A DNA stretch of 64,000 nucleotides from Dromaius novaehollandiae (taxonomy: Eukaryota). The notes under the pieces are model-generated. The model was not told the DNA's origin. It did no database searches and saw nothing but the letters and a program-made list of their open reading frames with translations. The stretch's first letter is position 1, and each line of letters opens with the position of its first letter. Shown here one piece after another: positions 1 to 64,000 of this stretch. The DNA lies in contig NC_088128.1 of the NCBI RefSeq assembly GCF_036370855.1, positions 292,899 through 356,898 on the forward strand, read 5' to 3'. The position numbers were made by a program, and so were the translations under genes.

Positions 1-80
1 TCCCCAATGTCCCCCCAACGCCCTTGGTGTCCCCAAGCCCCACCATCTCCCCGGTGTCCCCAATGTCCCCCCCGCGGTAC
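1..80. repeat. Short-period C-rich array (gtcccc / aatgtcccc motifs) in the SRCAP intron
   Basis: Repeated gtcccc and caatgtcccc motifs run directly up to the exon at 81. Confidence 0.5.
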
Positions 81-250
81 CGGTTGACTTTCATCTTGAC
101 GGGCTTGGGCCGGGGCGGGGGGTCGGGGGCGGCGGCCACGTCCTCGAGGAGGCGGCGGGTGACGCGCCAGCGGGGCAGGAAGGTGTCGGCGGCGTAGCGC
201 GACGCCCGCCCCTCCAGCCCCACCAGGTCGAAGAGCCCCATGTCCACCTG
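81..250 (-). CDS. SRCAP: SRCAP coding exon (C-terminal end of the SNF2 helicase region, leading into the linker)
   Basis: The minus-strand translation is QVDMGLFDLVGLEGRASRYAADTFLPRWRVTRRLLEDVAAAPDPPPRPKPVKMKVN(R). It matches human SRCAP QRIDMGRFDLIGLEGRVSRYEADTFLPRHRLSRRVLLEVATAPDPPPRPKPVKMKVNR. Acceptor is ccccgcag at 251-253 and donor is CG|gtaccg at 80-79. The gene continues beyond the window start. Confidence 0.85.
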
Positions 251-1400
251 CTGCGGGGACAGGGACACCGCTGTCACCGCCACCGCCACCGCCACCGCCG
301 CACCCCAGAACCGCCGCCGTGGGGACGCGGGAGGCCCCCGAGGGACGAGGTGGCAGCTGCGCCCGTCACGTGGGGCGCCGCGGTGGTGGCCACGGGGACG
401 TGAGGTGTCACCTACGGGCCCATGTGTCACCTACGGCCCCAGAACTGCCACCATGGGGACAGAGAGCTCGACATGGGAAGAAGGTGGCACCTATGTCCCG
501 AAAATTGCCACCGTGGGGAGGTGGGACCCCATCAAGGGACGAGGTGGCACCTGCGCCCGTCACGTGGGGCGCCGCGGTGGTGGCCACGGGGACGTGAGGT
601 GTCACCTACGGCCCCATGTGTCACCTAAGACCCCGTGTGTCACCTATGTCCCCATGTGTCACCTACAGCCCCAGAACTGCCACCACGGGGACAGACAGCT
701 CTGCCCGGGATGGAGGTGGCACCTATGTCCCCAAAATTGCCACCATGGGGACACGGGAGGCCCCTGAGGGACGAGGTGGCACCTGCGCCCGTCACGTGGG
801 GCGCCGCGGTGGTGGCCACGGGGACGTGAGGTGTCACCTACGGCCCCATGTGTCACCTACGGCCCCGTGTGTCACCTATGTCCCCATGTGTCACCTACAG
901 CCCCAGAACTGCCACCACGGGGACAGACAGCTCTGCCCGGGATGGAGGTGGCACCTATGTCCCCAAAATTGCCGCCATGGGGACACGGGAGGCCCCTGAG
1001 GGACGAGGTGGCAGCTGCGCCCGTCACGTGGGGCGCCGCGGAGGTGGCCACGGGGACGTGAGGTGTCACCTACGGCCCCAGAACTGCCACCATGGGGACA
1101 GAGAGCTCAACGTGGCAAGAAGGTGGCACCTATGTCCCCAAAATTGCCACCATGGGGACGCGGGAGGCCACCGAGGGACGAGGTGGCACCTGAGCCCGTC
1201 ACGTGGGGCACCGCGGTGGTGGCCACGGGGACGTGAGGTGTCACCTATGGCCCCATGTGTCACCTACGGCCCCGTGTGTCACCTACGGCCCCAGAACTGC
1301 CACCGCGGGGACAGAGAGCTCTGCCCGGCATGGAGGTGGCACCTACGTCCCCAAAACTGCCACCGTGGGGGACACAGGGACGGCCGGGGCCGAGCACGTG
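251..1400. repeat. Tandem array with a unit of about 175-235 bp in an SRCAP intron
   Basis: The motif ccgtcacgtggggcgccgcggtggtggccacggggacgtgaggtgtcacctacgg recurs at about 363, 557, 790, 1022 and 1197. Stop-free ORFs on both strands here are artefacts. Confidence 0.8.
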
Positions 1401-2273
1401 GTGCTCTGATCAGTGCGGCTGACACTCCCCGTCACCCTCCCCGCGTTGTCACCGCATTGTCACCACGCCGGTAGCCTGTGTCCCCTCCGTGTCCCCAAGA
1501 CCCTCCCCACGGGGTCCAGAGGACCCGGATGAGGCTGAGGACGCAGCGCCCCGCCAGGTCCCGACCATGTGACCCGCACTCCCTGTCACCCTCCCCATGT
1601 TGTCACTGCGTTGTCACCGCGCCGGTAGCCTGTATCCCCTCCTGTCACCCCCAGCGTCCCCGTGGGGGCCGCAGGGACGGCCGGGACCGAGGACACGGCG
1701 CCCCGCCAGGTCCCAGCCACGCGGCCGGCGCTCCCCATCACCCTCCCTGTGTTGTCACTGCGTTGTCACCGCGTTGTCACCGCGCCGGTAGCCTGTATCC
1801 CCTCCTGTCACCCCCAGCGTCCCCGTGGGGGCCGCAGGGACGGCCGGGACCGAGGACACGGCGCCCCGCCAGGTCCCAGCCATGCGGCCAGCGCTCCCCA
1901 TCACCCTCCCTGTGTTGTCACTGTGTTGTCACCGCGTTGTCACCGCGCCGGTAGCCTGTATCCCCTCCTGTCACCCCCAGCGTCCCCGTGGGGGCCGCAG
2001 GGACGGCCGGGACCGAGGACACGGCGCCCCGCCAGGTCCCAGCCATGCGGCCAGCGCTCCCCATCACCCTCCCTGTGTTGTCACTGTGTTGTCACCGCGT
2101 TGTCACCGCGCCGGTAGCCTGTGTCCCCTCCTGTCACCCCCAGCGTCCCCGTGGGGGCCGCAGCGACGGCCGGGACCGAGGACACGGCGCCCCGCCAGGT
2201 CCCAGCCACGCGGCCGGCGCTCCCCGCCCCCCTCCCCGCCGTGTCCCCCCCCGTCCCCGGGGCGCGGCGTCAC
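1400..2273. repeat. Tandem array with a 163-bp unit, about 5 copies, in an SRCAP intron
   Basis: ccggtagcctgt recurs at 1467, 1623, 1786, 1949 and 2112, giving an exact 163-bp period. Confidence 0.85.
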
Positions 2274-2460
2274 CTTGAAGGGGTCGGGGTCGAGGGCGCG
2301 CAGCACGAGGGAGGCGGTGACGAAGCAGATGCCCTCGGTGATGAAGGGCGAGTGGATGGGCCGGGGGTCGAAGAGGTTGGGGTGGTTGCACACCTTGCGC
2401 AGCTGCATCAGCACGTTGATGACGCTCATGAAGTGGCCGGTGGCCAGGGTGGCCTTGGTG
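2274..2460 (-). CDS. SRCAP: SRCAP coding exon (helicase C-terminal lobe)
   Basis: Translation is (S)TKATLATGHFMSVINVLMQLRKVCNHPNLFDPRPIHSPFITEGICFVTASLVLRALDPDPFK. It matches human TTTKETLATGHFMSVINILMQLRKVCNHPNLFDPRPVTSPFITPGICFSTASLVLRATDVHPLQ. Acceptor is ccccgcag and donor is AAG|gtgacg. Phase is consistent with both neighbours. Confidence 0.9.
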
Positions 2461-2537
2461 CTGCGGGGGAGGGCGGAGGGCTGAGGCGGGGCCGGCGGGG
2501 GGCCGGCGGGGGGCCCCGGCGTCCCCGGCCCGCTCAC

Positions 2538-2674
2538 CTGGCCTGGCCCATGAAGTCGTCGTAGAGGTAGCGCTGCCGCTTGGACAGGCGGCACTTGATG
2601 ACGTGCTCGTACTTCTTGGGCATCTGCTTCTCCACGTCCACCTTCACCCGCCGCAGCAGGAAGGGCCGCAGCAC
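2538..2674 (-). CDS. SRCAP: SRCAP coding exon (helicase C-terminal lobe)
   Basis: Translation is [45 protein letters not shown]. It matches human [44 protein letters not shown]. Acceptor is ccgcag and donor is AG|gtgagcg. Confidence 0.9.
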
Positions 2675-2689
2675 CTGCGGGGGGGGGCG

Positions 2690-3780
2690 GGGGGGGCGTG
2701 TGTGGGGCGCGGTGGGCGGTGGGGGGGGCGTGGGGGGCGTGGGGGGGGTGCGGGGGCACCCCCAAGCCGGGGGGACCCCAGGGAGCTGCACCCTGATACG
2801 AGGAGGACCCCAAGGAGCGACACCATGACGTCGCGATGGCCCCCGGGAGCTACACCGTGACGTCACGGTGACCCCAGCGAGCTACACCCTGACATCACTG
2901 TGACCCCCGGGAGCTACACCCTGATATGAGGGGGACCCCAAGGAGTGACACCGTGACGTCGCGGTGACCCCAAGGAGCTACACCCTGATATGAAGGTGAC
3001 CCCAGCGAGCTACACCGTGACATCATGGTGACCCCAGTGAGCTACACCCTGACATCACTGTGACCCCCGGGAGCTACACCCTGATATAAGCGTGACCCCA
3101 AGGAACTACACCGTGACATCATGGTGACTCGCAGAAGCTACACCGTGACATCACAATGACCCCAGGGAGCTGTGCCCCAGGGCTGGGGGGACCCCAGGGA
3201 GCTACACCCTGATATGAGAATGACCCCAGCGAGCTACACCCTGACATCACTGTAACCCCCAGGAGCTACACCCTGATATGAGCGTGACCCCCAAAGAACT
3301 ACACCGTGACATCATGGTGACCCCCAGGAGCTACACCCTGATATAAGGATGATTCCAGAGAGCTACACCCTGACATGAGCATGACCCCCAGGAGCTACAC
3401 CCCTATATGAGGGGGACTCCAAGGAGCTACACCCCAATACCACTGTGACGCCCGGGATACACCCTGAGACACCTGAGCTACACCCTGACATCACGGTGAC
3501 CCCAGGGATATCTGGGTGACCCCAGTGTCACCCAGAGCAAGGGAGACCCCAAGGAGCTACACCCTGATATGAGGTTGACCCCAGGGAGCTACACCCTGAC
3601 ATTACAGTGACCCCAAGGAGCTACACCCCGATATCACGGTGACCCCAGGGAGCTACACCCCAGAGCTTGGATGACCCCAGGGAACTACACTCTGATATCA
3701 CACTGACGCCAAGGAGCTACACCCCAACATCATGGTGACCCCAGGGAGCTACACCCTGACATCACAGTGACCCCAGGGAG
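2690..3780. repeat. Minisatellite with a unit of about 33 bp (gaccccagggagctacaccctgacatcacggt) in an SRCAP intron
   Basis: Dozens of degenerate copies of gagctacaccctga(t/c)at are visible. Confidence 0.8.
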
Positions 3781-3825
3781 CTACACCCCGATTTCGAGGC
3801 ACCCGGGGTGGAGGGAACAACGCAC

Positions 3826-4018
3826 CTTGTGGAGCCGCTTGACGAGGCTCTCGTTGTACTCCTGGCTACCCTCGATCATGCCGGTGAGGGGGTTGGAGAA
3901 CCACTCCTTGAACTCGCGGTGCGACTGGAAGACGTGGGGCATCAGGAAGTGCATGAGCGACCACAGCTCCATGAGGCTGTTCTGCAGCGGCGTCCCCGTC
4001 AGCAACAGGCGCCGCTGG
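3826..4018 (-). CDS. SRCAP: SRCAP coding exon (SNF2 N-lobe, motif II-III region)
   Basis: Translation is (S)QRRLLLTGTPLQNSLMELWSLMHFLMPHVFQSHREFKEWFSNPLTGMIEGSQEYNESLVKRLHK. Apart from one residue it is identical to human SRCAP. Acceptor is cacccgcag and donor is AAG|gtgcg. Confidence 0.9.
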
Positions 4019-4102
4019 CTGCGGGTGACAAGCGAGGCGGGGGTGAGGCCTCCATGGGTGGTTCCCGAGCACCCAGGGGTGCCGCCCCGCCGCCCCGGGG
4101 AC

Positions 4103-4272
4103 CTGTTGAAGTTGAGCAGCGACTGCCACCGCTGCGACTTGAAGTTCTTGATGTTCTGGGCCTCGTCGAGGATGAGGTACTTCCAGTTCTTGCGGCGGAA
4201 GGCCTGGTGGTCCTGCAGCACCAGCTTGTAGGAGGTGATGCACACGTGGAAGGCGTTGGGCTTGGTCCAGCC
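4103..4272 (-). CDS. SRCAP: SRCAP coding exon (SNF2 N-lobe, DEAQ box)
   Basis: Translation is GWTKPNAFHVCITSYKLVLQDHQAFRRKNWKYLILDEAQNIKNFKSQRWQSLLNFN(S). It contains the DEAQ (DEAH-like) motif. Acceptor is cccccgcag and donor is AG|gtcccc. Confidence 0.9.
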
Positions 4273-4350
4273 CTGCGGGGGGGGGGGGGCGCGGGTGAGC
4301 GGGGGGCACCCATGGGTGGCCCCCCCACCCCGCCCCCGGGCGCCGCTGAC

Positions 4351-4487
4351 CTGCCGCTTGAGCTTGCGCTCCTTCTGGGCCCCGTAGTAGGTGAGGATCT
4401 TGAAGCTGGGGCACCAGCGCTTGAGCTCCATCTCCCAGTTGAGCATGACGCTGGTGGGCACGATGATGAGGTGGGGGCCCCAGCTGC
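4351..4487 (-). CDS. SRCAP: SRCAP coding exon (SNF2 N-lobe)
   Basis: Translation is (G)SWGPHLIIVPTSVMLNWEMELKRWCPSFKILTYYGAQKERKLKRQ. It matches human NWGPHLIIVPTSVMLNWEMELKRWCPSFKILTYYGAQKERKLKRQ. Acceptor is ccccgcag and donor is CAG|gtcagcgg. Confidence 0.9.
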
Positions 4488-4499
4488 CTGCGGGGGGGC

Positions 4500-6300
4500 G
4501 GCGGGCGTCAGCGCCGGCACCCAGGGGACCTCGGGGCACCCATAGGAGCTTGGGGCACCCTCGGGAGCCCCCCGGGGTGAAACGCGGGAGCGGGCGCGGG
4601 GAGAACGGGCTCAGGAGGACGTTGGATGGACGTGGGATGACCCAGAGGTGCCCGGACGTCTCCCAGCAAGACCCCGAGCACCCACCGAGGCACCCAGAAG
4701 ACACGGGAAGCCCCAGAAGCACCTTGGGTGGCTCCCAACAAGGCCCTGGGCACCCACCGAGGCACCTGGAGGCACCCAGGAAGCCCCAGAAGCACCCAGA
4801 CACCTCCCACCGAGACCCCGAGCACCCACCAGACCCAAGAAGGCCTCTGAGACACCCTAGAAGACTCAGGAGCTCCCACCAAGACCCCGAGCACCCACCG
4901 AGGCACCTGGAGACACCTTAGAAGCCCCAGAAGCACCCAGATACCTCCAGCCAAGACCCTGAGCACCCACCGAGGCACCTGGAGACCCAGAAGACCTCTG
5001 AAACACCCTAGAAGACCCAAAAGCACCCAGACATCTTCCACCAAGACCTTGAGCGCCCACCGAGGCACCCAGCAGACCCAGGAAGCCCTAGAAGCACCCA
5101 GGAAGCCCCAGAAGCACCCAGATATCTTCCACCAAGACCCCGAGCACCCACCGAGGCACCCAGCAGACCCAGAAGACCTCTGAAACACCCTAGAAGCCCC
5201 AGAAGCACCCAGACACCTCCCTCAAGACCTTAAGCACCCACCGAGGCACCTGGAGACACCCAGGAAGCCCCAGGAGGACCCAAACATCTCCCACCAAGAC
5301 CCTGAGCACCCACCGAGGCACCTGGAGACACCCAGGAAGCCCTAGAAGCACCCAGACACCTCCCACCAAGACCCCAAGCACCCACCGAGGCACCCAGCAG
5401 ACCCAGGAAGCCCTAGAAGCACCCAGGAAGCCCCAGAAGCACCCAGATATCTTCCACCAAGACCTTGAGCACCCACCGAGGCACCCAGAAGACCCAAAGG
5501 ACCTCTGAGACACCCTAGAAGACCCCGAAGCACCCAAACACCCCCCACCAAGACCTTGAGCACCCACTGGGGCACCTGGAGAGACTCAGGAAGTCCCAGA
5601 AGCACCCAGACACCTCCCACCAAGACCCTGAGCACCCACCAGACCTAAGAAGGTCTCTGAGACACCCTAGAAGCCCCAAAAGCACCCAGATATCTTCCAC
5701 CAAGACCCTGAGCACCCACCGAGGCACCCAACAGCCCCAGGACACCCTAGAAGCACCCAGGAAGCCCCAGAAGCACCCAGACACCTCTGCCAAGACCTTG
5801 AGCACCCACCGAGGCACCCAGCAGACCCAGAAGACCTCTGAAACGCCCTGAAAGACCCAGGAGCACCCAGCTGCCTCCCACCAAGGCCCTGAGCACCCAT
5901 CAAGGCACCCAACAGACCCAGCAAGCCCCAGAAGCACCCAGACACCTCCCTCAAGACCTTGAGCACCCACCGAGGCACCTAGAGACACCCAGGAAGCCCT
6001 AGAAGCACCCAGACACCTCCCACCAAGGCCCTGAGCACCCGTCAAGGCACCCAGCAGACCCAAGGCGGCCTCTGAGACACCCTAAAAGATCCCGAAGCAC
6101 CCAGATATCTCCTGCCAAGACCTTGAGCACCCACCGAGGCACCTGGAGACCCTCAGGAAGCCCCAGAAGCACCCAGACACCTCCCACCGAGACCCTGAGC
6201 ACCACCAAGGCACCCAGCAGCCCCAGGACGCCCTAGAAGCACCCAGGAAGCCCCAGAAGGACCCAAACGTCTCCCACCGAGACCCCGAGCACCCCCGGAG
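4500..6300. repeat. Minisatellite (gagcacccaccgaggcacc(tgg/cag)agac...aagccccagaagcacccagacacctcccaccaagaccc), sub-unit about 70-90 bp
   Basis: The array fills the intron between SRCAP exons 4487 and 6330. It is C-rich on the plus strand. Confidence 0.8.
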
Positions 6301-6329
6301 GCGCCCAGCAGCCCCGGGGCGCCCCTCAC

Positions 6330-6507
6330 CCTTCTCGCAGGCCAGGTGGGCCAGCAGGGAGATGGTCTGGATGGTCTTGCCCAGCCCCATCTCGTCGGCC
6401 AGGATGCCGTTGAGCTTCTTCTCGTACATGGTGACCAGCCAGTCGAGGCCGATGTGCTGGTACTCGCGCAGGGTGCCCCGCAGCAGGTGGGGGATGGGCG
6501 TCTTCAC
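6330..6507 (-). CDS. SRCAP: SRCAP coding exon (start of the helicase ATP-binding domain, Walker A)
   Basis: Translation is [59 protein letters not shown](G). It matches human [60 protein letters not shown] and carries the GLGKT P-loop. Acceptor is cccgtag and donor is G|gtgagg. A 76-nt intron follows on the upstream side. Confidence 0.9.
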
Positions 6508-6583
6508 CTACGGGTGCCCGCGGGTGTCAGCGGCGAGGTGGGGGGGCCGGGGGGGGGGGGTTTTGGGGGACGCCGGGGCCCAC

Positions 6584-6936
6584 CTGGGTGGTGGCCAGGG
6601 TGTAGCCCTTGGGCTGGAGGCTCTCGGCGGCGGCGGCGATGTCGGTGATCTCGGCCTTGGGCCCCGGGGTGGGGGTGGGGGTCAGGGTGGGGGTCGGGGC
6701 GGGGGCGGGGGCGGGGGGCGGGGCGCCCTCGTCGCCCTGCAGCAGGTAGGCCACGCCGCAGTCCTCCCCGCGGTCCTCCCGGGCGCCGGGGGGGGCCGCC
6801 GCCTCCCCCTCGCTCTCCTCGGCCTCCTCGTCTTCCTCCTCCTCCTCCTCCTCCTCCTCTTCGTCGTCCTCTTCGTCGTCCTCTTCGTCCTCCTCCTCCT
6901 CCTCCTCCTCCTCCTCGCTCTCGGCCGCCGGCGAGT
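6584..6936 (-). CDS. SRCAP: SRCAP acidic-linker exon with a coding (GAG/GAC)n microsatellite
   Basis: Translation is (D)SPAAESEEEEEEEEEDEEDDEEDDEEEEEEEEEEDEEAEESEGEAAAPPGAREDRGEDCGVAYLLQGDEGAPPPAPAPAPTPTLTPTPTPGPKAEITDIAAAAESLQPKGYTLATTQ. Its 3' part matches human EITDIAAAAESLQPKGYTLATTQ. Acceptor is ccccgcag and donor is CAG|gtgggcc. Confidence 0.85.
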
Positions 6937-6949
6937 CTGCGGGGCCGCG

Positions 6950-7910
6950 GGGAGGGGGGGGGACGTGAGCCCTCAGGGTGGCCCCGGCACCCGTGGGGGG
7001 GGGGGTCTGGCACCCAAGGGTGACGCCAGCGGGTGGCCATGACGCCTGGAGGTGGCTCCAGCACCCAAGGGTGACGCCAGGACCAGGGGGTGACCGTGAC
7101 ACCTGGGGGTGGCTCTGGCACCCAGGGGTGACACCAGGACCAGGGGGTGACCGTGACACCTGGGGGTGGCTCTGGCACCCAGGGGTGGCCCCAACCCCTG
7201 CAGGTGGTCCCAGCACCCTTGGGTGGCCCCAACCCCCTATGGGTGACCCCAACTCCCGTGGGTGACCCCAGCACCCTTGGGTGGCCCCAACTCCCTATGG
7301 GTTGCCCCAACTCCCTATGGGTGGCCCCACTTCCCCACTGGTGGCCCCAGCACCCATGGGTGGTCCCAGCAGCCTCGGGTTGCCCCAATCCCCTTTGGTG
7401 GCCCCAGCACCCATGGGTGGCCCCAACTCCCTATGACTGGCCCCAGCACCCTCAGATGGCCCCAGCACCCTTGGGTGGCCCTAGCACCCATGGGTGGCCC
7501 CAGCACCCTTGGGTGGCCCCAGCACTCTATGGGTGGCCCCAACTCCCCACTGGTGGCCCCAGTACCCTCAGATGGCCCCAGCACTCTATGGGTGGCCCTA
7601 GCACCCATGGGTGGCCCCAGCACTCTATGGGTGGCCCCAACCCCCATGGGTGGTCCCAGCACCCTCAGGTGGCCCCAGCACCCATGAGTGGTCCTAGCAC
7701 CCAGGGATGGCCCCAATCCCTATGGATTGCCCCAGCACCCTTGGGTGCTCCTAGCCCCCTTTGGTGGCCCCAGCACCCATGGGTGGCCCTGACTCCCTGT
7801 GGGTGACCCCAACACCCTATGGGTGGCCCCAACCCCCACAGATAGTCCCAGCACCCTATGGGCGTCCCCGGCACCCGGGGGTGGCCCCAGCACCCGTGGG
7901 CGTCCCCGCC
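6950..7910. repeat. Minisatellite with a unit of about 36-39 bp (ggtggccccagcacccatgggtggccccaactccctat)
   Basis: Many near-identical copies are present. They produce long artefactual ORFs on both strands. Confidence 0.85.
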
Positions 7911-7924
7911 CCCCGCGGCGGTAC

Positions 7925-8098
7925 CGGAGCGGGTGCTGCTGGCGTCCTCGGGGGAGGCGGAGCCAGAGCCGGGGGAGGCGGAGCCGGAGGCGGGGGCGGA
8001 GCCGGGGGCGGAGCCGGGCTCGGAGGGGGCCCCGGAGCTGGCGGAGTCGCCCAAGGCGCCGGCGTAGCGACGCAGCAGCTCCTCCATCGGCAGCGCCC
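7925..8098 (-). CDS. SRCAP: SRCAP coding exon (Ser/Gly/Pro-rich linker)
   Basis: Translation is (G)ALPMEELLRRYAGALGDSASSGAPSEPGSAPGSAPASGSASPGSGSASPEDASSTRS(G). Human has GELSMEELLQQYAGAYAPGSGSSEDEDE. Acceptor is acccgcag and donor is G|gtaccg. Phase is consistent with both neighbours. Confidence 0.8.
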
Positions 8099-8104
8099 CT
8101 GCGG

Positions 8105-9850
8105 GTCACCGTGACGTCACGGGGTCACACGCCTCGCACACGCCTCGCACACGCCTCGCACACGCCTCACACACGCCTTGACATGCCTCGCACATGCCCC
8201 GACACGCCTCGCACACGCTCCCACACGCCCCACGTGCCCCCACACACCTCGACATGTATCACACACGCATCGCACACGTCCCCCGCGTGCCCCACACGCC
8301 TCGCACATGCATCCACACGCCTCACACACGCCTCGCACACGCCCCGACACGCATCGCACACGCCCCTGTGCGCCCGTGACCCCACACACCTCGACATGTA
8401 TCACACATGCATCGCACATGTCCCCCGTGTGCCCCACACGCCTCGCACATGCATCCACACGCCTCGCACACGCCTCGCACACGCCCCGACACGCATCGCA
8501 CACGCTCCCACGCGCCCCACGTGCCCCCACACACCTCGACATGTATCACACACGCATCGCACACGTCCCCTGCGTGCCCCACATGCCTCGCACATGCATC
8601 CACACGCCTCGCACACGCCTCGCACACGCCCCGACACGCATCGCACACGCCCCTGTGCGCCCCGTGACCCCACGCACCTCGACATGTATCACACACGCAT
8701 CGCACACGTCCCCCGCGTGCCCCACACGCCTCGCACATGCATCCACACGCCTCGCACACACCTCGCACATGCCCCGACACGCATCGCACACGCCCCTGTG
8801 CGCCCCACGTGCCCCCACACACCTCGACATGTATCACACACGCATCGCACACGTCCCCCGCGTGCCCCAACACACCTCGTACACGCATCGGACATGCCTC
8901 AACACGCCTCTGCGTGACCCAGCATGCGTTGCACGCGCTTCGCACACGCCTGCACACGCATCACACGTGCTCCCGCGTGCCCCACACGGCCCAGCACGCA
9001 TCGCACACGCGTTGCACACGCCTCCACACGCCCCCACACCCATCGCACACACCTCCACACGCCTCAACACGCCTCCACATGCCTCACACGTGGCTCAACA
9101 TGCCTTGCACACGCCTCCACACACCCATGAGCCCACACACGCCCCCACATGCCTCGCATATGCCTCCACATGCCCCCACATGCATGACACACGCCTCTAC
9201 ACGCCCCCACACGCATCACGTACACATCGTACACACCCCCACATGCCTCCACACGCCTCTACATGCCTCTGTACGTCCCCACAGGCCTCGCGCCACCCCC
9301 ACACACCTCGCACATGCCCCCACATGCCTCCACACGCGTCGCACATGCCCCGCGTGCCTCCACATACATCATACACACCCGCACACGCCCCCACACACGC
9401 CTCAACATGCCTCCACATGCCTTGCACCACCCACATGCACCTCCACATGCCTCCACACGCCTTGCACACGCCTCGTGCCACCCCCACACGCCCCCACACG
9501 CCTCATGCCACCCACACACGCCTCCACACACCCCCACATGCCTCGCGCCGCCCCCACACGCCCTCACACACGCCTCGCACACGCCTTACATGCCTCCACA
9601 CACACATCAACACACCTCACGCCACACACATGCCTCCACACACCCCCACATGCCTCGCACACGCCTCATGCCACCCACATGCACCCCCCACATGCCCCCA
9701 TACACCGTATGCCACCCACACATGCCTTGTGCCGCCCACACATGCCTCCCGCCGCCTGTACACGCCTCCCGCCACCTGTACACACCAGGTACCGCCTGTA
9801 CACGCCTGGCACCGCCTGTACACGCGTGTGGCTCGGGCGCGGGGGCGGCG
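8105..9850. repeat. Array with short units (cacacgcctcg / cacacgcatcg) and a higher-order period of about 180 bp
   Basis: The blocks acgcctcgcacacgcc and gacatgtatcacacacgcatcgcacacgtccc recur at about 180-bp spacing. The 598-aa plus-strand ORF 8178..9974 is an artefact. Confidence 0.85.
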
Positions 9851-10019
9851 GGCGGGGGGGGCGCCCGGCCGCGGAGGCGCCCGAGCGGCTGCTCTGAGCA
9901 CCGGCTACCAAGCCCCGGCCCACGGCGGGGGCGGGGGCCTGTCGGGGTGCTGGGGACAGGCGGCGGCGCGGTGACGCGCGCGGGTGACGCGCGGGTGACG
10001 CGCGTGGCGCCGTCCCTAC

Positions 10020-10109
10020 CTTCGCGGGCCAGGTCGTCCAGCTCCTTCTTGTGGTCCACGTCGCCCTCCAGGCGCTCCTGGGCGGCGATGGTCTCCTCCT
10101 CGTCCTCGG
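10020..10109 (-). CDS. SRCAP: SRCAP coding exon
   Basis: Translation is (A)EDEEETIAAQERLEGDVDHKKELDDLARE(G). It matches human AEDEEDTIAAEEQLEGEVDHAMELSELAREG. Acceptor is cccctacag and donor is G|gtaggg. Confidence 0.85.
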
Positions 10110-10119
10110 CTGTAGGGGA

Positions 10120-12250
10120 CAGGCGGCGGGTCAGGGTGGGGACGGTGACACGGTGACACCGTGACCGGGGACACACCAACCAAAGTCACACCAAGTCGGG
10201 GGGACACCAACCGGGGGGGACACAGAAGGGGGACGACAGCAGTTCGGGTGACCCGGAGCCGGGTGATGCCGGGGAACAGGGTGACACACAGGTAGGGTGA
10301 CGCTGGGGAGGTGTTGCGGGGTGCCGGGGTGACAGGAGCAGGTGGGTGATGCTTGTAGGGAAGTGACGTTGGGACGGTGACACCACATGCAGGGTACGGA
10401 GCTGGGGGGTGACACCGGAGGGGAGGACACCGAGCAGGCGGGTGACACTGGCAGGGGGGAACCACAGAGCAGGTTGGTGACACCGCGAAAGGGTGACAAG
10501 GAGCAGCAGGGTGACACCAGGGTGGTGACACTGACAGGAGGCTACAGAGCCAGCGAGAGACACCGGGGGAGACACGGAGCAGCAGGGTGACACGGGGGGG
10601 GAGGACACAGAGCGGGTGACACCAAGCGGGCGACACCGCGAAAAGGTGACAAGGAGCAGCGGAGTGACGCTGCAGGGGTGACACCACCGGAATACAGAGC
10701 AGGAGGGTGACACTGGAGGAGACACACAGCAGGAAGGTGACACTGGGGGGAGGACACAGAGAGGGGGGTGACACTGGGCAAGTGACACTGTGAAAGGGTG
10801 ACACAAAGCAGTGGGCTGACACCATAGGGGTGACACCATGGGAACACACAGCGGGAAGGTGACACTGGGGGAAAACAGAGCAGGTAGGTGACACCGGGAG
10901 GATGATGGGGAGCAAATGGGTGACACTGGACAGGTGACACAGAATGGCAGGGTGATGCCAGGGCAGTGACACCATGAAAGGGTGACAGGGAGCAGCAGAA
11001 TGACACCATGGGGTGACACCAGGGGGGTGCAGTGCTGGGTAGTGACACCAGGGACAGGACACCAGGTGGGCAGGTGACACCCAGCGAGTGACACCAGGCA
11101 GGTGACACCGGGCGGCCAGGTGACACCGTGAAAGGGTGACAGGAAGCAGCACAATGACAGCATAGAGATGACACCAGGGCGGTGCAGTGCAGGGTGGTGA
11201 CACCGGAGACAGGACACCAGGTAGGCAGGTGATACCGGGCAGCAGGTGACACTAGGTGGGTGACACCAGGTGAATGGGTGACACCAGGCAGCCGGGTGAC
11301 ACTGCAAAAGGGTGACACAGAGCAGCAAAGCGACACCATAGGGATGACAGTGGGGGGATGCAGCACCAGGTGGTAACACCAGAGAGAGAACACTAGGTGG
11401 GCGGGTGACACCCAGCGAGTGACACCAGGCAGGTGACACCGGGCGGCCAGGTGACACCGTGAAAGGGTGACAGGAAGCAGCAGAATGACAGCATGGAGAT
11501 GACACCAGGGTGGTGCAGTGGTGGGTAGTGACACCGGGGACAGGACACCAGACAGGTGGGTGACACCAGGCAGCAGGTGACACCAGGTAGGTGACACCAG
11601 GCAAGCGGGTGACACCGGGCGGCCAGCTGACACTGCGAAAGGGTGACAGGCAGCAGCAGAACACCACCATAGGGGCGACACCAGGGGGTGTAGTGCTAGG
11701 CGGTAATATCAGAGACAGGACACCAGACGGCAGGGTGACACCGGGCGGGAGGTGACACCAAGCAAGCGGGTGACACCGGGTGGCTGGGTGACACCATGAA
11801 AGGGTGTCAGGGAGCAGCAGAGCAACACTATGAGGTGGTACCAGGGGGATGCAGCATTGGGCAGTAACACTGGGGACAGGACACCAGGCGGGTGGGTGAC
11901 ACCCAGGGAGTGACACCCATCAAGTAGGTGACACCGGGCAGCCGGGTGACACTGTGAAAGGGTGACAGGGAGCAGCACAGCAACACCATAGGGGCGACAT
12001 GAGGAGGAGGCAGTGCTGGGTGGTAACACCAGGGACAGGACACCAGGTGGGCGGGTGACACCCAGCAAGTGACACCAGATGAGCGGGTGACACTGTGTGT
12101 CCGGGTGACACTGCAAAAGGGTGACACGGAGCAGCAGAGCAACAGCATAAGGATGACGCTGGGGGGACGCAGCACCGGGTGGTAACACCAGGGCCATGAC
12201 GCTAGCTAGGCGGGTGACACCGGGCGGGAGGTGCCACCGAGCGGGTGACG
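10120..12250. repeat. Array of ggtgacacc-based units of about 24 bp with higher-order structure
   Basis: Units such as ggtgacaccgggcggccaggtgacaccgtgaaagggtgacaggaagcagcag repeat throughout. The array is G-rich on the plus strand. Confidence 0.8.
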
Positions 12251-12283
12251 CGGGGCGTCCGGGTGACGCGGGGCGACACTCAC

Positions 12284-12389
12284 CGTGGCGGCGGCGGGCG
12301 GCGGAGCCGTGGCGGCGCTGCCGGGGCGTCCAGGGCCGGCGGGGGCGGCGCGGCGGCGGGGGCGGCGGCGGCGGCGAGCGGGCGGGCGG
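12284..12389 (-). CDS. SRCAP: Candidate additional SRCAP coding exon, required to keep the reading frame
   Basis: The exon at 12476 ends in phase 0, while the exon at 10109 needs one nucleotide carried in, so an intervening exon is required. This segment has a strong donor CACG|gtgagtgt at 12283 and an acceptor cccccccttcccggcag at 12390. It is 106 nt, with a phase-0 start and a +1 end. It encodes PPARSPPPPPPPPRRPRRPWTPRQRRHGSAARRRH(A). That composition does not resemble the human acidic, Ser-rich linker. Confidence 0.4.
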
Positions 12390-12475
12390 CTGCCGGGAAG
12401 GGGGGGAGGGCGGCGGGGTGAGCCGGGGCGGCACCCACGGGTGCGGGTGACGCGCACAGGCGCGCGCGGGGGTAC

Positions 12476-12651
12476 CTGGGGGGGCCGGGCCAGCAGCTGG
12501 GGGGGCAGCAGCTCCTCGAGGGGCAGCTGGCCCTCGCGCTTGAGCAGCTCCAGCTCGCGGCGGCGGCTCTCGCGGTCGTTGCCCTCCTGCCGCTCCTCCG
12601 CCTCGATCGTGGCCTCGTCGTCCGACTCCTCGTGCGGCTGGAAGTCGCCGT
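12476..12651 (-). CDS. SRCAP: SRCAP coding exon
   Basis: Translation is (D)GDFQPHEESDDEATIEAEERQEGNDRESRRRELELLKREGQLPLEELLPPQLLARPPQ. It matches human DGDFQPQEDEEEDDEETIEVEEQQEGNDAEAQRREIELLRREGELPLEELLRSLPPQLLEG. Acceptor is gcgcag and donor is CAG|gtaccc. Confidence 0.85.
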
Positions 12652-12654
12652 CTG

Positions 12655-14035
12655 CGCCCCGGCGCCCGTGGGTGCCCCCGTTGGCGCCCCCCCCAGCACC
12701 CATGGGTGCCCCCCAGGACCCCCCCGGGGCTGGGGGAGCTCCCCTGCTCCCCCTGGTGCCCCACAGTGTCCCCACAGCCCCCCCACAGCACCCACGTACC
12801 CCCCATAGATGCTCCCATGGTGCTCTTCCTGCCCCCCCAGCACCCATGGGTGCCCCCAGGACCCCCCCAGGGCTGGGGGAGCTCCCCTGCTCCCCCTGGT
12901 GCCCCACAGTGTCCCCACAGCCCCCCCACAGCACCCACGTACCCCCCACAGCACCCATAGATGCTCCCACAGCACCCATCCTGCCCCTCAGCACCCATGG
13001 GTGCCCCCCATGACCCCCCCGGGGCTGGGGGAGCTCCCCTGCTCCCTCTCGTGCCCCATAGCGTCCTCACAGCCCCCCCAGAGCACCCACGTACCCCCCA
13101 CAGCACCCATAGATGCTCCCACAGCACCCATCCTGCCCCTCAGCACCCATGGGTGCCCCCCAGGACCCCCCCGGGGCTGAGGGAGCTCCCCTGCTCCCTC
13201 TCGTGCCCCATAGTGTCCCCACAGCCCCCCCACAGCCCCCCCACAGCACCCACGTACCCCCCACAGCACCCATAGATGCTCCCATGGTGCTTCTCCTGCC
13301 CCCCAGCACCCACGGGTGCCCCCACGGCCCCCCCCCCAGGGTTGTGGGAGCTCCCCTGCTCCCCCCGGTGCCCCATAGCGTTCTTGCAGCCCCCCCAGAG
13401 CACCCACGTACCCCCCCACAGATGCTCCCACAGTGCCTCTTCTGCCCCCCCGCACCCATGGGTGCCCCCAGGACCCCCCCAGGGCTGGGGGAGCTCCCAT
13501 GGCCCCCCCCGGTGCCCCACAGTAACCCCATGTCTCCCCATAGCACCCACAGATGCTCCCACTGCCCCCCCCAGCACCCATGGGTGGCCCCCAGGGCCGT
13601 GAGAGCTCCCAAGCCCCCTCCGAGCACCCCGTAGTGCCTCCGTATTCCCCCCATAGCACCTCCTAGCCCCCCCAGCACTATGGGAGCTCCCTAACCCCCC
13701 CCAGGCCCCCATAGCCCCCTCAGCACCCATAGGTGCCCCCCAGCCCCTTGTAGCACCCTCATATTTCCCCCATAACACCTCATAGCCCCCCAACCCCCCA
13801 CAGGTGCCCCCCCAGCCCCCTGTAGCACCCCTATATCCCCCCATAGCACCTTGTAGCTGCCCCCAGCACCTGTGGGTGCCCCCCCAGTGCCCCCATATCC
13901 CCCCCATAGCACCTCATAGCCCCCCCCCAGCACCCACGGGTGCCTCTCCAGGGCCGTGCGAGCTCCCCAGCCCCCCGCAGCACCCCCAGATCCCCTGGCG
14001 GGCACCCCCCGGGTGCCCCCCCGCAGGCAGCGGGC
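12655..14035. repeat. Tandem array with a unit of about 150 bp (agcacccatgggtgcccccc...gggctgggggagctcccctgctccc...)
   Basis: agcacccatgggtgcccc recurs at about 12841, 12995, 13146, 13453 and further on. Confidence 0.85.
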
Positions 14036-14042
14036 GCCCCAC

Positions 14043-14211
14043 CTTCGTCGTCGGGCCGGGGGGGCCGCCCGGGGGGGGCGCGGGGGGCGTTGAGGCTGCG
14101 GCTCAGCAGGTCCGAGTACTTCTCGGTCTGGCCCACGATGAAGTCGAGCTGCAGGTCCAGCGCCTTCTTCCGCTGCTCCTCCAGCCGCGACTGCTGCTTG
14201 AACTGCACCAC
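14043..14211 (-). CDS. SRCAP: SRCAP coding exon (post-HSA region)
   Basis: Translation is VVQFKQQSRLEEQRKKALDLQLDFIVGQTEKYSDLLSRSLNAPRAPPGRPPRPDDE(D). It matches human VVQFKQQSRLEEKRKKALDLHLDFIVGQTEKYSDLLSQSLNQP. Acceptor is cggcgcag and donor is G|gtgggg. Confidence 0.9.
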
Positions 14212-14289
14212 CTGCGCCGGGGCGGGGCGGGGGGGGGACAGGCGGCTAGCCAACGGCCCCCCCCGCTAGCCACAGGGCCCCCCCGCTAG

Positions 14290-15950
14290 CCAGCGGCCCC
14301 CCTCACTAGCCACTGCCCCCCCTGCGCGAGCCCTGGCGTCACCCAGGCGTCACCCGGCTATGACATGGAGTCTGGGGGGGGGGGAAGGGGGGGCTTGGTA
14401 GCCACCCGGGGGGGTTTGGTGGTCACCCGGGGGGGCTGTAGCCACCCGGGGGTGTTTGGTAGCCACTTAGGGGTGTTTGGTGGTCACCCAGGGGGGTTGT
14501 AGCCACTTCAGGGGGTTTAGTAGCCATTTGGGGGTGGTTGGTGGTCACCCAGGGGGGCGGTTGTAGCCACCTGCGGGTGTTTGGTGGTCACCCACAGGGG
14601 GGTTGTAGCTACTTGGGGGGGTTTGGTGGTCACCCGGGGGCAGTTGTAGCCACTTGGGGGTGGTTGGTGGTCACCTGGGGGGGGTTGTAGCCACTTGGAG
14701 GGATTTGGTGGTCACCCGGGGGGGGGTTGTAGCCACTTGGGGGTGGTTGGTGGTCACCCAGGAGCGGTTGTAGCCACTTGGGGGTGTTCGGTGGTCACCA
14801 CAGGGGTGTTGTAGCCACTTGGGTGGGTTTGGTGGTCACCCAGGGGAGGTTGTAGCCACTTGGGGGGGTTTGGTGGTCACCCAGGGGGGCAGTTGTAGCC
14901 ACCTGGGGGTGTTTGGTGGTCACCCACAGGGGGGTTGTAGCTATTTGGGGGGGGTTGGTGGTCACCCAGGGGGGGTTGTAGCCACTTGGGTGGGTTTGGT
15001 AGCCATTTAGGGGTGTTTGGTGGTCACCCGGGGGCGGTTGTAGCCACTTGGGGGTGGTTGGTGGTCACCCGGGGGGGGTTGTAGCCACTTGGAGGGGTTT
15101 GGTGGTCACCCGGGGGGGGGTTGTAGCCACTTGGGGGTGGTTGGTGGTCACCCAGGAGCGGTTGTAGCCACTTGGGGGTGGTTGGTGGTCACCCAGGAGT
15201 GGTTGTAGCCACTTAGGTGTGTTCGGTGGTCACCACAGGGGTGTTGTAGCCACTTGGGGGTGGTTGGTGGTCACCCAGGAGCAGTTGTAGCCACTCGGGG
15301 GTGGCTGGTGGTCACCCAGGGGGGTTGTAGCCACCCAGGGGTGTTTGGTGGTCACCCAGGGGGGTTGTAGCCACTTGGGGGTGGTTGGTGGTCACCCAGG
15401 AGCGGTTGTAGCCACTCGGGGGTGGCTGGTGGTCACCCAGGGGGGTTGTAGCCACCCAGGGGTGTTTGGTGGTCACCCAGGGGGGTTGTAGCCACTTGGG
15501 GGGGGTTGGTGGTCACCCAGGAGCGGTTGTAGCCACTCGGGGGTGTTCGGTGGTCACCCACAGGGGGGTTGTAGCCACCCAGGGGTGTTTGGTGGTCACT
15601 CAGGGGGGTTGTAGCCACTTGGGTGGGTTTGGTGGTCACCCAGGAGCGGTTGTAGCCACTCGGGGGTGTTCGGTGGTCACCCACAGGGGGGTTGTAGCCA
15701 CTTGGGGGGGTTTGGTGGTCACCCAGAGGGTCGGTAACCACCCCTGGGTATCACTAGCCACCCTTGGGTGCCCAGTGGCCACCCCTGGGTGTCACTAGCC
15801 ACCCCTGGGTGCTCAGTAGCCACCCAGGGGGTTGGTAGCCACCCTTGGGTGTCGCTAGCCACCCTTGGGTGCTTGGTAGCCGCCCCTGGGTGTCACTAGC
15901 CACCCTGGGGTGTCACTAGCCACCCTTGGGTGCTCGGTAGCCACCCGGGT
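14290..15950. repeat. Minisatellite with a unit of about 38-40 bp (ggttgtagccacttgggggtggttggtggtcaccca), changing to gtcactagccacccttgggtgc after 15720
   Basis: More than 35 copies are visible. The array is G-rich on the plus strand. Confidence 0.85.
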
Positions 15951-16106
15951 CCAGCAGAACCGGGAAGGGCGGTGAGGCGGGAGAGACGCCAAGCAGGGCG
16001 ACGCAGCGCGCCGGGGCCCGTAACCGCGTGGGGGGGCCGGTAGCCACCCTAGGGTGCCGGTAGCCACCCGTGGGTGCCCGGTAGCCACCCGTGGGTGCCC
16101 GGGCAC

Positions 16107-16247
16107 CTTCTCCACGTTGCTCCAGAAGTGCTTGACCTCGCGGGCGATGGAGGCGGCGACGCGGCGCAGCTTGGCCTGCTCCTCGCGCTTGGCCCGCTCC
16201 TCCCGCTGCCGCTGCTCCTCGTGGTGCCGCAGCACCATGCGCACCAC
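16107..16247 (-). CDS. SRCAP: SRCAP coding exon (HSA domain)
   Basis: Translation is VVRMVLRHHEEQRQREERAKREEQAKLRRVAASIAREVKHFWSNVEK. It matches human VVRMVIRHHEEQRQKEERARREEQAKLRRIASTMAKDVRQFWSNVEK. Acceptor is ccccgcag and donor is AAG|gtgccc. Confidence 0.9.
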
Positions 16248-16259
16248 CTGCGGGGGCAC

Positions 16260-18170
16260 CCAGGGGTGGGGGGGGCACCCAGGGGTGGGGGGGGCACCCA
16301 CGGGTCAGGGGGGGCACCCACGGGTCGGGGGGGCACCCACGGGGTGGCACCTACTCGGGGGCAGCTGGCGTGGGGGACTTGAGCAATGGGCACCTGATGG
16401 GGGGCAGGTGGGGGCACCCGTTGGGGCACCCATGGGTGGGGGGACCCCTGTGCTGCCCCCCCCAGCACCCAAACACGCCCCCCTGCACCCAAATTTGGCC
16501 CTTGATGCCCCTCGGCACCCCACTTAGCTCCCAGCACCTCCCAGCGCCCTCGCTTGGCCCCCCAGCACCCAAACTCACCCCCCCAGCACCCAAATTCCCC
16601 CCCCAGTACCCAAATTCCTCCCCCAGCACCCAAATTTGCCCCCCCAGCACCCAAACTTGCCCCCCCAGCACCCAAATTCCTCCCCCGGTACCCAAATTCC
16701 CCCCCCAGCACCCAAATTCCTCCCCCAGCACCCAAACTTGCCCCCCCAGCACCCAAACTCACCCTCCTGACACCCTTTACCACCCCGACTTGTTGCCCCA
16801 GCACCCAAACTTGCCCTGACACCCCACCACCACCCCAATTTCCCCCCCCCAAAGCCCCCCAGCACCCGAACTTGCCCCCCTGACACCCTGCGCCACCCCA
16901 ACTTGCCCCCCCAGCACCCCAATCTGCCCCCGACACCCTGTACTACCCCAACTCGTCCCCCCAGCACCCAAACTTGCCCCCCGGCACCCTTTACCACCCC
17001 AAATTGCCCCCCAGCACCCCTGAGCACCCAAATTCACCCCCCAGCACCCCAAACTCGCCCCCCCGACACCTTTCACCACCCCAACTTGCCCCCCAGCACC
17101 CCTGTGAGCCCCCAAACTTGCCCCCCAGCACCCCCAACCCCCCCAAACTCACCCCCCAGGCCCCCTCGAGCCCCCCGACTCACCCCCCAGCACCCCTGAG
17201 CCCCCCGACTCGCCCCCCAGGCCCCCCCGAGCCCCCCAACTTGCCCCCCAGGTCCCCCTGAGCCCCCAAACTCACCCCCCAGGCCCCCCAAGCCCCCCAA
17301 ACTCACCCCCCAGGCCCCCATGAGCCCCCAAACTCACCCCCAGCACCCCCCGAGCCCCCCAACTTGCCCCCCAGCCCCCTTGAGCCCCCAAACTCACTCC
17401 CCAGGACCCATGAACCCCCCAAACTTGACCCCAGCCCCCCCAAACTCAGCCCCAGGACCCGCAAACCCCCCAAACTTGCCCCCCAGCCCCCCCAAACCCC
17501 CCAAACTCACCCCCCAGCCCCAAAACTCACCCCCCACGACCTGCGAACCCCCCCAAACTTGCCCCCAGCCCCCCCAAACTTGCCCCCAGGACCCCCAAAC
17601 CCCCCAAACTCATCCCCCAACCCCCCCAAATTCGCCCCCAGGACCCACAAACCCCCCAAACTCGCCCCCCAGCCCCCCCAAACTTGCCCCCAGGACCCCC
17701 AAACCCCCCAAACTCATCCCCCAGCCCCCCCAAACTTGCCCCCAGGACCCCCCAACCCCCCCCAACTTGTCCCCCAGCCCCCCCAACTCGCCCCCCAGCC
17801 CCCCCAAACTCGCCCCCACGACCCCCAAACCCCCCAAACTCACCCCCCAGCCCCAAAACTCACCCCCCACGACCTGCGAACCCCCCCAAACTTGCCCCCA
17901 GCCCCCCCAAACTTGCCCCCAGGACCCCCAAACCCCCCAAACTCATCCCCCAACCCCCCCAAACTCGCCCCCAGGACCCACAAACCCCCCAAACTCGCCC
18001 CCCAGCCCCCCCAAACTTGCCCCCAGGACCCCCAAACCCCCCAAACTCATCCCCCAGCCCCCCCAAACTCGCCCCCAGGACCCCCAAACCCCCCCAAACT
18101 CGCCCCCCAGCCCCCCCAACTTGCCCCCCAGCCCCCTCAAACTGACCCCCCGGCCCGGGGCGGGGGGGGC
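16260..18170. repeat. Microsatellite-like array with a unit of about 20-25 bp (ccccccagcacccaaacttgcc / cccccaaactcaccccccagg)
   Basis: The array is strongly C-rich on the plus strand. It generates long Pro-rich pseudo-ORFs. Confidence 0.85.
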
Positions 18171-18177
18171 CACGCAC

Positions 18178-18363
18178 CTTGCGGGCGACGCCGCGCTTCC
18201 AGCGGCGCTCCTGGGCGAAGTCGGCGGCCAGCCACTGCATCTCCTCGCAGAGGTAGTCCCAGTGCACCTTGGGGCGCGCCGGCTCGGGCACCTTGGCCAG
18301 CCGCTTCAGCGACCAGAAGCCCTCGCGCTTCATCTCGGCGATGCGGTGCTCCACCTCGGCCTC
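18178..18363 (-). CDS. SRCAP: SRCAP coding exon (HSA domain)
   Basis: Translation is EAEVEHRIAEMKREGFWSLKRLAKVPEPARPKVHWDYLCEEMQWLAADFAQERRWKRGVARK. It matches human EAEIETRIAELRKEGFWSLKRLPKVPEPPRPKGHWDYLCEEMQWLSADFAQKKRWKRGVARK. Acceptor is gcggcgcag and donor is AAG|gtgcgtg. Confidence 0.9.
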
Positions 18364-18389
18364 CTGCGCCGCCGGCCACAGCGACGTCA

Positions 18390-21300
18390 GGCGCCCCAAA
18401 ATGGCTGACACCCCCCTACCCCCGGCCGAGGAGGGACCTGAAAACGCCCCGAGGTGCCCCAAAATGGCTGACACCCCCCTACTCCGTTGAGGAGGGACCC
18501 AAAAGTGCCCTGAGGTGCCCCAAAATGGCTGACACCCCCCTACCCCGGCCGAAGAGGGACCCGAAAGTGCCCTGAGGGGCCCCGAAATGGCTGACATCCC
18601 CCTACCCCGCTGAGGAGGGACCCGAAAACGCCCCGAGGTGCCCCAAAATGGCTGCCACCCTCCTACCCCGGCCGAAGAGGGACCTGAAAACGCCCCGAGG
18701 TGCCCCAAAATGGCTGCCACCCTCCTACCCTGGCCGAAGAGGGACCTGAAAGTGCCCTGAGGGGCCCCAAAATGGCTGACATCTCCCTACCCCTGCTAAA
18801 GAGGGACCTGAAAGTGCCCTGAGGGGCCCCAAAATGGCTGCCACCCTCCTACCCCACTGAGGAGGGACCCGAAAGTGCCCTGAGGTGCCCCAAAATGGCT
18901 GACACCCCCCTACCCCGGCCGAGGAGGGACCTGAAAGTGCCCTGAGGCGCCCCAAAATGGCTGCCACCCCCCTACCCCGCTGAGGAGGGACCCGAAAGCA
19001 CCCTGAGGCGCCCCAAAATGGCTGCCACCCTCCTACCCCGCTGAGAAGGGACCCGAAAGCGCCCTGAGGCGCCCCAAAATGGCTGCCACCCTCCTACCCC
19101 TGCCGAGGAGGGACCTGAAAACGCCCCGAGGTGCCCCAAAATGGCTGCCACCCTCCTACCCCGGCCGAAGAGGGACCCGAAAGTGCCCTGAGGCGCCCCA
19201 AAATGGCTGCCACCCCCCTACCCCTGTGGAGGAGGGACCCAAAAGTGCCCCAGGGTGCCCCAAAATGGCTGACATCCCCCTACCCCCGCTGAGGAGGGAC
19301 CCGAAAGTGCCCTGAGGCGCCCCAAAATGGCTGACACCCCCCTACCCCTGCCGAGGAGGGACCTGAAAGTGCCCTGAGGGGCCCCAAAATGGCTGACATC
19401 TCCCTACCCCTGCTAAAGAGGGACCTGAAAGTGCCCCGAGGTGCCCCAAAATGGCTGACACCCCTCCTACCCCGGCCGAAGAGGGACCCGAAAGTGCCCT
19501 GAGGTGCCCCAAAATGGCTGACATCCCCCTACCCCTGCTAAAGAGGGACCTGAAAGCGCCCTGAGGTGCCCCAAAATGGCTGCCACCCTCCTACCCCGCT
19601 GAGAAGGGACCAGAAAGCGCCCTGAGGCGCCCCAAAATGGCTGACACCCTCCTACCCCTGCCAAGGAGGGACCTGAAAGCGCCCTGAGGTGCCCCAAAAT
19701 GGCTGCCACCCTCCTACCCCGCTGAGAAGGGACCAGAAAGCGCCCTGAGGGGCCCCGAAATGGCTGACATCTCCCTACCCCCGCTGAGGAGGGACCTGAA
19801 AGCGACCTGAGGTGCCCCAAAATGGCTGCCACCCTCCTACCCCTGCCAAGGAGGGACCCGAAAGCGCCCTGAGGTGCCCCAAAATGGCTGACACCCCCCT
19901 ACCCCGGCCGAAGAGGGACCCAAAAGTGCCCTGAGGGGCCCCAAAATGGCTGCCACCCTCCTACCCCTGCCAAGGAGGGACCCGAAAGTGCCCTGAGGTG
20001 CCCCAAAATGGCTGACACCCTCCCGCTCCTGCCAGGGAGGGACCCCAAACCGCCCTGAGGCGCCCTAAAATGGCTGCCACCCCTCCTACCCTGGCCGAAG
20101 AGGGACCCAAAAGTGCCCTGAGGTGCCCCAAAATGGCTGCCACCCTCCTGCCCCTGCCAAGGAGGGACCCGAAAGTGCCCTGAGGTGCCCCAAAATGGCT
20201 GACACCACCCCCACTGCCCGCCACACGAAGGAGCTCCCCAAAATGGCTGCCACCCCCCCCATGGCAGAGCTGCTGGGAGAAGGGACCCCAAACCGCCCTA
20301 AGGGGCCCCAAAATGGCTGCCACCACCCCCTCCCGCCAAGAAGCGACCCGAAAGCGCCCTGAGGCATCCCAAAATGGCTGCCGCCCTCCCCACTGCCCAC
20401 GCCACCGAGGAGCTGCTGCAGAGAGGGACCCCCAAACTGCCCCAAGGTGCCCCAAAATGGCTGCCACCCCCCTGCCACCCCGCCGCCAAGGAGTGACTTG
20501 AAAGCACCCCGAGGAGCCCAAAAATGGCTGCCACCCCCCCCCACCACCGAGGAGGGACCCGAAAGTGCCCCAAGGTGCCCCAAAATGGTGCCTGCCCCAA
20601 AGAGAAGCGACTTGAAAGTGCCCCACGTTGCCCCAAAATGGCCGCCACCCCCCTCTGCCAAGGGGCGACTCAAAAGTGCCCCCAGGTGCCCCAAAATGGC
20701 TGCCACCCCCCCCGCCTGCCCCACAGAGGAGCTGCAAGCGAAGAGGGACCCCAAACCACCCCGATTCGCCCCAAAATGGTTCCCACCCTCCCCCTCGCTC
20801 GCCCCACAGAGGAGCTGCTGCGGAGAGGGACCCAAAACGGCCCCAAATCACCCCAAAATGTGCTCCCCCCCCCGCCACAGAGGAGCTGCTGGGGAGGGGG
20901 AAGCGCCCTGAGGCGCCCCAAAATGGCGGCCGCCGCCTCACGGGCCGCTCGGCTCCCTCAGCGCAGGGCTCGTCCTGAGGCGAGGAGGGCCCCAAAAGTG
21001 CCCCGATTCACCCCAAAATGGTTCCGATCCCCCCCCCCATCTGCCCCATGGAGGAGCTGCTGCGGAGAGGGACCCAAAACAGCCCCAAATCGCCCCAAAA
21101 TGTGCTCCCCCCACCACAGAGGAGCTGCTGGGGAGGCGGAAGCGCCCTGAGGTGCCCCAAAATGGCGGCCGCCACCTCACGGGCCGCTTGGCTCCCTCAG
21201 AGCGTGGCTCGTCCTGAGGCGAGGAGGGCCCCAAAAGTGCCCCGATTCACCCCAAAATGGTTCCGATCCCCCCCCCATCTGCCCCATGGAGGAGCTGCTG

Positions 21301-24300
21301 CGGAGAGGGACCCAAAACAGCCCCAAATCGCCCCAAAATGTGCTCCCCCCTGTCACAGAGGAGCTGCTGGGGAGAGGGAGGGGGAAGCGCCCTGAGGCGC
21401 CCCAAAATGGCAGCCGCCGCCTCACGGGCCGCGCGGTGACCTCAGCGCGGGGCCCGTCCTGAGGCGAGGAGGGACCCAAAAGTGCCCTGATTCACCCCAA
21501 AATGGTTCCCACCCTCCCCCTCGCTCGCCCCACAGAGGAGCTGCTGCGGAGAGGGACCCAAAACGGCCCCAAATCGCCCCAAAATGTGCTCCCCCCCCGC
21601 CACAGAGGAGCTGCTGGGGAGAGGGAAGCGCCCTGAGGCACCCCAAAATGGCGGCCGCCGCCTCACGGGCCGCTTGGCCCCCTCGGCGCAGGGCCCGTCC
21701 TGAGACGAGGAGGGACCCAAAACGGCCCCAATTCACCCCAAAATGGTTCCGATCCCCCCCCCATCTGCCCCACGGAGGAGCTGCTGCGGAGAGGGACCCA
21801 AAACAGCCCCAAATCGCCCCAAAATGTGCTCCCCCCCGCCACAGAGGAGCTGCTGGGGAGGGGGAAGCGCCCTGAGGCGCCCCAAAATGGCGGCCGCCGC
21901 CTCACAGGCCGCTCGGCCCCCTCGGTGCGGGGCCCGTCCTGAGGCGAGGAGGGACCCAAAACGGCCCCGATTCACCCCAAAATGGTTCCCACCCTCCCCC
22001 TCGCTTGCCCCACAGGGAAGCTGCTGCAGAGAGGGACCCAAAACGGCCCCAAATCGCCCCAAAATGTGCTCCCCCACCACCACAGAGGAGCTGCTGGGGA
22101 GAGGGAGGCGGAAGCACCCTGAGGCGCCCCAAAATGGCGGCCGCCGCCTCACGGGCCGCTCGGTGACCTCAGCGCGGGGCCCGTCCTGAGGCAAGGAGGG
22201 ACCCAAAACGGCCCCAATTCACCCCAAAATGGTTCCGATCCCCCCCCCATCTGCCCCACGGAGGAGCTGCTGCGGAGAGGGACCCAAAACAGCCCCAAAT
22301 CGCCCCAAAATGTGCTCCCCCCCTGCCACAGAGGAGCTGCTGGGGAGGGGGAAGCGCCCTGAGGCGCCCCAAAATGGCAGCCGCCGCCTCACAGGCCGCT
22401 CGGCCCCCTCGGTGCGGGGCCCGTCCTGAGGCGAGGAGGGACCCAAAACGGCCCCAATTCACCCCAAAATGGTTCCAATCCCCCCCCCATCTGCCCCATG
22501 GAGGAGCTGCTGCGGAGAGGGACCCAAAACGGCCCCAAATCGCCCCAAAATGTGCTCCCCCACCACCACAGAGGAGCTGCTGGGGAGGGGGAAGCGCCCT
22601 GAGGTGCCCCAAAATGGCGGCCGCCGCCTCACGGGCCGCTCGGCCCCCTCGGTGCGGGGCCCATCCTGAGGCAAGGAGGGACCCAAAACGGCCCCCATTC
22701 GCCCCAAAATGGTTCCCACCCTCCCCCTCGCTCGCCCCACAGAGGAGCTGCTGCGGAGAGGGACCCAAAACGGCCCCAAATCGCCCCAAAATGTGCTCCC
22801 CCCTGTCACAGAGGAGCTGCTGGGGAGGGGGAAGCGCCCTGAGGTGCCCCAAAGTGGCGGCCGCCGCCTCACGGGCCGCTTGGCCCCCTCGGCGCAGGGC
22901 CCGTCCTGAGGCGAGGAGGGACCCAAAACGGCCCCGATTCACCCCAAAATGGTTCCGATCCCCCCCCATCTGCCCCATGGAGGAGCTGCTGGGGAGAGGG
23001 ACCCAAAACGGCCCCAAATCGCCCCAAAATGTGCTCCCCCCCGCCACAGAGGAGCTGCTGGGGAGGGGGAAGCGCCCTGAGGCGCCCCAAAATGGCGGCC
23101 GCCGCCTCACGGGCCGCTTGGCCCCCTCGGCGCAGGGCCCGTCCTGAGACGAGGAGGGACCCAAAACGGCCCCGATTCACCCCAAAATGGTTCCGATCCC
23201 CCCCCATCTGCCCCATGGAGGAGCTGCTGGGGAGAGGGACCCAAAACAGCCCCAAATCGCCCCAAAATGTGCTCCCCCCCCGCCACAGAGGAGCTGCTGG
23301 GGAGGGGGAAGCGCCCTGAGGTGCCCCAAAATGGCGGCCGCCGCCTCACGGGCCGCGCGGTGACCTCAGCGGGGGTTGGGCTGCCAGGACGGCCCCAAAA
23401 CGGCCCCAAATTGCCCCAAAACGGCCCCAAATTGCCCCAAAACGTCTCCCCGTCCCCACAGACATGCTCGACCATCTCACCGCGGTTTTGACTGACAGGA
23501 AAGACCCAAAACGGCCCAAAGTTGCCCCAAAACACTTTTCCATCCCCACACTTGTGTTTGGTGATGTCAGTGCAGGATCTGACTACCAAAAAAGGCCCAA
23601 AACGGCCAAAAATCACCCCAAAACACTCCCTTGTCCCCACACTCACATTCGGTGACCTCAGTGCTGTTTTCACCGCCGAAACGGACCCAAAACGGCCCCA
23701 ATTCACCCCAAAACGCTTCCCTGTCTCCACAAACACGTTTGGTGACCTCAGTGCGGGTTTGACTGCCGAGACCGACCCAAAATCACCCCGATTCGCCCCA
23801 AAACCACCCCGATTCGCCCCAAAACACTTCCCCGTCCCCACACTCGCGTTTGATGACCTCAGTGCGGTTTTGACTACCAAAAAAGACCCAAAACAGCCTC
23901 AAATTGCCCCAAAACACTTTCTTGTCCCCACACTCGCGTTTGGTGACCTCAGTGTGGAATTTGACTGCTGAGACGCACCCAAAACAGCCCCGATTCACCC
24001 CAAGACACTTTCCTGTCCCCACACTCGCGTTTGGTGACCTCAGTGCAGCTTTTGACTACCAAAAAAGACCCAAAACAGCCTCAAATTGCCCCAAAGCACT
24101 TCCCCGTCCCCACACTCATGTTTGGTGACCTCAGCGAGGTCTTGACTGCCGAGACGGACCCAAAACCACCCCGATTCGCCCCAAAACACTTCCCTGTCCC
24201 CACACTCACGTTTGGTGACCTCAGTGTGGAATTTGACTGCCGAGACGGACCCAAAATGGCCCCAAATCACCCCAAAACACTTTCCTGTCCCCACACTTGC

Positions 24301-25195
24301 GTTTGGTGACCTCAGTGTGGAATTTGACTGCTAAGACGGACCCAAAACCGCCCCAATTTGCCCCAAAACACTTCCCTGTCCCCACACTCGCGTTTGGTGA
24401 CCTCAGTGTGGAATTTGACTGCCGAGACCGACCCAAAACCGCCCCAAATCACCCCAAAACACTTTCCTGTCCCCACACTCACGTTTGGCGACCTCAGTGT
24501 GGAATTTGACTGCCGAGACGGACCCAAAACCGCCCCAATTTGCCCCAAAACACTTCCCTGTCCCCACAGATGTGTTTCGTGACCTCAGCGCAGTTTTGAC
24601 TGCCGAGACCGACCCAAAATGGCCCCAAATCACCCCAAAACACTTCCCTGTCCCCACACTCCCGTTTGGCGACCTCAGTGCGGTTTTGACTGCCGAGACG
24701 GACCCAAAACCGCCCCAAATCACCCCAAAACACTTTCCTGTCCCCAGAGATGTGTTTGGCGACCTCAGCGCGATTTTCACCACCGAGACGGACCCAAAAC
24801 GGCCCCAAATCGCCCCAAAACACTTCCCTGTCCCCACACTCACGTTTGGTGACCTCAGTGCAGCTTTTGACTACCAAAAAAGACCCAAAACAGCCTCAAA
24901 TTGCCCCAAAACACTTCCCCGTCCCCACACTCAGGTTTGATGATCTCAGCGAGGTCTTGACTGCCGAGACGGACCCAAAACCACCCTGATTTGCCCCAAA
25001 ACACTTCCCTGTCCCCACACTCGCGTTTGGTGACCTCAGTGCGGATTTGACTGCTGAGACGCACCCAAAACAGCCCCGATTCACCCCAAAACACTTCCTT
25101 GTCCCCACACTCGCGTTTGGTGACCTCAGCGCGGTTTTGACTGCTGAGACGCACCCAAAACCGCCCCGATTCGCCCCAAACGGCCCCCCGTCGCC
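18390..25195. repeat. Three contiguous related arrays filling a 6.8-kb SRCAP intron, all sharing a ccccaaaatgg / gacccaaaac core
   Basis: From 18390 to 20400 the unit is about 60 bp (ccccaaaatggctg(a/c)cacccccctaccccggccgaggagggacctgaaagtgccctgaggtg). From 20400 to 23350 the unit is about 240 bp, with ccccaaaatggttcc at 21013, 21251, 21490, 21732 and further on. From 23350 to 25195 the unit is about 90 bp, with gtttggtgacctcag at 23940, 24036, 24121, 24212 and further on. Confidence 0.85.
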
Positions 25196-25203
25196 CCACT
25201 CAC

Positions 25204-25571
25204 GTGCTTGGCCTGCTCGGCGATCTCGGCGTGCGTGCGGTCCCAGAGGCTGGGGGGCTCCGGGGGGGCGGCGGCGGCGTCCAGCGACCCCCCCCCGGCG
25301 GCGGCGGCGGCGGGGGGGGCGGCGGGGGAGCCGGCCGAGGCGGGCGACACGGGCTCGCCGCCCGTCATGGCGCCCGTTGCGGGGGGGGGCGGCGGCGGCG
25401 GCGGGGGGGTGACGGTCACCTCGGGGCGCTGCGGCGGGCGGGCGGGGGGGGCGCGGGGGGGCGGGGGGGCGGCCTCATCCTGCTGCTCGGGCGGCCGCCG
25501 GGCCGGGCCGTCCAGCTCCTGGGTGCCCTGGCGGCCCAGCCTGCGCTCCGGGCCGCCGGGCGCCGAACCGC
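25204..25571 (-). CDS. SRCAP: SRCAP first coding exon; the start codon is probably the ATG at 25368..25366
   Basis: Translation is MTGGEPVSPASAGSPAAPPAAAAAGGGSLDAAAAPPEPPSLWDRTHAEIAEQAKH, ending in donor |gtgagtgg at 25203. Human has MTGSNPVSPASS...KGPKWEKSHAEIAEQAKH. Acceptor is cccccccgcag at 25572. The in-frame sequence upstream of the ATG is Pro/Ala-rich and unlike the human N-terminus, so 25369..25571 is probably 5'UTR. Confidence 0.8.
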
Positions 25572-25579
25572 CTGCGGGG

Positions 25580-27700
25580 GGGGGGGGGACAGCGCTCAGC
25601 ACCCATGGGTGCCCCCCCCGGCACCCTTGGGTGCTCCCCCCCCCCGGCACCCACCTGCGTGCGCTGGGCCCTCCTCCTCCTCCTCGCACTCCACTTCCAC
25701 GGTGCCGGTGGGGCGGCGAGGGGCGCTGCTGCGGGGGGGGGGGGGAACATGGGGGGGGTCAGGGGGGGCACCCATGGGTGCTGCTGGGTGCCGCCCTTTG
25801 GACCCCATGGTGCTCGCTGACCCCTGACCTGCGTCGCTGTGGGCCCCCCCCCCAGCCCAAAATACACACTGAGGGCACCCTGACCCCCCCCCCATGACAC
25901 CCTGAGCCCCCCAGGACCCCTCTGACCCCCCCATGACACCCTGAGCCCCCCATGACACCCTGAGCCCCCCCCCGGGACCCGTCCCCCATATTGGGGGCAC
26001 CCTGAGCCCCCCAGGACCCCCCTGATGACACCCTGACCCCCCCCAGAGCACCCTGAGCCCCCCCAGGACGTGTCCCCCATATTGGGGGCACCCTGACCCC
26101 CTCTGACCCCCCTCCCCAGGGCACCCTGAGCCCCCCAGGACCCCTCTGACCCCCCCCATGACACCCTGAGCCCCCCCCCAGGACCCGTCCCCCATATTGG
26201 GGGCACCCTGAGCCCCCCAGGCCCCCCCTGATGACACCCTGATCCCCCTCCCAGAGCACCCTGAGCCCCCCCAGGACGTGTCCCCCATATTGGGGGCACC
26301 CTGACCCCCTCTGACCCCCCCCAGGGCACCCTGAGCACCCCAGGACCCCTCTGACCCCCCCCCATGACACCCTGAGCCCCCCCAGGGCACCCTGAGCCCC
26401 CCCAGGGGCACCCTAAACGTCTCCAACCCCCCCACTGGAGGCACCCTGAGCCCCCCCGGGACCCACCCCCTATATTGGGGGCACCCTGAGCCTCTCTGAC
26501 CCCCCCAGGGGCACCCTGACCCCCCCCATGACACCCTGAGCCCCCCAGTGACACCCTGACTCCCCCAGGGGCACCCTAAATGCCTCCAACCCCCCCCCAG
26601 ACCCTCCTGACCCCCCCACCAGGGGCACCCTGAGCCCCCCCCAGGACCTGTCTCTCATATTGGGGGCACCCTGATCCTCTCTGACCCCCCCCGGGGCACC
26701 CCTGCCCCCCCCCAGGGCACCCTGACCACCCCCAGCAGCACCCTAAATGCCTCCAACCCCCCCCGGACCCTCCTGACCCCCCCACCAAGGGCACCTTGAG
26801 CCCCCCGGGACCCGTCCCCTATATTGGGTGCACCCTGACCCTCTCTGACCCCCCCTCCGGGGCACCCTGAGCCCCCCAGCACCCCCTGACCCCCCCCAGG
26901 GCACCCTGACCCCCACCAGTGACACCCTGACCCCCCCAGGGGTACCCTAAATGCCTCCAACCCCCCCGACCCTCCTTACCCCCCCACCAGGGGCACCCTG
27001 ACCCCCTCTGACCCCCCCACAGCACCCTGATCCCCCCGCAGACCTGTCCCCCACATCGGGGGCACCCTAAACCCCTCTGACCCCCCCAGGGGCACCCTGA
27101 CCCCCCCAAGACCCCCCCTAACCCCCATATCGGGGGTACCCTGACCCTCTCCGACCCCCCCAGGGCACCCTGACCACCCCGGGGCACCCTGACCCCCCCC
27201 AGGACCTGTCCCCCACACTAGGACCCCCCCAACCCAATTCAAGACCCCCCTGACCCCCACATTGGGGGCACCCTGACCCCCTCTGACCCCCCCCACCCTG
27301 ACCTGTCTCTCTGACTGGGACCCCCCTGATCCCCTCTGACCCCCCCCCCAGGGCACCCTCACCCCCCCCGACCCTCCCAGAGGCACCCTGAGCCCCTCAG
27401 GACCCATCTCCCACATCGAGGGCACCCTGACCCCCTCTGACCCCCCCCAGGGCACCCTGACCACCCCCCCCCCAGGCACCCTCTGAGCCCCCTGACCTCC
27501 CCAGGGGCACCCTGACCCCCCCTGGGCACCCTGAGACCCCCAGGACCCCCCCAGGGGCACCCTAACCCCCTCAGACCCCCCAGGGCACCCTGAGCCCCCC
27601 AACCCCCCCCCAGAGCACCCTGAGTCCCCCAGGACCCCCCTTGACCCCCAGGACCCCCCCAGGGGCACCCTGACCCCTTCTGACCCCTCCCCGGGGCACC
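25580..27700. repeat. Array based on ggcaccctgagcccccccaggacc, unit about 30-60 bp
   Basis: The array fills part of SRCAP intron 1. It is C-rich on the plus strand. Confidence 0.8.
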
Positions 27701-30050
27701 CTGACCCCCCCCGGCCTTAGGCCCCCCCCTTTGCAGCCCCCCACCCATGGGTGCCCCACGCCGGGACCCCCGAACCAGCACCCAGCACCGGGGCTGCCCC
27801 ACACCGGAGCCCCCCCTCACCCCACACTGGGACCCCTAACCAGGACCCCCCCCCTCACCCCCCACCGGAGCCCCCCAGCCCCACACGGGACCCCTAACCA
27901 GGACCCCCCCCACCCCACACCGGGGCTCCCAGCTGCCCCATAGAGGACCCCCCTCGCCCCACACCGGGACCCCCTCCCTGAGCCCCCCAGGGGAGCCCCC
28001 CCTTGCCCCACATTGGGCCCCACACGTCACCCCATCACCCCAGACCGGGACCCCTAAGTGGGACCCCCTGGCCCCACAGCGGAGCCCCTCACCCCACACT
28101 GGGACCCCTAACTGGGACCCCCAGCCCCACACCAGAGCCCCCAGACCAGAGGCCTCAGGCCCCACACCAGGACCCCCAGCTGCCCCATAGAGGAGCCCCC
28201 TCACCCCACACTGGGACCCCTCTCTGGGGACCCCCCCAGCCCCACACTGGGACCCCTAACTGGGACCCCCAGCCCCACACCGGGACCCCTAACTGGGACC
28301 CCCAGCCCCACACCAGGACCCCTGACTGGAGCCTCTCACCCCACACCAGGGCCCCCGGCTGCCCCATAGAGGAGCCCCCTCACCCCACACCGGGACCCCT
28401 CACTGAGCCCCCCAGCCCCACACCAGGACCCCTAACTGGGACCCCCAGCCCCACGCCAGAGCCCCCAGACCAGAGGCCTCAGGCCCCACACCGGGACCCA
28501 CACGGGAGCCCCTCACTCCACATCAGGTCACCCCACACCGGGGCCCCTGGCTGCCCCATGGAAAGGTCCCCTCACCCCACACCGGGACCCCTCTCTGGGG
28601 ACCCCCCCAGCCCCACACCGGGCCCCCTAACTGGGACCCTCAGCCCCACACCAGAGCCCCCAGACCAGAGGCCTCAGGCCCCACACCGGGACCCACACGG
28701 GAGCCCCCTCACCCCACACCAGGACCCCCTCAATGGGGACCCCCCCAGCCCCACACTGGGACCCCTAACTGGGACCCCCAGCCCCACACTGCGACCCCTA
28801 ACTGGGACCCCCAGCCCCACACCAGAGCCCCCAGACCAGAGGCCTCAAGCCCCACACCGGAGCCCCAAACCGGACCCCCTCACCCCCCACTGGGACCCCA
28901 CGGAGGAGGCCCTCAAGCCCCACACCAGGGCCCCCCTGGCCCCACACCGGGACCCCTAACTGGGACCCCCAGCCCCACGCCAGAGCCCCCAGACCAGAGG
29001 CCTCAGGCCCCACACCAGGGCCCCCAGCTGCCCCATAGAGGAGCTCCCTCACCCCACACCGGGACCCCTCACTGGGGACCCCCCAGCCCCACACCAGGAC
29101 CCCTAACTGGGACCCCCAGCCCCACGCCAGAGCCCCCAGACCAGAGGCCTCAGGCCCCACACCGGGACCCACACGGGAGCCCCTCACTCCACATCAGGTC
29201 ACCCCACACCGGGGCCCCTGGCTGCCCCATGGAAAGGTCCCCTCACCCCACACCGGGACCCCTCTCTGGGGACCCCCCCAGCCCCACACCACGACCCCTA
29301 ACTGGGACCCCCAGCCCCACACCAGAGCCCCCAGACCAGAGGCCTCAGGCCCCACACCGGGACCCACACGGGAGCCCCCTCACCCCACACCAGGACCCCC
29401 TCAATGGGGACCCCCCAGCCCCACACCGGGACCCCTAACTGGGACCCCCAGCCCCACACTGGGACCCCTAACTGGGACCCCCAGCCCCACGCCAGAGCCC
29501 CCAGACCAGAGGCCTCAAGCCCCACAGCGGAACCCCCGGCTGCCCCATAGAGGAGCCCCTTCACCCCACACCGGGACCCCTGACCAGAGCCCCCGGCTGC
29601 CCCACACCGAGGCCCCCTCACTGAGCACCCCCAGCCCCACACCGGAGTCTCCCAGCCCCACGCCGGGGCTCCTGGCTGCCCCATTGAAGGGTCCCCTCAC
29701 CCCACAGCAGGGCTCCCCTTAGGGGGGACCCCCAGCCCCACACCGGGGCCCTCAGCTGCCCCATAGAGGAGCCCCCTCGCCCCACACCGGGGCCCCCTGA
29801 CCGGAGGCCTCAAGCCCCACACCGGGCCCCACACGGGACCCCCTGACCCCACACCGGGGCCCTCGGCTGCCCCATAGAAGAGCCCCCTCGCCCCACACCG
29901 GGGCTGCCCTCACTGGGGACCCCCCGGCCCCACACCGGGACCCCAAACCGGAGCCCCTCGCCCCACACCGGGGCTCCCGGCTGCCCCACACCGCAGCCCC
30001 CTGACCGGAGGCCTCGAGCCCCACACGGGACCCCCGGCTGCCCCACACCG
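27700..30050. repeat. Array of about 60-bp sub-units (ccccacaccgggacccctaactgggacccccagccccacaccagagcccccagaccagaggcctcaggc) with higher-order structure
   Basis: The array fills the rest of SRCAP intron 1. Confidence 0.8.
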
Positions 30051-30219
30051 GGGCCCCCCCGGCCCCTCAGGCGGGCGGGAAGCGGCGGCCGGGGGGAGGG
30101 GAGGGGGCGCCGCGCGCGGCCGTTTCCCGCCGTTTCCCGCGGGCGGCGCGCGCGGGGCCGGGGGGGGGGGCGGAGGGGGGGGGGCAGCGCGCGGGGCCGC
30201 GTCCGCGCCGCCATCTTAC

Positions 30220-30400
30220 CTGGGCGGGAGGGGAGGGGGGAGGCGGGAGGGGGGCGGGGGCGAGGGGAGGCGCCTGCCCGCTCCCGCCTCCGCCGCCGCC
30301 GCCTCAGCCGCGGCGCCGCCGCCGATCCGCCGCCATCCGCGGCCCGCCCGCCCCGGCCGCCGCCGCTCCGCCCGCCCCGGCCGCCGCGCCGCCGCGCCAA
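30220..30400 (-). other. SRCAP: Putative SRCAP non-coding exon 1 (5'UTR); the 5' end is undefined
   Basis: A strong minus-strand donor CCCAG|gtaaga lies at 30219-30218. It overlaps a YY1 core AAGATGGCGGC (plus strand gccgccatctt, 30207-30217). A 4.65-kb repeat-filled intron separates it from the acceptor at 25572. Alternatively the YY1 core marks a TSS and the first exon continues downstream. Confidence 0.35.
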
Positions 30401-31100
30401 AATGGCGCCCGCCGCGCCGCCTCGCTCACCGCCCCCCCCCCGCCTCCCCCGCGCCGCCGCCGCCGCCCGCCGCGCCCGCCGCCCCCCTCCCCCCCGCGCC
30501 GCGCCAGGCCCCGCCGCCGCCGAGAGGGGCTCACGGGAAATGGAGTCCGCGGCGCCAGGGCGAGCGGCAAAATGGCGGCGGCCGCCGCGGCCCGGCGCTC
30601 TCGCGAGAGGGGCGGGCGGCGCCGCCCCCCGCCCCGAGGGGAGGGGGGAGAGCGGAAGTCTCGCGAGAGGAGGGGGCGCGGCGGCGTGGGGAGGGGGGAG
30701 ATCTCGCGAGAGCGCGGCGCGGAGGGGGATGGGAAATGGAGGCGCGGCGCCGGGCGGGCGGGAGGGAGGGAGGAAGTCTCGCGAGAAGAGGGGAGGCGGG
30801 GTGAAAGCGCGGGGACGCGTGCGCGCGAGCTCTCGCGAGAATTGGGGAGGCGAAAGAAAGGGCGGGGAGCCGGCGCCGAGTCTCGCGAGAGCTGGGCGGG
30901 AGGCGGGGCGGCGCCGCGCGGCATGCCGGGAGCGGGCGCTCCCGCGCGGGAACGGCGTCGGGGGGGGGGGAGGAAGATGGCGGCGGGAGGCGCGTGGCGG
31001 CGGGCCCCGCCCCCTCGCCCAAGTCTCGCGAGAGCTGCGGGTCCGGCCACGAGAGTCTCGCGAGACTCGCGGAGCTCCGTGGGAAATGGAGGCCTGGGCG
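30400..31100. promoter_or_regulatory. CpG-island promoter region with eight TCTCGCGAGA palindromes and several YY1 cores, upstream of SRCAP
   Basis: TCTCGCGAGA occurs at 30599, 30659, 30702, 30777, 30831, 30881, 31024 and 31056. YY1-like cores on the plus strand are caaaatggcgcc at 30398, caaaatggcggcggc at 30568 and aagatggcggcgg at 30974. GGGAAATGGAG occurs at 30535, 30731 and 31081. The plus-strand ORF 30402..31199 was judged non-coding. Confidence 0.55.
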
Positions 31101-31289
31101 CGGGGCGTGCTGGGAGATGTAGTCCCGCCCCCAAAGAGGGTCAGAGGGCCCCCCCGGGTCCTAAAGACCTCCCCCCCTCTCCCGGCACCCTCGCATTGAC
31201 GCAGGTACCTGTGACATCACAGGCCTGCCAGTGACATCATCGCTCCCATGACATCACAGCTTGGGCAGCAAAGCATCGAGTAAAGCTGT

Positions 31290-32200
31290 ATTGGGGGGGA
31301 CCAGGTGACAGCACCCCCAGAGGCTCATGGGAAGGTTCCATTTGACACCCGCCCCAGGGGCTCATGGGAGGCTCTGGTTGACTCCAGCCCCAGGGGCTCA
31401 TGGGAAGGTTCTGGTTGACACCAGCCCCAGAGGCTCATGGGAAGCTCTGGTTGACATCAGCCCCAGAGGCACATGGGAAGGTTCTGGTTGATATCAGCCC
31501 CAGAGGCTCATGGGAGGCTCCAGTTGACTCCAGCCCCAGAGGCTCATGGGAGGCTCCGGTTGACACCAGCCCCAGAGGCTCATGGGAAGCTCTGGTTGAC
31601 ATCAGCCCCAGAGGCACATGGGAGGCTCCAGTTGACGCCAGCCTCAGAGGCTCATGGGAAGGTTCCAGTTGACTCCAGCCCCAGAGGCTCATGGGAAGGT
31701 TCTGGTTGACACCAGCCCCATAGGCTCATGGGAAGCTTTGGTTGACCCCAACCCCAGAGGCACATGGGAAGGTTCTGGTTGACATCTGCCCCAGAGGCTC
31801 ATGGGAAGGTTCTGGTTGACACCAGCCCCAGAGGCTCATGGGAAGCTTTGGTTGACCCCAACCCCAGAGGCACATGGGAAGGTTCTGGTTGACATCTGCC
31901 CCAGAGGCTCATGGGAAGGTTCCGGTTGACACCAGCCCCAGAGGCTCATGGGAAGCTTTGGTTGACCCCAACCCCAGAGGCTCATGGGAAGGTTCTGGTT
32001 GACATCTGCCCCAGAGGCTCATGGGAGGCTCCAGTTGACCCCAGAGGCTCATGGGAAGGTTCTGGTTGACACCAGCCCCAGAAGCTCATGGGAAGGTTCC
32101 AGCTGACTCCAGCCCCACAGGCTCATGGGAAGGCTCCAGTTGACCCCCAGCCCCAGAGGCTCATGGGAAGGTTCCAGTTGACACCTGCCCCAGAGGCTCA
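31290..32200. repeat. Minisatellite with a 40-bp unit (ggctcatgggaaggttctggttgacaccagccccagag)
   Basis: More than 20 copies are present. Confidence 0.85.
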
Positions 32201-32785
32201 TGGGAGGCTCCAGTTGACACCAAACTGTCCCCACTGCCCCACAGCTGCCCCCAACTGCTGCCCCAGCCCCACAGCTGCCCCCACTTCTGCCCCCCCAGCC
32301 CCCCAACTGCCCCCCCACCCTGTTAACTGCCCCCCACCTGCCCCCCAGCCCCACATCTGCCCTCTCAGCTGCCCCACGAACCTGCTAACTGCCCCCCATT
32401 GCTCCCACTGCCCCACAGCTGCCCCCCCAGCCCCCCAACTGCCCCCTCGGCTGCCCCCCCCCAGCCTGTTAACAGCCCCCCCAGGGCCCCACACCTGCCC
32501 CCAACTGCCCCCTCAGCCTGTTAACGGCCCCCCATTGCCCCCCAGCCCCACAGCTGCCCCCCAACTGCCCCCTCAACTGCCCCCCCGGCCTGGCAACTGC
32601 CCCCCATGGCTCCCACTGCCCCACAGCTGCCCCCCAGCCCCCCAGCTGCCCCCCCCAGCTGCCCCCCCAGCCTGGCAACTGCCCCCCATGGCTCCCACTG
32701 CCCCCCAGCTGCCCCCCAACTGCCCCCTCAGCTGCCCCCCGGCCCCCGCCGCCCCCCAGCTGCCCCCCAGCCACCCCTCGCCGCC
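32200..32785. repeat. Array with a short unit (cagctgcccccc, about 12-15 bp) and higher-order variation
   Basis: The motifs ctgcccccca(g/a)c(t/c) and ctgttaac are repeated. Confidence 0.75.
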
Positions 32786-32789
32786 TCCC

Positions 32790-33030
32790 GCCCGCCCCGA
32801 CCTCGCCGCCGCGGCCCCGCCAATGGGCGCGCGCCTTGCTGCCGGGCGCCGCCGGCGCGGGCCAATGGGAGCGCGGCTTGCTTGGGGGGCGGGGGGAGGC
32901 GCCGCGGCGGCGAAGGGCAGCGGCGCCTTCTTGAGGGAGGACAGGAGGCGGCCGGGGGGCGGGGCCGCCGAAGCCGCCGCCGCCATCTTGGGTGAGGGAA
33001 GGGGGGGGCTTAAAGGGGCCGCGCGGCTGC
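32790..33030. promoter_or_regulatory. Orphan promoter-like unique island (twin CCAAT boxes, GC boxes, YY1 core, TTAAAG box)
   Basis: gccaatggg occurs at 32818 and 32862. gccgccgccatcttgg|gtgaggg lies at 32975-32996. Read on the plus strand it is a donor-like GTGAGG. Read on the minus strand it is caagATGGCGGCGGC, a YY1-type initiator opening the ORF MAAAASAAPPPGRLLSSLKK. The 16-mer gcttaaaggggccgcg at 33008-33023 is identical to the one at the ALDOA 5' end (63938-63953). Confidence 0.4.
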
Positions 33031-33730
33031 CTTAGCGACCGCCCCTAGCGACCGCCCCTAGCAACCCGCCATAGCAACCAGCCCCTAACAACCGGCTCCC
33101 TAGCAACCTGCCATAGCAACCGCCCCTAGCAACTGACAACCTAACAACCGGCCCCCTAGCAACCCACCATAGCAACGGCCCCAGCAACCGGCACTGTAAC
33201 AACCGGCCCCTAGCAGCCCGCCATAGCAACCGCCCCTAGCAACTGACAACCTAACAACCGGCCCCTAGCAACCCGCCATAGCAACCCACCATAGCAACCG
33301 CCCCTAGCAACCGGCACTGTAACAACTGGACCCCTAGCAACCCGCCATAGCAACCATCCCCGTAACAACCGGACCCCTAGCAACCGGCCACAGCAACTGC
33401 CGTTAGCAACCGGCACCGTAACAACTGGACCCCTAGCAACCCTAACCGTTACAACCAGCCCCTAACAAACGGCCCCTAGCAACCATCTCCCTAGCAACCA
33501 CCCCTAGCAACCAGTACCATAACAACCAGACCCCTAGCAACCGCCCCTAACAACCAGCACCGTAACAACCGGACCCCTAGCAACCCGCTGTTACAATCAG
33601 CCCCTAATAACCAGCCCCTAGCAACCTGCCATAGCAACCAGCCCCTAGCAACAGGCCCCTAGCAACCAGCCCCATCAACCGGCCCCTAGCAACCATCTCT
33701 CTTAGCAACCAGCCCCTAGCAACCGTCCCT
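33030..33730. repeat. Array with a unit of about 14 bp (ccctagcaaccggc / ccatagcaacc)
   Basis: tagcaacc is repeated more than 40 times. Confidence 0.85.
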
Positions 33731-35640
33731 ATACGCCCCGAGGCCCCTATAGCCCCCCCAGGACCCCCTGCTGCCCCTGTGCAGCCCTGGGCCTCCACAC
33801 AACCCCCCGACCCCCTACAGCCCCGCACAACACCCCCCTATAGACCCCCTATAGGGGTTCTGCCATGCTCTGCACCCCCCCATAACTCCCAATAGGGCTG
33901 TATAGCCCTCTGCAGCCCCCCGTAACCCCCTATAGCGCCTATAGGGATTCTATAACCCCCTACAGCCCCCCCACAAGCCCCTATATGCTGCCTGCAATGC
34001 CTATAGGCCCCTGATAACTTCCCTGTAGGCTCCTGAGACTCCTATATATCTTCCCGTGACCCCCTACAGCCCCCATACATCCCTTTACAGCCCCCTAAGT
34101 CCCTACGGTTCTCCTCCATAGTCCTCCATACAGTTGCTACACAGTCAGATCTCCTACCGCCACCCCCACCCGGCCCTGTCACCGTCTATAGACTCTATAA
34201 TCCCCAGGAACTTCTATAAGCTCCCTATGATTCCCTGTAGTCCCTGTGCATCTCTTATAGGCTCTCTATAAATATCCATAGTTATGCTATAACTTCCATA
34301 TGGGCCCTGTACAGCTCCTATAGGGCACGTGAAATGCTCCTCTCCTCCCCTTAACCCCCTATAGCCTCTATACAGCCCCTACAGGCCCCCTTTGGCTTGC
34401 TATGGCCCCCCTATAGCCCCTACACACCCGTAGAGGGTCGTTAAAACACCCCTATGGCCTTCTAGAGTCCCTATAGACTGCATATAGGCTGCCTGTACTC
34501 ATCTGCCGCCCCTGTGCGGCCCCCTATAACACCCATAGGCCCCCCCATACGCCTCCTATAGCCCCCTATACACCCCCGACAGCTCCCTGGAGCCCTCAGA
34601 AAGCCCCTATACAGCCCTTATGGGGCCCCTAAAAGCTCCCATAGCCCCTCTACACCCCCTATAGGCCCCCTACAGCCCCACATGGCCCCTATACAGCCCC
34701 CTATAGCTCCCCAGAGACCCCCTATGGGTCCCCTATAACCCCCTCTAGCCCCTATACAGCTCCCTATAGACCCCGGCACCCCCTATGGGTCCCCTATGAA
34801 CCCGCTTAGTCCCTGTACAGCCCTCTATAGCTCCCCAGAAGCCCCCTATGGGTCCCCTATAACCCCCCTAGCCCCTATACAGCCCCCTATAGCCCCCCCA
34901 GAGGCCCCCAATAAACCTCCCTAGCCCCTATACAGCCCCCAAGAGGCCCCTTTGGGTCCCCTATAAACTCCCCTAGCCCCTATACAGCCCCCTATAGCCC
35001 CTGGTACCCGCTATGGGTCCTCTATAACCCCCCCAGCCCCTCTACAGCCTCCTGCAGCCCCCCAGAGGACCCCTATAGCCCCTAGGCACCCCTATGGGTC
35101 ACCTATAAACCTCTCTAGCCACTATACAGCCCCCTGTAGCCCCCCAGAGGCCCCCTATAGCCCCTATGCAACTCTACGGGTCCCCTATAAACCTCTCTAG
35201 CCCCTATACAGCCCCCTATAGCCCCTCAGAGGCTCCTAGGGGTCCCCTGTAACCCCCCCAGCCCCTATACAGCCCCTGGCACCCCCTCTGGGTGCCCTAT
35301 ACAGCCCCCTATAGCCCCCCAGAAGTCCCCTATAGCCCCTGGGACCCCCATGGGTCCCCTATGAACCCCCCCTACCCCCCATACAACCCCTATAGCCCCC
35401 CCAGAGGCCTCCTATAGCCCCCCCAGAGCCCCTATGGGTCCCCTATAACCCCCCAGCCCCTATACAGCCCCCTATAGCCCCCCCAGAGGCCTCCTATAGC
35501 CCCCCCAGAGCCCCTATGGGTCCCCTATAACCCCCCAGCCCCTATACAGCCCCCTATAGCCCCCCCAGAGCCCCTATGGGTCCCCTACAGCCCCCCAGAG
35601 GCCCCTATAGAGCCCCCCCATAGCCCCCCCCCCCGGCCCC
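33730..35640. repeat. Array based on cccctatacagccccctatagcccc, about 60-110 bp, with a more AT-rich degenerate core from 34080 to 34330
   Basis: ccctata(c/g)agcc motifs run throughout. TATAAATA at about 34265 lies inside a degenerate copy of this repeat. Confidence 0.8.
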
Positions 35641-35870
35641 TCTAGGACCCAGGGAGAGGCCACGGCAGTGGGCGGGGCCACAGCCCCCCCACCCCTCCCA
35701 TTGGCTCCTGCCTCCCACCAATGAGGGGGCTACAGGGGCGGGGCCTGGGGAGGCAGGCCAGGACGCTGGGGGGCGGGGCTAAGGGGCAGGGGGCGGGGCT
35801 TGGGGAGGGGGCGGGGCCAGGGCAGCCCGAACACCTGGGTCCCTTCGGGGGGGGGGGGGGACAGCGACTC
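35640..35870. promoter_or_regulatory. GC-box / CCAAT cluster, unique sequence
   Basis: cccattggctcc and caccaatgag form inverted CCAAT boxes at 35697-35730. Five or more gggcgggg Sp1-type boxes lie between 35735 and 35820. Confidence 0.4.
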
Positions 35871-35874
35871 CCAT

Positions 35875-36010
35875 TTCTGTGCTTTTTTTTTGCTGTTTTT
35901 ATTACAATTTTGCGGATTTTTGCGGTTTTTTTTTCCCTCTTTTTTTCTTTTTTTTTTTTTTATCTAAAAGGAGCAGAAAGAGCGTCCGGAAAACAAAAAC
36001 GTACGGAACC
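35875..36010 (-). terminator. PPP4C: The only AT-rich tract in the region, carrying a minus-strand AATAAA; candidate 3' end of the PPP4C transcript
   Basis: The plus strand reads ctttttttttgctgtttttattacaattttgcgg. The minus strand therefore carries AATAAA at 35903..35898, followed by an A-rich run. It is the first AATAAA on the minus strand downstream of the PPP4C stop at 37336. Confidence 0.35.
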
Positions 36011-36059
36011 CCAAAACCCCCCGGTTTCACCCCAAAACGCGCGCCGGGGGGGGAGGGGG

Positions 36060-37310
36060 CTCACGCGGGTCCCCCGGGGGACGACACGGGAGGGGACACG
36101 CGTGACCCCGGGGGACACGGGAGGGTCACATGTGTCCCCAAGTGACATGGAGGGGACACGCGTGACCCCGGGGGACACGGGAGGGTCACATGTGTCCCCA
36201 AGTGACATGGAGGGGACACGTGTGACCCCAGGGGACACGGGAGGGTCACATGTGTCCCCAAGTGACATGGAGGGGACACGTGTGACCCCGGGGGACACGG
36301 GAGGGTCACATGTGTCCCCAAGTGACATGGAGGGGACACGCGTGACCCCGGGGGACACGGGAGGGGACACGCGTGACCCCGGGGGACGACATGGGAGGGG
36401 ACACGCGTGTCCTCAGGCAATATGAGAGGGTAACGCGTGTCCCCAAGTGACATGGGAGGGGACACGTGTCCCCCAAGCAACATGGGATGGGACACGCGTG
36501 ACCCAGAGCAACACGGGAGGGGACACGCATGTCCCCAGGCGACACAGGAGGAGACACGCGTGTCCCTGGGTGACATGGGAGGGGACACATGTGTCCCTGG
36601 GCGACACGGGAGGGGACACACATCCCCAGGCAACACGGGACAGGACACGTGTGACCCTGGGGGATGACACAGGAAGGGACACGTGTGTCCCAGAGTGACA
36701 CGGGAGGGGACACGTGTGTCCCCAGGCTACAGGAAAGGGTCATACGTGTCCCTGGGTGACACGGCATGGGCCACACGTGTCCCCAGGGTGACATGGGAGG
36801 GGACACACGCATCCCCAGGCGACATGAGAGGGTCACACGTGTCCCTGGGCAACACGGGAGGGGACACACGTGTCCCTGGGCCATTTCAGAGGGCCACACG
36901 TGTCCCCAGAGCGACATGGGAGGGGACACGTGTGTCCTGAGGCAACACAGGAGGGGCCACACGTGTCCCCGGGAGACATGAGAGGGCCACACGTGTCCCC
37001 TGAGCAACCCAGCACGGGCCACACGTGTCACAGGGCGACGTGGCCCGGCCCACGCGTGTCCCAGGGCAACATGGCACGTGCCATGCGTGTCCCCAGGCAA
37101 CACAGCATGGCCCACGCGTGTCCCCGGGTGACGTGGCACGCGCCACGCGTGTCCGAGGCTGATGTGGCCCGGCCCACGCGTGTCCCCACACCCCAGGGAG
37201 GACCCAGGTGCCTCCGTGGGGCAACGCGGTGGCAGGCCACGAGCCGGGGCGCCGTCAGGCCACGCGTGTGGGTGCCACCGGGCCACGGGTGGGCGGGCGT
37301 CACGCGTGGG
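36060..37310. repeat. Minisatellite with a 60-bp unit (gggggacacgggagggtcacatgtgtccccaagtgacatggaggggacacgcgtgacccc), degenerating towards 37300
   Basis: The period from 36061 through 36361 is exactly 60 bp. The array lies between the PPP4C stop and the AATAAA at 35900. Confidence 0.85.
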
Positions 37311-37335
37311 CGGGCGTCACGCGTGGGCGGGCGGC

Positions 37336-37465
37336 TCACAGGAAGTAGTCGGCCACGGGCTTCTTGGAGGGGATGCCCCGGGTCTCCTGCGGCGCCGCCT
37401 CGAAGATGATGAACTCCTTCTGCAGGTGCTCGTCCAGCTCCAAGATGGCCGCCACGTTGCCGCAC
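37336..37465 (-). CDS. PPP4C: PPP4C last coding exon, including the stop codon
   Basis: Translation is (R)[42 protein letters not shown]. Apart from one residue it is identical to the human PPP4C C-terminus (…[27 protein letters not shown]). The stop TGA is at 37338..37336. Acceptor is ccggcag at 37466. Confidence 0.9.
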
Positions 37466-37479
37466 CTGCCGGGGGGGGG

Positions 37480-39960
37480 ACGGGTGACGGGGACGCCGAC
37501 GGGTCCCCACCGCGCGGTTGTGTCACCCGGTTGAGTGGCCCTGGTCGTGTCGCCCGATCGCTGGCCTTGGTCGTGTCACCCGACCCTGGTCATGTCAACC
37601 GGTTGAGTGGCCTTGGTCATGTCACCCGATCACGTCACCCAATCGAGTGGTCTCAGTCACGTCACCCGATCCCTGGTCTTGGTCGTGTCACCCGACCCTG
37701 GTCATGTCAACCGGTTGAGTGGCCTTGGTCGTGTCACCCAATCACGTCACCCAATCGAGTGGTCTCAGTCACGTCACCCGATCCCTGGTCTTGGTCGTGT
37801 CACCCGACCCTGGTCATGTCACCTGGTTGACTGGTCTGGGTCATGTCACCCAATCCCTGGCCTTGATCATGTCACCCAGACCTGCTCACGTCAACCGGTT
37901 GACTGGTCTTGGTCATGACACCCAAACATGTCACCCAATTGAGTGGTCTGGGTCGTGTCACCCAATCCCTGGCCTTGATCATGTCACCCAATCCTGGTCA
38001 TGTCACCCGGTTGAGTGGTCTGGGTCATGTCACCTGATCCTGGTCACGTCACCCAGTTGAGTGGCCTCAGTCATGTCACCTGATGCCTGGCCTTGGTCGT
38101 GTCACCCGACCCTGGTCATGTCACTCGGTTGAGTGGTCTGGGTCATGTCACCTGATCCTGGTCACGTCACCCAGTTGAGTGGCCTCAGTCATGTCACCTG
38201 ATGCCTGGCCTTGGTCGTGTCACCCAACCCTGGTCATGTCACCCAATCCCTGGCCTTGATCATGTCACCCAGACCTGCTCACGTCAACCGGTTGACTGGT
38301 CTTGGTCATGACACCCAAACATGTCACCCGATTGAGTGGTCTGGGTCGTGTCACCCAATCCCTGGCCTTGGTCATGTCACCCAGTCCTGGTCATGTCACC
38401 CGGTTGAGTGGTCTGGGTCATGTCACCTGATCCTGGTCACGTCACCCAGTTGAGTGGCCTCAGTCATGTCACCTGATCCCTGGCCTTGGTCGTGTCACCC
38501 AACCCTGGTCATGTCACCCAATCCCTGGCCTTGGTCATGTCACCCGACTCCGGTCATGTCACCTGGTTGACTGGTCTCGGTCATGTCACCCGATGCTGGG
38601 CCTGTCACCCGCTCCCTGGCCTTAGTCATGTCACCTGATCTTGGTCACGTCACCCAATCCCTGGCCTTAGTCATGTCACCCAACCCTGGTCCTGTCACCC
38701 AGTTGAGTGGTCTGGTCATGTCACCCGATCTGTGGCCTTTGTCATGTCACCCAATCCATGTCCCTGGAGCCCAGTCACGTCCCCAAGCCCTGGTGGCATC
38801 TCAGATCCCTGTCCTTGGTCACGTTATCCAATCCCACCCTTGGTCATGTCCCCTGATCCCCGGTGACATTTCAGAGCCCTGTCCTTGATCACGTCCCCCA
38901 ATCCCTGGTGACATCCGAGATCCCTGTCCTTGGTCACGTCCCTCGATCCCACTTTTGGTCACGTCCCCTGATCCCTGGTGGCATCTCAGAGCCCCATCCT
39001 CGGTCACGTCCCCCAATCCCACCCTTGGTGACGTCCCTGATCCCTGGTGGCATCTCAGAGCCCTGTCCTGGGTCACGTCCCCCAATCCCACCCTTGGTGA
39101 CATCCACGAGCCCTGGTGGCATCTCAGAGCCCCGTCCTTGGTGACGTCCCCCAATCCCACCCTTGGTGACGTCCCCAAGCCCTGGTGACATCTCAGAGCC
39201 CCGTCCTTGGTCACGTCCCCCAATCCCACCCTCGGTGACGTCCCCAAGCCCAGGTGACATCTCAGAGCCCCGTCCTTGGTCACGTTCCCTCATCCCTGGT
39301 GACATCCGAGATCCCTGTCCTTGGTCATGTCCCTCGATCTGACCCTCAGTGACGTCCCCGAGCCCAGGTGACATCTCAGGGCCCCGTCCTTGGTCACGTC
39401 CCCCGATCCCACCCTCGGTGACGTCCCCAAGCCCAGGTGACATCTCAGAGCCCCGTCCTTGGTCACGTCCCCCAATCCCACCCTCGGTGACGTCCCCAAG
39501 CCCAGGTGACATCTCAGAGCCCCATCCTTGGTCACGTCCCCCAATCCCACCCTCGGTGACGTCCCCAAGCCCAGGTGACATCTCAGAGCCCCGTCCTTGG
39601 TCACGTTCCCTCATCCCTGGTGACATCCGAGATCCCTGTCCTTGGTCATGTCCCTCGATCTGACCCTCGGTGACGTCCCCGAGCCCAGGTGACATCTCAG
39701 GGCCCCGTCCTTGGTCACGTTCCCTCATCCCTGGTGACATCCGAGATCCCTGTCCTTGGTCATGTCCCTCGATCTGACCCTCAGTGACGTCCCCAAGCCC
39801 AGGTGACATCTCAGGGCCCCGTCCTTGGTCACGTCCCCCGATCCCACCCTCGGTGACGTCACCTGATCCCACCCTTGGTCACGTCCCCTCACCCCTGGTG
39901 ACATCCCAGATCCCCGTCCTCGCTCACATCCCCCAACCCCGCCCCTCGGGGTGACATCCC
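37480..39960. repeat. Two arrays in a PPP4C intron
   Basis: From 37480 to 38760 the unit is about 110 bp (gtcacccgatccctggccttggtcgtgtcacccgaccctggtcatgtcaaccggttgagtggcc). From 38760 to 39960 the unit is 60 bp (ccttggtcacgtcccccaatcccaccctcggtgacgtccccaagcccaggtgacatctcagagccccgt). Confidence 0.85.
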
Positions 39961-40030
39961 CGAGCCCCGGTGCCACCGCCGCCACCCCCCGCGTGTCCCC
40001 ACGTGTCCCCGCGTGTCCCCGCGCCCTCAC

Positions 40031-40220
40031 CGGTAGCAGTAGTTGGGGGCCGACCAGACGGTGAGGACGGTCTCGCCGAAGTGCCACTTGTAGCCCTCCA
40101 TGACGAGCTGGTGGGCGCGGCAGATCATGTCGATGTCGTTGGCCGCGTTGAACTGGGCCACCACGTCGCTGCCGAAGAGGTACCCGGCGCCCCGCGGGGA
40201 CACGCCCCAGCCCGTGGTGT
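40031..40220 (-). CDS. PPP4C: PPP4C coding exon
   Basis: Translation is (D)[62 protein letters not shown](R). Apart from one residue it is identical to human PPP4C. Acceptor is cgcggcag and donor is CG|gtgaggg. Confidence 0.9.
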
Positions 40221-40229
40221 CTGCCGCGC

Positions 40230-42000
40230 GGGGCACACGCGTGTCAGGGACGCGGGGACAGGCCGTGGGGGGTCCCACACGCGTGGCAGGGCCCCGACAC
40301 CGCGAGAACCACCGTGGTGGGTCCCGTGCGCACGTCAACGTCCCACAACCACAAGACCAACCCGTGGTGGGTCCCGTGCGCACGTCAACACCACGTGGAT
40401 GCAGGAACCGGTCCCACACGCGTGTCAGGGACGCGGGGACAGGCCGTGGGGGGTCCCACACGCGTGGCAGAGCCCCACAACCGCGAGAACCACCGTGGTG
40501 GGTCCCGTGCGCACGTCAACGTCCCACAACCACAAGACCAACCCGTGGTGGGTCCCGTGCGCACGTCAACGCCACGTGGATGCAGGAACCGGTCCCACAC
40601 GCGTGTCAGGGACACGGGGACAGGCCGTGGGGGGTCCCACACGTGGGGCAGGGCTCCGACACCGCGAGAACCACCGTGGTGGGTCCCACGCGCACATCAA
40701 CGTCCCACAACCACAAGACCAACCCGTGGTGGGTCCCGCGCGCACGTCAACGCCACGTGGATGCAGGAACCGGTCCCACACGCGTGTCAGGGACGCGGGG
40801 ACAGGCCGTGGGGGGTCCCACACGCGTGGCAGGGCCCCGACACCGCGAGAACAACCGTGGTGGGTCCCGTGCGCACGTCAACGTCCCACAACCACAAGAC
40901 CAACCCGTGGTGGGTCCCGTGCGCACGTCAACGTCCCACAACCACAAGACCAACCCGTGGTGGGTCCCATGCGCACGTCAACGTCCCACAACCACAAGAC
41001 CAACCCGTGGTGGGTCCCGCGCGCACGTCAACGCCCCGTGGATGCAGGAACCGGTCCCACACGCGTGTCAGGGACGCGGGGACAGGCCGTGGGGGGTCCC
41101 ACACGCGTGGCAGGGCCCCGACACCGCGAGAACCACCGTGGTGGGTCCCACGCGCACGTCAACGTCCCACAACCACAAGACCAACCCGTGGTGGGTCCCG
41201 CGCGCACGTCAACGCCACGTGGATGCAGGAACCGGTCCCACACGCGTGTCAGGGACGCGGGGACAGGCCGTGGGGGGTCCCATACGCGTGGCAGGGCCCC
41301 GACACCGCGAGAACCACCGTGGTGGGTCCCACGCGCACGTCAACACCACGTGGACGTGGGAACCGGCCCGCGGTGGGTCCCACATGCGTGTCAGGGCCAC
41401 GTGACCATGGGAACTGGTCGTGGTGGGTCCCACACGTGTGTCAGGGCCACATGGTCATGGGAACCAGTCATGGGGGGTCCCACACGCGTGTCAGGGCCCA
41501 ACACTGTGAGAACCACCGTGGTGGGTCCCATGCACACGTCAACACCACGTGGACGTGGGAACCAGCCCGTGGTAGGTCCCACACGCGTGTCAGGGCCACG
41601 TGACCATGGGAACTGGTCGTGGTGGGTCCTGCACGCGTGTCAGGGCCACGTGACCACGGGAACCGGTCATGGTGGGTCCCACACGTGTGTCAGGGACACG
41701 GGGACAGGTCGTGGGGCGGTCCCACACGCGGGGCAAGGCTCCACCACCATGAGAACAACCCGTGGTGGGTCCCACACGCGTGTCAGGGCCACGTGGACAC
41801 GGGAACTGGCCTGTGGGGGGGTCCCACACGCGTGTCAGCACCACGTGGCCACGGGAACCAGCCCACATTGCGTCCCACACGCGTGACACAGGCGTGTCCA
41901 GGCCATATAACCCAACCCGTGGCGTCCCCCACCCGCGTGGCAGCACCCAGGGCCTCGGGGACGTCCCGCGTGCCCGTGGCGTGTCGGTGGCGTGTGCGTG
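40230..42000. repeat. Tandem array with a 181-bp unit in a PPP4C intron
   Basis: The unit is gggtcccgtgcgcacgtcaac...ggatgcaggaaccggtcccacacgcgtgtcagggacgcggggacaggccgtggggggtcccacacgcgtggcagggccccgacaccgcgagaaccaccgtggtg. The ORF-track offsets 40385, 40566 and 40747 confirm the 181-bp period. Confidence 0.85.
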
Positions 42001-42017
42001 GCGTGTGCGTGTCCTAC

Positions 42018-42144
42018 CTTCGGGGTCGGACCAGAGCAGGTCGCACATGGGGCCGTCGTGGGGCACCTCCTGCTTGCGGTCGATGGTGCGGATCTGGTCC
42101 AGCGTCTGGATGGAGGGCGAGAGGCCCCCGTGCACGCAGAAGAT
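42018..42144 (-). CDS. PPP4C: PPP4C coding exon
   Basis: Translation is [42 protein letters not shown](D). It is identical to human PPP4C. Acceptor is ggcgcag and donor is G|gtaggac. Confidence 0.9.
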
Positions 42145-42169
42145 CTGCGCCACACGCGTGCCCTTAGCG

Positions 42170-43235
42170 TGTGCTTGGCGTGTGCTTGGCGTGTGTAGCA
42201 CGCCCAGCCCCCAGGAGTGACGTGGCGCGACCCAAACGCCTTCAGGCAACACGGATGGACACGGGGAGGCACTGGGAGCCATGGCGGGACACACAACACG
42301 CATGTGCTTAGCATGTGCTTAGCGTGTGCAGCCCCCCAGGAGCGATGTGACGTGACCCAAACACCTCAGGGCAACACGGATGGACAGGGGGAGGCGCCAG
42401 GGGCCACGGTGGGACACACAACATGCATGTGCTTAGCATGTGCTGCACGCCCGGCCCCCCAGCAGCGACACGGCACGACCCAAACACCTCGGGGCAACAC
42501 GGATGGACACGGGGAGGCACCGGGAGCCATGGCAGGACACAACATCCATGTACTTAGCATGTGCTTAGCATGTGCTGCACGCCCAGCCCCCCAGGAGTGA
42601 CATGGCGTGACCCAAACACCTCCAGGCAATACGGATAGACACGGGGAAGCACTGGGAGCCATGGCGGGACACACAACACCCGTGTGCTTAGCGTGTGCTT
42701 AGCGTGTGCTGCACGCCTGGCCCCCCAGGAGCAACACGGCGCAACCCAAATGTCTCGGGGCAACATGGATGGACACGGGGAGGCATCAGGGGTCATGGCA
42801 GGACATGCAACACCCATGAACTTAGCGTGTGCTCAGCATGTGCAGCCCCCAAAAGTGACGTGGCGTGACGCAGACACCTCAGGGCAACACAGATGGACAC
42901 AGGGCAACACCAGGGGCCACGGCGGGACATGTAACACCCATGACCTTAACATGCGCTTAGCGTGTGCTTGGCATGTGCGGCACACGCAGGCCCCAGGAGT
43001 GACCCAAACGCCTCTGGGCAGCCCGGATGGACACAGGGGGGCACCAGGGGCCACGGCAGGACACGCAACCCCCCGGCGCTTAGTGTGTGCTTAGCATGTG
43101 CTTAGCATGTGCAGCCCCCAGAAGCGATGCAGCGCTACCCAAACGCCTCGGGGCAACACGGATGGACACAGGGAGCTGCCGGGGGCCACGGGGGGGACAC
43201 GCAACACCCGTGCGCTTAGCGTGTGCTTGGCGTGC
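42170..43235. repeat. Tandem array with a unit of about 120 bp (cgtgtgcttagcgtgtgctgcacgcc...gggcaacacggatggacacggggaggcac)
   Basis: The period runs 42296, 42417, 42536 and onward. Confidence 0.8.
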
Positions 43236-43242
43236 GGCCCAC

Positions 43243-43416
43243 CTTGCCGTCGATGATGGCGGAGAGGCTGAGGTAGTCGAAGATCTCGGTGCAGTAGCGC
43301 CAGACGGTGACGGAGCCGTACTTGCGCAGACACTCGTCGTAGAAGCCGTACACCTGCGTGATCTGCCGGCTCTCGTGGTTGCCCCGGATCAGCGTGATGC
43401 GGTCGGGGTAGCGCAC
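43243..43416 (-). CDS. PPP4C: PPP4C coding exon (metallophosphatase core, GNHE motif)
   Basis: Translation is [58 protein letters not shown]. It is identical to human PPP4C. Acceptor is gccgcag and donor is AAG|gtgggccgc. Confidence 0.9.
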
Positions 43417-43424
43417 CTGCGGCG

Positions 43425-44210
43425 CCGCACGCCTGGGTCCTCCCGGACGCCTGGGTCCTCCCGGACGCCTGGGCCCCGACTCCTCTCGCCCTCCCGGACG
43501 CCTGGGCCCTGACCCCTCTCGCCCTCCTGCATGTCTGGGTCCTCCCGCACGCCTGGGCCCCGACCCCGGACGCCTGGGCCCCCAGTGTTGTCCTCCCGGA
43601 CGCCTGGGCCCCTTCTCCTCTCGCCCTCCTGGACGCCTGGGCCCCTTCTCCTCTCGCCCTCCCGGACGCCTGGGCCCCTTCTCCTCTCGCCCTCCCGGAC
43701 GCCTGGGCCCCTTCTCCTCTCGCCCTCCCGGACGCCTGTGCCCCTTCTCCTCTCGCTCTCCCGGACGTCTGGGCCCCTTCTCCTCTCGCCCTCCCGGACG
43801 CCTGGGCCCCTTCTCCTCTCGCCCTCCCGGACGCCTGGGCCCCTTCTCCTCTCGCCCTCCCGGACGCCTGGGCCCCTTCTCCCAGACACCTGAGCCCCCT
43901 CTTGCCCCCCCTCCCCCGGCTGCCTGGGCCCCTCTCCCGGACGCCTGGGCCCTTTCTCTCCCTGGACACTTGGTGCCCACCTGGACGCCTGGGCCCCTCC
44001 CCTCGTCCTCCCGGATGCCTGGGCCCTCCATGGACACCTGGGTCCCTTCTCCCCCCGGACGCTTGGTGCCCACCTGGACGCCTGGGCCCCCTCTCCCGGA
44101 CGCCTGGGCCCCCTCTCACCCCGCCTGGCCGCCTGGGCCCCTCCCCTCGCCCTCCCGGACGCCTGGGCCCCCTCCCCCGGACGCCTGGGCCCCCTCCCCC
44201 GGACGCCTGG
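43425..44210. repeat. Minisatellite with a 33-bp unit (ccttctcctctcgccctcccggacgcctgggcc), a member of the CCGGACGCCTGGGCCC family
   Basis: About 20 copies are present. The core ccggacgcctgggccc also occurs at 47625-48885 and, reverse-complemented, at 61585-62340. Confidence 0.85.
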
Positions 44211-44216
44211 GCCCAC

Positions 44217-44318
44217 CTTGAGGGCGAGGAGCAGCAGGAAGGTCTCGACGCTGTAGAAGCCCCGGTCCACGAAGTCGCCCATGAACAGGTAGTTGGTCTC
44301 GGGGACGTCGCCCCCCAC
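44217..44318 (-). CDS. PPP4C: PPP4C coding exon (GDxVDRG motif)
   Basis: Translation is [34 protein letters not shown]. It is identical to human PPP4C. Acceptor is ccccccag and donor is AAG|gtgggc. Confidence 0.9.
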
Positions 44319-44324
44319 CTGGGG

Positions 44325-45175
44325 GGCAATTGGGGGGGGGCGATTAGGGAGGGGGGCAATTAGGGGCCGGGGGGGGCAATTAGGGGCCAGGGGGGGCAAT
44401 TAAGGGGGGTAATTGCAGACTATGGGGCAATTTGGGGGGTAATTAGGGCCAGAGAAAGCAATTGGGGGGGGTGATTTGAGGCTGGGGGGAGGCAATTAGT
44501 GATTGGGAGGGGCAATTAGGAGGGTAATTAACCCTGGGGGGGGCAATTAAGGGATGGGGGGGGCAATTGGGCGGTTATGTGGGGCTGAGGGAACAATTAG
44601 GAGGGTAATTAAGCCTGGGGGGGGCAATTGAGAGCCAGTGGGGTAATTGGGGGGGTTATTTGGGCCTAAGGGGACAATTAGGGGGGTAATTAGGCCCGGG
44701 GGGGGGGGCAATTAAGCATTGGGGGGGGGCAATTCAGACCCAGGGGGGCAATTGGGGGGGTTATGTGGGGCTGAGAGGACAATTAGGGGGGTAATTAGGG
44801 GCTCTGGGGCAATTAGGAATTGGCAGGGGCAACCGGGGGGGGGGTAATTAGGGGTTGGGGGGGCAATTAGGGGGATAATTGGGGGCAATTAGAGGCTGCG
44901 GGGGCAACTGGAGGAGCAACTAGGGGGTGGGGGGGGCAATTAGTGGGGGCAATTAGGGACTGGGGGGAACTGGGGGTAATGGGGGGGGGCAATTAAGAAC
45001 TCGGGGGGGGGGCAATTAGTGACCACAGGAGTAATTTAGGATCAGGGAAGCAATTACAGGAGCAATTAACAGTTGGGGGGCAATTAGGCCCTGGGTGGGG
45101 GCAATTAAACACCTGGGGGGGGCAATTAGGCATGGGGGGGGCAATTAAACACCTGGGGGGGGCAATTAGGGGGGG
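44325..45175. repeat. G-rich array based on ggggggcaattagg, unit about 20-30 bp
   Basis: gcaattag or gcaattgg occurs more than 30 times. Confidence 0.85.
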
Positions 45176-45183
45176 CGACTCAC

Positions 45184-45234
45184 CCGGAAAAGCTCCTTGA
45201 GGTCATAAAACTGCCCGTGGATGTCGCCGCACAC
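45184..45234 (-). CDS. PPP4C: PPP4C coding exon (GDxHG motif)
   Basis: Translation is [17 protein letters not shown]. It is identical to human PPP4C. Acceptor is ttccag and donor is CGG|gtgagtcgc. Confidence 0.9.
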
Positions 45235-45380
45235 CTGGAAGGGGGCAAAAAAGGGGACGTCAGGGGGGGCAAATCCGCCTAATTACCCCCCCCCAGGGCT
45301 TAATTACCCCCCTGGGGGGTTAATTACTCCCTCTAGGGTCTAATTGCCCCCCCCCGGGGGTCTAATTGCCCCCCGCTCAC

Positions 45381-45432
45381 CGTCACGGGCGAGTCGACCC
45401 GCTGGACGTTGCTCTCCTCCACCAGAATCTCC
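45381..45432 (-). CDS. PPP4C: PPP4C coding exon
   Basis: Translation is (R)EILVEESNVQRVDSPVT. It is identical to human PPP4C. Acceptor is tcccgcag and donor is ACG|gtgagcgg. Confidence 0.9.
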
Positions 45433-45559
45433 CTGCGGGACGGCGCCTCGTTAGCGGGGTTAATTGCCCCGCGGGGGGGTTAATTACCCCGCGGGGGGGT
45501 TATTCACCCCCTGGGGGGGTTATTTACCCCCTGGGGGGGTTCTTTGCCCCCCCCGGTAC

Positions 45560-45661
45560 CTGGCTTTGGCGCAGAGGGCCTTCACCTCGCTCTCCTTGAT
45601 GAGCTCGCAGCGGCGCAGCTGCTCGATCTGCCGGTCCAGGTCGCTCGGCTCCCCCATGGCC
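45560..45661 (-). CDS. PPP4C: PPP4C first coding exon (ATG at 45657..45655)
   Basis: Translation is [32 protein letters not shown](R), ending in donor AG|gtaccgg. Human has [33 protein letters not shown]. An acceptor-like cag at 45662-45664 suggests there is an upstream non-coding exon. Confidence 0.85.
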
Positions 45662-45664
45662 CTG

Positions 45665-47400
45665 CCCCGGGGGGGCAATTAATTATTAATTACCCCCCCT
45701 AATTACCCCACGCATTAATTAACCCCTCCCACGGGGGGTGCTTGGTAGGGGCCCCCCGGCTTGAGCTGCTTGGGGCCATGAAATGGCTGCCCGGGGGGGC
45801 AATTACCCCCCCCCCCCCGGGGCTAATTGCCCCCCTCCCAAGGTAACTGCCCCCCCCCGGGGCTAATTGCCCCCCTCCCAAGGTAACTGCCCCCCCCCGG
45901 GGCTAATTGCCCCCCAGGGCTAATTGCCCCCCTCCCAAGGTAACTGCCCCCCCCCGGGGCTAATTGCCCCCCTCCCAAGGTAACTGCCCCCCCCCGGGGC
46001 TAATTGCCCCCCTCCCAAGGTAGCTGCCCCCCCCGGGGCTAATTGCTCCCCTCCCAAGGCAATTGCCCTCCCAGGGCCCCCAATTGCCCCCCCCCAAAGC
46101 TCCCAGGCCCCAATATTGCCCCCCCAGCAGCCCCCAAATGCCTAATTTGCCCCCAAACCCCCCAATGGCCCCCAAACACCCCCGATTCTCCCCCCAACCC
46201 CCTCAGTAACCCCGAAACCCCCCCAATTTGCCCCCAAATCCCCCCAATTTGCCCCCAAACCCCCCCCAGCAGCCCCCAAATACCCCCAATTCTCCCCTCC
46301 CCACCCCCAGTGGCCCCTAAATCCCCTCAATTCTCCCCAAATCCTCCCAATTTCCCCCCAACCGCCCCCAAATCGCCCCAATTCCCCCCCAGGTGCCCCC
46401 CAAATCCCCCCGTTGTCCCCAACAGCCCCCAACCCCCCCCCAAAAGCTCCGCAAAGGCCCCCAGCGGACCCGAAACCACCCCAACTGCCCCCAAATCCTC
46501 CAGGTGCCCCCGAGCCACCCCCAAAAGCCCCCGAATTCGCCCCAAAAAGCCCCAGAACCCCTGAATTCACCCCAAAAGGCCCATCAAAAACCCGAGTTTG
46601 TCCCGAATTCGCACCAAAAGGCCCCGAATTCGCCTCAAATTCTCCCCAAAAAGCTCCAAAAGGCCCCAAAATCTCCCCAAAAGGCTCTGAAATCCCCTGA
46701 ATTCGCCCCCAAATCCCCCGAATTCGCCCCGCAAGGCCCCCAAATCCCCTGAATTCGCCCCAAATTCTCCCCAAAAGGCCCCGAATTTGCCCCAAAAGGC
46801 CCCGATACCCCCCGAATTCGCCCCCAAAGGCCCCGAAACCCCCCGAATTCGCCCCAAAAGGCCCCGAAACCCCCCGAATTCGCCCCAAAAGGCCCCGAAT
46901 TCGCCCCAAAAGGCCCCGAATTCGCCCCAAAAGGCCCCCAAACCCCCCAAATTCGCCCCAAAAGGCCCCGAATTCGCCCCAAATTCGCCGCAAAAGGCCC
47001 CGAAATCCCCCGAATTCGCCCCAAAAGGCCCCGAATTCGCCCCAAAAGGCCCCGAAACCCCCCGAATTCGCCCCAAAACCCCCCGAATTCGCCCCAAAAG
47101 GCCCCGAATTCGCCCCAAAAGGCCCCCAAATCCCCCGAATTCGCCCCAAAAGGCCCCGAATTCGCCCCGCAAGGCCAAATCCCCCGAATTCGCCCCAAAA
47201 GGCCCCGAATTCGCCCCAAATTCGCCGCAAAAGGCCCCGAAATCCCCCGAATTCGCCCCAAAAGGCCCCGAAATCTCCCCAAAGCGCCCCGAAACCCCCC
47301 GAATTCGCCCCAAAAGGCCCCGAAACCCCCCGAATTCGCCGCAAAGCGCCCCGAAATCCCCCGAATTCGCCCCAAAAGGCCCCGAATCGCCCCCAGCCCC
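45665..47400. repeat. Two arrays upstream of the PPP4C coding region
   Basis: From 45665 to 46100 the unit is about 58 bp (ggggctaattgcccccctcccaaggtaactgccccccccc). From 46100 to 47400 the unit is about 24-31 bp (ccccgaattcgccccaaaaggcc). Both are C-rich on the plus strand. Confidence 0.85.
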
Positions 47401-47625
47401 CCCCGAACCGCCCCGCTTCGCACCCGGCCGCGACCGTCCCCCGCCGCCGCGCGTCACTTCCGGGCCGCGGCCCCGGCGGAAGCGGAAGTGCCCAGGTTCC
47501 CCCCCCCACACACACGCACATACAGCGCCCCGGAGACGGGGGAGGGGTGTGAGTGAGGGCGGAAGTGACGTGTGAAGGTGGCGCCTGCGGGCGTGACGTC
47601 ACAGGGTGCGCGCCAGCGGCGGGAG
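47400..47625 (-). promoter_or_regulatory. PPP4C: Candidate PPP4C promoter / 5'UTR exon, with ETS + CRE housekeeping-type motifs
   Basis: This unique island sits between two arrays. ETS cores are cacttccgg at 47455, cggaagcggaagtg at 47476 and ggcggaagtgacgtg at 47548. A palindromic CRE gtgacgtcac lies at 47594-47603. A (CA)n tract runs 47508-47525. A minus-strand donor-like GGAAG|gtgacg lies at about 47450. I could not resolve the exact TSS or donor. Confidence 0.4.
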
Positions 47626-48885
47626 GAGGCTCCTGGGGGCTCGGACGCCTGGGCCCCTCCCAGATGCCTGCCCTTCCCCCCCCCCGGACACCTGGGCCCC
47701 CAGATGCTTAGTTCTTCCCCGGACGCCTGGGCCCCTCCGTAGACACCTGGGTCCCCCGGACGCCTGGGCCCCTCCTCGGACACCTGGGCCCCTCCTCGGA
47801 CGCCTGGGCCCCTCTGTAGACACCTAGGTCCCCCGGACGCCTGGGCCCCCCCCAGATGCCTGGGCACCCCTGGCCGGACGCCTGGGTCCTTTCCTGGGTT
47901 CCCTCCCCCACCCGGACACCTGGGTCCCCCGGACACCTGGGCCCCTCCCAGATGCCTGCCCTTCCCTCCCCCCGGACACCTGGGCCCCCAGACGCTCAGT
48001 TGTTCCCCGGACGCCTGGGCCCTTCCGCAGACGCCTGGGTCCCCCGGACGCCTGGGCCCCTCCGTAGACACCTAGGTCCCCCGGACGCCTGGGCCCCCCC
48101 CAGATGCCTGGGCACCCCCACCCGGACGCCTGGGCCCCTCCGTAGACACCTGGGTCCCCCGGACGCCTGGATCCCTCCCGGACGCCTGGGCCCCTCCTGG
48201 ACGCTTAGTCCTTCCCCGGACGCCTGGGTCCTTCCCCAGATTCCCTCTCCCCCGGACGCCTGGGCCCCTCCGTAGACACCTGGGTCTGCCGGACGCCTGG
48301 GTCCCCCGGACGCCTGGGCCCCTCCCAGATGCCTGCCCCCCCCACCCGGACGCCTGGGCCCCTCCGTAGACACCTAGGTCCCCCGGGCGCCTGGGCCCCA
48401 CCCGGACGCCTGGGCCCTTCCGCAGACGCCTGGGTCTGCTGGACGCCTGGATCCCTCCCGGACGCCTGGGCCCCTCCTGGACGCTTAGTCCTTCCCCGGA
48501 CGCCTGGGTCCTTTCCTGGGTTCCCTCCCCCGGACGCCTGGGCCCCTCCTGGATGCCTGGGCCCCTCCCAGACATCTGGGTCCCCCAGACGCTCAGCCCC
48601 CCCCCCCCCGACGCCTGGGCCCCTCCCGGACACCTGGGCCCTTCCCCGGACGCCTGGGCCCCTCCCGGACACCTGGGCCCTTCCCCGGACACCTGGCTCC
48701 CCTGGACGCTTAGTCCTTCCCCGGACGCCTGGGCCCTTCCCCAGATTCCCTCCCCCCTGCCCGGACGCCTGGGCCCCTCTGTAGACACCTAGATCCCCCG
48801 GACACCTGCCCCCACCCCGGGACGCCTGGGCCCCTCCCGGACGCCTGGGCCCCTTTCCCGGACGCCTGGGCCCCCAAAGAGGCAG
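47625..48885. repeat. ALDOA-PPP4C intergenic array, unit about 18 bp (ccggacgcctgggcccctcc) with a higher-order period of about 250 bp
   Basis: The array belongs to the same 16-mer core family as 43425-44210. Confidence 0.85.
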
Positions 48886-49024
48886 GTGCAGAGGCAGTTT
48901 CCGTTTATTGCCGCGAGTCGGGGAGGCCGCGCGTGTCGCGGCGTGTCGCGGCGTGTCATGACGTGTCACCGCGTGTCGTGACGTGTCACCGCGTGTCACG
49001 GCGCGGCCCGGACGCCGGGGCCCC
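48885..49024 (-). terminator. ALDOA: ALDOA 3'UTR with a polyA signal (AATAAA on the minus strand at 48909..48904)
   Basis: The plus strand reads ccgtttattgccgcgag. The 3'UTR carries six copies of a 12-mer, gcgtgtc(a/g)(c/t)g(g/a)c, at 48925-49010, which includes TGACGTG half-CRE motifs. Confidence 0.7.
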
Positions 49025-51995
<2,971 letters not shown>

Positions 51996-52001
51996 ACGTA
52001 C

Positions 52002-52201
52002 CAGGGCGCGCTTGACGTACTCCTCCTGGGCGGCCTTGGTGTTGTCGCGCTTGCCGCCCCAGGCGCGCAGGGCCGAGGCCTGCAGCGCCCGCCCGTAGGA
52101 GAAGGTCAGGGCCCAGGGCCGCCCCAGCGGGCAGCGGTTGATGGCGTTGAGGTTCAGCGACGCCTCCTCCTCGCTCTGGCCCCCGGACAGGAAGGTGATG
52201 C
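52002..52201 (-). CDS. ALDOA: ALDOA coding exon
   Basis: Translation is (G)[66 protein letters not shown]. It matches human [66 protein letters not shown]. Acceptor is cgcgcag and donor is CTG|gtacgtgg. Confidence 0.9.
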
Positions 52202-52204
52202 CTG

Positions 52205-54060
52205 CGCGGGGACACGGGGACGTCACGCCGGGGGGGGACGGGGACGCGGTGATGGGGACGTGGCCATGGGGACAGGGACATGGCCATGGGGACGTGCGGA
52301 TGGGGACCAGGACGTGGCCATGGGGACAGGATGGGAACCTGGACATGGCCATGGGGACGTGGGGATGGGGACCAGCACGTGGCCACAGAGACATAGCCAT
52401 GGGGATGGGGACGTGGCCATGGGGACAGGGAGGTGGCCATGGGGACGTGGGGATGGGGACCAGAACGTGGCCACAGGGACATAGCCATGGGGATGGGGAC
52501 GTGGCCATGGGGACAGGGACATGGTCATGGGGACGTGGGGATGGGGACCAGGACGTGGCCATGGGGACAGGATGGGAACCTGGACATGGCCATGGGGACG
52601 TGGGGATGGGGACCAGCACGTGGCCACAGAGACATAGCCATGGGGATGGGGACGTGGCCATGGGGATGGGGACATGGTCATGGGGACGTGGGGATGGGGA
52701 CCAGCACGTGGCCATGGGGACAGGATGGGAACCTGGACATGGCCACGTCCCCGTGGCCATGAGGACATGGGGACGGGGACCAGCACGTGGCCACAGGGAC
52801 GCAGCCATGGGGATGGGGACATGGCCATGGGGACGTGGCCATGTGGATGGGGACATGGCCATGGGGACAGGGAGGTGGCCGTGGCCATGGGGACCAGAAC
52901 ATGGCCACAGGGACATGGCCATGGGGATGGGGACACAGCCACGGGGACGCGGCCATGGGGACCAGGACACGGCTACAGGGACGTGGCCATGGAGACAGGA
53001 TGAGAACCTGGACGTGGCCATGGGGACGTGGCCATGGGGACAGGGAGGTGGCCATGGGGACGTGGGGATGGGGACCAGGACGCGGCCACAGGGATGCAGC
53101 GATGGGGACATGGTCATGGGGACAGGATGGGAACCTGGACATGGCCACGGGGACGTAGCCATAGGGATGGGGACATGGCCATGGGGACGTGGGGATGGGG
53201 ACCAGGACGCGGCCTTGGAGACATGGGGCGTGGCCATGGGGACAGGGAGGTGGCCATGGGGACAGGTACCAGGACGTGGCCACAGGGACGTGGTCATGGG
53301 GACGGGGACATGGCCATGGGGACACGGCCATGGGGACGGGATGAGAACCTGGCCATGGCCATGGGGACGTGGGGATGGAGACGTGGGGAAGGGGACCAGG
53401 ACGTGGCCACAGGGACGTGGTCATGGGGACAGGAAGGTGGCCATGGGGATGGGGAGATGGGGACAGAGCCATGGGGACCAGGACACAGCCACAGGGACAC
53501 GGCCATGGGGACAGGGACACGGGGACACAGTCCTGGGGACAGGAACATGGCCACGGGGACACAGCCAAGGGGACAGGAACGTGACATGGGGATGTGGCAT
53601 GGGGACACGGCCCTGGGGACAGGAACATGGCCACGGGGACACGGCCCTGGGGACACGACCATGCGGACACGGCCCTGGGGACAGGAACATGGCCACGGGG
53701 ACACGGCCATGGGGACATGGTCATGGTGACGGGGACATGGCCATGGGGACACAGCCCTGGGGACAGGAACGTGGCATGGGGACACGGCCCTGGGGACAGG
53801 AACGTGGCCACAGGGACACGGCCCTGGGGACACGACCATGGGGACAGGAATGCCACCACAAGGACACAGCCATGGCCATGGGGACAGAGGTGACATGGGG
53901 ACACAGCCATAGGCACACCAACAGCACGGTGACATGGCCAGGGGGTGGGACACAGCCCCGGGGACAGGGACACGGCCACGAGGACAGCACAGAGATGCCA
54001 CCACAGGGCCACCGCAGCAAGACGACCCCGACGCCATGACGCTGGTGTCCCCAGGGCCAC
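52205..54060. repeat. G-rich array with a unit of about 21 bp (ggacgtggccatggggacagg) and higher-order periodicity; it resumes at 54250-54325
   Basis: ggccatgggga occurs more than 60 times. Confidence 0.85.
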
Positions 54061-54069
54061 CGCGGCTCA

Positions 54070-55230
<1,161 letters not shown>

Positions 55231-55238
55231 TGACCGAC

Positions 55239-55399
55239 CTGCTGGCAGATGCTGGCGTAGCGGGCGAGGACGTTGGCGTTCTCCAGGATGGCCAGGCGCG
55301 ACGGCGTGTGCTCCGAGATCTTGAGGACGCAGCGCCACTTGGCGAAGTCGGCCCCGTCCTTCTTGTACTGGGCGCAGCGCTCCATCAGCCCGTCCAGGC
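55239..55399 (-). CDS. ALDOA: ALDOA coding exon
   Basis: Translation is (G)[53 protein letters not shown]. Human has [54 protein letters not shown]. Acceptor is cccag and donor is CAG|gtcggtca. Confidence 0.9.
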
Positions 55400-56385
55400 C
55401 TGGGCGCGCGGGGACACCGTGGGGACACGGCGGGGGGACACCGGGGCGGGGGACACGGCGGGGAACGTGCGGGGAGAGCCGCGGGGACGGCGGTGGGATC
55501 GCGTTGGGGATGGCGGTGGGGACGCAGGTGGCATTAGGGACATGGGGACGGCCTTGGGGACACAGGGAAGGTCTTGGGGACATGGAGGTGGCACAAGGGA
55601 CATGGGGACAGCCTTGGGGACACGGATAGCGGCGGGGAACGTGCGGGGAGAGCCACAGGGACGGTGGTGGGATCGCGGGGACGCAGGTGGCATTAGGGAC
55701 ATGGGGACAGCCTTGGGGACGCAGGGATGGCCTTGGGGACGTGCAGACAGCCTTGGGGACATGCAGGTAGCACATGGGACACAGTGACAGCCTTGGGGAC
55801 ACGGGTGGCCTCGGGGACACGGGGACGGCCTCAGGGACATAGAGATGGCATTGAAGACACAGGAATCATGTTGGTGACATGCAAGTACCATGTGGGACAC
55901 GGGGACAGCCTTGGGGACAGCTTTGGGGACACCGGCGGGGAATGTGCAGGCAGAGCCACGGAAATGGCATTGGGAACAGCCTTGGGGACATCGGGATGGC
56001 CTTGGGGACACGAGGACAGCCTTGGGGACGTGGGGACAGCGCTGGGGACGCGGAGGAGGCACGGGGGACGTGGGGACGGCCTCGGGGACACGGGGACGGC
56101 CGCGGGGACACACACGCACACGACTAGGGACACGGGGAGGCCGACGAGGACACAGAGACAACGTTGGCCACCGCTCGGGGACACAAGGACCCCCTCGGGG
56201 ACCTGGGGACCCCCTTGGGGACACAAAGACCCCCTTGGGGACACGGGGAAGCCCTTGGGGACCTCCTGAGGACCTGGGGACCCCTCGGGGACACTTGGTC
56301 ACCCTCAGGGAGACCCTTGTGGACCCACCAAGGACCCGGGGACACCCTTGGGGACCTGGGGACACCTTTGGGGACGGTCACGCAC
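55400..56385. repeat. G-rich array with a short unit (ggggacacggggacggccttggggaca)
   Basis: ggggac(a/g) and ccttgggga are repeated many times. Confidence 0.8.
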
Positions 56386-56440
56386 CTTGGGTGGTGGTCT
56401 CGCCATTGGTGCCAGCGAGGGGGACGACCCCTTTGTCCAC
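56386..56440 (-). CDS. ALDOA: ALDOA coding exon (55 nt)
   Basis: Translation is VDKGVVPLAGTNGETTTQ(G). It is identical to human ALDOA. Acceptor is cctag and donor is G|gtgcgtgac. Confidence 0.9.
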
Positions 56441-56444
56441 CTAG

Positions 56445-58535
56445 GAGGGGACATGGGGACACGGTCACCGGGAGCCCCAATGTCCCCCCCAACGTCCCTC
56501 GGACCCGCAGCCACCGCTGTCCCCAGGTCCCCTCTGTCCCCACGTCCCCTCTGTGCCCCATCTCCGTGTCCCCCTGATGTCCCCAAGTCTCCCTGAGCTT
56601 GTTCCACCCCAAATTCCCATGTCCCTTCATGTCCCCCAATGTCCCCTCAACGTCTCCACGTTCCCCAACGTCCCTGTGGCTCTTCCATGTCCCCCAATGT
56701 CCCCTCAACATCTCCATGTCCCCCAGTGTCCCTGCAGCCCTTCCACGTGCCCCAATGTCCCCTCAACGTCTCCATGTCCCCCAGTGTCCCCTCAATGTCT
56801 CCATGTCCCCCAATGTCCCTGCGGCCCTTCCACGTGCCCCAACGTCCCCTCAATGTCTCCATGTCCCCCAGTGTCCCCTCAACGTCTCTACGTCCCACAT
56901 CCCTGTGTCCCCTCAACATCTCCACGTCCTCCAACGTCCCTGTGGCCCTTCCATGTCCCCCAATGTCCCCTCAACGTCTCCATACCCAACGTCCCTGTGT
57001 CTTCTCAACTTCTCCATGTCCCCCAATGTCCCTGTGGTCCTTCCACGTCCCCCAATGTCCCCTCAATGTCTCCACGTCCCCCAACATCCCTGAGTCTTCT
57101 CAACTTCTCCATGTCCCCCAATGTCCCTGTGGCCCTTCCACCTCTCCACGTCCCCCAACGTCCCCTCAATGTCTCCACGTCCACCATCCCTGTGTTCCCT
57201 CAACATCTCCACGTCCCTGTGGCCCTTCCATGTCCCCCAGCGTCCCCTCAACATCTCCACGTCCCACAACGTCCCCTCAACGTCTCCACAACATCTCCAC
57301 GTCTCCTAACATCCCTGCGTGCTTTCTATGTCCCCTCAAGCTCCCTTCAATGTCTCCACGTCCCCCAACGCCCCCTCAACGTCTCCACGTCCCCCAACGT
57401 CCCCTCAACGTCTCCACGTCCCACACCCCTGCGTCCCCTCAACGTCTCCACGTCCCCCAACGTCCCCTCAACGTCTCCACGTCCCCCAACGTCCCCCCTC
57501 AACGTCTCCACGTCCCCTCAATGTCTCCACGTCCCCCAACGTCCCCTCAACCTCTCCACGTCCCCCAACGTCCCCTCAACGTCTCCACGTCCCACAACGT
57601 CCCCTCAACGTCTCCACGTCCCACATCCCTGCGTCCCCTCAACGTCTCCACGTCCCCCAACGTCCCTTCAACGTCTCCACGTCCCCTCAATGTCTCCACG
57701 TCCCCCAACGTCCCCTCAACGTCTCCACGTCCCACATCCCTGCGTCCCCTCAACATCTCCGCGTCCCCCAACGTCCTTGTGACCCTTCCACGTCCCCCAA
57801 CGTCCCCTCAACGTCTCCACGTCCCCCAACGTCCCCTCAACGTCTTCATGTCCCCCAACGTCCCCTCAACGTCTCCACGTCCCCCAATGCCCCCTCAACG
57901 TCTCCACGTCCCACATCCCTGTGTCCCCTCAACATCTCCGCGTCCCCCAATGTCCCTGTGACCCTTCCACGTCCCCCAACGTCCCCTCAACCTCTCCACG
58001 TCCCCCAATGCCCCCTCAACCTCTCCACGTCCCACATCCCTGCGTCCCCTCAACATCTCCGCGTCCCCCAATGTCCCTGTGACCCTTCCACGTCCCCCAA
58101 CGTCCCCTCAACGTCTCCACGTCCCCCAGTGTCCCCTCAACATCTCCACGTCCCACATCCCTGCGTCCCCTCAACATCTCTGCGTCCCCCAACGTCCTTG
58201 TGACCCTTCCACGTCCCCCAACGTCCCCTCAACGTCTCCACGCCCCCCAATGTCCCCCGTCTTCACGTCCCCCAACGTCCCCTCAACGTCTCCACGTCCC
58301 CCAACGTCTCAACGTCTCCACATCCCCTCAACGTCCCCTCAACGTCCCCTCAACGTCTCCACGTCCCCTCAACGTCTCCACGTCCCCCAATGTCCCCTCA
58401 ACCTCTCCACGTCCTCCAACGTCCCCTCAACCTCTCCGCGTCCCACATCCCTGCGTCCCCTCAACATCTCCGCGTCCCCCAACGTCCTTGTGACCCTTCC
58501 GCGTCCCCCAACGTCCCCCCCCGCGTCCCCGTGCC
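56445..58535. repeat. Minisatellite with a unit of about 30 bp (cccctcaacgtctccacgtcccccaacgt)
   Basis: More than 60 copies are present. The array is C-rich on the plus strand. Confidence 0.85.
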
Positions 58536-58538
58536 CAC

Positions 58539-58750
58539 CTTGATGCCGACGAGGCCGCCCTTGGCGCGGATGACGGCGGGGAAGGGGCGCCCGTCGTCCG
58601 CCTTCTGGTAGAGGGTCTCGTGGAAGAGGATGACGCCGCCGATGCAGGGGTCCACGCGCTGGTCGGCCGTGAAGAGCAGCTGCCGGTACCAGCGCCGGTT
58701 CTCCTCCGTGTTCTCCGCCCCCACCGAGCTCAGCCGCTTGGCGATGCTGC
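58539..58750 (-). CDS. ALDOA: ALDOA coding exon
   Basis: Translation is (G)[70 protein letters not shown]. Human ALDOA has [70 protein letters not shown]. This segment rules out ALDOC. Acceptor is cccggcgcag and donor is AAG|gtgggcac. Confidence 0.9.
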
Positions 58751-58754
58751 CTGC

Positions 58755-60200
58755 GCCGGGGACGCCCGCGTCACCCCCCCCGGGGGCCACCGCGGGGTCC
58801 CCGCGGCCACCCGGGGCCACCCAGGACCCCCCAGTGTCATCTGCCGTCGCTGCCATCGCCCATGGCCACCTTGGTGGAACCCGTGCTCTTGTTGCGCCTA
58901 CTTCTGCCAAGGTTTGCAGGGCTCCCGGTGGCCCCTGGGGCCACCCAGTGTCACCTCATGGCACCTGGGGCCACCCAAGACCCTCTAGTGTCACCTCATG
59001 GCACCTGGGGCCACCCAAGACCCTCCGGTGGCACCCGGTGGCACCTGCCATCGCCCATGGCCACCTTGGTGGCACCCATCCTCTTGTTGCACCTACCGCT
59101 GCCAAGGCTCCCAGTGCTCCCAGTGACACCTGGGGCCACCTTGGGTCACCCAGTGTCACCTCATGGCACCTGGGGCCACCCAGGACCCCCCAATGTCACC
59201 TGATGGCAGCCGGGGCCACCCAGGACCCTCCGGTGGCACCCGGTGGCACCTGCCATCGCCCATGGCCACCTTGGTGGCACCCATCCTCTTGTTGCACCTA
59301 CCGCTGCCAAGGCTCCCAGTGCTCCCAGTGACACCTGGGGCCACCCAGGACCCTCCAGTGTCACCCAATGGCACCTGGGGTCACCCAGGACCCCCCAGGG
59401 TCACCTGATGGCACCTGCCATCACCCATGGCCACCTTGGTGGCACCCGTCCTCCTGCTGCACCTACTGCTGCCAGGGTTTGCAGGGCTCCCAGTGCTCCC
59501 AGTAGCACCTGGGGCCACCCAGTGGTGTCCCAGTACCAACTGGGGTCACCCCGTGGCACCTGGGGTCACCCCATGTCTCCTTGGTGCCACCCTGAGGTCA
59601 CCTGATGTCACCCGGTGCCACCCAATAGCACTTGGGGCCACGCAGTGCCCTCCCAGTGTCACCCAGTGTCCTCCTAGTCCCCTCCCAGTGCCCTCCCAGT
59701 GTCACCCAGTGTCCTCCCAGTAGCTTCAAGTGCCAGCTGCTGCCCCCCAGTGCTCTCCCAGTGCCTCCCAGTCCCCCCCAGTGCCTCCCAATTCCCTCCC
59801 AGTGCTCCCAGTCCCTTCCCAGTGCTTCCCAGTTCCCTCTGATCATCTCCCAGTGCCTTCCCAGTGCTTCCTGCTACCTCCCAGTGTCACTCAGTGTTCT
59901 CCAAGTCACTCCCAATCCCCTCCCAGTGCTCCCAGTGCCTTCCAGTCCTCTCCTGGTGCCACCCAGTGCTCCCCAGTCCCCTCCAAGTGCCCCCCAATCC
60001 CTTCCCAGTGCCTCCCACTACTCCCCAGTTCCCCCTAGTCCCCTCCCAGTGCTCCCAGTGCCCTCCAATCCCTTCCCAGTCCCTTCCCAGTGCCTCCCAC
60101 TACACCCCAATGCCACCCAATTCCCCCCAGTGCCCTCCGGGCACCCCCCAGCCCCTTCCAGTGCCCCCCAAACCCCTCCCAGTGCCTCCCAGTGCTCCCA
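58755..60200. repeat. Arrays based on ggggccacccaggaccc / cacctgggg, about 60 bp, then on ccctcccagtgcc, about 12 bp
   Basis: The ccagtgcctccc 12-mer continues into the next array. Confidence 0.8.
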
Positions 60201-61460
60201 GTGCCTCACCAGTGGACTCATCAGCGGCGAGGATGCCCTTGCCGGGGGCGACGATGCGCAGGGCGACGGCGGCGAGCTCCCCCAGTGCCTCCCAGTGCCT
60301 CCCAGTGCCCTCTAAACCCCTCCCAGTGCCCTCCAAACCCCTCCCAGTCCCCTCCCAGTGCCCTCCCAGTGCTCCCAGTGCCTCACCAGTGGACTCATCG
60401 GCGGCGAGGATGCCCTTGCCGGGGGCGACGATGCGCAGGGCGATGTCGGCGAGCTCCCCCAGTGCCTCCCAGTGCCTCCCAGTGCCCCCCAAACCCCTCC
60501 CAGTGCCCCCCAAACCCCTCCCAGTCCCCTCCCAGTGCCTCCCAGTGCTCCCAGTGCCTCACCAGTGGACTCATCGGCGGCGAGGATGCCCTTGCCGGGG
60601 GCGACGATGCGCAGGGCGATGTCGGCGAGCTCCCCCAGTGCCTCCCAGTGCCCTCTAAACCCCTCCCAGTGCCCCCCAAACCCCTCCCAGTCCCCTCCCA
60701 GTGCCTCCCAGTGCTCCCAGTGCCTCACCAGTGGACTCATCGGCGGCGAGGATGCCCTTGCCGGGGGCGACGATGCGCAGGGCGATGTCGGCGAGCTCCC
60801 CCAGTGCCTCCCAGTGCCTCCCAATGCCCCCCAAACCCCTCCCAGTGCCCCCCAAACCCCTCCCAGTGCCTCCCAGTGCTCCCAGTGCCTCACCAGTGGA
60901 CTCATCGGCGGCGAGGATGCCCTTGCCGGGGGCGACGATGCGCAGGGCGATGTCGGCGAGCTCCCCCAGTGCCTCCCAGTGCCTCCCAGTGCCCTCTAAA
61001 CCCCTCCCAGTGCCCCCCAAACCCCTCCCAGTGCCCTCCAAACCCCTCCCAGTGCCCCCCAAACCCCTCCCAGTCCCCTCCCAGTGCCTCCCAGTGCTCC
61101 CAGTGCCTCACCAGTGGACTCATCGGCGGCGAGGATGCCCTTGCCGGGGGCGACGATGCGCAGGGCGATGTCAGCGAGCTTCCCCAGTGCCTCCCAGTGC
61201 CTCCCAGTGCCCCCCAAACCCCTCCCAGTGCCCCCAAACCCCTCCCAGTGCCCTCCAAACCCCTCCCAGTGCCCTCCCAGTGCTCCCAGTGCCTCACCAG
61301 TGGACTCATCGGCGGCGAGGATGCCCTTGCCGGGGGCGACGATGCGCAGGGCGATGTCGGCGAGCTCCCCCAGTGCCTCCCAGTGCCTCCCAATGCCCCC
61401 CAAACCCCTCCCAGTGCCCCCCAAACCCCTCCCAGTGCCTCCCAGTGCTCCCAGTGCCTC
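60200..61460. repeat. ALDOA: Tandem array of about 165-217 bp holding seven truncated copies of the 3' end of the ALDOA first coding exon, each with an intact 5' splice site
   Basis: Copies lie at about 60204, 60381, 60558, 60723, 60888, 61105 and 61292. In each copy the minus strand reads [24 protein letters not shown]|gtgaggc, with minor variants in copies 1 and 6. The ATG and acceptor are absent, and ccagtgcctccc 12-mers flank each copy. Confidence 0.85.
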
Positions 61461-61462
61461 AC

Positions 61463-61582
61463 CAGTGGACTCATCGGCGGCGAGGATGCCCTTGCCGGGG
61501 GCGACGATGCGCAGGGCGATGTCGGCGAGCTCCTTCTTCTGCTCGGGGCTCAGCGCCGGGTACTGGTGCGGCATGGCGGCTC
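61463..61582 (-). CDS. ALDOA: ALDOA first coding exon (ATG at 61574..61572)
   Basis: Translation is [37 protein letters not shown](G). Human ALDOA has [38 protein letters not shown]. Acceptor is cccccgcag at 61583 and donor is G|gtgaggc at 61462. Confidence 0.9.
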
Positions 61583-61584
61583 CT

Positions 61585-62340
61585 GCGGGGGCCCAGGCGT
61601 CCGGGGAATCGCCCTCGTCCCCCCCCCCCCGAACCAACCCCGTGGGCCCAGGCGTCCGGGCAACACCTCCCCCCCCCCCTTTCTGGGGCCCAGGCGTCCG
61701 GGAAGAGGGGGTAAAGGGGCCCAGGTGTCCGGGGGGGGCGAAAGGGGCCCAGGCGTCCGGGAAGGGGGGGTAAATGGGCCCAGGCGTCCGGGGAAGGGAG
61801 GGGGGAGATGGGCCCAGGCGTCCGGGGAAGGGAGGGGGGAGATGGGCCCAGGCGTCCGGGCAAGGGAGGGGGGAGATGGGCCCAGGCGTCCGGGCAAGGG
61901 AGGGGAGACAGGATGGGCCCAGGCGTCCGGGGAAGGGAGGGGGGACAGGATGGGCCCAGGCGTCCGGGGTGGGGAAGGGGGGGGGGGCGGGGAAGGGCCC
62001 AGGCGTCCGGGTTGGGGAAGTCACCCTGGCCGGGGAAGGGGCCCAGGCGTCCGGGCCGGGCTCGGGGTGCGGTCAAGGGCGGAGAGCGAGGGCGGGACCC
62101 AGGCGTCCGGGTGGGGGGGGGGGGGGCGAGAAAGGGCCCAGGCGTCCGGGGAGGGACCCAGGCGTCCGGGTGGGGGGGGCAAGAAAGGGCCCAGGCGTCC
62201 GGGGAGGGACCCAGGCGTCCGGGTTGGGGGGGCGGGGGGGGAGGCGGAAGGGGCCCAGGCGTCCGGCAGGGAGCCCCAAGGGCGTCTCAAGGGCAGCGAG
62301 AAGGGCCCAGGCGTCCGGGCAGGGCTCCCTTCCCCCCCCT
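61585..62340. repeat. Array based on gggcccaggcgtccgg(g/a)gaagggagggggga, the reverse complement of the CCGGACGCCTGGGCCC family
   Basis: gggcccaggcgtccgg occurs about 20 times. It is the inverse-oriented copy of the arrays at 43425 and 47625. Confidence 0.85.
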
Positions 62341-63830
62341 CCCCCAATGGGGCGGAGCGGGACCCCCCCAAAACTGCCCCCCCCAACCCCAAAATCTCCC
62401 CCCCCGGCCCCAAATCTGCCCCCCCCGGCCCCCAAATCGGCCTTTTCAGCCCCAAATCTGGCCCCCGCCCTAAAATCTGCCTTTTTAGCCCCGAATCTGC
62501 CCCCAAGTCCTAAAATCCACCTTTTTAGCCCCAAATCTGCTCCTCTGGACCCCAAATGCACCTTTTCAGCCCCAAATCTGCCCCCAAATCCTAAAATCCA
62601 TCTTTTCAGCCCCAAATCTGCTTCTCTGGACCCCAAATCCACCTTTTTAGCCCCAAATCTGCCTCCAAATCCTAAAATCCACCTTTTTAGCCCCAAATCT
62701 GCTCCTCTGGACCCCAAATCCACCTTTTTAGCCCCAAATCTGCCCCCAGAATCCCGCATCTGTTCCCTCAGCCCCAAAATCTACCTTTTTAAGCCCAAAT
62801 CTGCCCCCAGAGTCCCAAATCCTCCTCCGCAGCCCTGAAATCTGCCTTTTTAGCCCCAAATCTGCCCCCAAAGTCCCCAATCCACCTCTTCAGCCCCAAA
62901 TCTGCCCCCCAGCCCCAAAATCTGCCTTTTTAGGCCCAAATCTGTGCCTGGAGTCCCCTATCTGCCCTCCCAGCCCTAAAATCTGCCTTTTTAGGCCCAA
63001 ATCTGGACTCCGCCCCAAAATCTGCCTTTTTAGCCCCAAACCTGCCCCCCAGCCCCAAAATCTGCCTTTTTCGCCCCAAATCTTCCCCCCAACCCCCAAA
63101 TCTACCTTTGCAGCCCCAAACCTGCCCCCCCGGCCCCAAAATCCGCCTTTTTCGCCCCAAATCTTCCCCCTAGCCCCAAAATCTACCTTTGCAGCCCCAA
63201 ACCTGCCCCCCAGCCCCAAAATCCGCCTTTTTCGCCCCAAATCTTCCCCCTAGCCCCCAAATCTACCTTTGCAGCCCCAAACCTGCCCCCCAGCCCCAAA
63301 ATCCACCTTTTTCGCCCCAAATCTGCCCCCTAGCCCCCAAATCTACCTTTGCAGCCCCAAACCTGCCCCCCCAGCCCCAAAATCCGCCTTTTTCGCCCCA
63401 AACCTGCCCCCCCAGCCCCCAAATCTACCTTTGCAGCCCCAAACCTGCCCCCCCAGCCCCAAAATCCGCCTTTTTCGCCCCAAACCTGCCCCCCCAGCCC
63501 TCAAATCTACCTTTGCAGCCCCAAACCTGCCCCCCCGGACCCAAAATCCGCCTTTTTCGCCCCAAATCTTCCCCCTAGGCCCAAATCTACCTTTGCAGAC
63601 CCAAACCTGCCCCCCCGGCCCCAAAATCCGCCTTTTTCGCCCCAAATCTTCCCCCTAGCCCCCAAATCTACCTTTGCAGCCCCAAACCTGCCCCCCCAGC
63701 CCCAAAATCCGCCTTTTTCGCCCCAAATCTTCCCTCTAGCCCCCAAATCTACCTTTGCAGCCCCAAACCTGCCCCCCCGGCCCCAAAATCCGCCTTTTTC
63801 GCCCCAAACCTGCCGCCCCCCCCGCGCCCC
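62340..63830. repeat. Array with a unit of about 80 bp (ccccaaatctgccttttagccccaaatctgcccccaaatcctaaaatccacctttttagcc)
   Basis: ccccaaa(a)tc(t/c)(g/a)cc is repeated many times. The array is C-rich on the plus strand. Confidence 0.85.
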
Positions 63831-63832
63831 AC

Positions 63833-63915
63833 CTGGTCTCGCGCCGGGGCTGCAGCGAGCGCGCGGGGCGGGGCGGGGGGGGGGGAGGCCGTGACGTCAG
63901 AGCGCGCGGGCGGAA
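63833..63915 (-). other. ALDOA: Putative ALDOA non-coding exon 1; the 5' end is uncertain
   Basis: A minus-strand donor GAGACCAG|gtggggcg lies at 63833/63832. It pairs with the acceptor at 61583 across an array-filled intron. Confidence 0.4.
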
Positions 63916-64000
63916 GCGGCGGGAGGGGGCGGGGGGGCGCTTAAAGGGGCCGCGGCGCCGAGCGCTGAGTCACCGGGCGGGGGGGGGGGATTTGGGGTGC
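63835..64000 (-). promoter_or_regulatory. ALDOA: Candidate ALDOA promoter region
   Basis: A CRE ccgtgacgtcag lies at 63889-63900. GC boxes are present. A TTAAAG-type box sits inside gcttaaaggggccgcg at 63938-63953. An AP-1-like ctgagtcacc lies at 63965-63974. The window ends at 64000. Confidence 0.4.

Follow-up and report, generated by a model that had tools for sequence, protein, structure and literature searches.

ALDOA, PPP4C and SRCAP are direct neighbours in the emu, with the TBX6-YPEL3-MAPK3-CORO1A block not detected at its ancestral place beside PPP4C

In the emu, ALDOA, PPP4C and SRCAP lie side by side because the block formed by TBX6, YPEL3, MAPK3 and CORO1A is not at its ancestral place. 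The 64-kb stretch of Dromaius novaehollandiae DNA analyzed here (the window) contains ALDOA and PPP4C in full and the 5' third of SRCAP, all three on the minus strand and in the collinear order that had been predicted. We consider it highly probable that the three are true orthologues and true neighbours, and that the block was removed from the PPP4C side in the bird lineage. We observed the gene identities, their adjacency and no detectable gene in the spacer, the conservation of this layout in three palaeognaths and two passerines, and the outgroup state in a snake. The adjacency is real but expected, the missing block having already been published and the chicken chr38 dot chromosome already described. 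What the emu locus adds is a base-level, gap-free confirmation in a palaeognath that the block is gone from its ancestral place beside PPP4C and not hidden in an assembly gap, and one breakpoint narrowed down to the 5-7 kb that separate the 3' end of PPP4C from the SRCAP promoter. As such, it bears on the long-standing debate on missing versus hidden avian genes and backs the published conclusion without changing it.

The ALDOA coding region (49025-61574, minus strand) comprises eight coding exons (61574-61463, 58750-58539, 56440-56386, 55399-55239, 54414-54331, 54245-54071, 52201-52002 and 49120-49025) with GT-AG at all introns, and its product of 364 aa exactly matches fructose-bisphosphate aldolase A of Dromaius novaehollandiae (RefSeq XP_064355584.1). 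In a phmmer search of the PDB, ALDOA chains scored 746-760 bits, compared with 690 for ALDOC (1xfb) and 570-582 for ALDOB, so that the best match is not the paralogue ALDOC; 30 of the 31 C-terminal residues are identical to human ALDOA. The gene thus belongs with the vertebrate muscle-type class I aldolases.

The spliced model of PPP4C (37336-45657, minus strand, 307 aa) likewise has eight coding exons (45657-45560, 45432-45381, 45234-45184, 44318-44217, 43416-43243, 42144-42018, 40220-40031 and 37465-37336), and its stop codon ends at 37336, where it had been placed. The protein exactly matches RefSeq XP_064355586.1, XP_067170997.1 and XP_068779423.1, PPP4C accessions that bear the species names Struthio camelus and Apteryx mantelli. 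We infer that XP_064355586.1 is emu PPP4C, since its accession comes directly after that of emu ALDOA. Identity to proteins named PP4 catalytic subunit is 98-99%, and 303 of 307 residues are shared with human PPP4C. Against the PDB, PP2A-C alpha reached only 486 bits and PP1 318, a one-sided comparison with no PP4C chain among the 60 matches listed; the gene is no paralogue of the PPP2CA type.

SRCAP, an INO80-family remodeller of the SWR1 type, extends from about 30.6 kb to base 1, where it leaves the window (minus strand). Its first coding exon (25204-25368) carries the ATG, at 25368, and position 25204 is followed by the donor GTGAGT, and exons aligning to human residues ~100-996 are spread over 1-18363, including 18363-18178, 16247-16107, one starting at 14211, 6652-6584, 6507-6330, 4487-4351, 4272-4103, 4018-3826, 2674-2538, 2460-2274 and 250-80. 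The exon end at 80 aligns to human residue 996 (human SRCAP sequence and PDB chain 6igm_H), and the window portion, residues 1 to ~996, includes the HSA region (16247-16107) and the N-lobe of the SNF2 ATPase, while the Helicase_C domain was seen only in the annotated genes of two passerine loci (L013 and L014). Residues 583-996 scored 878.8 bits against Helicase SRCAP (6igm_H), as opposed to 487 for yeast SWR1, 451 for EP400 and about 320 for INO80, and the top database names are helicase SRCAP, which supports the orthology as originally predicted.

The window is a correctly assembled piece of what is probably a GC-rich 'dot'-type emu microchromosome, the likely counterpart of chicken chr38 and human 16p11.2. 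The emu contig with the exactly matching ALDOA protein measures 3.31 Mb, the chicken orthologues of the window genes are on chr38, and the window shows the traits of dot chromosomes, namely a GC content of 67%, introns and spacers dominated by repeats (81% of the window is tandem repeat according to TRF, which covers only 172 of the 3875 exon bases) and an ALDOA exon 1 that is stuttered 7 times. While the presumed GC-rich microchromosomal origin is thereby supported, the suspicion that the region is poorly assembled is not: the window contains no N, ALDOA and PPP4C are both intact with canonical splice sites, and the entire spacer between PPP4C and SRCAP is collinear with the independent kiwi and ostrich assemblies.

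In human 16p11.2, the order is ALDOA, PPP4C, TBX6, YPEL3, GDPD3, MAPK3, CORO1A, followed at some distance by FBRS, SRCAP (at about 30.7 Mb) and, further on, KAT8. The order and the common orientation of ALDOA, PPP4C and SRCAP match those in the emu; PPP4C and SRCAP are, however, about 0.6 Mb and >25 genes apart in human, as opposed to 7 kb and no gene in the emu. The human coordinates from TBX6 to CORO1A were taken from Lovell et al. (2014, Genome Biol 15:565, Supplementary Table 1), where these four genes form one avian 'missing syntenic block' (lizard block 20, human block 19) and are contiguous in anole. In the emu window, the flanking PPP4C, listed there as present in birds, is retained, but the genes that come after it in human and anole are absent from this position. 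The bird gap also takes in genes outside the published block, namely GDPD3 and, judged by human gene order, all others as far as FBRS. In that study, absence was inferred from short-read assemblies in which the junction was unseen, whereas in three palaeognaths the flanks are joined gap-free.

The proposed fit with the absence of MAPK3 and its neighbours from birds is borne out by this block and by the report that chicken and rhea have no erk1 gene or protein (Busca et al., 2015), and a search with human MAPK3 gave no bird protein named MAPK3 in the best 120 clusters, birds being represented by MAPK1 only. The absence of MAPK3 nevertheless remains contested, since the gene is reported to be in the chicken GRCg7b annotation and to have been retrieved from RNA-seq data. 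A published list of genes missing from all birds includes CORO1A and YPEL3 and gives chr38 as the place where they would be expected. On chicken chr38 (T2T), PPP4C (1.99 Mb) adjoins ALDOA (2.05 Mb) with KAT8 (1.59 Mb) on the SRCAP side, the gene order is rearranged relative to human, and CORO1A, YPEL3, DOC2A, KCTD13, BCL7C and ORAI3 are missing (Huang et al., 2023, PMC9974502; PMC12954441); SRCAP has no mention in the chr38 paper and its supplements. Chicken chr38 and the emu locus are alike in being GC-rich with satellite-filled introns, but the emu genes are far less expanded (8.3 vs. 32 kb for PPP4C and 12.5 vs. 55 kb for ALDOA).

The ancestral amniote order would have had PPP4C tail-to-tail with TBX6, then YPEL3, (GDPD3), MAPK3 and CORO1A, an arrangement that human, anole and rattlesnake appear to have kept. 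Presumably in the lineage leading to birds, the block would have been removed from its position next to PPP4C, with one part perhaps lost outright and another moved by intrachromosomal rearrangement. Such a removal would account for the SRCAP CpG-island promoter being now about 5-7 kb downstream of PPP4C, and locally expanding satellites ('sequence stuttering') would later have filled the spacer and the introns.

The reverse history, in which birds show the ancestral order and the mammalian lineage acquired about 0.6 Mb by insertion or expansion, is in our view very unlikely. A large share of the human interval consists of lineage-specific sequence, such as KRAB/C2H2 zinc-finger genes and the segmental duplications of BOLA2/SLX1/SULT1A, and no full-length reptile SRCAP was among the database matches. 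Human and rattlesnake, however, have the PPP4C-TBX6 adjacency in common, the rattlesnake locus showing PPP4C and then the TBX6 3' exons on the opposite strand, and in addition TBX6, YPEL3, MAPK3 and CORO1A are contiguous in anole and ypel3 adjoins mapk3 in zebrafish; at least the breakpoint on the PPP4C side is therefore derived in birds.

With regard to other birds, kiwi and ostrich have the same gene order as the emu, and gene calling places nothing between PPP4C and the large gene that comes next. Their spacers are collinear with that of the emu over the whole distance, starting at the 3' end of PPP4C, taking in the CpG island and reaching the first coding exon of SRCAP (blastn matches of 70-87%). 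The passerine loci L013 and L014, the latter taken to be Pseudopodoces humilis, carry ALDOA, PPP4C and SRCAP, the last recognized by its HSA, SNF2 and Helicase_C domains, in the same order and on the same strand, but their spacer measures only ~0.6 kb (mostly short-read assemblies), and six long-read passerine loci (L005-L009 and L012) show a massive stuttering of PPP4C exons that the emu lacks. In three finch assemblies GDPD3 adjoins PPP4C in differing orientations, which may reflect a real rearrangement or a misassembly, and the neighbourhood is therefore not uniform across birds. One further passerine has CLN3 and a crocodilian has SPNS1 (on a gapped short-read scaffold) after PPP4C. Although order and orientation agree with the notion of a compacted version of human 16p11.2, a simple deletion is thus insufficient, because finches keep GDPD3, SPNS1 and CLN3 occur in the crocodilian and the passerine, and chicken chr38 is rearranged. 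Taken with the snake, these loci point to the 3' side of PPP4C as a recurrent rearrangement point in archosaurs.

The disagreement of the finch assemblies over GDPD3, the high share of tandem repeat in the window and the notorious difficulty of assembling dot-chromosome regions could also be taken as signs of a collapse or misjoin between PPP4C and SRCAP, with the intervening genes residing in unassembled sequence. We regard this as highly improbable, as the gap-free window with its intact genes is matched by the same junction and a homologous spacer, in the same order, in the independently assembled kiwi and ostrich, and 9 bird loci have a cluster of SRCAP promoter motifs at a distance of 1-5 kb downstream of PPP4C.

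From the PPP4C stop codon at 37336 to the donor of SRCAP exon 1 at 30220 the distance is 7.1 kb, which corrects the 5.5 kb given originally; about 5 kb separate the likely PPP4C poly(A) region (~35.9 kb) from the SRCAP promoter island (~31.1 kb). The probable PPP4C 3'UTR (35900-37335, minus strand) harbors a satellite (~36100-37100) and closes with an A-rich tract that contains AATAAA near 35905, and its segment 36060-35955 is conserved just 3' of PPP4C in passerine loci. As had been described, the interval consists of satellites and two orphan CpG-type islands, and no coding exon was detected. TRF assigns 71% of the spacer to tandem repeat (coverage of 0.74 for 31100-37335), so that only about 2 kb are non-repetitive; the satellite arrays occupy 31141-35699 except for the second island and a less repetitive part at ~33900-34700, and their families are common to emu, kiwi and ostrich. 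Pfam six-frame scans of 30001-37500 found no domain, tblastn with human TBX6, YPEL3, MAPK3, CORO1A, GDPD3 and MYLPF gave no match anywhere in the window, including 31200-35900, where exons of the missing genes would have spoken against the prediction, and none of the non-repetitive ORFs of the spacer looks coding. Exons that are short or very divergent are poorly detected by these scans, and short exons could have escaped the Pfam scan since the last PPP4C exon of 43 aa was missed too. That the intervening genes still reside in the spacer, being too GC-biased, short-exoned or divergent to be recognized, is nonetheless extremely improbable, for even though extreme GC richness and divergence are frequent among hidden avian genes and two conserved promoter-like islands lie within the spacer, there is little non-repetitive sequence to hold such genes, indels between emu, kiwi and ostrich disrupt the sole ORF at island 2, and the same queries readily found the long, highly conserved T-box and kinase exons in the snake.

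Island 2 (32780-33040, CpG o/e 0.9) carries a YY1-type motif (AAGATGGCGGC) and two perfectly conserved CCAAT boxes. Reading it as coding was rejected, as its only ORF has frame-breaking indels in the alignment of emu, kiwi and ostrich while the motifs are invariant. Island 3 (35700-35860), a putative promoter judging from its sequence, has about five GC boxes (CCCCGCCCC) and two CCAAT boxes and is conserved at 76-84% in kiwi and ostrich; the CCAAT, YY1 and Sp1 motifs of the spacer islands are conserved across palaeognaths.

The SRCAP CpG-island promoter with the putative non-coding exon 1 (30221-31140, minus strand) has a GC of 0.78-0.91, a CpG o/e of 1.1-1.4, YY1-type and ZNF143-like motifs and 8 exact TCTCGCGAGA palindromes at 30599-31065, where 0.01 would be expected. 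The exon predicted at ~30220 agrees with a putative non-coding first exon inside the CpG island, its donor CCCAG/GTAAGATGGCGGCG at 30220 being identical in kiwi and ostrich and its flank ~79% conserved in passerines. The TCTCGCGAGA cluster also marks the SRCAP 5' end in the passerine loci L013 and L014, in which the annotated gene begins at the cluster. Arrays of 7-17 such motifs were kept at the SRCAP promoter in every bird lineage sampled.

One could speculate that both this BANP/Kaiso palindrome array and the stranded spacer islands are functional, a joint reading that we consider rather unlikely. The array could represent the selected amplification of a methylation-sensitive activator site, and if so, it would hold the essential housekeeping SRCAP promoter open within the satellite-dense chromatin of a dot chromosome. 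The two islands could be surviving promoters of deleted genes, or else promoters of unannotated non-coding transcripts.

Exon stuttering, which in chicken has been described for exons of both ALDOA and PPP4C (PMC12954441), affects only ALDOA exon 1 among the emu exons tested. In intron 1 of ALDOA (60210-61368, minus strand), the terminal 71 nt of coding exon 1 recur as 7 tandem copies, with 95.8-100% identity and a spacing of about 165-215 bp (tblastn, blastn). The spacer between ALDOA and PPP4C (45658-49024) is 80% tandem repeat (TRF) and contains no coding-like ORF upon inspection, and in the SRCAP intron after the first coding exon (18389-25180) TRF finds satellites of 62 bp x 29, 240/486 bp x 11 and 90 bp x 19, with a repeat coverage of 95%.

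Between PPP4C and SRCAP, all three tests for a hidden gene in the window were negative, in line with the original prediction of no recognisable coding exon there. Six-frame translations of 30001-37500 (stops replaced by X) matched no Pfam family, a scan that is blind to short exons, as the 43-aa last exon of PPP4C was also left unflagged. Human TBX6, YPEL3, MAPK3, CORO1A, GDPD3 and MYLPF queries gave no tblastn match in the whole window, while in a snake locus the same TBX6 query easily picked up three TBX6 exons in collinear order; exons of TBX6, YPEL3 or MAPK3, which would have spoken against the proposed junction, are not found in the spacer by either approach. Lastly, none of the few non-repetitive ORFs of the spacer is coding-like, their composition being rich in Pro, Gly and Arg. 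From the PPP4C stop codon at 37336 to the exon-1 donor of SRCAP at 30220 the distance is 7.1 kb and not, as initially estimated, 5.5 kb, and about 5 kb separate the promoter island from the likely poly(A) region of PPP4C, recognised by AATAAA plus an A-rich tract near 35.9 kb. Tandem repeats make up 71% of this spacer; the ALDOA-PPP4C spacer is 3.4 kb long and 80% repeat.

The non-repetitive parts of the PPP4C-SRCAP spacer are two promoter-like islands, so that the two orphan CpG-type islands predicted among the satellites are indeed both present. In island 2 (32780-33040), emu, kiwi and ostrich share two CCAAT boxes and a YY1-type motif without any change, and island 3 (35700-35860), where two CCAAT boxes accompany about five GC boxes, is conserved in kiwi and ostrich. 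Neither holds an ORF conserved among the three species. The only ORF of island 2 (MAAAASAAPPPGRLLSSLKK...), considered as a hidden first exon, was rejected since it is disrupted by frame-breaking indels in kiwi and ostrich but the CCAAT and YY1 motifs beside it do not vary, which argues for a regulatory or non-coding element instead of an exon. Both islands may serve as alternative start sites of SRCAP or as lncRNA promoters, or may be remnants of genes that were lost.

The genes on either side are the orthologs they were proposed to be. Exon leads came from tblastn searches with human protein queries, and splice sites were then set on the sequence. ALDOA (61574-49025) and PPP4C (45657-37336), both on the minus strand, each comprise eight coding exons with GT-AG introns throughout and encode complete proteins of 364 and 307 aa. 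The spliced ALDOA protein is identical to XP_064355584.1, 'fructose-bisphosphate aldolase A [Dromaius novaehollandiae]', encoded on a 3.31-Mb contig, and the spliced PPP4C protein to XP_064355586.1, the accession next to it, ostrich and kiwi PPP4C having the same sequence; these exact matches show the window to be emu, and its genes are already known as RefSeq entries. SRCAP, likewise on the minus strand, has its first coding exon from the ATG at 25368 to a GTGAGT donor (exon end 25204), followed by exons at 18363-18178, 16247-16107 (HSA region) and from 14211 onward, and leaves the window with the exons of the ATPase N-lobe, which reach as far as 80 (near residue 996 of the human protein). 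The alternative that paralogs were mistaken for these genes fails on scores and identities: against solved chains, the ALDOA protein reaches 746-760 bits for ALDOA compared to 690 for ALDOC and 570-582 for ALDOB; PPP4C shares 98-99% identity with proteins that bear the name PP4 catalytic subunit, with only 486 bits for PP2A-C; and a 414-aa piece of SRCAP (spliced from 6652-80) scores 878.8 bits against the human Helicase SRCAP chain 6igm_H (residues 583-996), compared to 451 for EP400, 487 for SWR1 and about 320 for INO80. The best database matches of this ATPase piece carry the name helicase SRCAP; among the SRCAP entries returned by the ATPase-region search, which are short or partial, there was no full-length reptile protein.

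Upstream of the coding exons, a CpG island (about 30.2-31.1 kb; GC 0.78-0.91, CpG o/e 1.1-1.4) ends at the donor CCCAG|GTAAGATGG at position 30220, which kiwi and ostrich share unchanged and whose flanks are about 79-83% conserved as far as passerines. We read island and donor as the SRCAP promoter and a predicted non-coding exon 1, in agreement with the SRCAP 5' exon originally placed near 30220. The palindrome TCTCGCGAGA occurs in eight exact copies within 470 bp of the island (30599-31065), where 0.01 would be expected, and nowhere else in the window; the sequence between the copies shows no obvious repeat units, and YY1-type AAGATGGCGGC and ZNF143-like motifs also occur in the island. In the literature, TCTCGCGAGA is associated with BANP/Kaiso/DYRK1A. 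Nine bird loci, palaeognath as well as passerine, have a cluster of 7-17 copies at a distance of 1-5 kb downstream of PPP4C: kiwi (L001, 25808-26288), ostrich (L002, 25347-25816) and the passerine loci L005, L007, L008, L009, L011, L013 and L014. Such a cluster was not seen in the snake and crocodilian loci, which stop short of SRCAP.

The idea that the region is poorly assembled finds no support here, as the window is free of Ns and the junction recurs in other birds. In kiwi and ostrich, the called genes are ALDOA, PPP4C and then a large gene, with none intervening, and the 10 kb downstream of PPP4C align collinearly with emu over the PPP4C 3' flank, shared satellite families, both islands and, beyond the CpG island, the first coding exon of SRCAP. 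In the passerine loci L013 and L014, the gene that comes after ALDOA and PPP4C encodes HSA, SNF2 and Helicase_C domains. Taken together with the TCTCGCGAGA cluster, these comparisons of sequence indicate that the PPP4C-SRCAP junction is not an assembly artefact. The spacer satellites (window 31300-37100) are common to emu, kiwi and ostrich, in the same order and with 78-87% identity (e.g., the array at 31300-32220), which makes the arrays older than the divergence of the three and not recent species-specific expansions.

With regard to polarity, the 3' exons of TBX6 come after PPP4C on the opposite strand in a rattlesnake locus, like in human. In anole, TBX6, YPEL3, MAPK3 and CORO1A are contiguous on scaffold GL343279.1, and the same four genes, at chr16:30.10-30.20 Mb in human, form one block that is missing in birds (Lovell et al., 2014); in zebrafish, mapk3 adjoins ypel3 (Busca et al.). 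These four orders together argue that the breakpoint on the PPP4C side is derived on the bird side. A look-up of PPP4C from Ahaetulla returned nothing. In a crocodilian assembly (GCA_000455745.1, which we take to be Alligator sinensis), PPP4C is followed after 3 kb by SPNS1 (14908-18987, plus strand; 245 bits compared to 186 for SPNS2) on its downstream side. Human SPNS1 lies about 1 Mb away on the other side of ALDOA, and on chicken chr38 SPNS1 and PPP4C are 1.2 Mb apart. As such, rearrangement on the 3' side of PPP4C may already have taken place before birds arose, on the evidence of a scaffold with several N gaps.

The original description as a compacted version of human 16p11.2 holds for the gene order and for the lack of a gene between PPP4C and SRCAP, but simple compaction does not account for the other birds. 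GDPD3, a gene of the human interval, adjoins PPP4C in three finch-type assemblies, at places and in orientations that are not the same in all: its exons lie downstream on the opposite strand in L008 (36540-43825, minus strand), after conserved SRCAP promoter/exon-1 sequence, and upstream on the same strand in L009 (2485-5842, plus strand) and L010 (4154-4273, plus strand). This placement reflects either a real finch-specific rearrangement or a misassembly. A tblastx comparison of the finch GDPD3 regions with emu, kiwi and ostrich gave satellite and low-complexity matches only. In the passerine locus L011, CLN3 comes after the promoter cluster. The gene order on chr38 of the chicken T2T assembly reads EIF3C, MAZ, TUFM, ATP2A1, SPNS1, SLC5A2, MFAP4, KAT8, PPP4C, ALDOA (PMC9974502; PMC12954441). 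Set against the gene positions in human, it is rearranged. For the expected absence of MAPK3 and its neighbours, the literature is mixed: CORO1A and YPEL3 are on the list of genes missing in all birds, and Busca et al. describe chicken and rhea as without MAPK3 gene or protein, but MAPK3 is reported as annotated in chicken GRCg7b and as detected by RNA-seq. With human MAPK3 as the query, the 120 best clusters represented birds by MAPK1 only. Together, these observations point to a combination of loss and relocation.

The missing block was published in 2014 (Lovell et al., 2014), with older single-gene reports for CORO1A, MAPK3 and TBX6, and work on chicken dot chromosomes has described their gene loss as well as 'sequence/exon stuttering', citing PPP4C and ALDOA on chr38 among the cases. 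Our literature search found no paper on the bird PPP4C-SRCAP adjacency itself. The finding is real and of an already known kind; what the window contributes is that the junction can be seen cleanly in a palaeognath.

Exon stuttering, published for chicken ALDOA and PPP4C (PMC12954441), is also seen in the window, where the 3'-terminal 71 nt of ALDOA exon 1 recur seven times in intron 1 (60210-61368, minus strand) with 95.8-100% identity; none of the other exons tested shows it. In the long-read passerine loci L005-L009 and L012, PPP4C spans 24-33 kb, and adjacent introns hold up to about 15 copies each of fragments from three of its exons (residues about 101-124, 159-177 and 237-268), whereas PPP4C of emu, kiwi and ostrich (8-10 kb) lacks stuttering of this type.

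The window has a GC content of 67%, and its tandem repeats cover 81% of the sequence, overlapping only 172 of the 3875 modelled exon bases. Rfam searches at the gathering threshold gave no match in the window, snoRNAs such as SNORA30 included. Plus-strand GC skew is negative in most 2-kb windows across 1-64000 (cumulative -5.5), meaning that all three genes, satellites included, have a sense strand rich in G over nearly its whole length, which fits the G-quadruplex/R-loop-prone sequence reported for bird dot chromosomes.

Follow-up and report, generated by a model that had tools for sequence, protein, structure and literature searches.

The introns and spacers of this 64-kb stretch of emu DNA (the window) raise the question of whether their tandem repeats grew in place, were brought in by spreading repeat families, serve a function, or were produced by assembly. 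We called arrays with TRF over the 64 kb at a base threshold of score at least 50, with a stricter filter of period at least 9 and score at least 100. The tandem-array architecture described in an earlier note is real: TRF coverage was 80.8% at the base threshold and 65.7% at score at least 400, against 0.1–0.35% in five dinucleotide-preserving shuffles. A greedy non-redundant set contained 73 arrays of at least 100 bp, which BLAST clustering grouped into 30 families, near the approximately 35 distinct arrays counted before. Unit lengths begin at 10–11 bp, in agreement with the previously given range of about 11–240 bp, but higher-order periods reach 671 and 726 bp and exceed its upper end. 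Likewise, the hundreds of false ORFs mentioned in that note fit the 576 stop-free stretches of at least 60 aa that we counted, but shuffled sequence yields more (791). We judge correct its remark that such loci resist assembly and annotation.

GT-AG gene models were built for SRCAP, PPP4C, and ALDOA, all three on the minus strand, giving 32 coding exons and 29 introns (Table 1); these models confirm the previous housekeeping-gene calls and the SRCAP acceptor at 18363. SRCAP runs on past the window start, and its translation matches human SRCAP (6igm_H, E=0) and is 90–91% identical to bird SRCAP-like proteins. The spliced PPP4C product (307 aa) matches XP_064355586.1 exactly, as it does ostrich and kiwi PPP4C; its best PDB relative is the PP2A catalytic subunit (E=3e-145). 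The ALDOA product (364 aa) is identical to emu XP_064355584.1 and aligns over its full length with aldolase A structures (E=3.5e-228). The array-free segment upstream of SRCAP exon 1 is 83% identical at the nucleotide level to the kakapo sequence preceding that exon and is represented in the kakapo predicted protein P0009, and probably comprises SRCAP 5'UTR exons. Farther upstream, a unique GC-rich block, whose translation includes a stretch (AAAAILP) similar to the beginning of kakapo P0009, is probably the SRCAP first exon with its CpG island and promoter; the arrays at 25.9–30.0 kb would then lie in a 5'UTR intron. The sole minus-strand AATAAA downstream of the PPP4C stop (35903-35898, inside an A-rich tract) is a candidate poly(A) signal for a probable PPP4C 3'UTR.

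Table 1. Gene models and tandem arrays in the 64-kb window
Feature	Position	Strand	Description
SRCAP 5' half	81..25368	-	16 coding exons, all GT-AG; spliced model
SRCAP exons 1-4	25368-25204 (ATG), 18363-18178, 16247-16107, 14211-14043	-	
SRCAP exons 5-8	12651-12476, 12389-12284, 10109-10020, 8098-7925	-	
SRCAP exons 9-12	6936-6584, 6507-6330, 4487-4351, 4272-4103	-	
SRCAP exons 13-16	4018-3826, 2674-2538, 2460-2274, 250-81	-	
SRCAP intron 15	405..2236		two unrelated private arrays: 405-1293 (19-bp core, 175/232-bp units); 1598-2236 (163-bp unit, 97% identity)
SRCAP intron 13	2770..3788		32-bp unit, ~32 copies, private
SRCAP intron 10	4660..6324		72/91/325-bp units, 10-bp AGAAGCACCC core, private
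SRCAP intron 8	6997..7907		19/39/57-bp units (GGGTGGCCCCAGCACCCAT); introns 3 and 4 weakly related
SRCAP intron 7	8126..9829		10-11-bp CACACGCCTCG core, 145/287-bp higher-order units, private
SRCAP intron 6	10399..12267		GGTGACACC-type units, 152-331 bp, private
SRCAP intron 4	12657..13955		CCCCAGCACCCATGGGTGCCCC units, 20/72/152 bp
SRCAP intron 3	14245..16102		20/41/123-bp units (GTAGCCAC...GGTGGTCACCC)
SRCAP intron 2	16252..18150		C-rich CCCCCAAACTCGCCCCCCAGC family, periods 20, 31, 52, 62, 333
SRCAP intron 1	18389..25180		single private family; 62-bp unit x 29.5, then 726-bp and 181-bp units
Probable SRCAP 5'UTR exons	25430..25886 (~25430-25598, 25643-25886)	-	array-free; predicted
Probable SRCAP 5'UTR intron	25907..30002		units 58-671 bp, two families: shared C-rich, 25907-27711; private, 27797-30002
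Unique GC-rich block, probable SRCAP first exon	30523..31305	-	non-TRF segments
SRCAP promoter to PPP4C 3' end spacer	31306..35618		four arrays: 31306-32222 (110 bp), 32341-32740, 33033-33731 (28 bp), 34615-35618 (82/228 bp)
Probable PPP4C 3'UTR	35880..37335	-	predicted; 31-bp-unit array 36082-37154, ~35 copies
PPP4C	37336..45657	-	8 coding exons; spliced model
PPP4C exons 1-4	45657-45560, 45432-45381, 45234-45184, 44318-44217	-	
PPP4C exons 5-8	43416-43243, 42144-42018, 40220-40031, 37465-37336 (stop)	-	
PPP4C intron 7	37605..39860		two private families, 40/393-bp and 69/321-bp units
PPP4C intron 6	40474..41861		199/462-bp units, private
PPP4C intron 5	42174..43234		258-bp unit, GCTAAGCACACGCTAAG core
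PPP4C intron 4	43457..44214		CCGGACGCCTGGGCCC family, 22/33/93 bp
PPP4C intron 3	44351..45170		CTAATTGCCCCCC units, 20/40/105 bp
PPP4C-ALDOA spacer	45810..48733		AATTGCCCCCC and C-rich arrays 45810-47386; CCGGACGCCTGGGCCC family 47717-48733
ALDOA poly(A) signal	48909-48904	-	AATAAA
ALDOA	49025..61574	-	8 coding exons; spliced model
ALDOA exons 1-4	61574-61463, 58750-58539, 56440-56386, 55399-55239	-	
ALDOA exons 5-8	54414-54331, 54245-54071, 52201-52002, 49120-49025 (stop)	-	
ALDOA intron 7	49134..51950		33-bp unit x 88, private; intron 98% array
ALDOA intron 6	52234..53847		CCCCATGGCCACGTCCCC family, 34/48/127/241 bp
ALDOA intron 4	54466-55098		82-bp unit, 87%
ALDOA intron 3	55677-56109		
ALDOA intron 2	56631..58518		29-bp unit x 65, private in window
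ALDOA intron 1	58808..61533		205-bp-unit array 58808-59415; CACTGGGAGG family 59643-61533
ALDOA exon stuttering	60210..61533	-	blastn
ALDOA exon-1 copies 1-4	61298-61368, 61112-61180, 60894-60964, 60729-60799		
ALDOA exon-1 copies 5-7	60563-60633, 60387-60457, 60210-60280		
Upstream of ALDOA	61686..63808		inverted GGGCCCAGGCGTCCGG family 61686-62324; C-rich 80/162-bp arrays 62434-63808

The arrays stop at exons. Introns sum to 41.4 kb and are 90% TRF-covered versus 11% of coding exons (1.5% under the stricter filter), which bears out the earlier claim that arrays are confined between exons; coding low-complexity tracts within SRCAP exons are also flagged. Each intron of at least 800 bp is 67–98% covered, and six of the 29 introns (76–146 bp) have no array under the stricter filter, so the arrays said to occupy "nearly every intron" occupy every long intron. 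Among the 23 array-bearing introns by this filter, the array lies at most 10 nt from the donor in nine and at most 13 nt from the acceptor in six; in PPP4C intron 4, it starts 2 nt past the donor. SRCAP intron 1 (6.8 kb) is 95% array, and its array, previously placed at 18390 and 27 nt from the exon-2 acceptor, was nearly right as given: 25 nt separate the two. Exons are not, as had been claimed, the sole unique sequence. Unique non-exonic blocks exist (e.g., 30.5–31.3 kb), including those at 32.8–33.0 and 33.7–34.5 kb that break the SRCAP–PPP4C spacer, and part of an exon is itself repeated.

That exon is ALDOA exon 1, and one array in the adjoining intron 1 demonstrably arose from its edge together with the splice donor. 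The last 71 nt of the exon (61463-61533) and the donor (CTG/GTGAGG) recur as seven copies in the intron (96–100% identity, 115–129 bits by blastn), with the donor intact in 7/7, an aligned spacing of 165–216 bp, and GGAG common to the duplication junction. The CACTGGGAGG family, which contains these copies, begins at the intron 1 donor, and the intron is 98% array. The 71-nt segment is single-copy in ostrich, rhea, and ducks, and the emu copies match exon 1 of gecko and armadillo.

We compared the orthologous loci of ostrich, rhea, two Anatidae (ducks), kakapo, and a Darwin's finch, as well as gecko and armadillo ALDOA. TRF coverage was 67–93% in the six birds; in gecko and armadillo, repeats made up only 0.2–0.3% of the ALDOA locus. 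Orthologous introns in other birds retain array families, with differences in copy number and higher-order structure. The diagonal of the emu-by-ostrich intron matrix was 78–100% for 12 of 14 compartments and mostly 0 off the diagonal; against ducks, it was ~52% for ALDOA intron 1, ~94% for ALDOA intron 6, and ~99% for PPP4C intron 3. Most emu families also occupy the orthologous intron in ostrich and rhea, as some do in ducks; the expansions are neither young nor private to one species. Intron-specific cores are common to emu through ducks (CACTGGGAGG; CTAATTGCCCCCC, in PPP4C intron 3 of ostrich, rhea, and both ducks; GCTAAGCACACGCTAAG, in PPP4C intron 5 of ostrich, rhea, ducks, and weakly kakapo). 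The CCCCATGGCCACGTCCCC family of ALDOA intron 6 was found in ducks and is diverged in rhea, and ostrich ALDOA intron 7 carries a same-family 33-bp unit x 67. Apart from the weak kakapo GCTAAGCACACGCTAAG match, emu families were not found in the orthologous introns of kakapo and finch, whose arrays are unrelated, and the PPP4C intron 6 array had no counterpart in any other examined bird. Lengths differ widely: ALDOA intron 6 spans 1869 bp in emu versus 90 bp in ostrich, ALDOA intron 3 986 bp versus 91–92 bp in ducks, and PPP4C intron 4 800 bp versus 83–102 bp in rhea and ducks. Copies within emu are 76–80% identical (88% in ALDOA intron 4) versus 65–72% between species, a comparison in which several shifted registers score about equally; as judged from these identities, the greater closeness of emu copies to each other indicates concerted evolution.

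The arrays also have a common length quantum. The identity comb repeats every 10.25 bp, with a peak at 9.8–10.8 bp in 17 of 28 compartments versus 2.8 expected, and the A/T periodogram has its maximum at 10.34 bp (9.1 x median). Combs of the other birds fall at 10.25–10.35 bp, and the comb is seen in 6/7 birds, in sequence-unrelated arrays. Unit lengths are quantised at ~10.3 bp, near one DNA helix turn, which suggests a structural bias in unit creation or retention. The arrays that the earlier note calls mostly unrelated have in common both the 10.25-bp quantum and short G-run cores. G-quadruplex motifs number 227 on the sense strand versus 64 on the template strand (3.5x) and are ~1.9 x the block-shuffle expectation, and G-skew near donors and C-skew near acceptors are weak (14/21 introns each).

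The long introns and spacers are each filled by imperfect tandem copies of their own local sequence, and we consider it very probable that the window is a case of such stuttering. The copies would arise as segments are repeatedly duplicated and deleted in place through replication slippage or template switching, as well as through unequal exchange or gene conversion; the setting would be GC-rich DNA with high recombination and a tendency to form non-B structures. Array borders would be set by purifying selection acting on exons and on splice signals, ongoing turnover would homogenise each array while leaving it in its own intron, and a structural bias near one helix turn would shape unit lengths; the arrays would most likely be a by-product of instability without a function of their own. 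The roles of slippage, unequal exchange, and G4 or hairpin structures are drawn from the anatomy of the arrays and the literature.

Selection on the arrays as functional elements is compatible with this explanation, but we regard it as unlikely. Candidates are intronic splicing signals, pre-mRNA G-quadruplexes, nucleosome phasing or DNA bending (10.3-bp A/T), and recombination hotspots; splicing and recombination roles were also raised by the authors of 10.1101/2025.10.17.683159. Selection would explain the conservation of the intron-specific cores from emu to ducks, the comb common to unrelated arrays and the sense-strand G4 excess are in keeping with it, and because arrays adjoin splice sites, some must supply the branch point and pyrimidine tract. 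Yet arrays can disappear without harm to the gene (the lengths of ALDOA introns 6 and 3 and PPP4C intron 4), kakapo and finch carry unrelated sequence, the skew at splice sites is weak, and the cross-species identity is, by our own uncomputed estimate, that expected of an old array diverging neutrally.

Local growth was also weighed against invasion by a small number of families, satellites or transposon-derived, that are spread through the genome and differ only through degeneration, which we hold to be highly improbable. Five families occupy more than one compartment, rather than the two shared families claimed earlier, above all the CCGGACGCCTGGGCCC family (three places, both orientations: PPP4C intron 4, 47717-48733, and 61686-62324) and the C-rich CCCCAAACTCGCCCCCAG type (five places); the C-rich CCCCCAAACTCGCCCCCCAGC family of SRCAP intron 2 recurs in spacers at 25.9–27.7, 32.3–32.7, 45.8–47.4, and 62.4–63.8 kb. 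Short G-run cores recur as well (GGGGACA in 12/28 compartments and CTGGGGG in 16/28), so the arrays are not fully independent. However, 25 of the 30 families are limited to a single intron or spacer within the 64-kb window, 14 of 28 compartments are at most 2% similar to any other (self-similarity within compartments is 77–100%), one family visibly derives from the adjoining exon–intron junction, and cross-species matches fall on the orthologous intron rather than locus-wide. The CCGGACGCCTGGGCCC family fills the matching three compartments in ostrich and rhea, which argues for an old local duplication, not ongoing invasion. The proposal of the earlier note, that minisatellites grew separately in each intron and that no single satellite invaded, is therefore supported, and work on chicken dot chromosomes independently came to the same conclusion (PMC12954441). 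The CENP-A/H3K9me3 satellite analogy suggested in the earlier note does not fit: the emu arrays are short, belong to many families, and sit within active GC-rich genes. The least probable reading is that the arrays are largely an artefact of low-complexity GC-rich long reads being mis-expanded, collapsed, or mis-joined: such regions do show HiFi coverage drop-outs and were absent from earlier assemblies, and Hron et al. caution that local variation may partly be technical (PMC12954441), but 32/32 coding exons are intact, ordered, and GT-AG with exact RefSeq emu protein matches, ostrich, rhea, and duck genomes, each assembled independently, carry the same families in matching introns, coverage is similarly high in all six other bird assemblies, and raw nanopore reads verified the chicken intron arrays (PMC12954441).

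In all likelihood, the window is 64 kb of a GC-rich small microchromosome with dot-chromosome architecture, the "dot" assignment being based on chicken chr38 synteny and a 3.3-Mb record rather than a karyotype. Sequence stuttering with matching features has been described on chicken dot chromosomes, of which chromosome 38 carries ALDOA (Hron et al. 2026, PMC12954441), and zebra finch dot chromosomes have intronic minisatellites, according to a study whose genomes include emu and which gives dot-chromosome introns as >70% tandem repeat, with units in multiples of 10–11 bp and intronic G4s on the coding strand (bioRxiv 10.1101/2025.10.17.683159). The emu window corresponds to both descriptions; stuttering is partly defined by length polymorphism, and the emu arrays were read here from the assembled sequence. 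The emu locus is a real, ordinary case of a known phenomenon, and its comparative novelty is modest. To the earlier note, our analysis adds persistence at the orthologous intron, the indicated concerted evolution, the common 10.25-bp comb, and the contrast with gecko and armadillo.

The window carries the 5' half of SRCAP together with PPP4C and ALDOA, three minus-strand genes whose models we assembled junction by junction with the GT-AG rule from open frames in the non-repeat segments. Human PPP4C, ALDOA, and SRCAP proteins served as tblastn seeds and for seeding only; to check the final models, we compared them with PDB sequences and looked up exact clusters. The ALDOA translation gave a full-length match to aldolase A structures (E=3.5e-228), the PPP4C translation matched PP2A-family phosphatase catalytic subunits, and the SRCAP translation matched human SRCAP (E=0). 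Spliced ALDOA is identical to XP_064355584.1 (Dromaius novaehollandiae, on a 3.3-Mb record) and spliced PPP4C to XP_064355586.1, the accession adjacent to that of ALDOA; all exons are intact. One GC-rich SRCAP exon, coding for Pro/Ala/Arg, was located by splice-phase logic only. The emu region is syntenic with human 16p11.2.

Positions and attributes of the features discussed (emu window unless another locus is named)
Feature	Position	Strand	Remarks
SRCAP	25368 down to 81	minus	16 coding exons, runs off the window
PPP4C	45657-37336	minus	8 exons
ALDOA	61574-49025	minus	8 exons
Introns without an array (period ≥9, score ≥100)	4273-4350, 4019-4102, 6508-6583, 12390-12475, 2461-2537, 45235-45380	minus	76-146 bp
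SRCAP exon placed by splice phase	12389-12284	minus	TRF-flagged; weak similarity to a promoter-proximal GC-rich tract at 30.3-30.5 kb
Acidic (GAG/GAC)n tract	6802-6916		In a SRCAP coding exon, TRF-flagged
Acceptors with poor pyrimidine tracts	18364-18389, 16248-16347, others		35-47% pyrimidine over the last 60 nt
Nonrepetitive block	33732-34520		About 0.8 kb, AT-richer, without a gene; lies in the spacer that separates the PPP4C poly(A) site from the SRCAP promoter
Array of 31-bp units	36082-37154		1.07 kb; unit holds the palindrome GGGGACACGCGTGTCCCC
Mature PPP4C 3'UTR (probable)	35880-37335	minus	
AATAAA downstream of the PPP4C stop	35903-35898	minus	
Copied segment of ALDOA exon 1	61463-61533	minus	Last 71 nt of the exon
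ALDOA exon 1 copies and their source	60210-61533		
ALDOA intron 6, emu	52202-54070	minus	
ALDOA intron 6, ostrich	16693-16782 of the ostrich locus (L001)		Without an array
CCGGACGCCTGGGCCC family	43457-44214		PPP4C intron 4
CCGGACGCCTGGGCCC family	47717-48733		PPP4C-ALDOA spacer
CCGGACGCCTGGGCCC family	61686-62324		Upstream of ALDOA, inverted
CCCCAAACTCGCCCCCAG type family			C-rich; SRCAP intron 2 and several spacers
AATTGCCCCCC family			PPP4C intron 3 and spacer upstream of PPP4C
Family common to ALDOA introns 3 and 6			Two compartments
GC-rich low-complexity tract family			Coding and promoter
Core CACTGGGAGG			ALDOA intron 1; five species (emu, ostrich, rhea, two ducks); resembles the donor junction CCACTG/GTGAGG
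Core CTAATTGCCCCCC			PPP4C intron 3; same five species
Core GCTAAGCACACGCTAAG			PPP4C intron 5; same five species

As the earlier note had proposed, we ran Tandem Repeats Finder (TRF) on the window. The 560 rows returned merge to a coverage of 80.8% of the 64 kb (65.7% at scores of at least 400), compared with 0.1 to 0.35% in dinucleotide-preserving shuffles (n=5). Introns total 41.4 kb, 90% of it under TRF, and every intron of 800 bp or more is covered over 67 to 98% of its length. Multi-kb introns consisting almost entirely of array, as had been claimed, are found in SRCAP intron 1 (6.8 kb, 95% array) and in ALDOA introns 7 and 1 (2.9 and 2.7 kb, each 98%). The broader claim that nearly every intron is filled holds for all the long introns but not for six short ones, from which arrays of period ≥9 and score ≥100 are missing, and intron sizes are therefore bimodal. 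Spacers reach 76 to 85% TRF coverage. Coding exons show 11%, or 1.5% for arrays with a period of at least 9 and a score of at least 100, and what is covered there is acidic or proline/alanine low complexity. The unique segments gave no matches in an Rfam scan at gathering thresholds, and so hold no intronic snoRNA or other known RNA; the scan was equally empty for the nonrepetitive block upstream of SRCAP.

A greedy nonredundant set contains 73 arrays of at least 100 bp, with periods from 10 to 726 bp and adjacent-copy identities of 57 to 97%. Short units are diverged within emu (60-75% identity), and long higher-order units are much more alike (163 bp at 97%, 462 bp at 95%, 726 bp at 92%); the long units are young and overlie old short ones. 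The window has a G+C content of 67% and a plus strand strongly enriched in C; since the cumulative GC skew of that strand is -5.5, the sense strand of the genes is G-rich. GC content also accounts for 576 stop-free stretches of at least 60 amino acids, which bears out the hundreds of false reading frames noticed previously.

We then asked how far each array belongs to its own location, using an all-against-all BLAST of the 28 noncoding compartments (introns and spacers) of the window. Each compartment is repeated within itself over 77 to 100% of its length, and 14 of the 28 have no more than 2% similarity to any other. The 73 arrays fall into 30 families, 25 of which are confined to one compartment. 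The arrays are thus largely private to their compartment, having arisen by local tandem duplication bounded by exons, and the earlier note was correct in its observation and in its main interpretation, that of separate local expansion in each intron. A genome-wide satellite invading the locus is an unlikely source, although five of the 30 families do occur in more than one compartment (table). In ostrich and rhea, the CCGGACGCCTGGGCCC family is found in the three compartments that it fills in emu; ducks lack it. The ccagtgcctccc repeat, previously listed as a shared family, was found in ALDOA intron 1 alone. Short cores do recur across compartments: GGGGACA/TGTCCCC in 12 of 28 (none in shuffles), CTGGGGG in 16 of 28 (4.2 in shuffles), and GGGGACGTG in 7 of 28, all three far above block-shuffle controls. 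We nevertheless rejected a single ancestral core motif, as the recurrent parts are only short G-run cores, too little to merge the families.

Arrays frequently approach the splice sites. Among the 23 array-bearing introns (period ≥9, score ≥100), the donor lies within 10 nt of an array in nine and the acceptor within 13 nt in six. The array beside one SRCAP acceptor is indeed close to the exon, as reported, but it begins at 18389, 25 nt away and not 27. Pyrimidine tracts are poor at several acceptors. The SRCAP intron 1 array has a CTGAC motif resembling a branch point at its extreme edge, and a small separate C-rich 19-bp array adjoins the SRCAP intron 2 acceptor. Shaping of composition by splice sites, with donor-proximal G-skew and acceptor-proximal C-skew, was only a weak trend (14 of 21 introns each) and was not used. 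One array appears to lie in neither an intron nor a spacer: downstream of the PPP4C stop, the minus strand has a single AATAAA, and it lies beyond the array of 31-bp units, which is therefore probably part of the mature PPP4C 3'UTR.

The further claim that exons are the only unique sequence is too strong. ALDOA intron 1 contains seven copies of the final 71 nt of exon 1, a stretch that runs precisely to the donor; their identity is 96 to 100%, and they score 115 to 129 bits against the 42.1-bit threshold of Hron et al. (Genome Biol Evol 2026, PMC12954441; preprint September 2025). Every copy keeps the donor CTG/GTGAGG, successive copies are 165 to 216 bp apart, and the 5' junction of each has GGAG in common with the background CACTGGGAGG repeat. 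Of the 29 introns, this one alone showed copying of a neighboring exon edge together with the splice site. The segment is single-copy in ostrich, rhea, and two ducks, so the duplication belongs to the emu lineage alone. Of the emu noncoding sequences, only these copies match the gecko and armadillo ALDOA loci, and the match falls in exon 1. If used as a donor, the first copy is predicted to add 165 nt, in-frame and stop-free. Exon stuttering in emu puts seven extra intact 5' splice sites into ALDOA intron 1.

Orthologous introns, whose comparison had also been suggested, were taken from the ALDOA-PPP4C loci of ostrich, Rhea pennata, and two Anatidae, the PPP4C-SRCAP locus of kakapo, and SRCAP introns of Camarhynchus parvulus. 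Arrays are present in all six, with tandem-repeat coverage of 67 to 93%. As negative controls, the gecko and armadillo ALDOA loci gave 0.2 to 0.3%; the protein search results included no crocodilian or turtle representative of ALDOA. An assembly artefact is an unlikely explanation of the emu arrays. The C. parvulus locus (SRCAP introns 2-3, intron 2 being 9.6 kb) is 93% tandem repeat at a G+C of only 45%, with A/T-rich units such as AAATTTGGGTGAAATTTGGG, and the architecture therefore does not need extreme GC.

Array content varies by lineage. ALDOA intron 6 measures 1869 bp in emu, 2041 in rhea, and 2893 and 2543 in the two ducks (L003 and L004), and only 90 bp in ostrich; whole arrays can therefore be lost, or were never gained, in individual lineages. 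PPP4C intron 4 measures 800 bp in emu, 396 in ostrich, 102 in rhea, and 83 and 84 in the same ducks. ALDOA intron 3 is 91 to 92 bp in ducks.

Where arrays are present, related families can occupy the same intron. A BLAST coverage matrix of emu by ostrich compartments is nearly purely diagonal, with off-diagonal values mostly zero (diagonal: ALDOA introns 1, 2, 3, 4, and 7 at 100, 99, 98, 78, and 96%; PPP4C introns 3, 4, and 5 at 97, 99, and 97%), and the emu-by-rhea matrix resembles it. Between emu and ducks, the diagonal is kept for ALDOA introns 1 (∼52%) and 6 (∼94%) and PPP4C intron 3 (∼99%), and three cores are common to all five species (table). The 33-bp unit of ALDOA intron 7 is present in 88 copies in emu and 67 in ostrich. 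Against kakapo and C. parvulus, the emu arrays are essentially without sequence similarity, although arrays are present in both; deep conservation of families is therefore not universal, given the unrelated arrays of these Neoaves.

The families persist, and their copies are homogenized within species. Long off-diagonal self-alignments within emu reach 76 to 80% identity (88% in ALDOA intron 4), whereas alignments of these introns from emu with those from ostrich or rhea reach 65 to 72%. Several shifted registers have nearly equal scores (for example, 1009, 998, 994, 994, and 985 bits). Because of these equal shifted registers and the higher within-species identity, we rejected copy-by-copy orthology between emu and ostrich or rhea. 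The families are old, but their copies have been rehomogenized by concerted evolution acting within a single intron. Each species has its own structure and copy number, whereas the seed family is often shared, at least where lineages evolve slowly.

Arrays of unrelated sequence obey a common period of ∼10.3 bp. Over the whole window, identity autocorrelation forms a comb with peaks at lags 11, 21, 30, 40, 51, 61, 72, 82 and onward to 207, best fitted by a period of 10.25 bp, and 17 of the 28 compartments have their own best period between 9.8 and 10.8 bp (2.8 expected if uniform). An A/T indicator periodogram peaks at 10.34 bp, 9.1 times the median (control, 1.3 times). The period is 10.25 bp in ostrich and rhea, 10.35 in ducks, 10.3 in kakapo, and 11.05 in C. 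parvulus; the gecko and armadillo ALDOA loci have no such peak. We interpret the ∼10.3-bp period as close to one turn of the DNA helix. The G-rich sense strands also carry most G-quadruplex (G4) motifs: 227 versus 64 on the template strand in the window and 109 versus 33 in introns, compared with 0 versus 5 in coding exons.

This organization closely matches the sequence stuttering described on chicken dot chromosomes by Hron et al. (PMC12954441). There, motifs of tens to hundreds of bp are locally expanded in introns, with spacers also affected; median TRF coverage of introns reaches 93%; and clusters are isolated between exons, implying local origin. ALDOA is a gene of chicken dot chromosome 38 in that study, and the emu window is syntenic with it; the 67% GC, the 3.3-Mb record, and this synteny would be compatible with a dot location in emu. 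Like the chicken loci, the emu window has exon-isolated clusters, affected spacers, and GC-rich, G4-prone sequence. Its introns are highly repetitive (90% TRF, 77-100% by self-BLAST, units of 10-726 bp at 57-97% identity), its clusters strictly local for 25 of 30 families, with five in several compartments, and its coding regions intact. The published work also describes exon stuttering, with sources no more than 1 base away from the exon's edge, and the emu ALDOA copies are likewise an occasional exon edge and splice site copied into the adjacent intron. Intraspecific variation in intron length is one of its three defining features, with 86% of dot-chromosome introns varying among chickens; our nearest observation, ALDOA intron 7 at 1751 versus 3909 bp in the two Anatidae assemblies, is an interspecific difference. 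The published description concerns chicken, with other birds in passing, whereas emu is a palaeognath, and here a family is kept in the orthologous intron across emu, ostrich, rhea, and partly ducks, with concerted evolution.

Work on the zebra finch T2T genome (10.1101/2025.10.14.682431) and its companion (10.1101/2025.10.17.683159), whose genome set includes emu, found tandem repeats over more than 70% of dot-chromosome introns, units in multiples of 10 to 11 bp, colocalized A-phased repeats and G4s, and G4s on the coding strand in introns and the template strand in CDS. Units in multiples of 10 to 11 bp (as in the Smeds et al. preprint) and the same G4 strand pattern are found in our window. 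Those papers report statistics for whole genomes and leave aside whether arrays are private to an intron or orthologous; one passage ascribes the pattern to "a specific minisatellite sequence," in contrast to ∼30 families here, and the period appears only as "multiples of 10-11 bp," compared with 10.25 to 10.35 bp in six birds and 11.05 bp in C. parvulus.

The window also has the GC-rich 10- to 100-bp units and strand asymmetry of classical minisatellites. Mammalian hypervariable minisatellites, G-rich on one strand, have imperfect copies of such units, and unequal exchange, gene conversion, and slippage are proposed to drive their turnover; the class is characterized by frequent germline mutation in length and by hypervariability in populations. 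They are, however, isolated and often subtelomeric loci, whereas the emu arrays are contiguous, exon-bounded, and fill ∼90% of the space within introns of successive housekeeping genes. Satellite DNA shows concerted evolution and higher-order repeats, and likewise emu copies are more alike within than between species, with young long units over old short ones; unlike in satellite DNA, homogenization acts within a single intron of a few kb and not over a chromosome-scale array or between chromosomes. The suggested likeness to centromeric or heterochromatic satellite, with CENP-A or H3K9me3, was rejected. Arrays of that class are homogeneous, measure from tens of kb up to Mb, belong to a single family or very few, and lie where genes are sparse; here, the largest block of one family is 6.8 kb, and 30 families in 64 kb lie inside and between three intact housekeeping genes. 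In the Drosophila Y-linked fertility genes, as cited in PMC12954441 (Fingerhut and Yamashita 2022), arrays likewise occupy introns, there gigantic, of transcribed genes, and polymerase and spliceosome must cope with repetitive pre-mRNA. Those are megabase simple satellites in heterochromatic, nonrecombining DNA, whereas the emu arrays measure 0.1 to 6.8 kb, comprise many families, and lie in GC-rich, probably euchromatic genes on what would be a highly recombining type of chromosome.

Mechanistically, the arrays most likely reflect slippage or template switching where GC-rich DNA tends to form structures, together with unequal exchange or gene conversion favored by high recombination on the microchromosome; the sole barrier would be purifying selection acting on exons and on splice signals. 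The main alternative, that the arrays are functional, seems to us improbable: individual introns lose their arrays in single lineages without harm to essential genes, and for that reason we found no need for a function as an explanation.

The phenomenon itself is already published, and our comparative and periodicity results are modest extensions. We offer only tentatively a stronger proposal: that intron-private arrays, instead of being recent noise peculiar to each species, are ancient positional orthologs, dating at least to the palaeognath ancestor and, for ALDOA intron 1 and PPP4C intron 3, to the common ancestor of living birds, that concerted evolution holds them in place, and that unit length is quantized at one helical turn (10.25-10.35 bp in six of seven birds). 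If true, a shared structural cause would act on all arrays whatever their sequence, for example, helical-phase-dependent duplication or nucleosome and bent-DNA constraints, and the published inference of independent expansion in each species would need revision. Stuttering makes loci difficult to sequence, assemble, and annotate and explains why hundreds of bird genes, including ALDOA, were long thought "missing"; the architecture marks local genome instability, which is linked to gene loss on dot chromosomes. As a palaeognath example, the emu window is clean, and its gene models are fully resolved; our small comparative set suggests that an array family can stay in its intron through the most ancient divergences of living birds even as its copies keep being rehomogenized.

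What the first reader, a model, noticed from the sequence alone, without database searches (positions are those of the whole stretch)
30400..31100. A CpG island upstream of SRCAP carries eight TCTCGCGAGA palindromes in about 470 bp plus YY1 cores in both orientations
The 10-bp palindrome TCTCGCGAGA is the CGCG element bound by BANP, described in mammalian CpG-island promoters. It occurs at 30599, 30659, 30702, 30777, 30831, 30881, 31024 and 31056. YY1-type cores (AAGATGGCGGC or AAAATGGCGGC) lie at 30398, 30568 and 30974 on the plus strand and at 30207-30217 on the minus strand. GGGAAATGGAG modules recur at 30535, 30731 and 31081. Promoters normally carry one or two CGCG elements. A block of eight suggests either a modular, repeat-derived promoter for SRCAP or a bidirectional promoter shared with an unannotated plus-strand transcript.
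Basis: partly seen in the sequence, partly recalled or inferred. Interest (0 to 1): 0.65.

Follow-up and report, generated by a model that had tools for sequence, protein, structure and literature searches.

The report
Bird SRCAP promoter with repeated BANP-type motifs
This is the CpG-island promoter of the chromatin-remodeller gene SRCAP in a bird; it carries eight perfect copies of a known housekeeping-promoter motif (TCTCGCGAGA), and the same promoter has 3 copies in kakapo and 15-17 in budgerigar, so a known motif has become a copy-number-variable array here.

Summary
Eight exact TCTCGCGAGA lie at the stated coordinates, against about 0.002 expected locally. No copy with 1-2 mismatches occurs anywhere in the 64 kb. 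They sit in a sharply bounded CpG island (30,000-31,130; GC 0.83, CpG o/e 1.03).

SRCAP is on the minus strand, with its ATG at 25,368. ALDOA and PPP4C lie upstream on the same strand.

Orthologous loci settle what the block is. In kakapo and budgerigar the same interval, from the PPP4C 3' end to SRCAP exon 1, carries 3 and 15 (+2 near-exact) copies. In budgerigar they form an obvious ~46-bp tandem repeat. Two window copies (30,702 and 30,659) align with two kakapo copies. The YY1-type core at 30,569, the GGGAAATGGAG element at 30,535 and an adjacent splice donor are also conserved. Human SRCAP is already listed among genes with a CGCG element.

So this is the SRCAP promoter, built around an old, diverged motif array. 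The 10-mers are perfectly kept while their flanks are at background similarity.

A plus-strand partner gene is not: none is found, and in parrots PPP4C ends 0.2-0.5 kb upstream. BANP binding and the TSS positions are inferred, not shown.

This is a new variant of a known kind, of moderate interest.

The parts
30000..31130 (.). CpG island holding the SRCAP promoter and non-coding exon 1
   Evidence: GC 0.827 and CpG o/e 1.03, with sharp drops to o/e 0.05-0.55 on both sides. GC skew flips sign near 30,530.
30599..30608 (.). CGCG element 8 in SRCAP-sense order, the copy nearest exon 1. It has no kakapo counterpart.
30659..30668 (.). CGCG element, positional orthologue of kakapo copy 3 (L005 10072). 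GGAAGT abuts it on the plus strand.
30702..30711 (.). CGCG element, positional orthologue of kakapo copy 2 (L005 10028). The spacing to the next copy is 43 nt, against 44 nt in kakapo.
30777..30786 (.). CGCG element. Its left flank is 70% identical to that of the 30659 copy.
30831..30840 (.). CGCG element, part of a weak 54-bp repeat of 2.2 copies (30775-30890).
30881..30890 (.). CGCG element. It aligns weakly with kakapo copy 1 (E = 2e-4).
31024..31033 (.). CGCG element
31056..31065 (.). CGCG element, the most distal copy. It is embedded in the 14-bp palindrome AGTCTCGCGAGACT.
30569..30579 (+). YY1-type core AAAATGGCGGC, read as GCCGCCATTTTGCCGC on the SRCAP strand. It is conserved in kakapo and budgerigar.
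30399..30409 (+). YY1-like core AAAATGGCGCC, read as GGCGCCATTTTG on the SRCAP strand. It is conserved in kakapo, with a similar site in budgerigar.
30974..30984 (+). YY1 core AAGATGGCGGC inside the motif block. No conservation was shown.
30207..30217 (-). YY1 core AAGATGGCGGC, immediately 3' of a consensus donor CAG|GTAAGA whose last exon base is 30,220. This is a possible alternative end of exon 1.
30535..30546 (-). It resembles the ACTACAnnTCCC (ZNF143/THAP11-type) promoter motif. It is followed directly by the donor CCC|GTGAGC. Both are conserved in kakapo, and the donor also in budgerigar, where it ends exon 1 of the NCBI gene models.
30731..30741 (+). Second GGGAAATGGAG module
31081..31091 (+). 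Third GGGAAATGGAG module
31112..31123 (-). Exact ACTACAnnTCCC motif (ACTACATCTCCCAGCAC on the SRCAP strand) at the distal edge of the island
25655..25728 (-). SRCAP 5' exon 2 (translates ..TGTVEVECEEEEEGPAHA). It is conserved with the kakapo and budgerigar models.
25204..25571 (-). SRCAP exon 3, holding the conserved start codon (ATG at 25,368; MTGGEPVSPAS...)
35690..35830 (-). GC-box/CCAAT module just downstream of the PPP4C 3' end. It is homologous to the GC-box run that directly abuts CGCG copy 1 in kakapo. In the window it is separated from the block by about 4.6 kb, mostly satellite.

Best explanation
The block is the core of the CpG-island promoter of SRCAP (minus strand). In birds this promoter lies directly downstream of the 3' end of PPP4C.

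It is a cluster of one motif type, the CGCG element TCTCGCGAGA. In mammals this motif is bound by BANP and acts as an activating promoter element. The cluster arose by tandem duplication of a ~43-46-bp unit. Its copy number differs between bird lineages: 3 in kakapo, 8 here, and 15 exact plus 2 near-exact in budgerigar. In this genome the units are old. Their flanks have diverged to background similarity while every 10-mer stays perfect, which points to selection on the motif itself.

Inferred mechanism: several BANP-type factors bind the unmethylated motifs and keep the island nucleosome-depleted and unmethylated. This happens between CpG-depleted satellites, whose CpG loss suggests methylation. 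The bound factors set dispersed transcription starts some tens of bp from individual elements. Transcripts run through the proximal elements, a conserved YY1-type site and an ACTACA-like site, then splice at the conserved donor at 30,535 (or alternatively at 30,220) to exon 2 at 25,728. More copies would give stronger or more robust activity.

Shown here: sequence, statistics, gene map, orthology and copy-number variation. Inferred: factor binding, TSS positions, methylation state and any dosage effect.
For: Gene context
- The motif count and the statistics are given, and the island metrics.
- SRCAP exons lie on the minus strand.
- ALDOA and PPP4C lie upstream on the same strand.
- Nothing else recognisable lies between the PPP4C 3' end (~35,900) and the island.

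Orthologues
- Kakapo L005 has PPP4C followed by SRCAP-like, with 3 exact motifs at 9930, 10028 and 10072.
- Kakapo 10027-10351 aligns with window(-) 30712-30368 at 68.5% identity over 352 nt, E = 3e-33. The alignment pairs two motif copies, the GCCGCCATTTTGCCGC site, ACT[G/C]CATTTCCC and the GTGAGC donor.
- Budgerigar L006 has the same gene order, with 15 exact and 2 one-mismatch motifs in 756 bp. TRF gives periods of 46 and 87.
- The NCBI models P0080 and P0121 start inside the arrays, and their first exon ends at that conserved donor.

Constraint on the motif
- The ±30-nt flanks of the eight window copies are 39% identical, against 36% for random 30-mers from the block.
- All eight cores are perfect and no decayed copy exists.

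Literature
- Human SRCAP, paired with the divergent lncRNA RP11-146F11.1, is in the S2 list of CGCG-regulated genes of Mahpour et al. 2018 (PMC6192621).
- That paper reports that the motif tends to be multi-copy (DENR has 3 copies) and that TSSs lie 20-70 bp from the element on either strand.
- It also reports that two copies gave about 4-fold more reporter activity than one.
- ChIP-seq places BANP on TCTCGCGAGA (Grand et al. 2021, as cited in PMC10206803).
Against: - No expression, CAGE, methylation or ChIP data were available for this species. The TSS, BANP occupancy and hypomethylation are all inferences.
- The parrot gene ranges returned are CDS ranges of automatic models. Their upstream 'coding' exon 1 is probably 5' UTR, because its reading frame is not conserved with the window. 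RNA support for the exon 1 donor is therefore assumed, not seen.
- Other CpG-rich satellites in the window also have high CpG o/e (for example 8-10 kb and 57-58 kb), so a high o/e alone does not prove promoter status.
- The cyprinodont fish Xenoophorus and the frog Ranitomeya show no motif within the upstream DNA fetched. The Coryphaenoides hit, 6.6 kb upstream, is of uncertain assignment. The motif is therefore not shown to be pan-vertebrate at this gene.
- The isolated BANP BEN domain was reported to be methylation-insensitive in vitro (PMC10206803), which complicates the 'reads unmethylated CpG' step.
Confidence: 0.72

Rival explanations
1. Neutral minisatellite. One ancestral CGCG element happened to sit in DNA that is very prone to tandem duplication, on an avian dot chromosome. 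The extra copies are by-products with no added function.
For: - 68% of the window is tandem repeat.
- The budgerigar array is a plain, young tandem repeat in which flanks were co-amplified, and two of its copies already carry a mismatch.
- Copy number varies 3 / 8 / 15(+2) with no obvious pattern.
- YY1-like cores are likewise carried passively in intronic satellites.
Against: - In the window the flanks have decayed to background (39% against 36%), yet all eight 10-mers, each holding two CpGs, are perfect. No copy with 1-2 mismatches exists.
- Under equal neutral decay, a pair of 10-mers would stay identical with probability of roughly 0.39^10, about 1e-4.
- Two copies are also conserved in position with kakapo, inside an alignment that is only 68.5% identical.
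Confidence: 0.15
2. Bidirectional promoter shared with an unannotated plus-strand gene or spliced lncRNA running away from SRCAP.
For: - CGCG elements drive divergent transcription in reporters, and human SRCAP is paired with a divergent lncRNA in the published list.
- GC skew is positive on the plus strand from 30,530 to 31,100 and negative from 30,300 to 30,520, the pattern seen at divergent CpG-island promoters.
- A small CCAAT/YY1 element with a plus-strand donor lies at 32,800-32,991.
Against: - No protein homology lies between 31,100 and 37,300, and there is no Rfam hit.
- No plus-strand donor lies between the block and 32,991, and the interval is a 37-bp satellite.
- In kakapo and budgerigar the PPP4C 3' end lies about 0.2-0.5 kb upstream on the same strand, leaving no room for a conserved divergent gene.
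- The 32,800-33,000 element has no parrot homologue.
Confidence: 0.1
3. Boundary element. The dense array mainly acts as a roadblock or insulator. It would stop PPP4C read-through and the spread of satellite heterochromatin into the SRCAP start, rather than setting the transcription level.
For: - In all three birds the array sits right after the PPP4C 3' end, in tandem orientation.
- In the window it is wedged between CpG-depleted satellites.
- Chicken dot chromosomes are reported to be highly methylated and repeat-rich (PMC9974502).
Against: This is purely contextual, and no insulator function of CGCG/BANP sites was found in the papers read. Kakapo manages with 3 copies in the same tandem arrangement. 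The idea is compatible with the best explanation rather than exclusive of it.
Confidence: 0.1
4. The motif is read by a factor other than BANP. ZBTB33/Kaiso, DYRK1A-containing complexes and ZBED1/hDREF-like factors have all been linked to TCTCGCGAGA.
For: The literature links this 10-mer to ZBTB33 ChIP peaks (PMC3663758) and to DYRK1A at ribosomal-protein promoters (PMC10813206). Mahpour et al. discuss the similarity to hDRE/ZBED1.
Against: Mahpour et al. found that ZBED1 knock-down had no effect on DENR, a gene with three CGCG copies. BANP is the factor for which direct binding and a crystal structure with CTCTCGCGAGAG are reported. None of this can be tested from sequence.
Confidence: 0.15

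Closest known systems
CGCG element / BANP motif in TATA-less CpG-island promoters (Mahpour et al. 2018, PMC6192621; Grand et al. 2021 as cited in PMC10206803; HNRNPK promoter, PMC2920758)
   Same: - The exact 10-bp palindrome is present.
- It sits in a CpG island at the 5' end of a housekeeping-type gene.
- Multi-copy occurrence is described in the literature.
- Human SRCAP itself is on the published CGCG gene list.
   Different: Copy number is far above the described examples: 8 here and 15-17 in budgerigar, against 1-3 (DENR has 3). The copies derive from a tandem ~43-46-bp unit and vary between related species. Some copies probably lie within the transcribed first exon.
Promoter minisatellites / VNTRs that carry transcription-factor sites
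   Same: Tandemly duplicated short units each carry a binding motif, and copy number varies between lineages. The budgerigar array is a textbook case (TRF period 46, 11.8 copies).
   Different: In the window the array is no longer a recognisable tandem repeat, since only the motif cores survive. Polymorphism within a species was not examined.
YY1 core-promoter motif (AAGATGGCGGC / GCCGCCATTTTG) and ACTACAnnTCCC (ZNF143/THAP11-type, 'motif 7' of Mahpour et al.)
   Same: Both motif types accompany the CGCG elements. The 30,569 YY1-type site and the 30,535 ACTACA-like site are conserved in kakapo at the same positions relative to the exon 1 donor.
   Different: The three GGGAAATGGAG modules differ from the consensus ACTACAATTCCC at two positions. 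The 30,399 site is GGCGCC rather than GGCGGC. YY1-like cores are also abundant in intronic satellites, so their presence alone is weak evidence.
Bidirectional CpG-island promoters
   Same: There is a GC-skew switch, and the motif is known to fire in both directions.
   Different: No partner gene was detected, and the upstream neighbour is a co-oriented gene's 3' end.

Membership tests
CGCG-element (BANP-motif) CpG-island promoter | Exact or near-exact TCTCGCGAGA consensus | tested here: met
   Eight exact copies against about 0.002 expected locally.
CGCG-element (BANP-motif) CpG-island promoter | Located in a CpG island with little CpG depletion | tested here: met
   GC 0.83 and CpG o/e 1.03, with flanks at 0.05-0.55. 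The unmethylated state is inferred from this.
CGCG-element (BANP-motif) CpG-island promoter | At the 5' end of a gene, with a TSS about 20-70 bp from an element | tested here: inconclusive
   The gene map places the block at the SRCAP 5' end. The parrot gene models start inside the arrays and end exon 1 at a donor conserved in the window at 30,535. No TSS data were available.
CGCG-element (BANP-motif) CpG-island promoter | Conservation of the element in orthologous promoters | tested here: met
   Kakapo has 3 copies, two of them positionally aligned, and budgerigar has 15+2. Human SRCAP is in the published list. Not found in the fetched upstream DNA of one fish and one frog.
CGCG-element (BANP-motif) CpG-island promoter | BANP occupancy and motif-dependent activity | not testable with these tools
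   Requires ChIP or CUT&RUN and reporter mutagenesis in avian cells.
Tandem repeat (minisatellite) | Head-to-tail units of constant period with similar sequence | tested here: not met
   - In the window the spacings are 60, 43, 75, 54, 50, 143 and 32.
- TRF finds only a 54-bp repeat of 2.2 copies there.
- Window flank identity is 39% against a 36% background.
- The feature is met in the budgerigar orthologue, with period 46, 11.8 copies and 68% matches.
- The window array is therefore a decayed derivative, not a current tandem repeat.
Bidirectional (head-to-head) gene-pair promoter | A second gene or spliced transcript on the opposite strand starting within about 1 kb | tested here: not met
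   There is no homology, Rfam hit or plus-strand donor before 32,991. Parrots have the PPP4C 3' end there. Unspliced divergent RNA was not testable.
YY1 core-promoter element | GCCATnTT core with a GGCGGC extension, positioned near the TSS or exon 1 and conserved | tested here: inconclusive
   Four sites are present. The 30,569 and 30,399 sites are conserved in kakapo. The same core occurs 45 times in intronic satellites, so specificity is low.
ACTACAnnTCCC (ZNF143/THAP11-type) promoter motif | Match to ACTACAnnTCCC(AGCA) | tested here: inconclusive
   There is one exact match at 31,112-31,123 and one 1-mismatch match at 30,535. With 1 mismatch allowed, the count is not above chance (2 found, 3.8 expected). 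The 30,535 site is conserved in kakapo and partly deleted in budgerigar.

The most novel reading that the evidence does not exclude
The SRCAP promoter of birds is an evolvable array of BANP-type sites whose copy number (3 to 17) is under selection. The expansion would compensate for a hostile setting: a highly methylated, satellite-invaded dot chromosome, with the co-oriented gene PPP4C ending a few hundred bp upstream. In this genome, 4.6 kb that is mostly satellite has also separated the old GC-box/CCAAT module from the core promoter. Copy number would then act as a rheostat or anti-silencing buffer for a dosage-sensitive chromatin remodeller.
Probability: 0.25. Interest if true: 0.7.

Novelty: new variant of a known kind. 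Interest (0 to 1): 0.55.

Why it matters
The CGCG/BANP element is an established activator of housekeeping CpG-island promoters. The natural examples named in the papers read here have one to three copies. Dosage effects have been tested only with synthetic concatemers.

A natural orthologous series of 3, 8 and 15-17 copies at one conserved gene would make motif dosage directly testable. The same series could be used to ask about TSS choice and resistance to methylation. It also shows how the extreme tandem-repeat dynamics of avian dot chromosomes can remodel a promoter while selection preserves only the 10-bp cores.

SRCAP is dosage-sensitive in humans (Floating-Harbor syndrome; my own knowledge, not checked here). 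How its promoter is buffered is therefore of some interest.

Tried and rejected
- **Passerine loci.** Camarhynchus (L001) and Zosterops (L002) were fetched for comparison. Their upstream DNA is satellite or ends at the contig edge, so neither was informative.
- **Other vertebrates.** Shark L003, the fish Xenoophorus L007 and the frog Ranitomeya L008 have no motif in the upstream DNA fetched. The promoter may lie outside the fetched range.
- **Coryphaenoides L004.** A TCTCGCGAGA and a YY1 site next to a donor lie 6.6 kb upstream of the first srcap coding exon. I first took this as matching the window's 30,220 donor. The parrot data point to 30,535 instead, and the fish assignment remains uncertain.
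- **Failed look-ups.** The Phodopus Srcap look-up found nothing.
- **Full-length SRCAP proteins.** The protein search never returned any, only fragments, which limited the number of bird orthologues.
- **Candidate genes between PPP4C and SRCAP.** YPEL3 and a T-box (TBX6-like) probe gave no hit. Rfam found no family anywhere in the window.
- **The 32,800-33,000 CCAAT/YY1 element.** It was tested as a displaced piece of the parrot upstream module, but its similarity is not above shuffles.
- **Helical or nucleosomal phasing of the eight copies.** The spacings are irregular and no claim is made.
- **Recalled probe sequences.** The human SRCAP, PPP4C and ALDOA sequences used as tblastn probes were recalled from memory and served only as probes. 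The SRCAP N-terminus agrees with database fragments P0009-P0011.
Full report
**1. Checking the observation**

The sequence shows eight exact TCTCGCGAGA at 30599, 30659, 30702, 30777, 30831, 30881, 31024 and 31056. They occur nowhere else in the 64 kb.
- Whole-window shuffles expect 0.01 copies.
- A Markov-1 model and 5000 dinucleotide-preserving shuffles of the island alone expect about 0.002, with a maximum of 1.
- No copy with one or two mismatches exists anywhere in the window.
- All eight TCGCGA hexamers in the island are part of the full 10-mer.

The block lies in a sharply bounded CpG island. The interval 30,000-31,130 has GC 0.827 and CpG o/e 1.03. The neighbouring 200-bp windows fall to o/e 0.05-0.55.

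The YY1-type cores need small corrections.
- The '30568' site starts at 30569.
- The '30398' site starts at 30399 and reads AAAATGGCGCC.

GGGAAATGGAG occurs three times as stated, against 0.04 expected.

**2. Gene map**

Tblastn probes and six-frame reading place three genes on the minus strand.
- ALDOA runs from about 61,574 to 49,028.
- PPP4C runs from 45,657 to 37,339. Its conserved 3'-UTR end is near 35,955-35,986.
- SRCAP has its conserved start codon at 25,368 (MTGGEPVSPAS...). Its HSA exon starts at 18,372, and its SNF2 exons extend down to position 80.

TRF masks 68% of the window as tandem repeat. This fits an avian dot chromosome. ALDOA is reported on chicken chromosome 38, and dot chromosomes are described as GC-rich, repeat-rich and highly methylated (PMC12954441; PMC9974502).

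Between the PPP4C 3' end and the island I found no coding homology and no Rfam family. The island is therefore the 5' end of SRCAP. It lies 4.6-5.8 kb upstream of the ATG across a satellite-filled intron.

**3. Orthologues decide what the block is**

*Kakapo.* In the kakapo contig (L005), PPP4C is followed directly by a 'helicase SRCAP-like' model.
- Three exact TCTCGCGAGA lie at 9930, 10028 and 10072, about 460 bp after the PPP4C 3' end.
- Kakapo 10027-10351 aligns with window minus strand 30712-30368 at 68.5% identity over 352 nt, E = 3e-33.
- That alignment pairs kakapo copy 2 with the window copy at 30,702 and copy 3 with 30,659. The spacing is 44 nt against 43 nt.
- It further pairs the GTGAGC donor that follows that module, and GGCGCCATTTTG (the 30,399 site).
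- The first CDS exon of kakapo model P0080 begins just after copy 1, reads through copies 2 and 3, and ends at that donor.

*Budgerigar.* The budgerigar contig (L006) has the same gene order.
- It carries 15 exact and 2 one-mismatch copies between 9601 and 10356.
- These form an evident tandem repeat with TRF periods 46 and 87. The unit is approximately GAGATCTCGCGAGATCC...CTGTGGCTGTGAAGGAGCGGC.
- Model P0121 starts inside the array, and its first exon ends at the conserved TTCCC|GTGAGC donor.

*Window structure inferred from these.*
- The homologous donor is CCC|GTGAGC, with last exon base 30,535.
- A stronger consensus donor, CAG|GTAAGA, lies at 30,220 and overlaps the minus-strand YY1 core. 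It is a possible alternative.
- Exon 2 (25,728-25,655) and exon 3 (25,571-25,204) are conserved with both parrots.

**4. Is the array constrained?**

In the window the ±30-nt flanks of the eight copies are on average 39% identical. Random 30-mers from the block are 36% identical.

Only traces of duplication remain:
- a 70% left-flank match between the 30,659 and 30,777 copies;
- a 54-bp repeat of 2.2 copies at 30,775-30,890;
- a pair 118 bp apart.

Yet all eight cores are perfect, each holds two CpGs, and no decayed copy exists. Two cores are also conserved in position with kakapo, in an alignment that is only 68.5% identical. This pattern is what selection on the motif would give. It is hard to reconcile with a purely neutral minisatellite. 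The budgerigar array looks younger and already shows two degenerate copies.

**5. Likely mechanism**

The published properties of the motif are as follows.
- It is enriched in DNase-accessible CpG-island promoters of housekeeping genes and tends to occur in several copies. DENR has three.
- It is sufficient for bidirectional initiation, with TSSs 20-70 bp away.
- Two copies gave about 4-fold more reporter activity than one.
- With four concatenated copies, the TSSs moved closer to the elements (PMC6192621).
- Human SRCAP, paired with lncRNA RP11-146F11.1, is on that paper's list of CGCG-regulated genes.
- ChIP-seq assigns the motif to BANP (Grand et al. 2021, cited in PMC10206803).
- ZBTB33 and DYRK1A have also been linked to the motif.

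From this I infer three steps.
- The avian array binds several BANP-type molecules.
- This keeps the island open between CpG-depleted satellites.
- Dispersed SRCAP starts arise within or next to the array.

The GC skew flips near 30,530. The plus strand is C-rich at 30,300-30,520 and G-rich at 30,530-31,100. This is compatible with divergent transcription from that point but is not proof of it.

**6. Bidirectional-partner hypothesis**

Nothing supports a plus-strand gene.
- There is no homology.
- There is no plus-strand donor before 32,991.
- A 37-bp satellite begins 240 bp from the last motif.
- In both parrots the co-oriented PPP4C ends 0.2-0.5 kb upstream.

An unspliced upstream antisense RNA remains possible.

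**7. Local history**

The GC-box run that abuts CGCG copy 1 in kakapo (9821-9923) is homologous to window 35,737-35,817, next to the PPP4C 3' end. Blastn gives 79% identity and E = 4e-12. The local-alignment score is 73, against a shuffle maximum of 34.

In this genome, therefore, about 4.6 kb now lies between the old upstream module and the core promoter. That stretch holds two satellite blocks and a small CCAAT/YY1 element at 32,800-33,000 that has no parrot homologue. Whether the higher motif count compensates for this separation is speculation.

**8. Verdict**

The promoter assignment and the repeat-derived origin are supported. The shared-bidirectional-gene idea is not. Binding, TSS positions and methylation state remain to be shown.

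The feature is a new variant of a known promoter element: a lineage-variable array rather than one to three sites. It is of moderate interest.

Noticed in passing
window 1-64000: 68% of the window is tandem repeat by TRF. The introns of SRCAP, PPP4C and ALDOA are almost entirely satellites, and the exons appear as 200-400-bp unmasked islands.
   Followed up: partly
window 60,208-61,574 (minus strand): The segment encoding ALDOA residues ~11-38 is present eight times in tandem (75-89% identity to the probe). An exon fragment has been swept into an intronic satellite.
   Followed up: no
window 18,397-24,623 (minus strand); also L005 6177-6364 and 24987-25571: The YY1-type core GCCATTTTG occurs 45 times on the SRCAP-sense strand inside the 62-bp, 240-bp and ~90-bp intronic satellites. 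AAAATGGCGGC occurs 8 times at 20,920-23,338. Kakapo satellites carry similar cores. This is either passive carriage or an intronic YY1 site array.
   Followed up: partly
window 32,800-32,991: A small CpG-rich element lies between two satellites. It has two CCAAT boxes (32,821 and 32,863), GC boxes, a minus-strand AAGATGGCGGC (32,979-32,989) and the only plus-strand donor-like site in the region (TGG|GTGAGG at 32,991). Its similarity to the parrot loci is not significant. It may be an orphan or lineage-specific promoter.
   Followed up: partly
window 35,690-35,830 vs L005 9,821-9,923: A GC-box/CCAAT module next to the PPP4C 3' end is homologous to the GC-box run that directly abuts the CGCG array in kakapo. 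This implies that about 4.6 kb, mostly satellite, was inserted into the promoter in this lineage.
   Followed up: yes
window 30,119-30,140: A perfect 10-bp tandem GCCGTTTCCC (2.2 copies) gives two E2F-like TTTCCCGC sites about 80 bp beyond the 30,220 donor.
   Followed up: no
window 25,728-25,369 (minus strand); P0080, P0121: The sequence upstream of the canonical SRCAP ATG stays open and in frame with it, and is similar at protein level in the window, kakapo and budgerigar (..TVEVECEEEEEGPAH.GGS..ERRLGR.G.QELD..). The window segment (25,728-25,369) has no ATG in that frame. The frame of exon 1 is not conserved, owing to a 1-nt indel at the start of exon 2. It could be a conserved 5' UTR, a uORF-like element or a non-AUG N-terminal extension.
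   Followed up: partly
window 37,339-61,574 and 80-25,368: The gene order ALDOA - PPP4C - SRCAP, all on one strand, is shared for PPP4C-SRCAP with kakapo and budgerigar. It differs from the human 16p11.2 order as I remember it, where SRCAP lies about 0.6 Mb from PPP4C. No TBX6 or YPEL3 homology was found next to PPP4C.
   Followed up: partly
window 30,653-30,668 and 30,771-30,786; L005 10,067-10,081: An ETS-like core GGAAGT abuts the CGCG element (GGAAGTCTCGCGAGA) at two window copies and at kakapo copy 3. Relative to the SRCAP strand, it lies on opposite sides of the palindrome in the two species.
   Followed up: no

What the first reader, a model, noticed from the sequence alone, without database searches (positions are those of the whole stretch)
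32790..33030. Orphan promoter-like island between SRCAP and PPP4C shares an exact 16-mer with the ALDOA 5' region
This is a unique 240-bp segment embedded between two satellite arrays. It has twin CCAAT boxes 42 bp apart (32818 and 32862), GC boxes, and a YY1 core that on the minus strand reads caagATGGCGGCGGC and opens the ORF MAAAASAAPPPGRLLSSLKK. On the plus strand the same bases give a GTGAGG donor-like site. It also carries gcttaaaggggccgcg, which is identical to 63938-63953 next to the ALDOA first exon. No conserved coding exon follows on either strand, so it may drive a non-coding RNA or a small or rapidly evolving gene. Alternatively it may be a retained promoter of a gene lost from this interval.
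Basis: seen in the sequence. Interest (0 to 1): 0.55.

Follow-up and report, generated by a model that had tools for sequence, protein, structure and literature searches.

The report
Conserved CpG island upstream of SRCAP
The 240-bp segment is a real, single-copy, non-coding CpG island with promoter-type motifs, kept in at least three ratite-type birds; it is most likely a piece of the SRCAP gene's upstream control region that satellite DNA has cut off, which makes it an ordinary kind of element rather than a hidden gene.

Summary
ALDOA, PPP4C and SRCAP all lie on the minus strand. The island sits 2.9 kb past the PPP4C poly(A) signal and 1.7 kb upstream of the SRCAP core promoter.

- **CpG island:** observed/expected CpG is 0.96, against 0.05-0.18 on the left flank. 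On the right it falls from 0.68 in the adjoining array to 0.17. Its orthologues in two other palaeognath assemblies score 0.95 and 0.88.
- **Conserved parts:** a TTTAAG box, a 47-bp YY1 block with the GTGAGG site, and an 86-bp block holding two copies of a 22-nt CCAAT box.
- **Non-coding:** the spacer between the blocks carries frame-breaking indels. The MAAAAS open reading frame matches no protein.
- **16-mer:** it does not extend, and 7 of 200 shuffles give a match as long.
- **Canonical SRCAP start:** it lies in the TCTCGCGAGA cluster at 30.6-31.07 kb, not in the island.
- **Neognath comparison:** kakapo and tit have only 0.1-0.5 kb between the PPP4C poly(A) region and that cluster, with the same motif order.

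Best reading: this is a distal SRCAP promoter module stranded by satellite expansion. It probably fires in both directions and yields non-coding RNA. Transcription, its direction and any effect on SRCAP are untested. Interest is low to moderate.

The parts
32790..33030 (.). The island: a single-copy CpG island (GC 0.81, CpG o/e 0.96, 37 CpGs)
   Evidence: orthologous CpG islands at L001 24390-24640 (o/e 0.95) and L002 22525-22775 (o/e 0.88)
32804..32889 (.). 86-bp conserved block holding the two CCAAT boxes
   Evidence: At least 27/30 identity to both L001 and L002 throughout; 92-93% pairwise identity; 14 of 17 CpGs shared by all three species
32819..32840 (+). 22-nt box copy 1, GCCAATGGGCGCGCGCCTTGCT (CCAAT at 32820)
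32861..32882 (+). 22-nt box copy 2, GCCAATGGGAGCGCGGCTTGCT (CCAAT at 32862), 42 bp from copy 1
   Evidence: 43 bp is a reported spacing class of NF-Y-bound double CCAAT sites (PMC4889920)
32890..32953 (.). Variable G-rich spacer with Sp1-type runs (GGGGCGGGG at 32886-32894). Carries indels of 11 nt (ostrich-type locus) and 18+2 nt (kiwi-type locus)
   Evidence: 30-55% pairwise identity
32954..33000 (.). 47-bp conserved block: GC box (32956-32964), YY1 motif and the CCCTCACC/GGTGAGGG octamer
   Evidence: 86-95% identity
32980..32990 (-). YY1 core CAAGATGGCGG; the ATG at 32986-32984 opens the non-conserved 137-aa ORF
32992..32997 (+). GTGAGG donor-like site (TGG|GTGAGG), kept in all three species. 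On the other strand it reads as the CTCACC initiator-like sequence
   Evidence: My own approximate donor weight-matrix score is 6.6. Real donors in the window score 6.9 (ALDOA leader) and 2.6 (SRCAP exon 1); alignment
33009..33016 (-). TATA-like CCTTTAAG, 26-36 bp upstream of CTCACC/YY1 on the minus strand, kept in all three species
33008..33023 (+). The 16-mer GCTTAAAGGGGCCGCG shared with 63939-63954
63939..63954 (+). Second copy of the 16-mer. It lies in the ALDOA 5' flank between an AP-1 site and a CRE, about 110 nt upstream of the leader-exon donor CAG|GTGGGG (~63832)
32223..32789 (.). C-rich ~11-mer array flanking the island on the left (G-rich on the SRCAP-sense strand), CpG o/e 0.18
   Evidence: same repeat family in L001 and L002
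31306..32222 (.). 37-bp satellite (25 copies) between the island and the SRCAP promoter, CpG o/e 0.05
33033..33731 (.). TAGCAACCGCCCC 13-mer array flanking the island on the right
30536..31135 (-). Canonical SRCAP CpG-island promoter and exon 1: ZNF143-type site at 31108-31123, eight TCTCGCGAGA motifs at 30599-31065, YY1 sites, and the exon-1 donor CATTTCCC|GTGAGC at 30536|30535
   Evidence: the kakapo SRCAP-like model P0151 reads through the equivalent sequence
35656..35722 (.). Second small conserved block just past the PPP4C poly(A) signal: an inverted CCAAT pair (ATTGG 35700, CCAAT 35718) plus a GC box. It is not a CpG island (o/e 0.30)

Best explanation
The island is a distal promoter-type module of the SRCAP 5' flank.

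In birds ALDOA, PPP4C and SRCAP lie head to tail. In neognaths the PPP4C-SRCAP spacer is under 1 kb. It carries, in order, sense-oriented YY1 sites (AAGATGGCGGC), CCAAT boxes, a CRE-like TGAYGTMA element and then the TCTCGCGAGA cluster where SRCAP starts. In the palaeognath lineage four satellite arrays inflated this spacer to about 4.8 kb. The YY1, Sp1 and double-CCAAT part was left as a 240-bp island 1.7 kb upstream of the core promoter.

The island has stayed unmethylated, which implies that factors occupy it in the germ line. It most likely works as an NF-Y-centred promoter element that fires in both directions and makes only non-coding RNA. That RNA would be an upstream SRCAP-sense leader, an antisense short first exon ending at GTGAGG, or both. 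The element would support SRCAP transcription as a YY1/NF-Y-bound upstream element.

Shown here:
- CpG-island status in three species
- conservation of the motifs and blocks
- lack of coding potential
- single-copy status in the sequence examined
- the position of the canonical SRCAP start
- the neognath motif order

Inferred: factor binding, transcription and its direction, and any effect on SRCAP.
For: **Gene map.** ALDOA runs 63.95->49.0 kb, the PPP4C coding sequence 45657->37339, and the SRCAP ATG is at 25368. All are on the minus strand.

**Canonical SRCAP start.** It lies in the TCTCGCGAGA cluster at 30599-31065. The exon-1 donor is at 30536|30535 and is conserved to tit and kakapo. The kakapo model P0151 reads through the equivalent sequence.

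**CpG island.** The island's CpG o/e is 0.96, against 0.05-0.18 on the left. On the right it falls from 0.68 in the adjoining array to 0.17. The orthologous islands score 0.95 and 0.88, with flanks at 0.14-0.47. In the CCAAT block 14 of 17 CpGs are shared by all three species, with a single TG/CA replacement.

**Conserved blocks.** The TTTAAG, YY1 and double-CCAAT blocks are conserved and free of indels, while the spacer and the flanks are not.

**22-nt CCAAT box.** It is present twice at the orthologous place in each palaeognath and nowhere else. The 42-bp spacing is close to the 43-bp class of NF-Y-bound double sites (PMC4889920).

**Neognath spacers.** In kakapo the PPP4C poly(A) region and the first TCTCGCGAGA motif are about 0.46 kb apart; tit has 0.1-0.4 kb of unique sequence there. 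Both show the order YY1(sense) -> CCAAT/ATTGG -> TGAYGTMA -> TCTCGCGAGA cluster. The window shows YY1 -> ATTGG x2 -> [satellites] -> TGATGTCA x3 -> cluster.

**Tit gene calls.** The tit SRCAP gene calls start at the ATG inside that YY1 motif.

**GC skew.** The skew flips at the CCAAT pair in all three species: -0.3 on the SRCAP-sense strand before it and +0.6 after it. The canonical SRCAP promoter shows the same pattern, -0.34 then +0.22.

**Background.** Unannotated conserved CpG islands are commonly promoters (PMC2944787).
Against: - The island has no significant sequence match to the neognath spacers (z 0.5-1.6). The homology rests on position and motif order only.
- Block identity of 92-95% is no higher than PPP4C four-fold sites at 89-91%. 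Point-substitution conservation alone therefore does not prove constraint.
- No transcript, transcription-start or chromatin data were available.
- Direction is unresolved.
  - Four features favour the plus strand. The CCAAT boxes lie upstream. GCCGCCATCTT is on the sense strand, as in SRCAP exon 1. A good GT donor is conserved. That stretch is G-rich.
  - Three features favour the minus strand. A TTTAAG box is conserved 26-36 bp before CTCACC. The YY1 motif has the same orientation as in neognaths. The tit gene calls start in that motif.
- There is no strong minus-strand donor inside the island, and no conserved poly(A) signal downstream on the plus strand.
Confidence: 0.5

Rival explanations
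1. Independent promoter of an unannotated spliced long non-coding RNA on the plus strand. It would be divergent from SRCAP and convergent with, or antisense to, the PPP4C 3' end. The start would lie near 32930-32970, with a short first exon ending at TGG|GTGAGG (32991|32992).
For: - The CCAAT boxes would lie about 70-150 bp upstream of such a start, and GC boxes lie between them and it.
- The YY1 motif reads GCCGCCATCTT on that strand, as it does in SRCAP's own exon 1.
- The GTGAGG donor is kept in all three species. Its score on my approximate donor matrix is 6.6, in the range of real donors here.
- The plus strand is G-rich from 32865 to 33030.
- YY1 motifs are over-represented just downstream of human transcription starts (PMC8384218).
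Against: - There is no conserved exon-like block and no conserved poly(A) signal on the plus strand between the island and PPP4C. The only AATAAA (34910) lies in a satellite and is absent from the orthologues.
- The intron would consist of arrays that offer dozens of YAG acceptors.
- The conserved TTTAAG box would then be intronic and unexplained.
- No RNA family matches.
Confidence: 0.22
2. A neutral leftover. The segment would be unique intergenic DNA that still aligns only because palaeognath genomes change slowly. It would look promoter-like because the whole region is GC-rich.
For: - Block identity of 92-95% is about the same as PPP4C four-fold sites at 89-91%.
- GC boxes and ATGGCGGC strings are common across this 65-84% GC window.
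Against: - CpG o/e stays at 0.88-0.96 in three lineages while the adjacent arrays are depleted to 0.05-0.47, and 14 of 17 CpGs in the CCAAT block are shared. Methylated neutral DNA would have lost them.
- The conserved blocks are free of indels, while the spacer and the flanks are riddled with them.
- The 22-nt CCAAT box is kept twice in each species.
Confidence: 0.12
3. Retained promoter of a gene lost from this interval. In human the TBX6...FBRS block lies between PPP4C and SRCAP.
For: - From my own knowledge of the human gene map (not tested here), PPP4C and SRCAP are about 0.6 Mb apart in human, with many genes between them.
- One passerine locus has GDPD3 convergent on PPP4C (L006).
- No coding exon lies near the island.
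- tblastn found no MAPK3, YPEL3 or T-box sequence in the window. The queries were human proteins that I wrote from memory.
Against: - PPP4C->SRCAP adjacency is shared by palaeognaths, kakapo and tits, so it is old in birds.
- A promoter with no gene would not be expected to stay an unmethylated CpG island with intact motifs across the ostrich-kiwi divergence.
- The motif order matches the neognath SRCAP flank.
Confidence: 0.05
4. First coding exon of a small or fast-evolving protein gene on the minus strand, starting MAAAASAAPPP.
For: - The ATG has a good Kozak-like context (caagATGG) inside a YY1 motif.
- The 137-aa ORF is open.
Against: - Indels of 11 nt and of 18+2 nt break the frame within the first 10-25 codons in the two orthologues.
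- No strong donor lies within the ORF before the G-rich array.
- No protein hit at E<=10 among 5.8 billion sequences.
- No hit at E<=0.001 among 1.84 billion representatives.
- The exact ORFs are not in the collection.
- Open frames are expected in 81% GC DNA.
Confidence: 0.03

Closest known systems
Orphan CpG islands that act as unannotated or alternative promoters (Illingworth et al. 2010, PMC2944787)
   Same: A discrete CpG island away from any called coding start, conserved between species, carrying promoter-type motifs.
   Different: The defining evidence for that class is unmethylated status by CAP-seq, H3K4me3 and initiation. None of this is available here; unmethylated status is only inferred from CpG retention. 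The setting is a bird microchromosome, with the island wedged between satellite arrays.
NF-Y-driven bidirectional promoters with arrays of CCAAT boxes, such as Mrps12/Sarsm (PMC1802594), and double-CCAAT NF-Y platforms (PMC4889920)
   Same: Two well-formed CCAAT boxes with fixed spacing (42 bp, near the reported 43-bp class). GC-rich sites lie nearby. GC skew flips at the boxes.
   Different: No gene is known on either side. NF-Y binding is untested. Each box is embedded in a longer conserved 22-nt unit whose other half (GCGCGSCTTGCT) has no assigned factor.
YY1 motif just downstream of transcription starts in TATA-less promoters (Xi et al. 2007, as cited in PMC8384218)
   Same: A full AAGATGGCGGC/GCCGCCATCTT match in a CpG island, conserved in three species. 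SRCAP's own exon 1 has three such motifs.
   Different: The start site is unknown, so the defining position (about +10 to +25) cannot be checked. PMC8384218 reports YY1 motifs as virtually absent from TATA-containing promoters. That sits badly with a TTTAAG-plus-YY1 minus-strand core promoter.
The SRCAP upstream promoter region of neognath birds (kakapo L023 9470-9930; ground tit L012 12960-13290)
   Same: Same position between the PPP4C poly(A) site and the TCTCGCGAGA cluster. Same order of YY1(sense), CCAAT and CRE-like elements.
   Different: No significant sequence alignment. The neognath region is contiguous with the core promoter. Here, 1.5 kb of satellite lies between them.

Membership tests
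CpG island (Gardiner-Garden type criteria) | Length of at least 200 bp, GC above 0.5-0.55, CpG o/e above 0.6 | tested here: met
   241 bp, GC 0.81, o/e 0.96; orthologues 0.95 and 0.88
RNA polymerase II CpG-island promoter (NF-Y/Sp1/YY1 class) | Consensus CCAAT, GC-box and YY1 motifs present and conserved in orthologues | tested here: met
RNA polymerase II CpG-island promoter (NF-Y/Sp1/YY1 class) | Transcription initiates there (CAGE, 5' ends), with the CCAAT boxes about 60-100 bp upstream of the start | not testable with these tools
   No transcript or start-site data are held for this species. Gene tables show coding extents only.
Orphan CpG island | No annotated transcription start overlaps it | tested here: inconclusive
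   No coding gene is called between PPP4C and SRCAP in L001 or L002. Untranslated exons and lncRNA annotations are not visible in the tool.
Canonical SRCAP core promoter and exon 1 | TCTCGCGAGA cluster, GCCGCCATTTTGCC, and the donor CATTTCCC|GTGAGC shared by palaeognaths, tit and kakapo | tested here: not met
   These lie at 30536-31065, not in the island.
Protein-coding first exon | Reading frame kept in orthologues; product resembles some protein | tested here: not met
   Frame-breaking indels; no protein hits
Dispersed repeat or transposable-element fragment | Several copies at non-orthologous places | tested here: not met
   The longest k-mer shared with the rest of the window is 16 nt. 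BLAST and pattern searches hit only the orthologous site among 24 loci. A genome-wide check was not possible.
Sequence homologous to the ALDOA 5' region | Similarity extends beyond the 16-mer, or exceeds chance | tested here: not met
   Extension is 0 nt on both sides. 7 of 200 shuffles reach 16 nt or more.
TATA-box core promoter (minus strand) | TATA-type box about 25-35 bp upstream of the start site | tested here: inconclusive
   CCTTTAAG is conserved 26-36 bp upstream of CTCACC/AAGATGG in three species. TTTAAG is a weak TATA variant and the start site is unknown.
Known structured RNA gene (Rfam) | Match at the family's gathering score | tested here: not met
   0 matches in the whole window. 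Only chance-level hits appear at 30.0-36.5 kb.

The most novel reading that the evidence does not exclude
The island is the promoter of an unannotated transcription unit specific to and conserved in palaeognaths. This would be a spliced antisense RNA that converges on the PPP4C 3' end, or a former gene's promoter co-opted after the gene was lost. It would be kept active for tens of millions of years while embedded in satellite DNA.
Probability: 0.25. Interest if true: 0.4.

Novelty: new member of a known kind. Interest (0 to 1): 0.25.

Why it matters
If the main reading is right, the case shows how satellite expansion on bird microchromosomes can pull a compact promoter region apart. Here a spacer of under 1 kb became about 4.8 kb. 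The factor-binding pieces survive as small unmethylated CpG islands. Such islands would look like orphan promoters to annotators of telomere-to-telomere bird assemblies. The case also gives a defined test for whether a YY1/NF-Y module still serves its gene across 1.5 kb of satellite. It does not reveal a new gene or a new kind of element.

Tried and rejected
- **Spliced PPP4C look-up:** I solved this by taking the protein id from the cluster listing.
- **Alligator, cormorant-type and penguin loci:** they are full of N runs or end just past PPP4C, so they say nothing about the spacer.
- **Hamster Srcap look-up:** it returned nothing.
- **Only SRCAP transcript contig reached:** the Logan contig L024 is from a distant species (65% identity), and its 5' leader is uninformative.
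- **Local alignment to neognath spacers:** alignment of the island to the kakapo and tit spacers was not significant.
- **Rfam:** no family matched.
- **Six-frame Pfam scan of 31.2-36.0 kb:** The three-species block scan already shows no conserved exon-like block there.
- **tblastn for other human 16p11.2 genes:** MAPK3, YPEL3 and the T-box gave no hit in the window. The queries were human sequences written from my memory.
- **Exact look-up of the four ORFs over the island:** none is in the collection.
- **Xi et al. 2007:** the library does not hold it. Statements on YY1 motif orientation rest on my memory and on PMC8384218.
- **Rejected ideas:**
  - A type-3 polymerase III promoter: no PSE or octamer, and no RNA family match.
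  - A CTCF site: I saw no motif by eye and ran no formal scan.
  - An LTR pair formed by the island and the 35.7-kb block: a BLAST of the island against the orthologous loci, which hold the equivalent block, gave no match there.

Full report
**1. What is in the window**

The window is very GC-rich (0.54-0.84 per kb) and packed with tandem arrays. I located three genes by tblastn, using human protein sequences that I wrote from memory as queries. All three lie on the minus strand.
- ALDOA has its coding exons at 61574->49028 and a leader exon ending near 63832.
- PPP4C has its coding sequence at 45657->37339.
- SRCAP has residues 100-165 at 18372-18175 and runs off the left end.
- The first SRCAP coding exon ends at 25201, and its ATG is at 25368.

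The spliced PPP4C protein is identical to the one annotated in Struthio camelus and Apteryx mantelli. The source is therefore a palaeognath bird. It is not either of the two assemblies I could fetch. Those are L001 (GCA_036417845.1) and L002 (GCA_040807025.1), which align to the window at 66-87%. Which of the two is kiwi and which is ostrich is my inference from the accessions.

**2. The observation**

- The CCAAT boxes are at 32820 and 32862.
- GGGGCGGGG occurs at 32886 and 32956.
- The YY1 core is at 32980-32990.
- GTGAGG is at 32992.
- The 16-mer is at 33008 and at 63939.

The segment is unique sequence between a C-rich ~11-mer array and a TAGCAACC 13-mer array.

The 16-mer does not extend by a single base. 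A shared match of 16 nt or more arose in 7 of 200 dinucleotide shuffles. It is therefore weak evidence of anything. CTTAAAG does occur only at these two places in the window. In both places it reads CCCCTTTAAGC on the strand of the nearby minus-strand gene. In the orthologues only CTTAAAGGrrCCGCsCGGC is kept. I read the shared 16-mer as the same TATA-like motif or as coincidence, not as homology.

**3. The island is a real, conserved CpG island**

CpG o/e is 0.96 (37 CpGs in 241 bp). The two arrays on the left score 0.05 and 0.18. On the right the value falls from 0.68 to 0.17. The orthologous segments in L001 (24390-24640) and L002 (22525-22775) score 0.95 and 0.88, with flanks at 0.14-0.47.

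A three-way alignment shows three blocks free of indels:
- CCTTTAAG with its flanks
- a 47-bp block, CCCTCACC-AAGATGGCGGCGGCGGCTTCGGCGGCCCCGCC (window 33000-32954)
- an 86-bp block with both CCAAT boxes (32889-32804)

A scan for 30-mers with at least 27 matches in both other species picks out exactly these blocks in the interval. Its other hits are the PPP4C 3' end, a small block at 35656-35690, the SRCAP promoter and exons, and the satellite families.

Each CCAAT lies in the same 22-nt unit, GCCAATGGGMGCGCGSCTTGCT. The unit occurs twice here, twice at the orthologous site in L001 and in L002, and nowhere else in the window or in the other 22 loci. The 42-bp spacing is close to the 43-bp class of NF-Y-bound double CCAAT sites (PMC4889920).

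One caution applies. Block identity is 92-95%, which is no higher than PPP4C four-fold degenerate sites at 89-91%. Substitution-level conservation alone does not prove constraint. The stronger evidence is twofold:
- CpGs are retained. In the CCAAT block 14 of 17 are shared by all three species, with one TG/CA change.
- The blocks lack indels, whereas the spacer next to them is only 30-55% identical.

**4. It is not coding**

The spacer between the YY1 block and the CCAAT block carries an 11-nt deletion in L002. In L001 it carries an 18-nt deletion plus a 2-nt insertion. Only the first 9-11 codons of the MAAAAS frame are therefore shared.
- The peptide finds nothing at E<=10 among 5.8 billion proteins.
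- It finds nothing at E<=0.001 among 1.84 billion representatives.
- The exact ORFs over the island are not in the collection.
- No coding gene is called between PPP4C and SRCAP in L001 or L002.
- No Rfam family matches.

**5. Where SRCAP really starts**

On the minus strand the region 31135-30175 is a second CpG island (o/e about 1.0). It holds:
- a ZNF143-type site (31108-31123)
- eight exact TCTCGCGAGA motifs (30599-31065)
- three GCCGCCAT(C/T)TT motifs
- the sequence GGACTCCATTTCCC|GTGAGC, with its donor at 30536|30535
- a further CAG|GTAAGA at 30222

All are conserved in L001 and L002. The TCTCGCGAGA cluster and the CATTTCCC|GTGAGC junction are also present in ground tit and kakapo. The kakapo 'helicase SRCAP-like' model P0151 translates through a TCTCGCGAGA motif and the GCCGCCATTTTGCC site. 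It then joins the next exon right after that junction. The canonical SRCAP promoter is therefore at 30.6-31.1 kb, and the island lies 1.7 kb upstream of it.

**6. Neognath comparison**

ALDOA->PPP4C->SRCAP adjacency also holds in two tits (L011, L012) and in kakapo (L023). The arrangement is therefore old in birds.

In those species the stretch between the PPP4C poly(A) region and the first TCTCGCGAGA motif is short: about 0.46 kb in kakapo and 0.1-0.4 kb of unique sequence in tit. It contains, in order:
- YY1 motifs in the SRCAP-sense orientation (CAAGATGGCGGCG)
- CCAAT or ATTGG boxes
- a TGAYGTMA element
- the TCTCGCGAGA cluster

The window has the same order with arrays inserted: PPP4C poly(A) signal (35898-35903) - GC boxes and an inverted CCAAT pair (35656-35722) - arrays - TTTAAG, YY1, ATTGG x2 (the island) - arrays - TGATGTCA x3 (31212-31256) - ZNF143 site - cluster.

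The four array families occur in the same order in L001 and L002. The expansion therefore predates the split of these three lineages. The tit SRCAP gene calls begin at the ATG inside the first YY1 motif.

Against this reading, local alignment of the island to the neognath spacers is not significant (z 0.5-1.6). The proposed homology is positional only.

**7. How it most likely works, and in which direction**

The features fit an NF-Y-centred CpG-island promoter element.

Four features favour plus-strand initiation:
- The CCAAT boxes would lie about 70-150 bp upstream of a start near 32930-32970.
- The YY1 motif reads GCCGCCATCTT on that strand, as it does in SRCAP exon 1.
- TGG|GTGAGG is conserved. 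Its score on an approximate donor matrix that I built from remembered frequencies is 6.6, against 6.9 for the ALDOA leader donor and 2.6 for the SRCAP exon-1 donor.
- That strand is G-rich over 32865-33030.

Three features favour minus-strand initiation:
- The conserved CCTTTAAG lies 26-36 bp before CTCACC-AAGATGG.
- The YY1 orientation matches the neognath SRCAP flank.
- The strong G-richness (+0.6) begins just past the CCAAT pair on that strand.

The skew flip at the CCAAT pair is the same in all three species and resembles the canonical SRCAP promoter. That fits divergent initiation on both sides. There is no strong minus-strand donor inside the island, and no conserved plus-strand poly(A) signal before PPP4C. 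Any product is probably non-coding and may be unstable.

I therefore commit, at about 0.5, to a distal SRCAP promoter module stranded by satellite expansion. It would be unmethylated and factor-bound, would probably fire in both directions, and would support SRCAP. Factor binding, transcription and the effect on SRCAP are inferences.

**8. Rivals**

- Independent plus-strand lncRNA promoter: 0.22
- Neutral leftover: 0.12
- Promoter of a lost gene: 0.05
- Coding first exon: 0.03

**9. Verdict**

The finding is real and was described correctly. It belongs to a known kind: a conserved CpG island that is unannotated in the gene calls I could see, most likely an upstream or alternative promoter element. 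The link to ALDOA and the ORF are not meaningful. Interest is low to moderate. The main point of note is the satellite-split promoter region on a bird microchromosome.

Noticed in passing
window 60208-61574 (minus strand): About 70 nt from the 3' part of the first ALDOA coding exon (real exon 61574-61461) is repeated seven more times in tandem in the downstream intron. Each copy keeps the splice donor ACTG|GTGAGG. The array is therefore an exon-derived satellite offering seven decoy donors.
   Followed up: partly
window 30599-31123; L001 25745-26279; L002 25347-25807; L012 13290-14102; L023 9931-10080: The SRCAP promoter carries a cluster of exact TCTCGCGAGA motifs, eight in the window. The window and L001 also have a ZNF143-type site (ACTACATCTCCCAGCA); the scan did not find it in L002. 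The motif cluster is kept from palaeognaths to tit and kakapo.
   Followed up: partly
window 35656-35722 (L001 ~22274-22340, L002 ~21492-21560): A conserved inverted CCAAT pair (ATTGG-N13-CCAAT) with a GC box lies about 180-250 bp past the PPP4C poly(A) signal, after a variable run of CCCCGCCCC repeats. It is not a CpG island (o/e 0.30). Its role is unknown; it could be a terminator or pause element, or another stranded piece of the SRCAP flank.
   Followed up: partly
window 31306-35630; L001 22400-25600; L002 21600-25100: All four satellite families between PPP4C and SRCAP occur in the same order in three palaeognath genomes. They are a 37-mer, a C-rich 11-mer, the TAGCAACC 13-mer and CCCCTATAG-type units. 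The arrays therefore predate the split of these lineages.
   Followed up: partly
L003-L012 (passerine PPP4C loci): The identical PPP4C protein has different downstream neighbours in different passerine assemblies: convergent GDPD3 in L006, CLN3 in L009 and SRCAP in L011/L012. PPP4C gene length ranges from 2.4 kb to 33 kb. This could reflect rearrangement, duplication or assembly problems on this microchromosome.
   Followed up: no
window 25478-25368 (minus strand): An upstream ATG (CAGGATGAGG, 25478) in the SRCAP leader exon is out of frame with the annotated start at 25368. It is a possible upstream ORF. The kakapo model instead extends the coding frame through the two upstream exons.
   Followed up: no

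Follow-up and report, generated by a model that had tools for sequence, protein, structure and literature searches.

Seven partial copies of the first coding exon and its 5′ splice site in intron 1 of emu ALDOA, a probable case of exon stuttering

Exon stuttering was defined by Hron et al. (Genome Biol Evol 2026, PMC12954441) in a screen of chicken only, which found it in 115 genes and 236 introns, with 190 of the 236 introns located on dot chromosomes. The repeated exon parts in chicken are 20–187 bp long and occur in 1–44 copies, more than 90% of them adjoin an exon border, and the introns that contain them are repeat-rich; a shuffled control set the published bit-score threshold at 42.1 (PMC12954441). 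Intron length variability is one of the three hallmark features of exon stuttering, and 183 of the 192 stuttering introns (95%) that passed the chicken length-variation screen varied in length (PMC12954441). Comparable chicken structures were verified with raw nanopore reads, and the same authors had already remarked that copied splice sites could give rise to alternatively spliced transcripts (PMC12954441). Chicken ALDOA lies on dot chromosome 38 (chr38) together with PPP4C and is shown in Supplementary Figure 5 of that paper, in images from which the stuttering exon is not readable (PMC12954441).

Here we characterized an array at the ALDOA locus of the emu (Dromaius novaehollandiae) within a window of 64,000 nucleotides, the whole stretch of DNA that was analyzed, which belongs to a contig of 3.3 Mb and has a GC content of 0.59–0.73. 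The 8 coding exons of ALDOA mapped to 61574..49025 on the minus strand and the protein spliced from the window was identical to emu XP_064355584.1, in agreement with the preliminary description, which had named the gene and placed its genuine ATG exon at 61463..61582. TRF covered 81% of the window and 74–98% of each ALDOA intron, but 0% of exons 2–8. In the non-repeat islands at 1–37 kb of the window, only exons of an SNF2-type ATPase were recognizable. Naming of genes in the same 1–37 kb by the longest ORF per non-repeat island was rejected, as it gave mostly wrong frames in GC-rich DNA.

On the minus strand, 60204..61582 held the ATG exon of ALDOA and then, in the downstream intron, seven further GAGCTC...CCACTG^GTGAGG copies (copy number as assembled; a caret marks a boundary; Table 1). 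The preliminary description had reported that the 3′ end of exon 1 and its donor are amplified seven times downstream, that each copy keeps an intact GTGAGG donor and that the amplification boundary falls at GAGCTC inside the exon, and the present analysis agreed with it on each of these points. The 9-mer CTG^GTGAGG was common to all eight donors, and comparison of the units placed the boundary at G^GAGCTC within exon 1. The copies had also been called pseudo-exon fragments on the grounds that they carry neither the ATG nor an acceptor, and we found that the first 50 nt of the exon are missing from them as well. The measurements, however, had to be revised. Units had been given as uniformly about 177 bp long, but the spacings between successive units, from the exon outward, were 165, 186, 218, 165, 166, 176, and 177 bp (range 165–218 bp). 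The exon-derived part of each copy was 70 nt, or 71 nt counting one ambiguous G, instead of 72 nt, and the last Gly codon of the source segment is completed by the GT of the intron. The donor positions listed earlier corresponded roughly to the ends of GTGAGG and not to the GT, the starts of which are given in Table 1.

Table 1. Coordinates in the window of the ALDOA exon 1 array and neighboring features.
Feature	Position	Strand	Remarks
Genuine first coding (ATG) exon of ALDOA	61463..61582	-	ATG at 61574; acceptor cag^ at 61583; 3′ end ...GAGTCCACTG
Copied source segment, last 70 nt of the ATG exon, GAGCTC...CCACTG	61463..61532	-	encodes 23 residues + G
Real 5′ splice site GTGAGG	61457..61462	-	9-mer CTG^GTGAGG; GT starts at 61462
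Copy 1, exon fragment + GTGAGG	61292..61367	-	76/76 identical to source; GT starts at 61297
Copy 2	61106..61181	-	2 substitutions (AAGCTCGCT...); GT starts at 61111
Copy 3	60888..60963	-	76/76 identical; GT starts at 60893
Copy 4	60723..60798	-	76/76 identical; GT starts at 60728
Copy 5	60557..60632	-	76/76 identical; GT starts at 60562
Copy 6	60381..60456	-	76/76 identical; GT starts at 60386
Copy 7, distal edge of the array	60204..60279	-	most diverged, 3 substitutions (GAC>GCC, ATC>GTC, GCC>GCT); GT starts at 60209
Degenerate CACTGGGAGG 10/21-bp minisatellite distal to the array	59640..60203	-	TRF: period 10, 55.5 copies
Intron 1, 2712 nt	58751..61462	-	98% tandem repeat; 45% G on sense strand
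ALDOA coding exon 2	58539..58750	-	acceptor gcag^GCAGCATCGCC, partner of the real donor

Five of the seven copies (1, 3, 4, 5, and 6) showed 100% identity to the exon source, and copies 2 and 7 carried private substitutions. The most diverged copy was the one at the array edge, as is usual for arrays homogenized by unequal exchange, and its spacer ran into an older, degenerate minisatellite. The 165-bp unit 3 was 100% identical to unit 0, the unit that holds the real exon. Differences between units were mainly in the count of 10/21-bp subrepeats.

To identify stuttering, we applied the published screen to the ALDOA exons (blastn-short, matches of at least 20 nt). Exon 1 gave seven proximal matches of 69–71 nt and 117–141 bits, compared with the published threshold of 42.1, covering exon positions 50–120 of 120, and no copies of the other ALDOA exons were found by the same blastn-short screen. 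Every match stopped at the last exon base (position 120/120), with the copies themselves continuing into GTGAGG and the spacer. The best score among 140 shuffled introns was 24.3 bits. The seven-copy structure is far beyond chance, because its matches scored 117–141 bits against this shuffled maximum and all of them ended at the exon border. In every respect that could be tested, the emu array conformed to exon stuttering: seven direct copies of exon positions 50–120 follow in the downstream intron, the block that was copied extends across the exon–intron junction and includes the splice site, and TRF coverage of the intron is 98%.

Two of the units were 100% identical over 165 bp in a region that is both GC-rich and G4-rich, and regions of this type are described in abstracts on the subject and in PMC12954441 as difficult targets for sequencing and assembly. 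For this reason, the array itself or the number of its copies might be an artefact of assembly, with fewer or no copies at the true locus. We consider such an error improbable. The spacings and the subrepeat make-up differed among the units and copies 2 and 7 had substitutions of their own, which argues against false duplication, since that would yield identical units. The array measures only ~1.3 kb, a length that a single long read would be expected to span. Comparable chicken structures were nanopore-verified (PMC12954441), and an analogous structure was present in the independent guinea fowl assembly.

The arrangement of the copies could also be that of tandemly duplicated alternative exons, either mutually exclusive or cassette, as they stand in tandem and in the same orientation, each with a good donor, and keep an open reading frame. 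A 342-aa ORF ran through two units, and the unit lengths 165, 186, and 177 are multiples of 3. The idea that the units preserve a reading frame was nevertheless rejected: those of 218, 166, and 176 bp shift it, and the ORF terminates in unit 3. The copies lack the initial 50 nt of the exon, including the ATG, each has purine-rich, G-rich minisatellite upstream of it, and there was no conservation across the birds examined. The absence of acceptors effectively refutes the alternative-exon reading.

The setting of the array within intron 1 pointed to its source. The array is built of higher-order units in which the spacer is the CACTGGGAGG minisatellite, and the unit of that minisatellite closely resembles the junction CCACTG^GTGAGG. 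The degenerate stretch distal to copy 7 is presumed to be older intron sequence from which the spacers came. The sense strand of intron 1 contained 31 G4 motifs and the antisense strand 0, and the density of the ACTGGG motif in emu ALDOA was 35/kb in intron 1 vs 0.4/kb in the rest of the gene. Among the options raised in the preliminary description, a satellite seeded from an exon–intron junction is the one we favor, given an intron that is almost entirely tandem repeat and a spacer minisatellite that resembles the junction.

The preliminary description had also proposed that other species be checked for the same amplification. We compared the ALDOA loci of ostrich, rhea, three Anatidae (duck), black swan, crane, cuckoo, pheasant, and guinea fowl, plus gecko. 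The emu array was absent from all ten other bird ALDOA loci, including those of the palaeognaths ostrich and rhea, and from the gecko locus. Its absence from the ten bird loci means that the array is not conserved, and it is lineage-specific. The exon segment was single-copy in ostrich, rhea, the three Anatidae assemblies, black swan, crane, cuckoo, pheasant, and gecko. At the ten other ALDOA loci, too, an acceptor lies a few nt 5′ of the ATG. A set of 24 apparent exon copies in rhea was rejected because the tblastn HSP that served as query reached 123 nt too far into the intron, and only this intronic portion was matched.

In the same intron of the guinea fowl, the acceptor and the first 25 nt of exon 2 were duplicated twice (145–153 bits), an amplification on the acceptor side that is independent of the emu array. 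GAGCTC was present at the breakpoint in both the emu (exon 1) and the guinea fowl (exon 2). We took this common motif as coincidence and rejected it as meaningful; the emu copies are preceded by minisatellite and not by exon 2 sequence. The length of intron 1 was 1249, 2240, and 3163 nt in the three Anatidae assemblies, which encode an identical ALDOA protein, and this shows rapid change among close relatives but is not a within-emu measure.

An orientation-specific ACTGGG(A/G)GG minisatellite filled ALDOA intron 1 at 11 of 11 bird loci (emu included), with 20–49 motifs/kb in intron 1 vs 0–0.7/kb elsewhere in the gene, and was absent in gecko ALDOA. It started within ~10 nt of the donor at ten bird loci and ~40 nt downstream, after a G-run, in rhea. 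The ACTGGG(A/G)GG unit resembles the conserved junction CCACTG^GTG(A/G)G. A broader reading, to which we give a low probability, is that ALDOA intron 1 is a site-specific hotspot at which exon stuttering recurs among birds. On this reading, the resemblance to the conserved donor junction, found in all the bird loci, suggests that the junction has been re-seeding the minisatellite since before the palaeognath–neognath split. Larger captures would then have occurred independently in emu (donor side, 7), guinea fowl (acceptor side, 2), and chicken (published list), and a transcription-coupled G4 or R-loop template switch would be at work at a single junction of this very highly transcribed gene. 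In addition, the eight donors of identical context might be used and might generate +55/+117 aa isoforms or NMD substrates, and with the donors in use the locus would be a natural experiment in 5′ splice-site choice.

We consider it highly probable that the emu ALDOA array is a case of exon stuttering, produced as a by-product of local tandem-repeat instability affecting the introns of GC-rich genes on avian dot chromosomes. Its origin is best explained by a recent duplication involving the exon and the G-rich CACTGGGAGG minisatellite, for which we infer the following order of events and molecular mechanism. Intron 1 would at the start already have carried the orientation-specific, G4-prone CACTGGGAGG minisatellite from the donor on. 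A single event of slippage or template switching in the emu lineage would have fused the minisatellite (…CACTGGGG) to the interior of the exon (GAGCTC…), creating a ~165-bp unit in which 70 nt of exon are followed by the donor and a spacer. Replication slippage, unequal sister-chromatid exchange, or gene conversion could then have expanded and homogenized this unit to seven extra copies, and continued 10/21-bp slippage may have altered the spacer lengths. As the array has been homogenized, the microhomology at the original breakpoint (1–5 nt, G/GGA/GGAGC) is irretrievable.

The copies are most likely non-functional passengers that are probably neutral, and nothing was found that points to a function. 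The competing view is that the pseudo-donors form a functional U1-binding or decoy 5′ splice-site array in ALDOA, acting through NMD-coupled unproductive splicing, through isoforms expanded at the N-terminus by 55 or 117 aa, or through U1 protecting or boosting transcription. All eight donors have CTG^GTGAGG in common, and at five pseudo-donors the 70 nt upstream and ~50 nt downstream are identical in context, so U1 binding is expected to be as strong there as at the real site. Use of donor 1 would add 165 nt in frame (+55 aa) with a predicted product of 419 aa, use of donor 2 would add 351 nt in frame (+117 aa) with a predicted product of 481 aa, and use of donors 3–7 is predicted to lead to a premature stop at codon 192. 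There were zero substitutions in five copies, and their perfect identity could reflect selection on the copies instead of recent origin or gene conversion. The potential of copied splice sites for alternative transcripts was remarked on by Hron et al. (PMC12954441).

We nevertheless regard a functional array as quite unlikely. The extra donor sites are not conserved, as they were absent at the ten other bird ALDOA loci. The sense strand of intron 1 lacked the poly(A) hexamers AATAAA, ATTAAA, AGTAAA, and TATAAA, and protection by U1 against premature polyadenylation would thus be without an obvious substrate. The pseudo-exons have no upstream acceptor, and the GGGGAG^C site put forward in the preliminary description had only 30% pyrimidines in the upstream 20 nt, compared with 50–80% at the real acceptors of ALDOA. 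Both of these earlier ideas are disfavored. The best candidate AG lies within each exon copy (CCCCCGGCAAG^G, 65% pyrimidines) and would define a 28-nt pseudo-exon; as this reads on into a TGA, it is unlikely to play a productive role.

The predicted proteins were sought as well. A search of 5.8 billion proteins with the read-through (exon 1–spacer–copy 1–spacer–copy 2) returned no match that spanned the repeat, and its top matches were ordinary aldolase N-termini. No protein or ORF had spacer-encoded peptides or the duplicated segment, which speaks only mildly against their existence, with no sign that emu transcripts are represented in the collection and the emu protein on record from NCBI and UniRef only. 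In the NCBI annotation, two accessions shared an identical 364-aa product and neither was labeled as an isoform, a faint indication that the +55 and +117 aa forms are not prominent. An insertion beside the conserved AADES segment would probably harm the enzyme.

Since most pseudo-donors do not differ from the real site between -70 and ~+50 nt, the real donor is probably chosen by its position (exon definition): no other donor has an acceptor 120 nt upstream of it. In classical cis-competition experiments, with all donors occupied, the donor nearest the acceptor wins. This nearest-donor rule would predict some use of the pseudo-donors, counter to exclusive use of the real donor.

Exon stuttering as a class is already published (chicken, 2026), with ALDOA listed and the remark on alternative transcripts included. 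The emu array extends the phenomenon to a palaeognath, as a lineage-specific event that is not found in ostrich or rhea. ALDOA intron 1 was affected independently in emu and guinea fowl, and chicken ALDOA is listed by gene with the exon unspecified. The array is an unusually clean example, with eight 5′ splice sites, most of them identical in local context over >100 nt, in an essential, highly expressed gene, and these shared contexts make it a convenient natural substrate for the study of donor choice by the spliceosome. It is also suited to measuring mutation dynamics with long reads. At the first coding exon, such structures can lead both gene prediction and short-read mapping astray.

The emu array has features in common with several known systems. 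Like competing or decoy 5′ splice sites and intronic U1 sites (telescripting), it places several equally strong U1-complementary sites before one acceptor; in contrast to those, the emu sites are known from sequence, are recent and limited to one lineage, and are accompanied by none of the listed poly(A) hexamers. As in tandem exon duplication, exon-derived sequence with donors is duplicated within the gene in the same orientation, but the emu copies are a 3′ fragment, have no acceptors, do not keep the frame from unit to unit, and are not conserved. The likeness to minisatellite or VNTR higher-order repeats is closer. There are two levels of repetition, with 10/21-bp subrepeats in 165–218-bp units, the inner units are near-identical and the edge unit diverged, and length is set by the number of subrepeats; the emu unit differs in having captured 70 nt of coding exon with a splice donor, and the array has the live exon itself at one end. 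From exon stuttering as described in chicken (PMC12954441) the array differs in that the emu is a palaeognath and that ostrich and rhea are without it. It matches that class in the direct repetition of a lateral exon part with its splice site in the adjacent intron, in a source that adjoins the exon border, in a host intron that is nearly all tandem repeat, and in a GC-rich, G4-prone setting. Its 70 nt and 7 copies are within the published ranges, and ALDOA itself is on the chicken list (PMC12954441).

On its minus strand, the array region is the 5' part of the aldolase A gene (ALDOA). A tblastn search with a human ALDOA protein sequence located eight coding exons on this strand between 61574 and 49025, with canonical GT-AG at every coding-exon border (exon 3 ends at 56386). 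The spliced emu product was identical at 364/364 residues to XP_064355584.1 and XP_064355585.1 (Dromaius novaehollandiae, 3.3-Mb contig). The ATG exon has its acceptor a few nucleotides upstream of the ATG, at a position equivalent to that in the other ten ALDOA loci. Intron 5 (54246-54330, between the …VTEKV and LAAVYK… exons) is short and repeat-filled, with a length in emu of 85 nt, not a multiple of 3. Two predicted proteins, from Cygnus atratus (P0122) and Eudyptes pachyrhynchus (P0136), are 391 and 390 aa long and have a Pro/Val/Ser-rich insertion of ~26-27 aa; in these swan and penguin predictions the equivalent of intron 5 appears to be retained in frame. Beyond PPP4C, the downstream neighbour, come exons of an SNF2-family ATPase; their match is to the C-terminal part of a fused ALDOA prediction from zebra finch (P0152, PF00176), and the encoded ATPase looks SRCAP-like.

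Positions of the features in the emu window and, for guinea fowl, in its ALDOA locus (L009, Numida meleagris, GCA_002078875.2)
Feature	Position	Strand	Detail
ALDOA ATG exon	61582..61463	minus	acceptor cag|GAGCCGCCATG; 3' end ...GAGTCCACTG|GTGAGG
Real GAGCTC…GTGAGG block	61532-61457	minus	fuzzy pattern search
Seven intronic block starts	61367, 61181, 60963, 60798, 60632, 60456, 60279	minus	fuzzy pattern search
GT of pseudo-donors 1-7	61297, 61111, 60893, 60728, 60562, 60386, 60209	minus	copied donors, numbered from the real exon outward
PPP4C	45657..37339	minus	downstream of ALDOA
SNF2-family ATPase exons	about 2200-20500	minus	beyond PPP4C; e.g. 4213-4488 encoding GPHLIIVPTSVMLNWEMELKRW…
Guinea fowl exon 2 copies	2206-2290, 2418-2502		145-153 bits, period ~212-220 bp; real exon 2 start 2698

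A fuzzy pattern search found the 76-nt block GAGCTC…CCACTGGTGAGG eight times on the minus strand, once at the real exon and seven times downstream within the intron. Five of the seven copies equalled the exon at 76/76 positions, copy 2 carried two substitutions and copy 7 three. The blocks were spaced by 165, 186, 218, 165, 166, 176 and 177 bp, and Tandem Repeats Finder (TRF) recovered this array too, at periods 165, 177, 218 and 383. The screen published for exon stuttering (blastn-short with the dust filter off, each exon against the introns of its gene) returned seven matches of 69-71 nt and 117-141 bits, all with the ATG exon as source, the adjacent intron as location and the exon's last base as end. 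Since the maximum in a shuffled-intron control was 24.3 bits (20 shuffles x seven introns), the array is confirmed beyond chance. Both searches bear out the seven intronic copies of exon end and donor reported in the preliminary description, which described a real array well. Its 72 nt of exon measured 70 nt (71 with one ambiguous G), its uniform unit of about 177 bp proved to vary from 165 to 218 bp, and its donor coordinates are corrected to the GT positions in the table.

In each unit, 70 nt of exon precede a 95-148-nt spacer, which is made wholly of CACTGGGAGG and GGTTTGGGGGG-CACTGGGAGG subrepeats and whose end CACTGGGG adjoins the next GAGCTC. The units differed from each other almost entirely in subrepeat number. 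The unit beginning in the real exon and unit 3 showed 100% identity over 165 bp; the distal unit 7 was the most diverged, and its spacer passed into ~560 bp of degenerate CACTGGGAGG minisatellite. An array with a uniform interior, a diverged edge and an end anchored in a live exon is typical of expansion and homogenisation by slippage or unequal exchange. An artefact of assembly is unlikely because both the length and the subrepeat content vary between units and because private substitutions are seen in two copies.

With G at 45% of its sense-strand positions, intron 1 shows canonical G4 motifs 31 times on that strand and 0 times on the antisense strand. GC content is 59-73% across the window, and TRF coverage is 81% of the 64 kb, with 74-98% in the ALDOA introns and 0% in exons 2-8. 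Non-repeat islands of at least 80 nt in the window coincided with ALDOA and PPP4C exons, so that being 'not tandem repeat' comes close to an exon predictor in this region. Upstream of the ATG exon, at 61583-62330 on the minus strand, lies a separate tandem array with units of ~17-53 bp containing CCCGGACGCCTGGGCCC, the last of which directly adjoins the acceptor (…ccggacgcctgggcccccgcag|GAGCC). Because no acceptor or exon sequence is copied in it, this array is intron-only stuttering. Further upstream of ALDOA, a long 20/40/81-bp tandem array (CCCCAAATCTGCCCCC…) occupies 62366-63819 on the plus strand, its matches reaching 93% at period 80-81.

We compared the ALDOA loci of ostrich, Rhea pennata, three Anatidae assemblies, black swan, crane, common cuckoo, guinea fowl, pheasant and gecko. 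Protein-level and nucleotide-level screens found no extra copies of ATG-exon fragments in any of these ten bird loci or in gecko, and the same amplification in other species, suggested as a check in the preliminary description, was thus not seen among them. This places the amplification in the emu lineage alone, later than its divergence from rhea and ostrich. Apparent copies in the nucleotide screen of rhea were intronic only, the tblastn HSP used having over-extended into the intron.

The repeat beside the donor was more widely shared. In 11/11 bird loci, the ACTGGG density of intron 1 was 20-49 per kb, compared with 0-0.7 per kb in the remainder of the gene, and the motif hardly ever lay on the other strand; in gecko, intron 1 (550 nt, non-repetitive) contained 0. 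An ACTGGG(A/G)GG-type minisatellite started within ~10 nt of the donor in 10/11 bird loci, and in rhea ACTGGG-containing units began ~40 nt downstream of the donor, past a G-run. This orientation-specific minisatellite fills intron 1 in all 11, which span palaeognaths, Galloanserae and Neoaves. Its unit and the conserved junction CCACTG|GTG have CACTGG in common, which suggests, as we infer from this likeness, that the exon-intron junction gave rise to the small repeat too. Intron 1 measured 2240, 3163 and 1249 nt in the three duck assemblies (L003, L004 and L005), with an identical ALDOA protein of 364 aa, which shows that its length shifts fast among close relatives.

In guinea fowl, stuttering arose independently and on the acceptor side: intron 1 carried two extra copies of a stretch that runs from ~60 nt of intron through the acceptor into exon 2, of which it takes in the first 25 nt (GCAGCATCGCCAAGCGGCTGAGCTC). 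A third match in this locus (8951-9020), to the 3'-terminal 70 nt of exon 2, lies beyond an N gap and may be a scaffolding artefact. In the galliforms, tandem CTCCCAGTG units close the intron that precedes the ATG exon. Guinea fowl has ~six (685-732, L009) and pheasant two or three (375-410, L010), and a CCCAG acceptor-like site is present in every unit. As CTCCCAGTG is the downstream CACTGGGAG minisatellite in reverse complement, inverted repeats stand on either side of the galliform ATG exon and could pair in the pre-mRNA. No such CTCCCAGTG-type inverted arrangement is present in emu.

The structure of the emu array is directly observed. For its origin we propose that a G4-prone minisatellite already lay next to the donor, and that …CACTGGGG became linked to GAGCTC within the exon through one microhomology-mediated slip or template switch. 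The product would be a unit of ~165 bp, which would then have grown via slippage or unequal sister-chromatid exchange, and gene conversion would hold the copies identical to the exon. We consider this account as a whole, joining of minisatellite and exon followed by unit expansion and conversion, very probable, although the event order and mechanism are what we infer.

The array probably has no function. The real donor and pseudo-donors 1 and 3-6 are identical from -70 to about +50, and position is the sole cis feature that sets the real one apart. The pseudo-donors might act as decoy or alternative donors; NCBI annotates a single 364-aa product with no isoform labels, which argues weakly against prominent alternative products. 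Exon definition is the likely basis of donor choice here, because the real donor alone sits 120 nt downstream of an acceptor. Conceptually, use of pseudo-donors 1 or 2 with the intervening sequence retained gives in-frame products of 419 or 481 aa, and use of pseudo-donors 3-7 leads to a stop at codon 192. The cryptic GGGGAG|C acceptor suggested in the preliminary description has 30% upstream pyrimidines versus 50-80% at real ALDOA acceptors. Among the array's AGs, the best falls within each exon copy (CCCCCGGCAAG|G, 65% pyrimidines) and would define a 28-nt pseudo-exon running, by our reading of the frame, into a stop codon. The proposed U1 protection against premature polyadenylation lacks a visible substrate, with 0 occurrences of AATAAA, ATTAAA, AGTAAA and TATAAA in intron 1. 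That intron 1 is a junction-seeded recurrent hotspot and that its donors are also actually used is, taken jointly, improbable. The emu array is a clean natural setting in which to test 5' splice-site choice.

A full-text literature search for 'exon stuttering' returned only Hron et al. (Genome Biol Evol 2026, PMC12954441), who named the class 'sequence stuttering' or 'exon stuttering'. Their chicken screen gave 115 genes, 236 introns and 1,345 matches, with 190/236 stuttering introns on dot chromosomes (PMC12954441). For emu ALDOA, a dot-chromosome location is only implied. The copied exon parts are 20-187 bp with 1-44 copies per expansion, the source lies 1 base or less away from the exon's border in >90%, the host introns are heavily repetitive, and among chickens 95% of the stuttering introns passing the length-variation screen differ in length (PMC12954441). 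The authors propose G4 or replication stress with repair, or meiotic gene conversion, and state outright that copying of splice sites 'creates potential alternatively spliced transcripts' (PMC12954441). Chicken ALDOA (chr38:2050188-2105567) and PPP4C are both among the 115 genes of their Supplementary Figure 5, and local expansions in other birds are mentioned without detail (PMC12954441). Copies of PPP4C exons, a gene on that chicken list (PMC12954441), were absent from the emu window. On every criterion tested in this analysis the emu array agrees with exon stuttering: it is proximal, direct and tandem, adjoins the exon border, has scores that exceed the threshold and lies in a repeat-rich intron. 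The array is real, and emu ALDOA, with seven copies on the donor side, belongs to this class published in early 2026. It brings exon stuttering to a palaeognath, and ALDOA intron 1 has been struck repeatedly and independently in different lineages.
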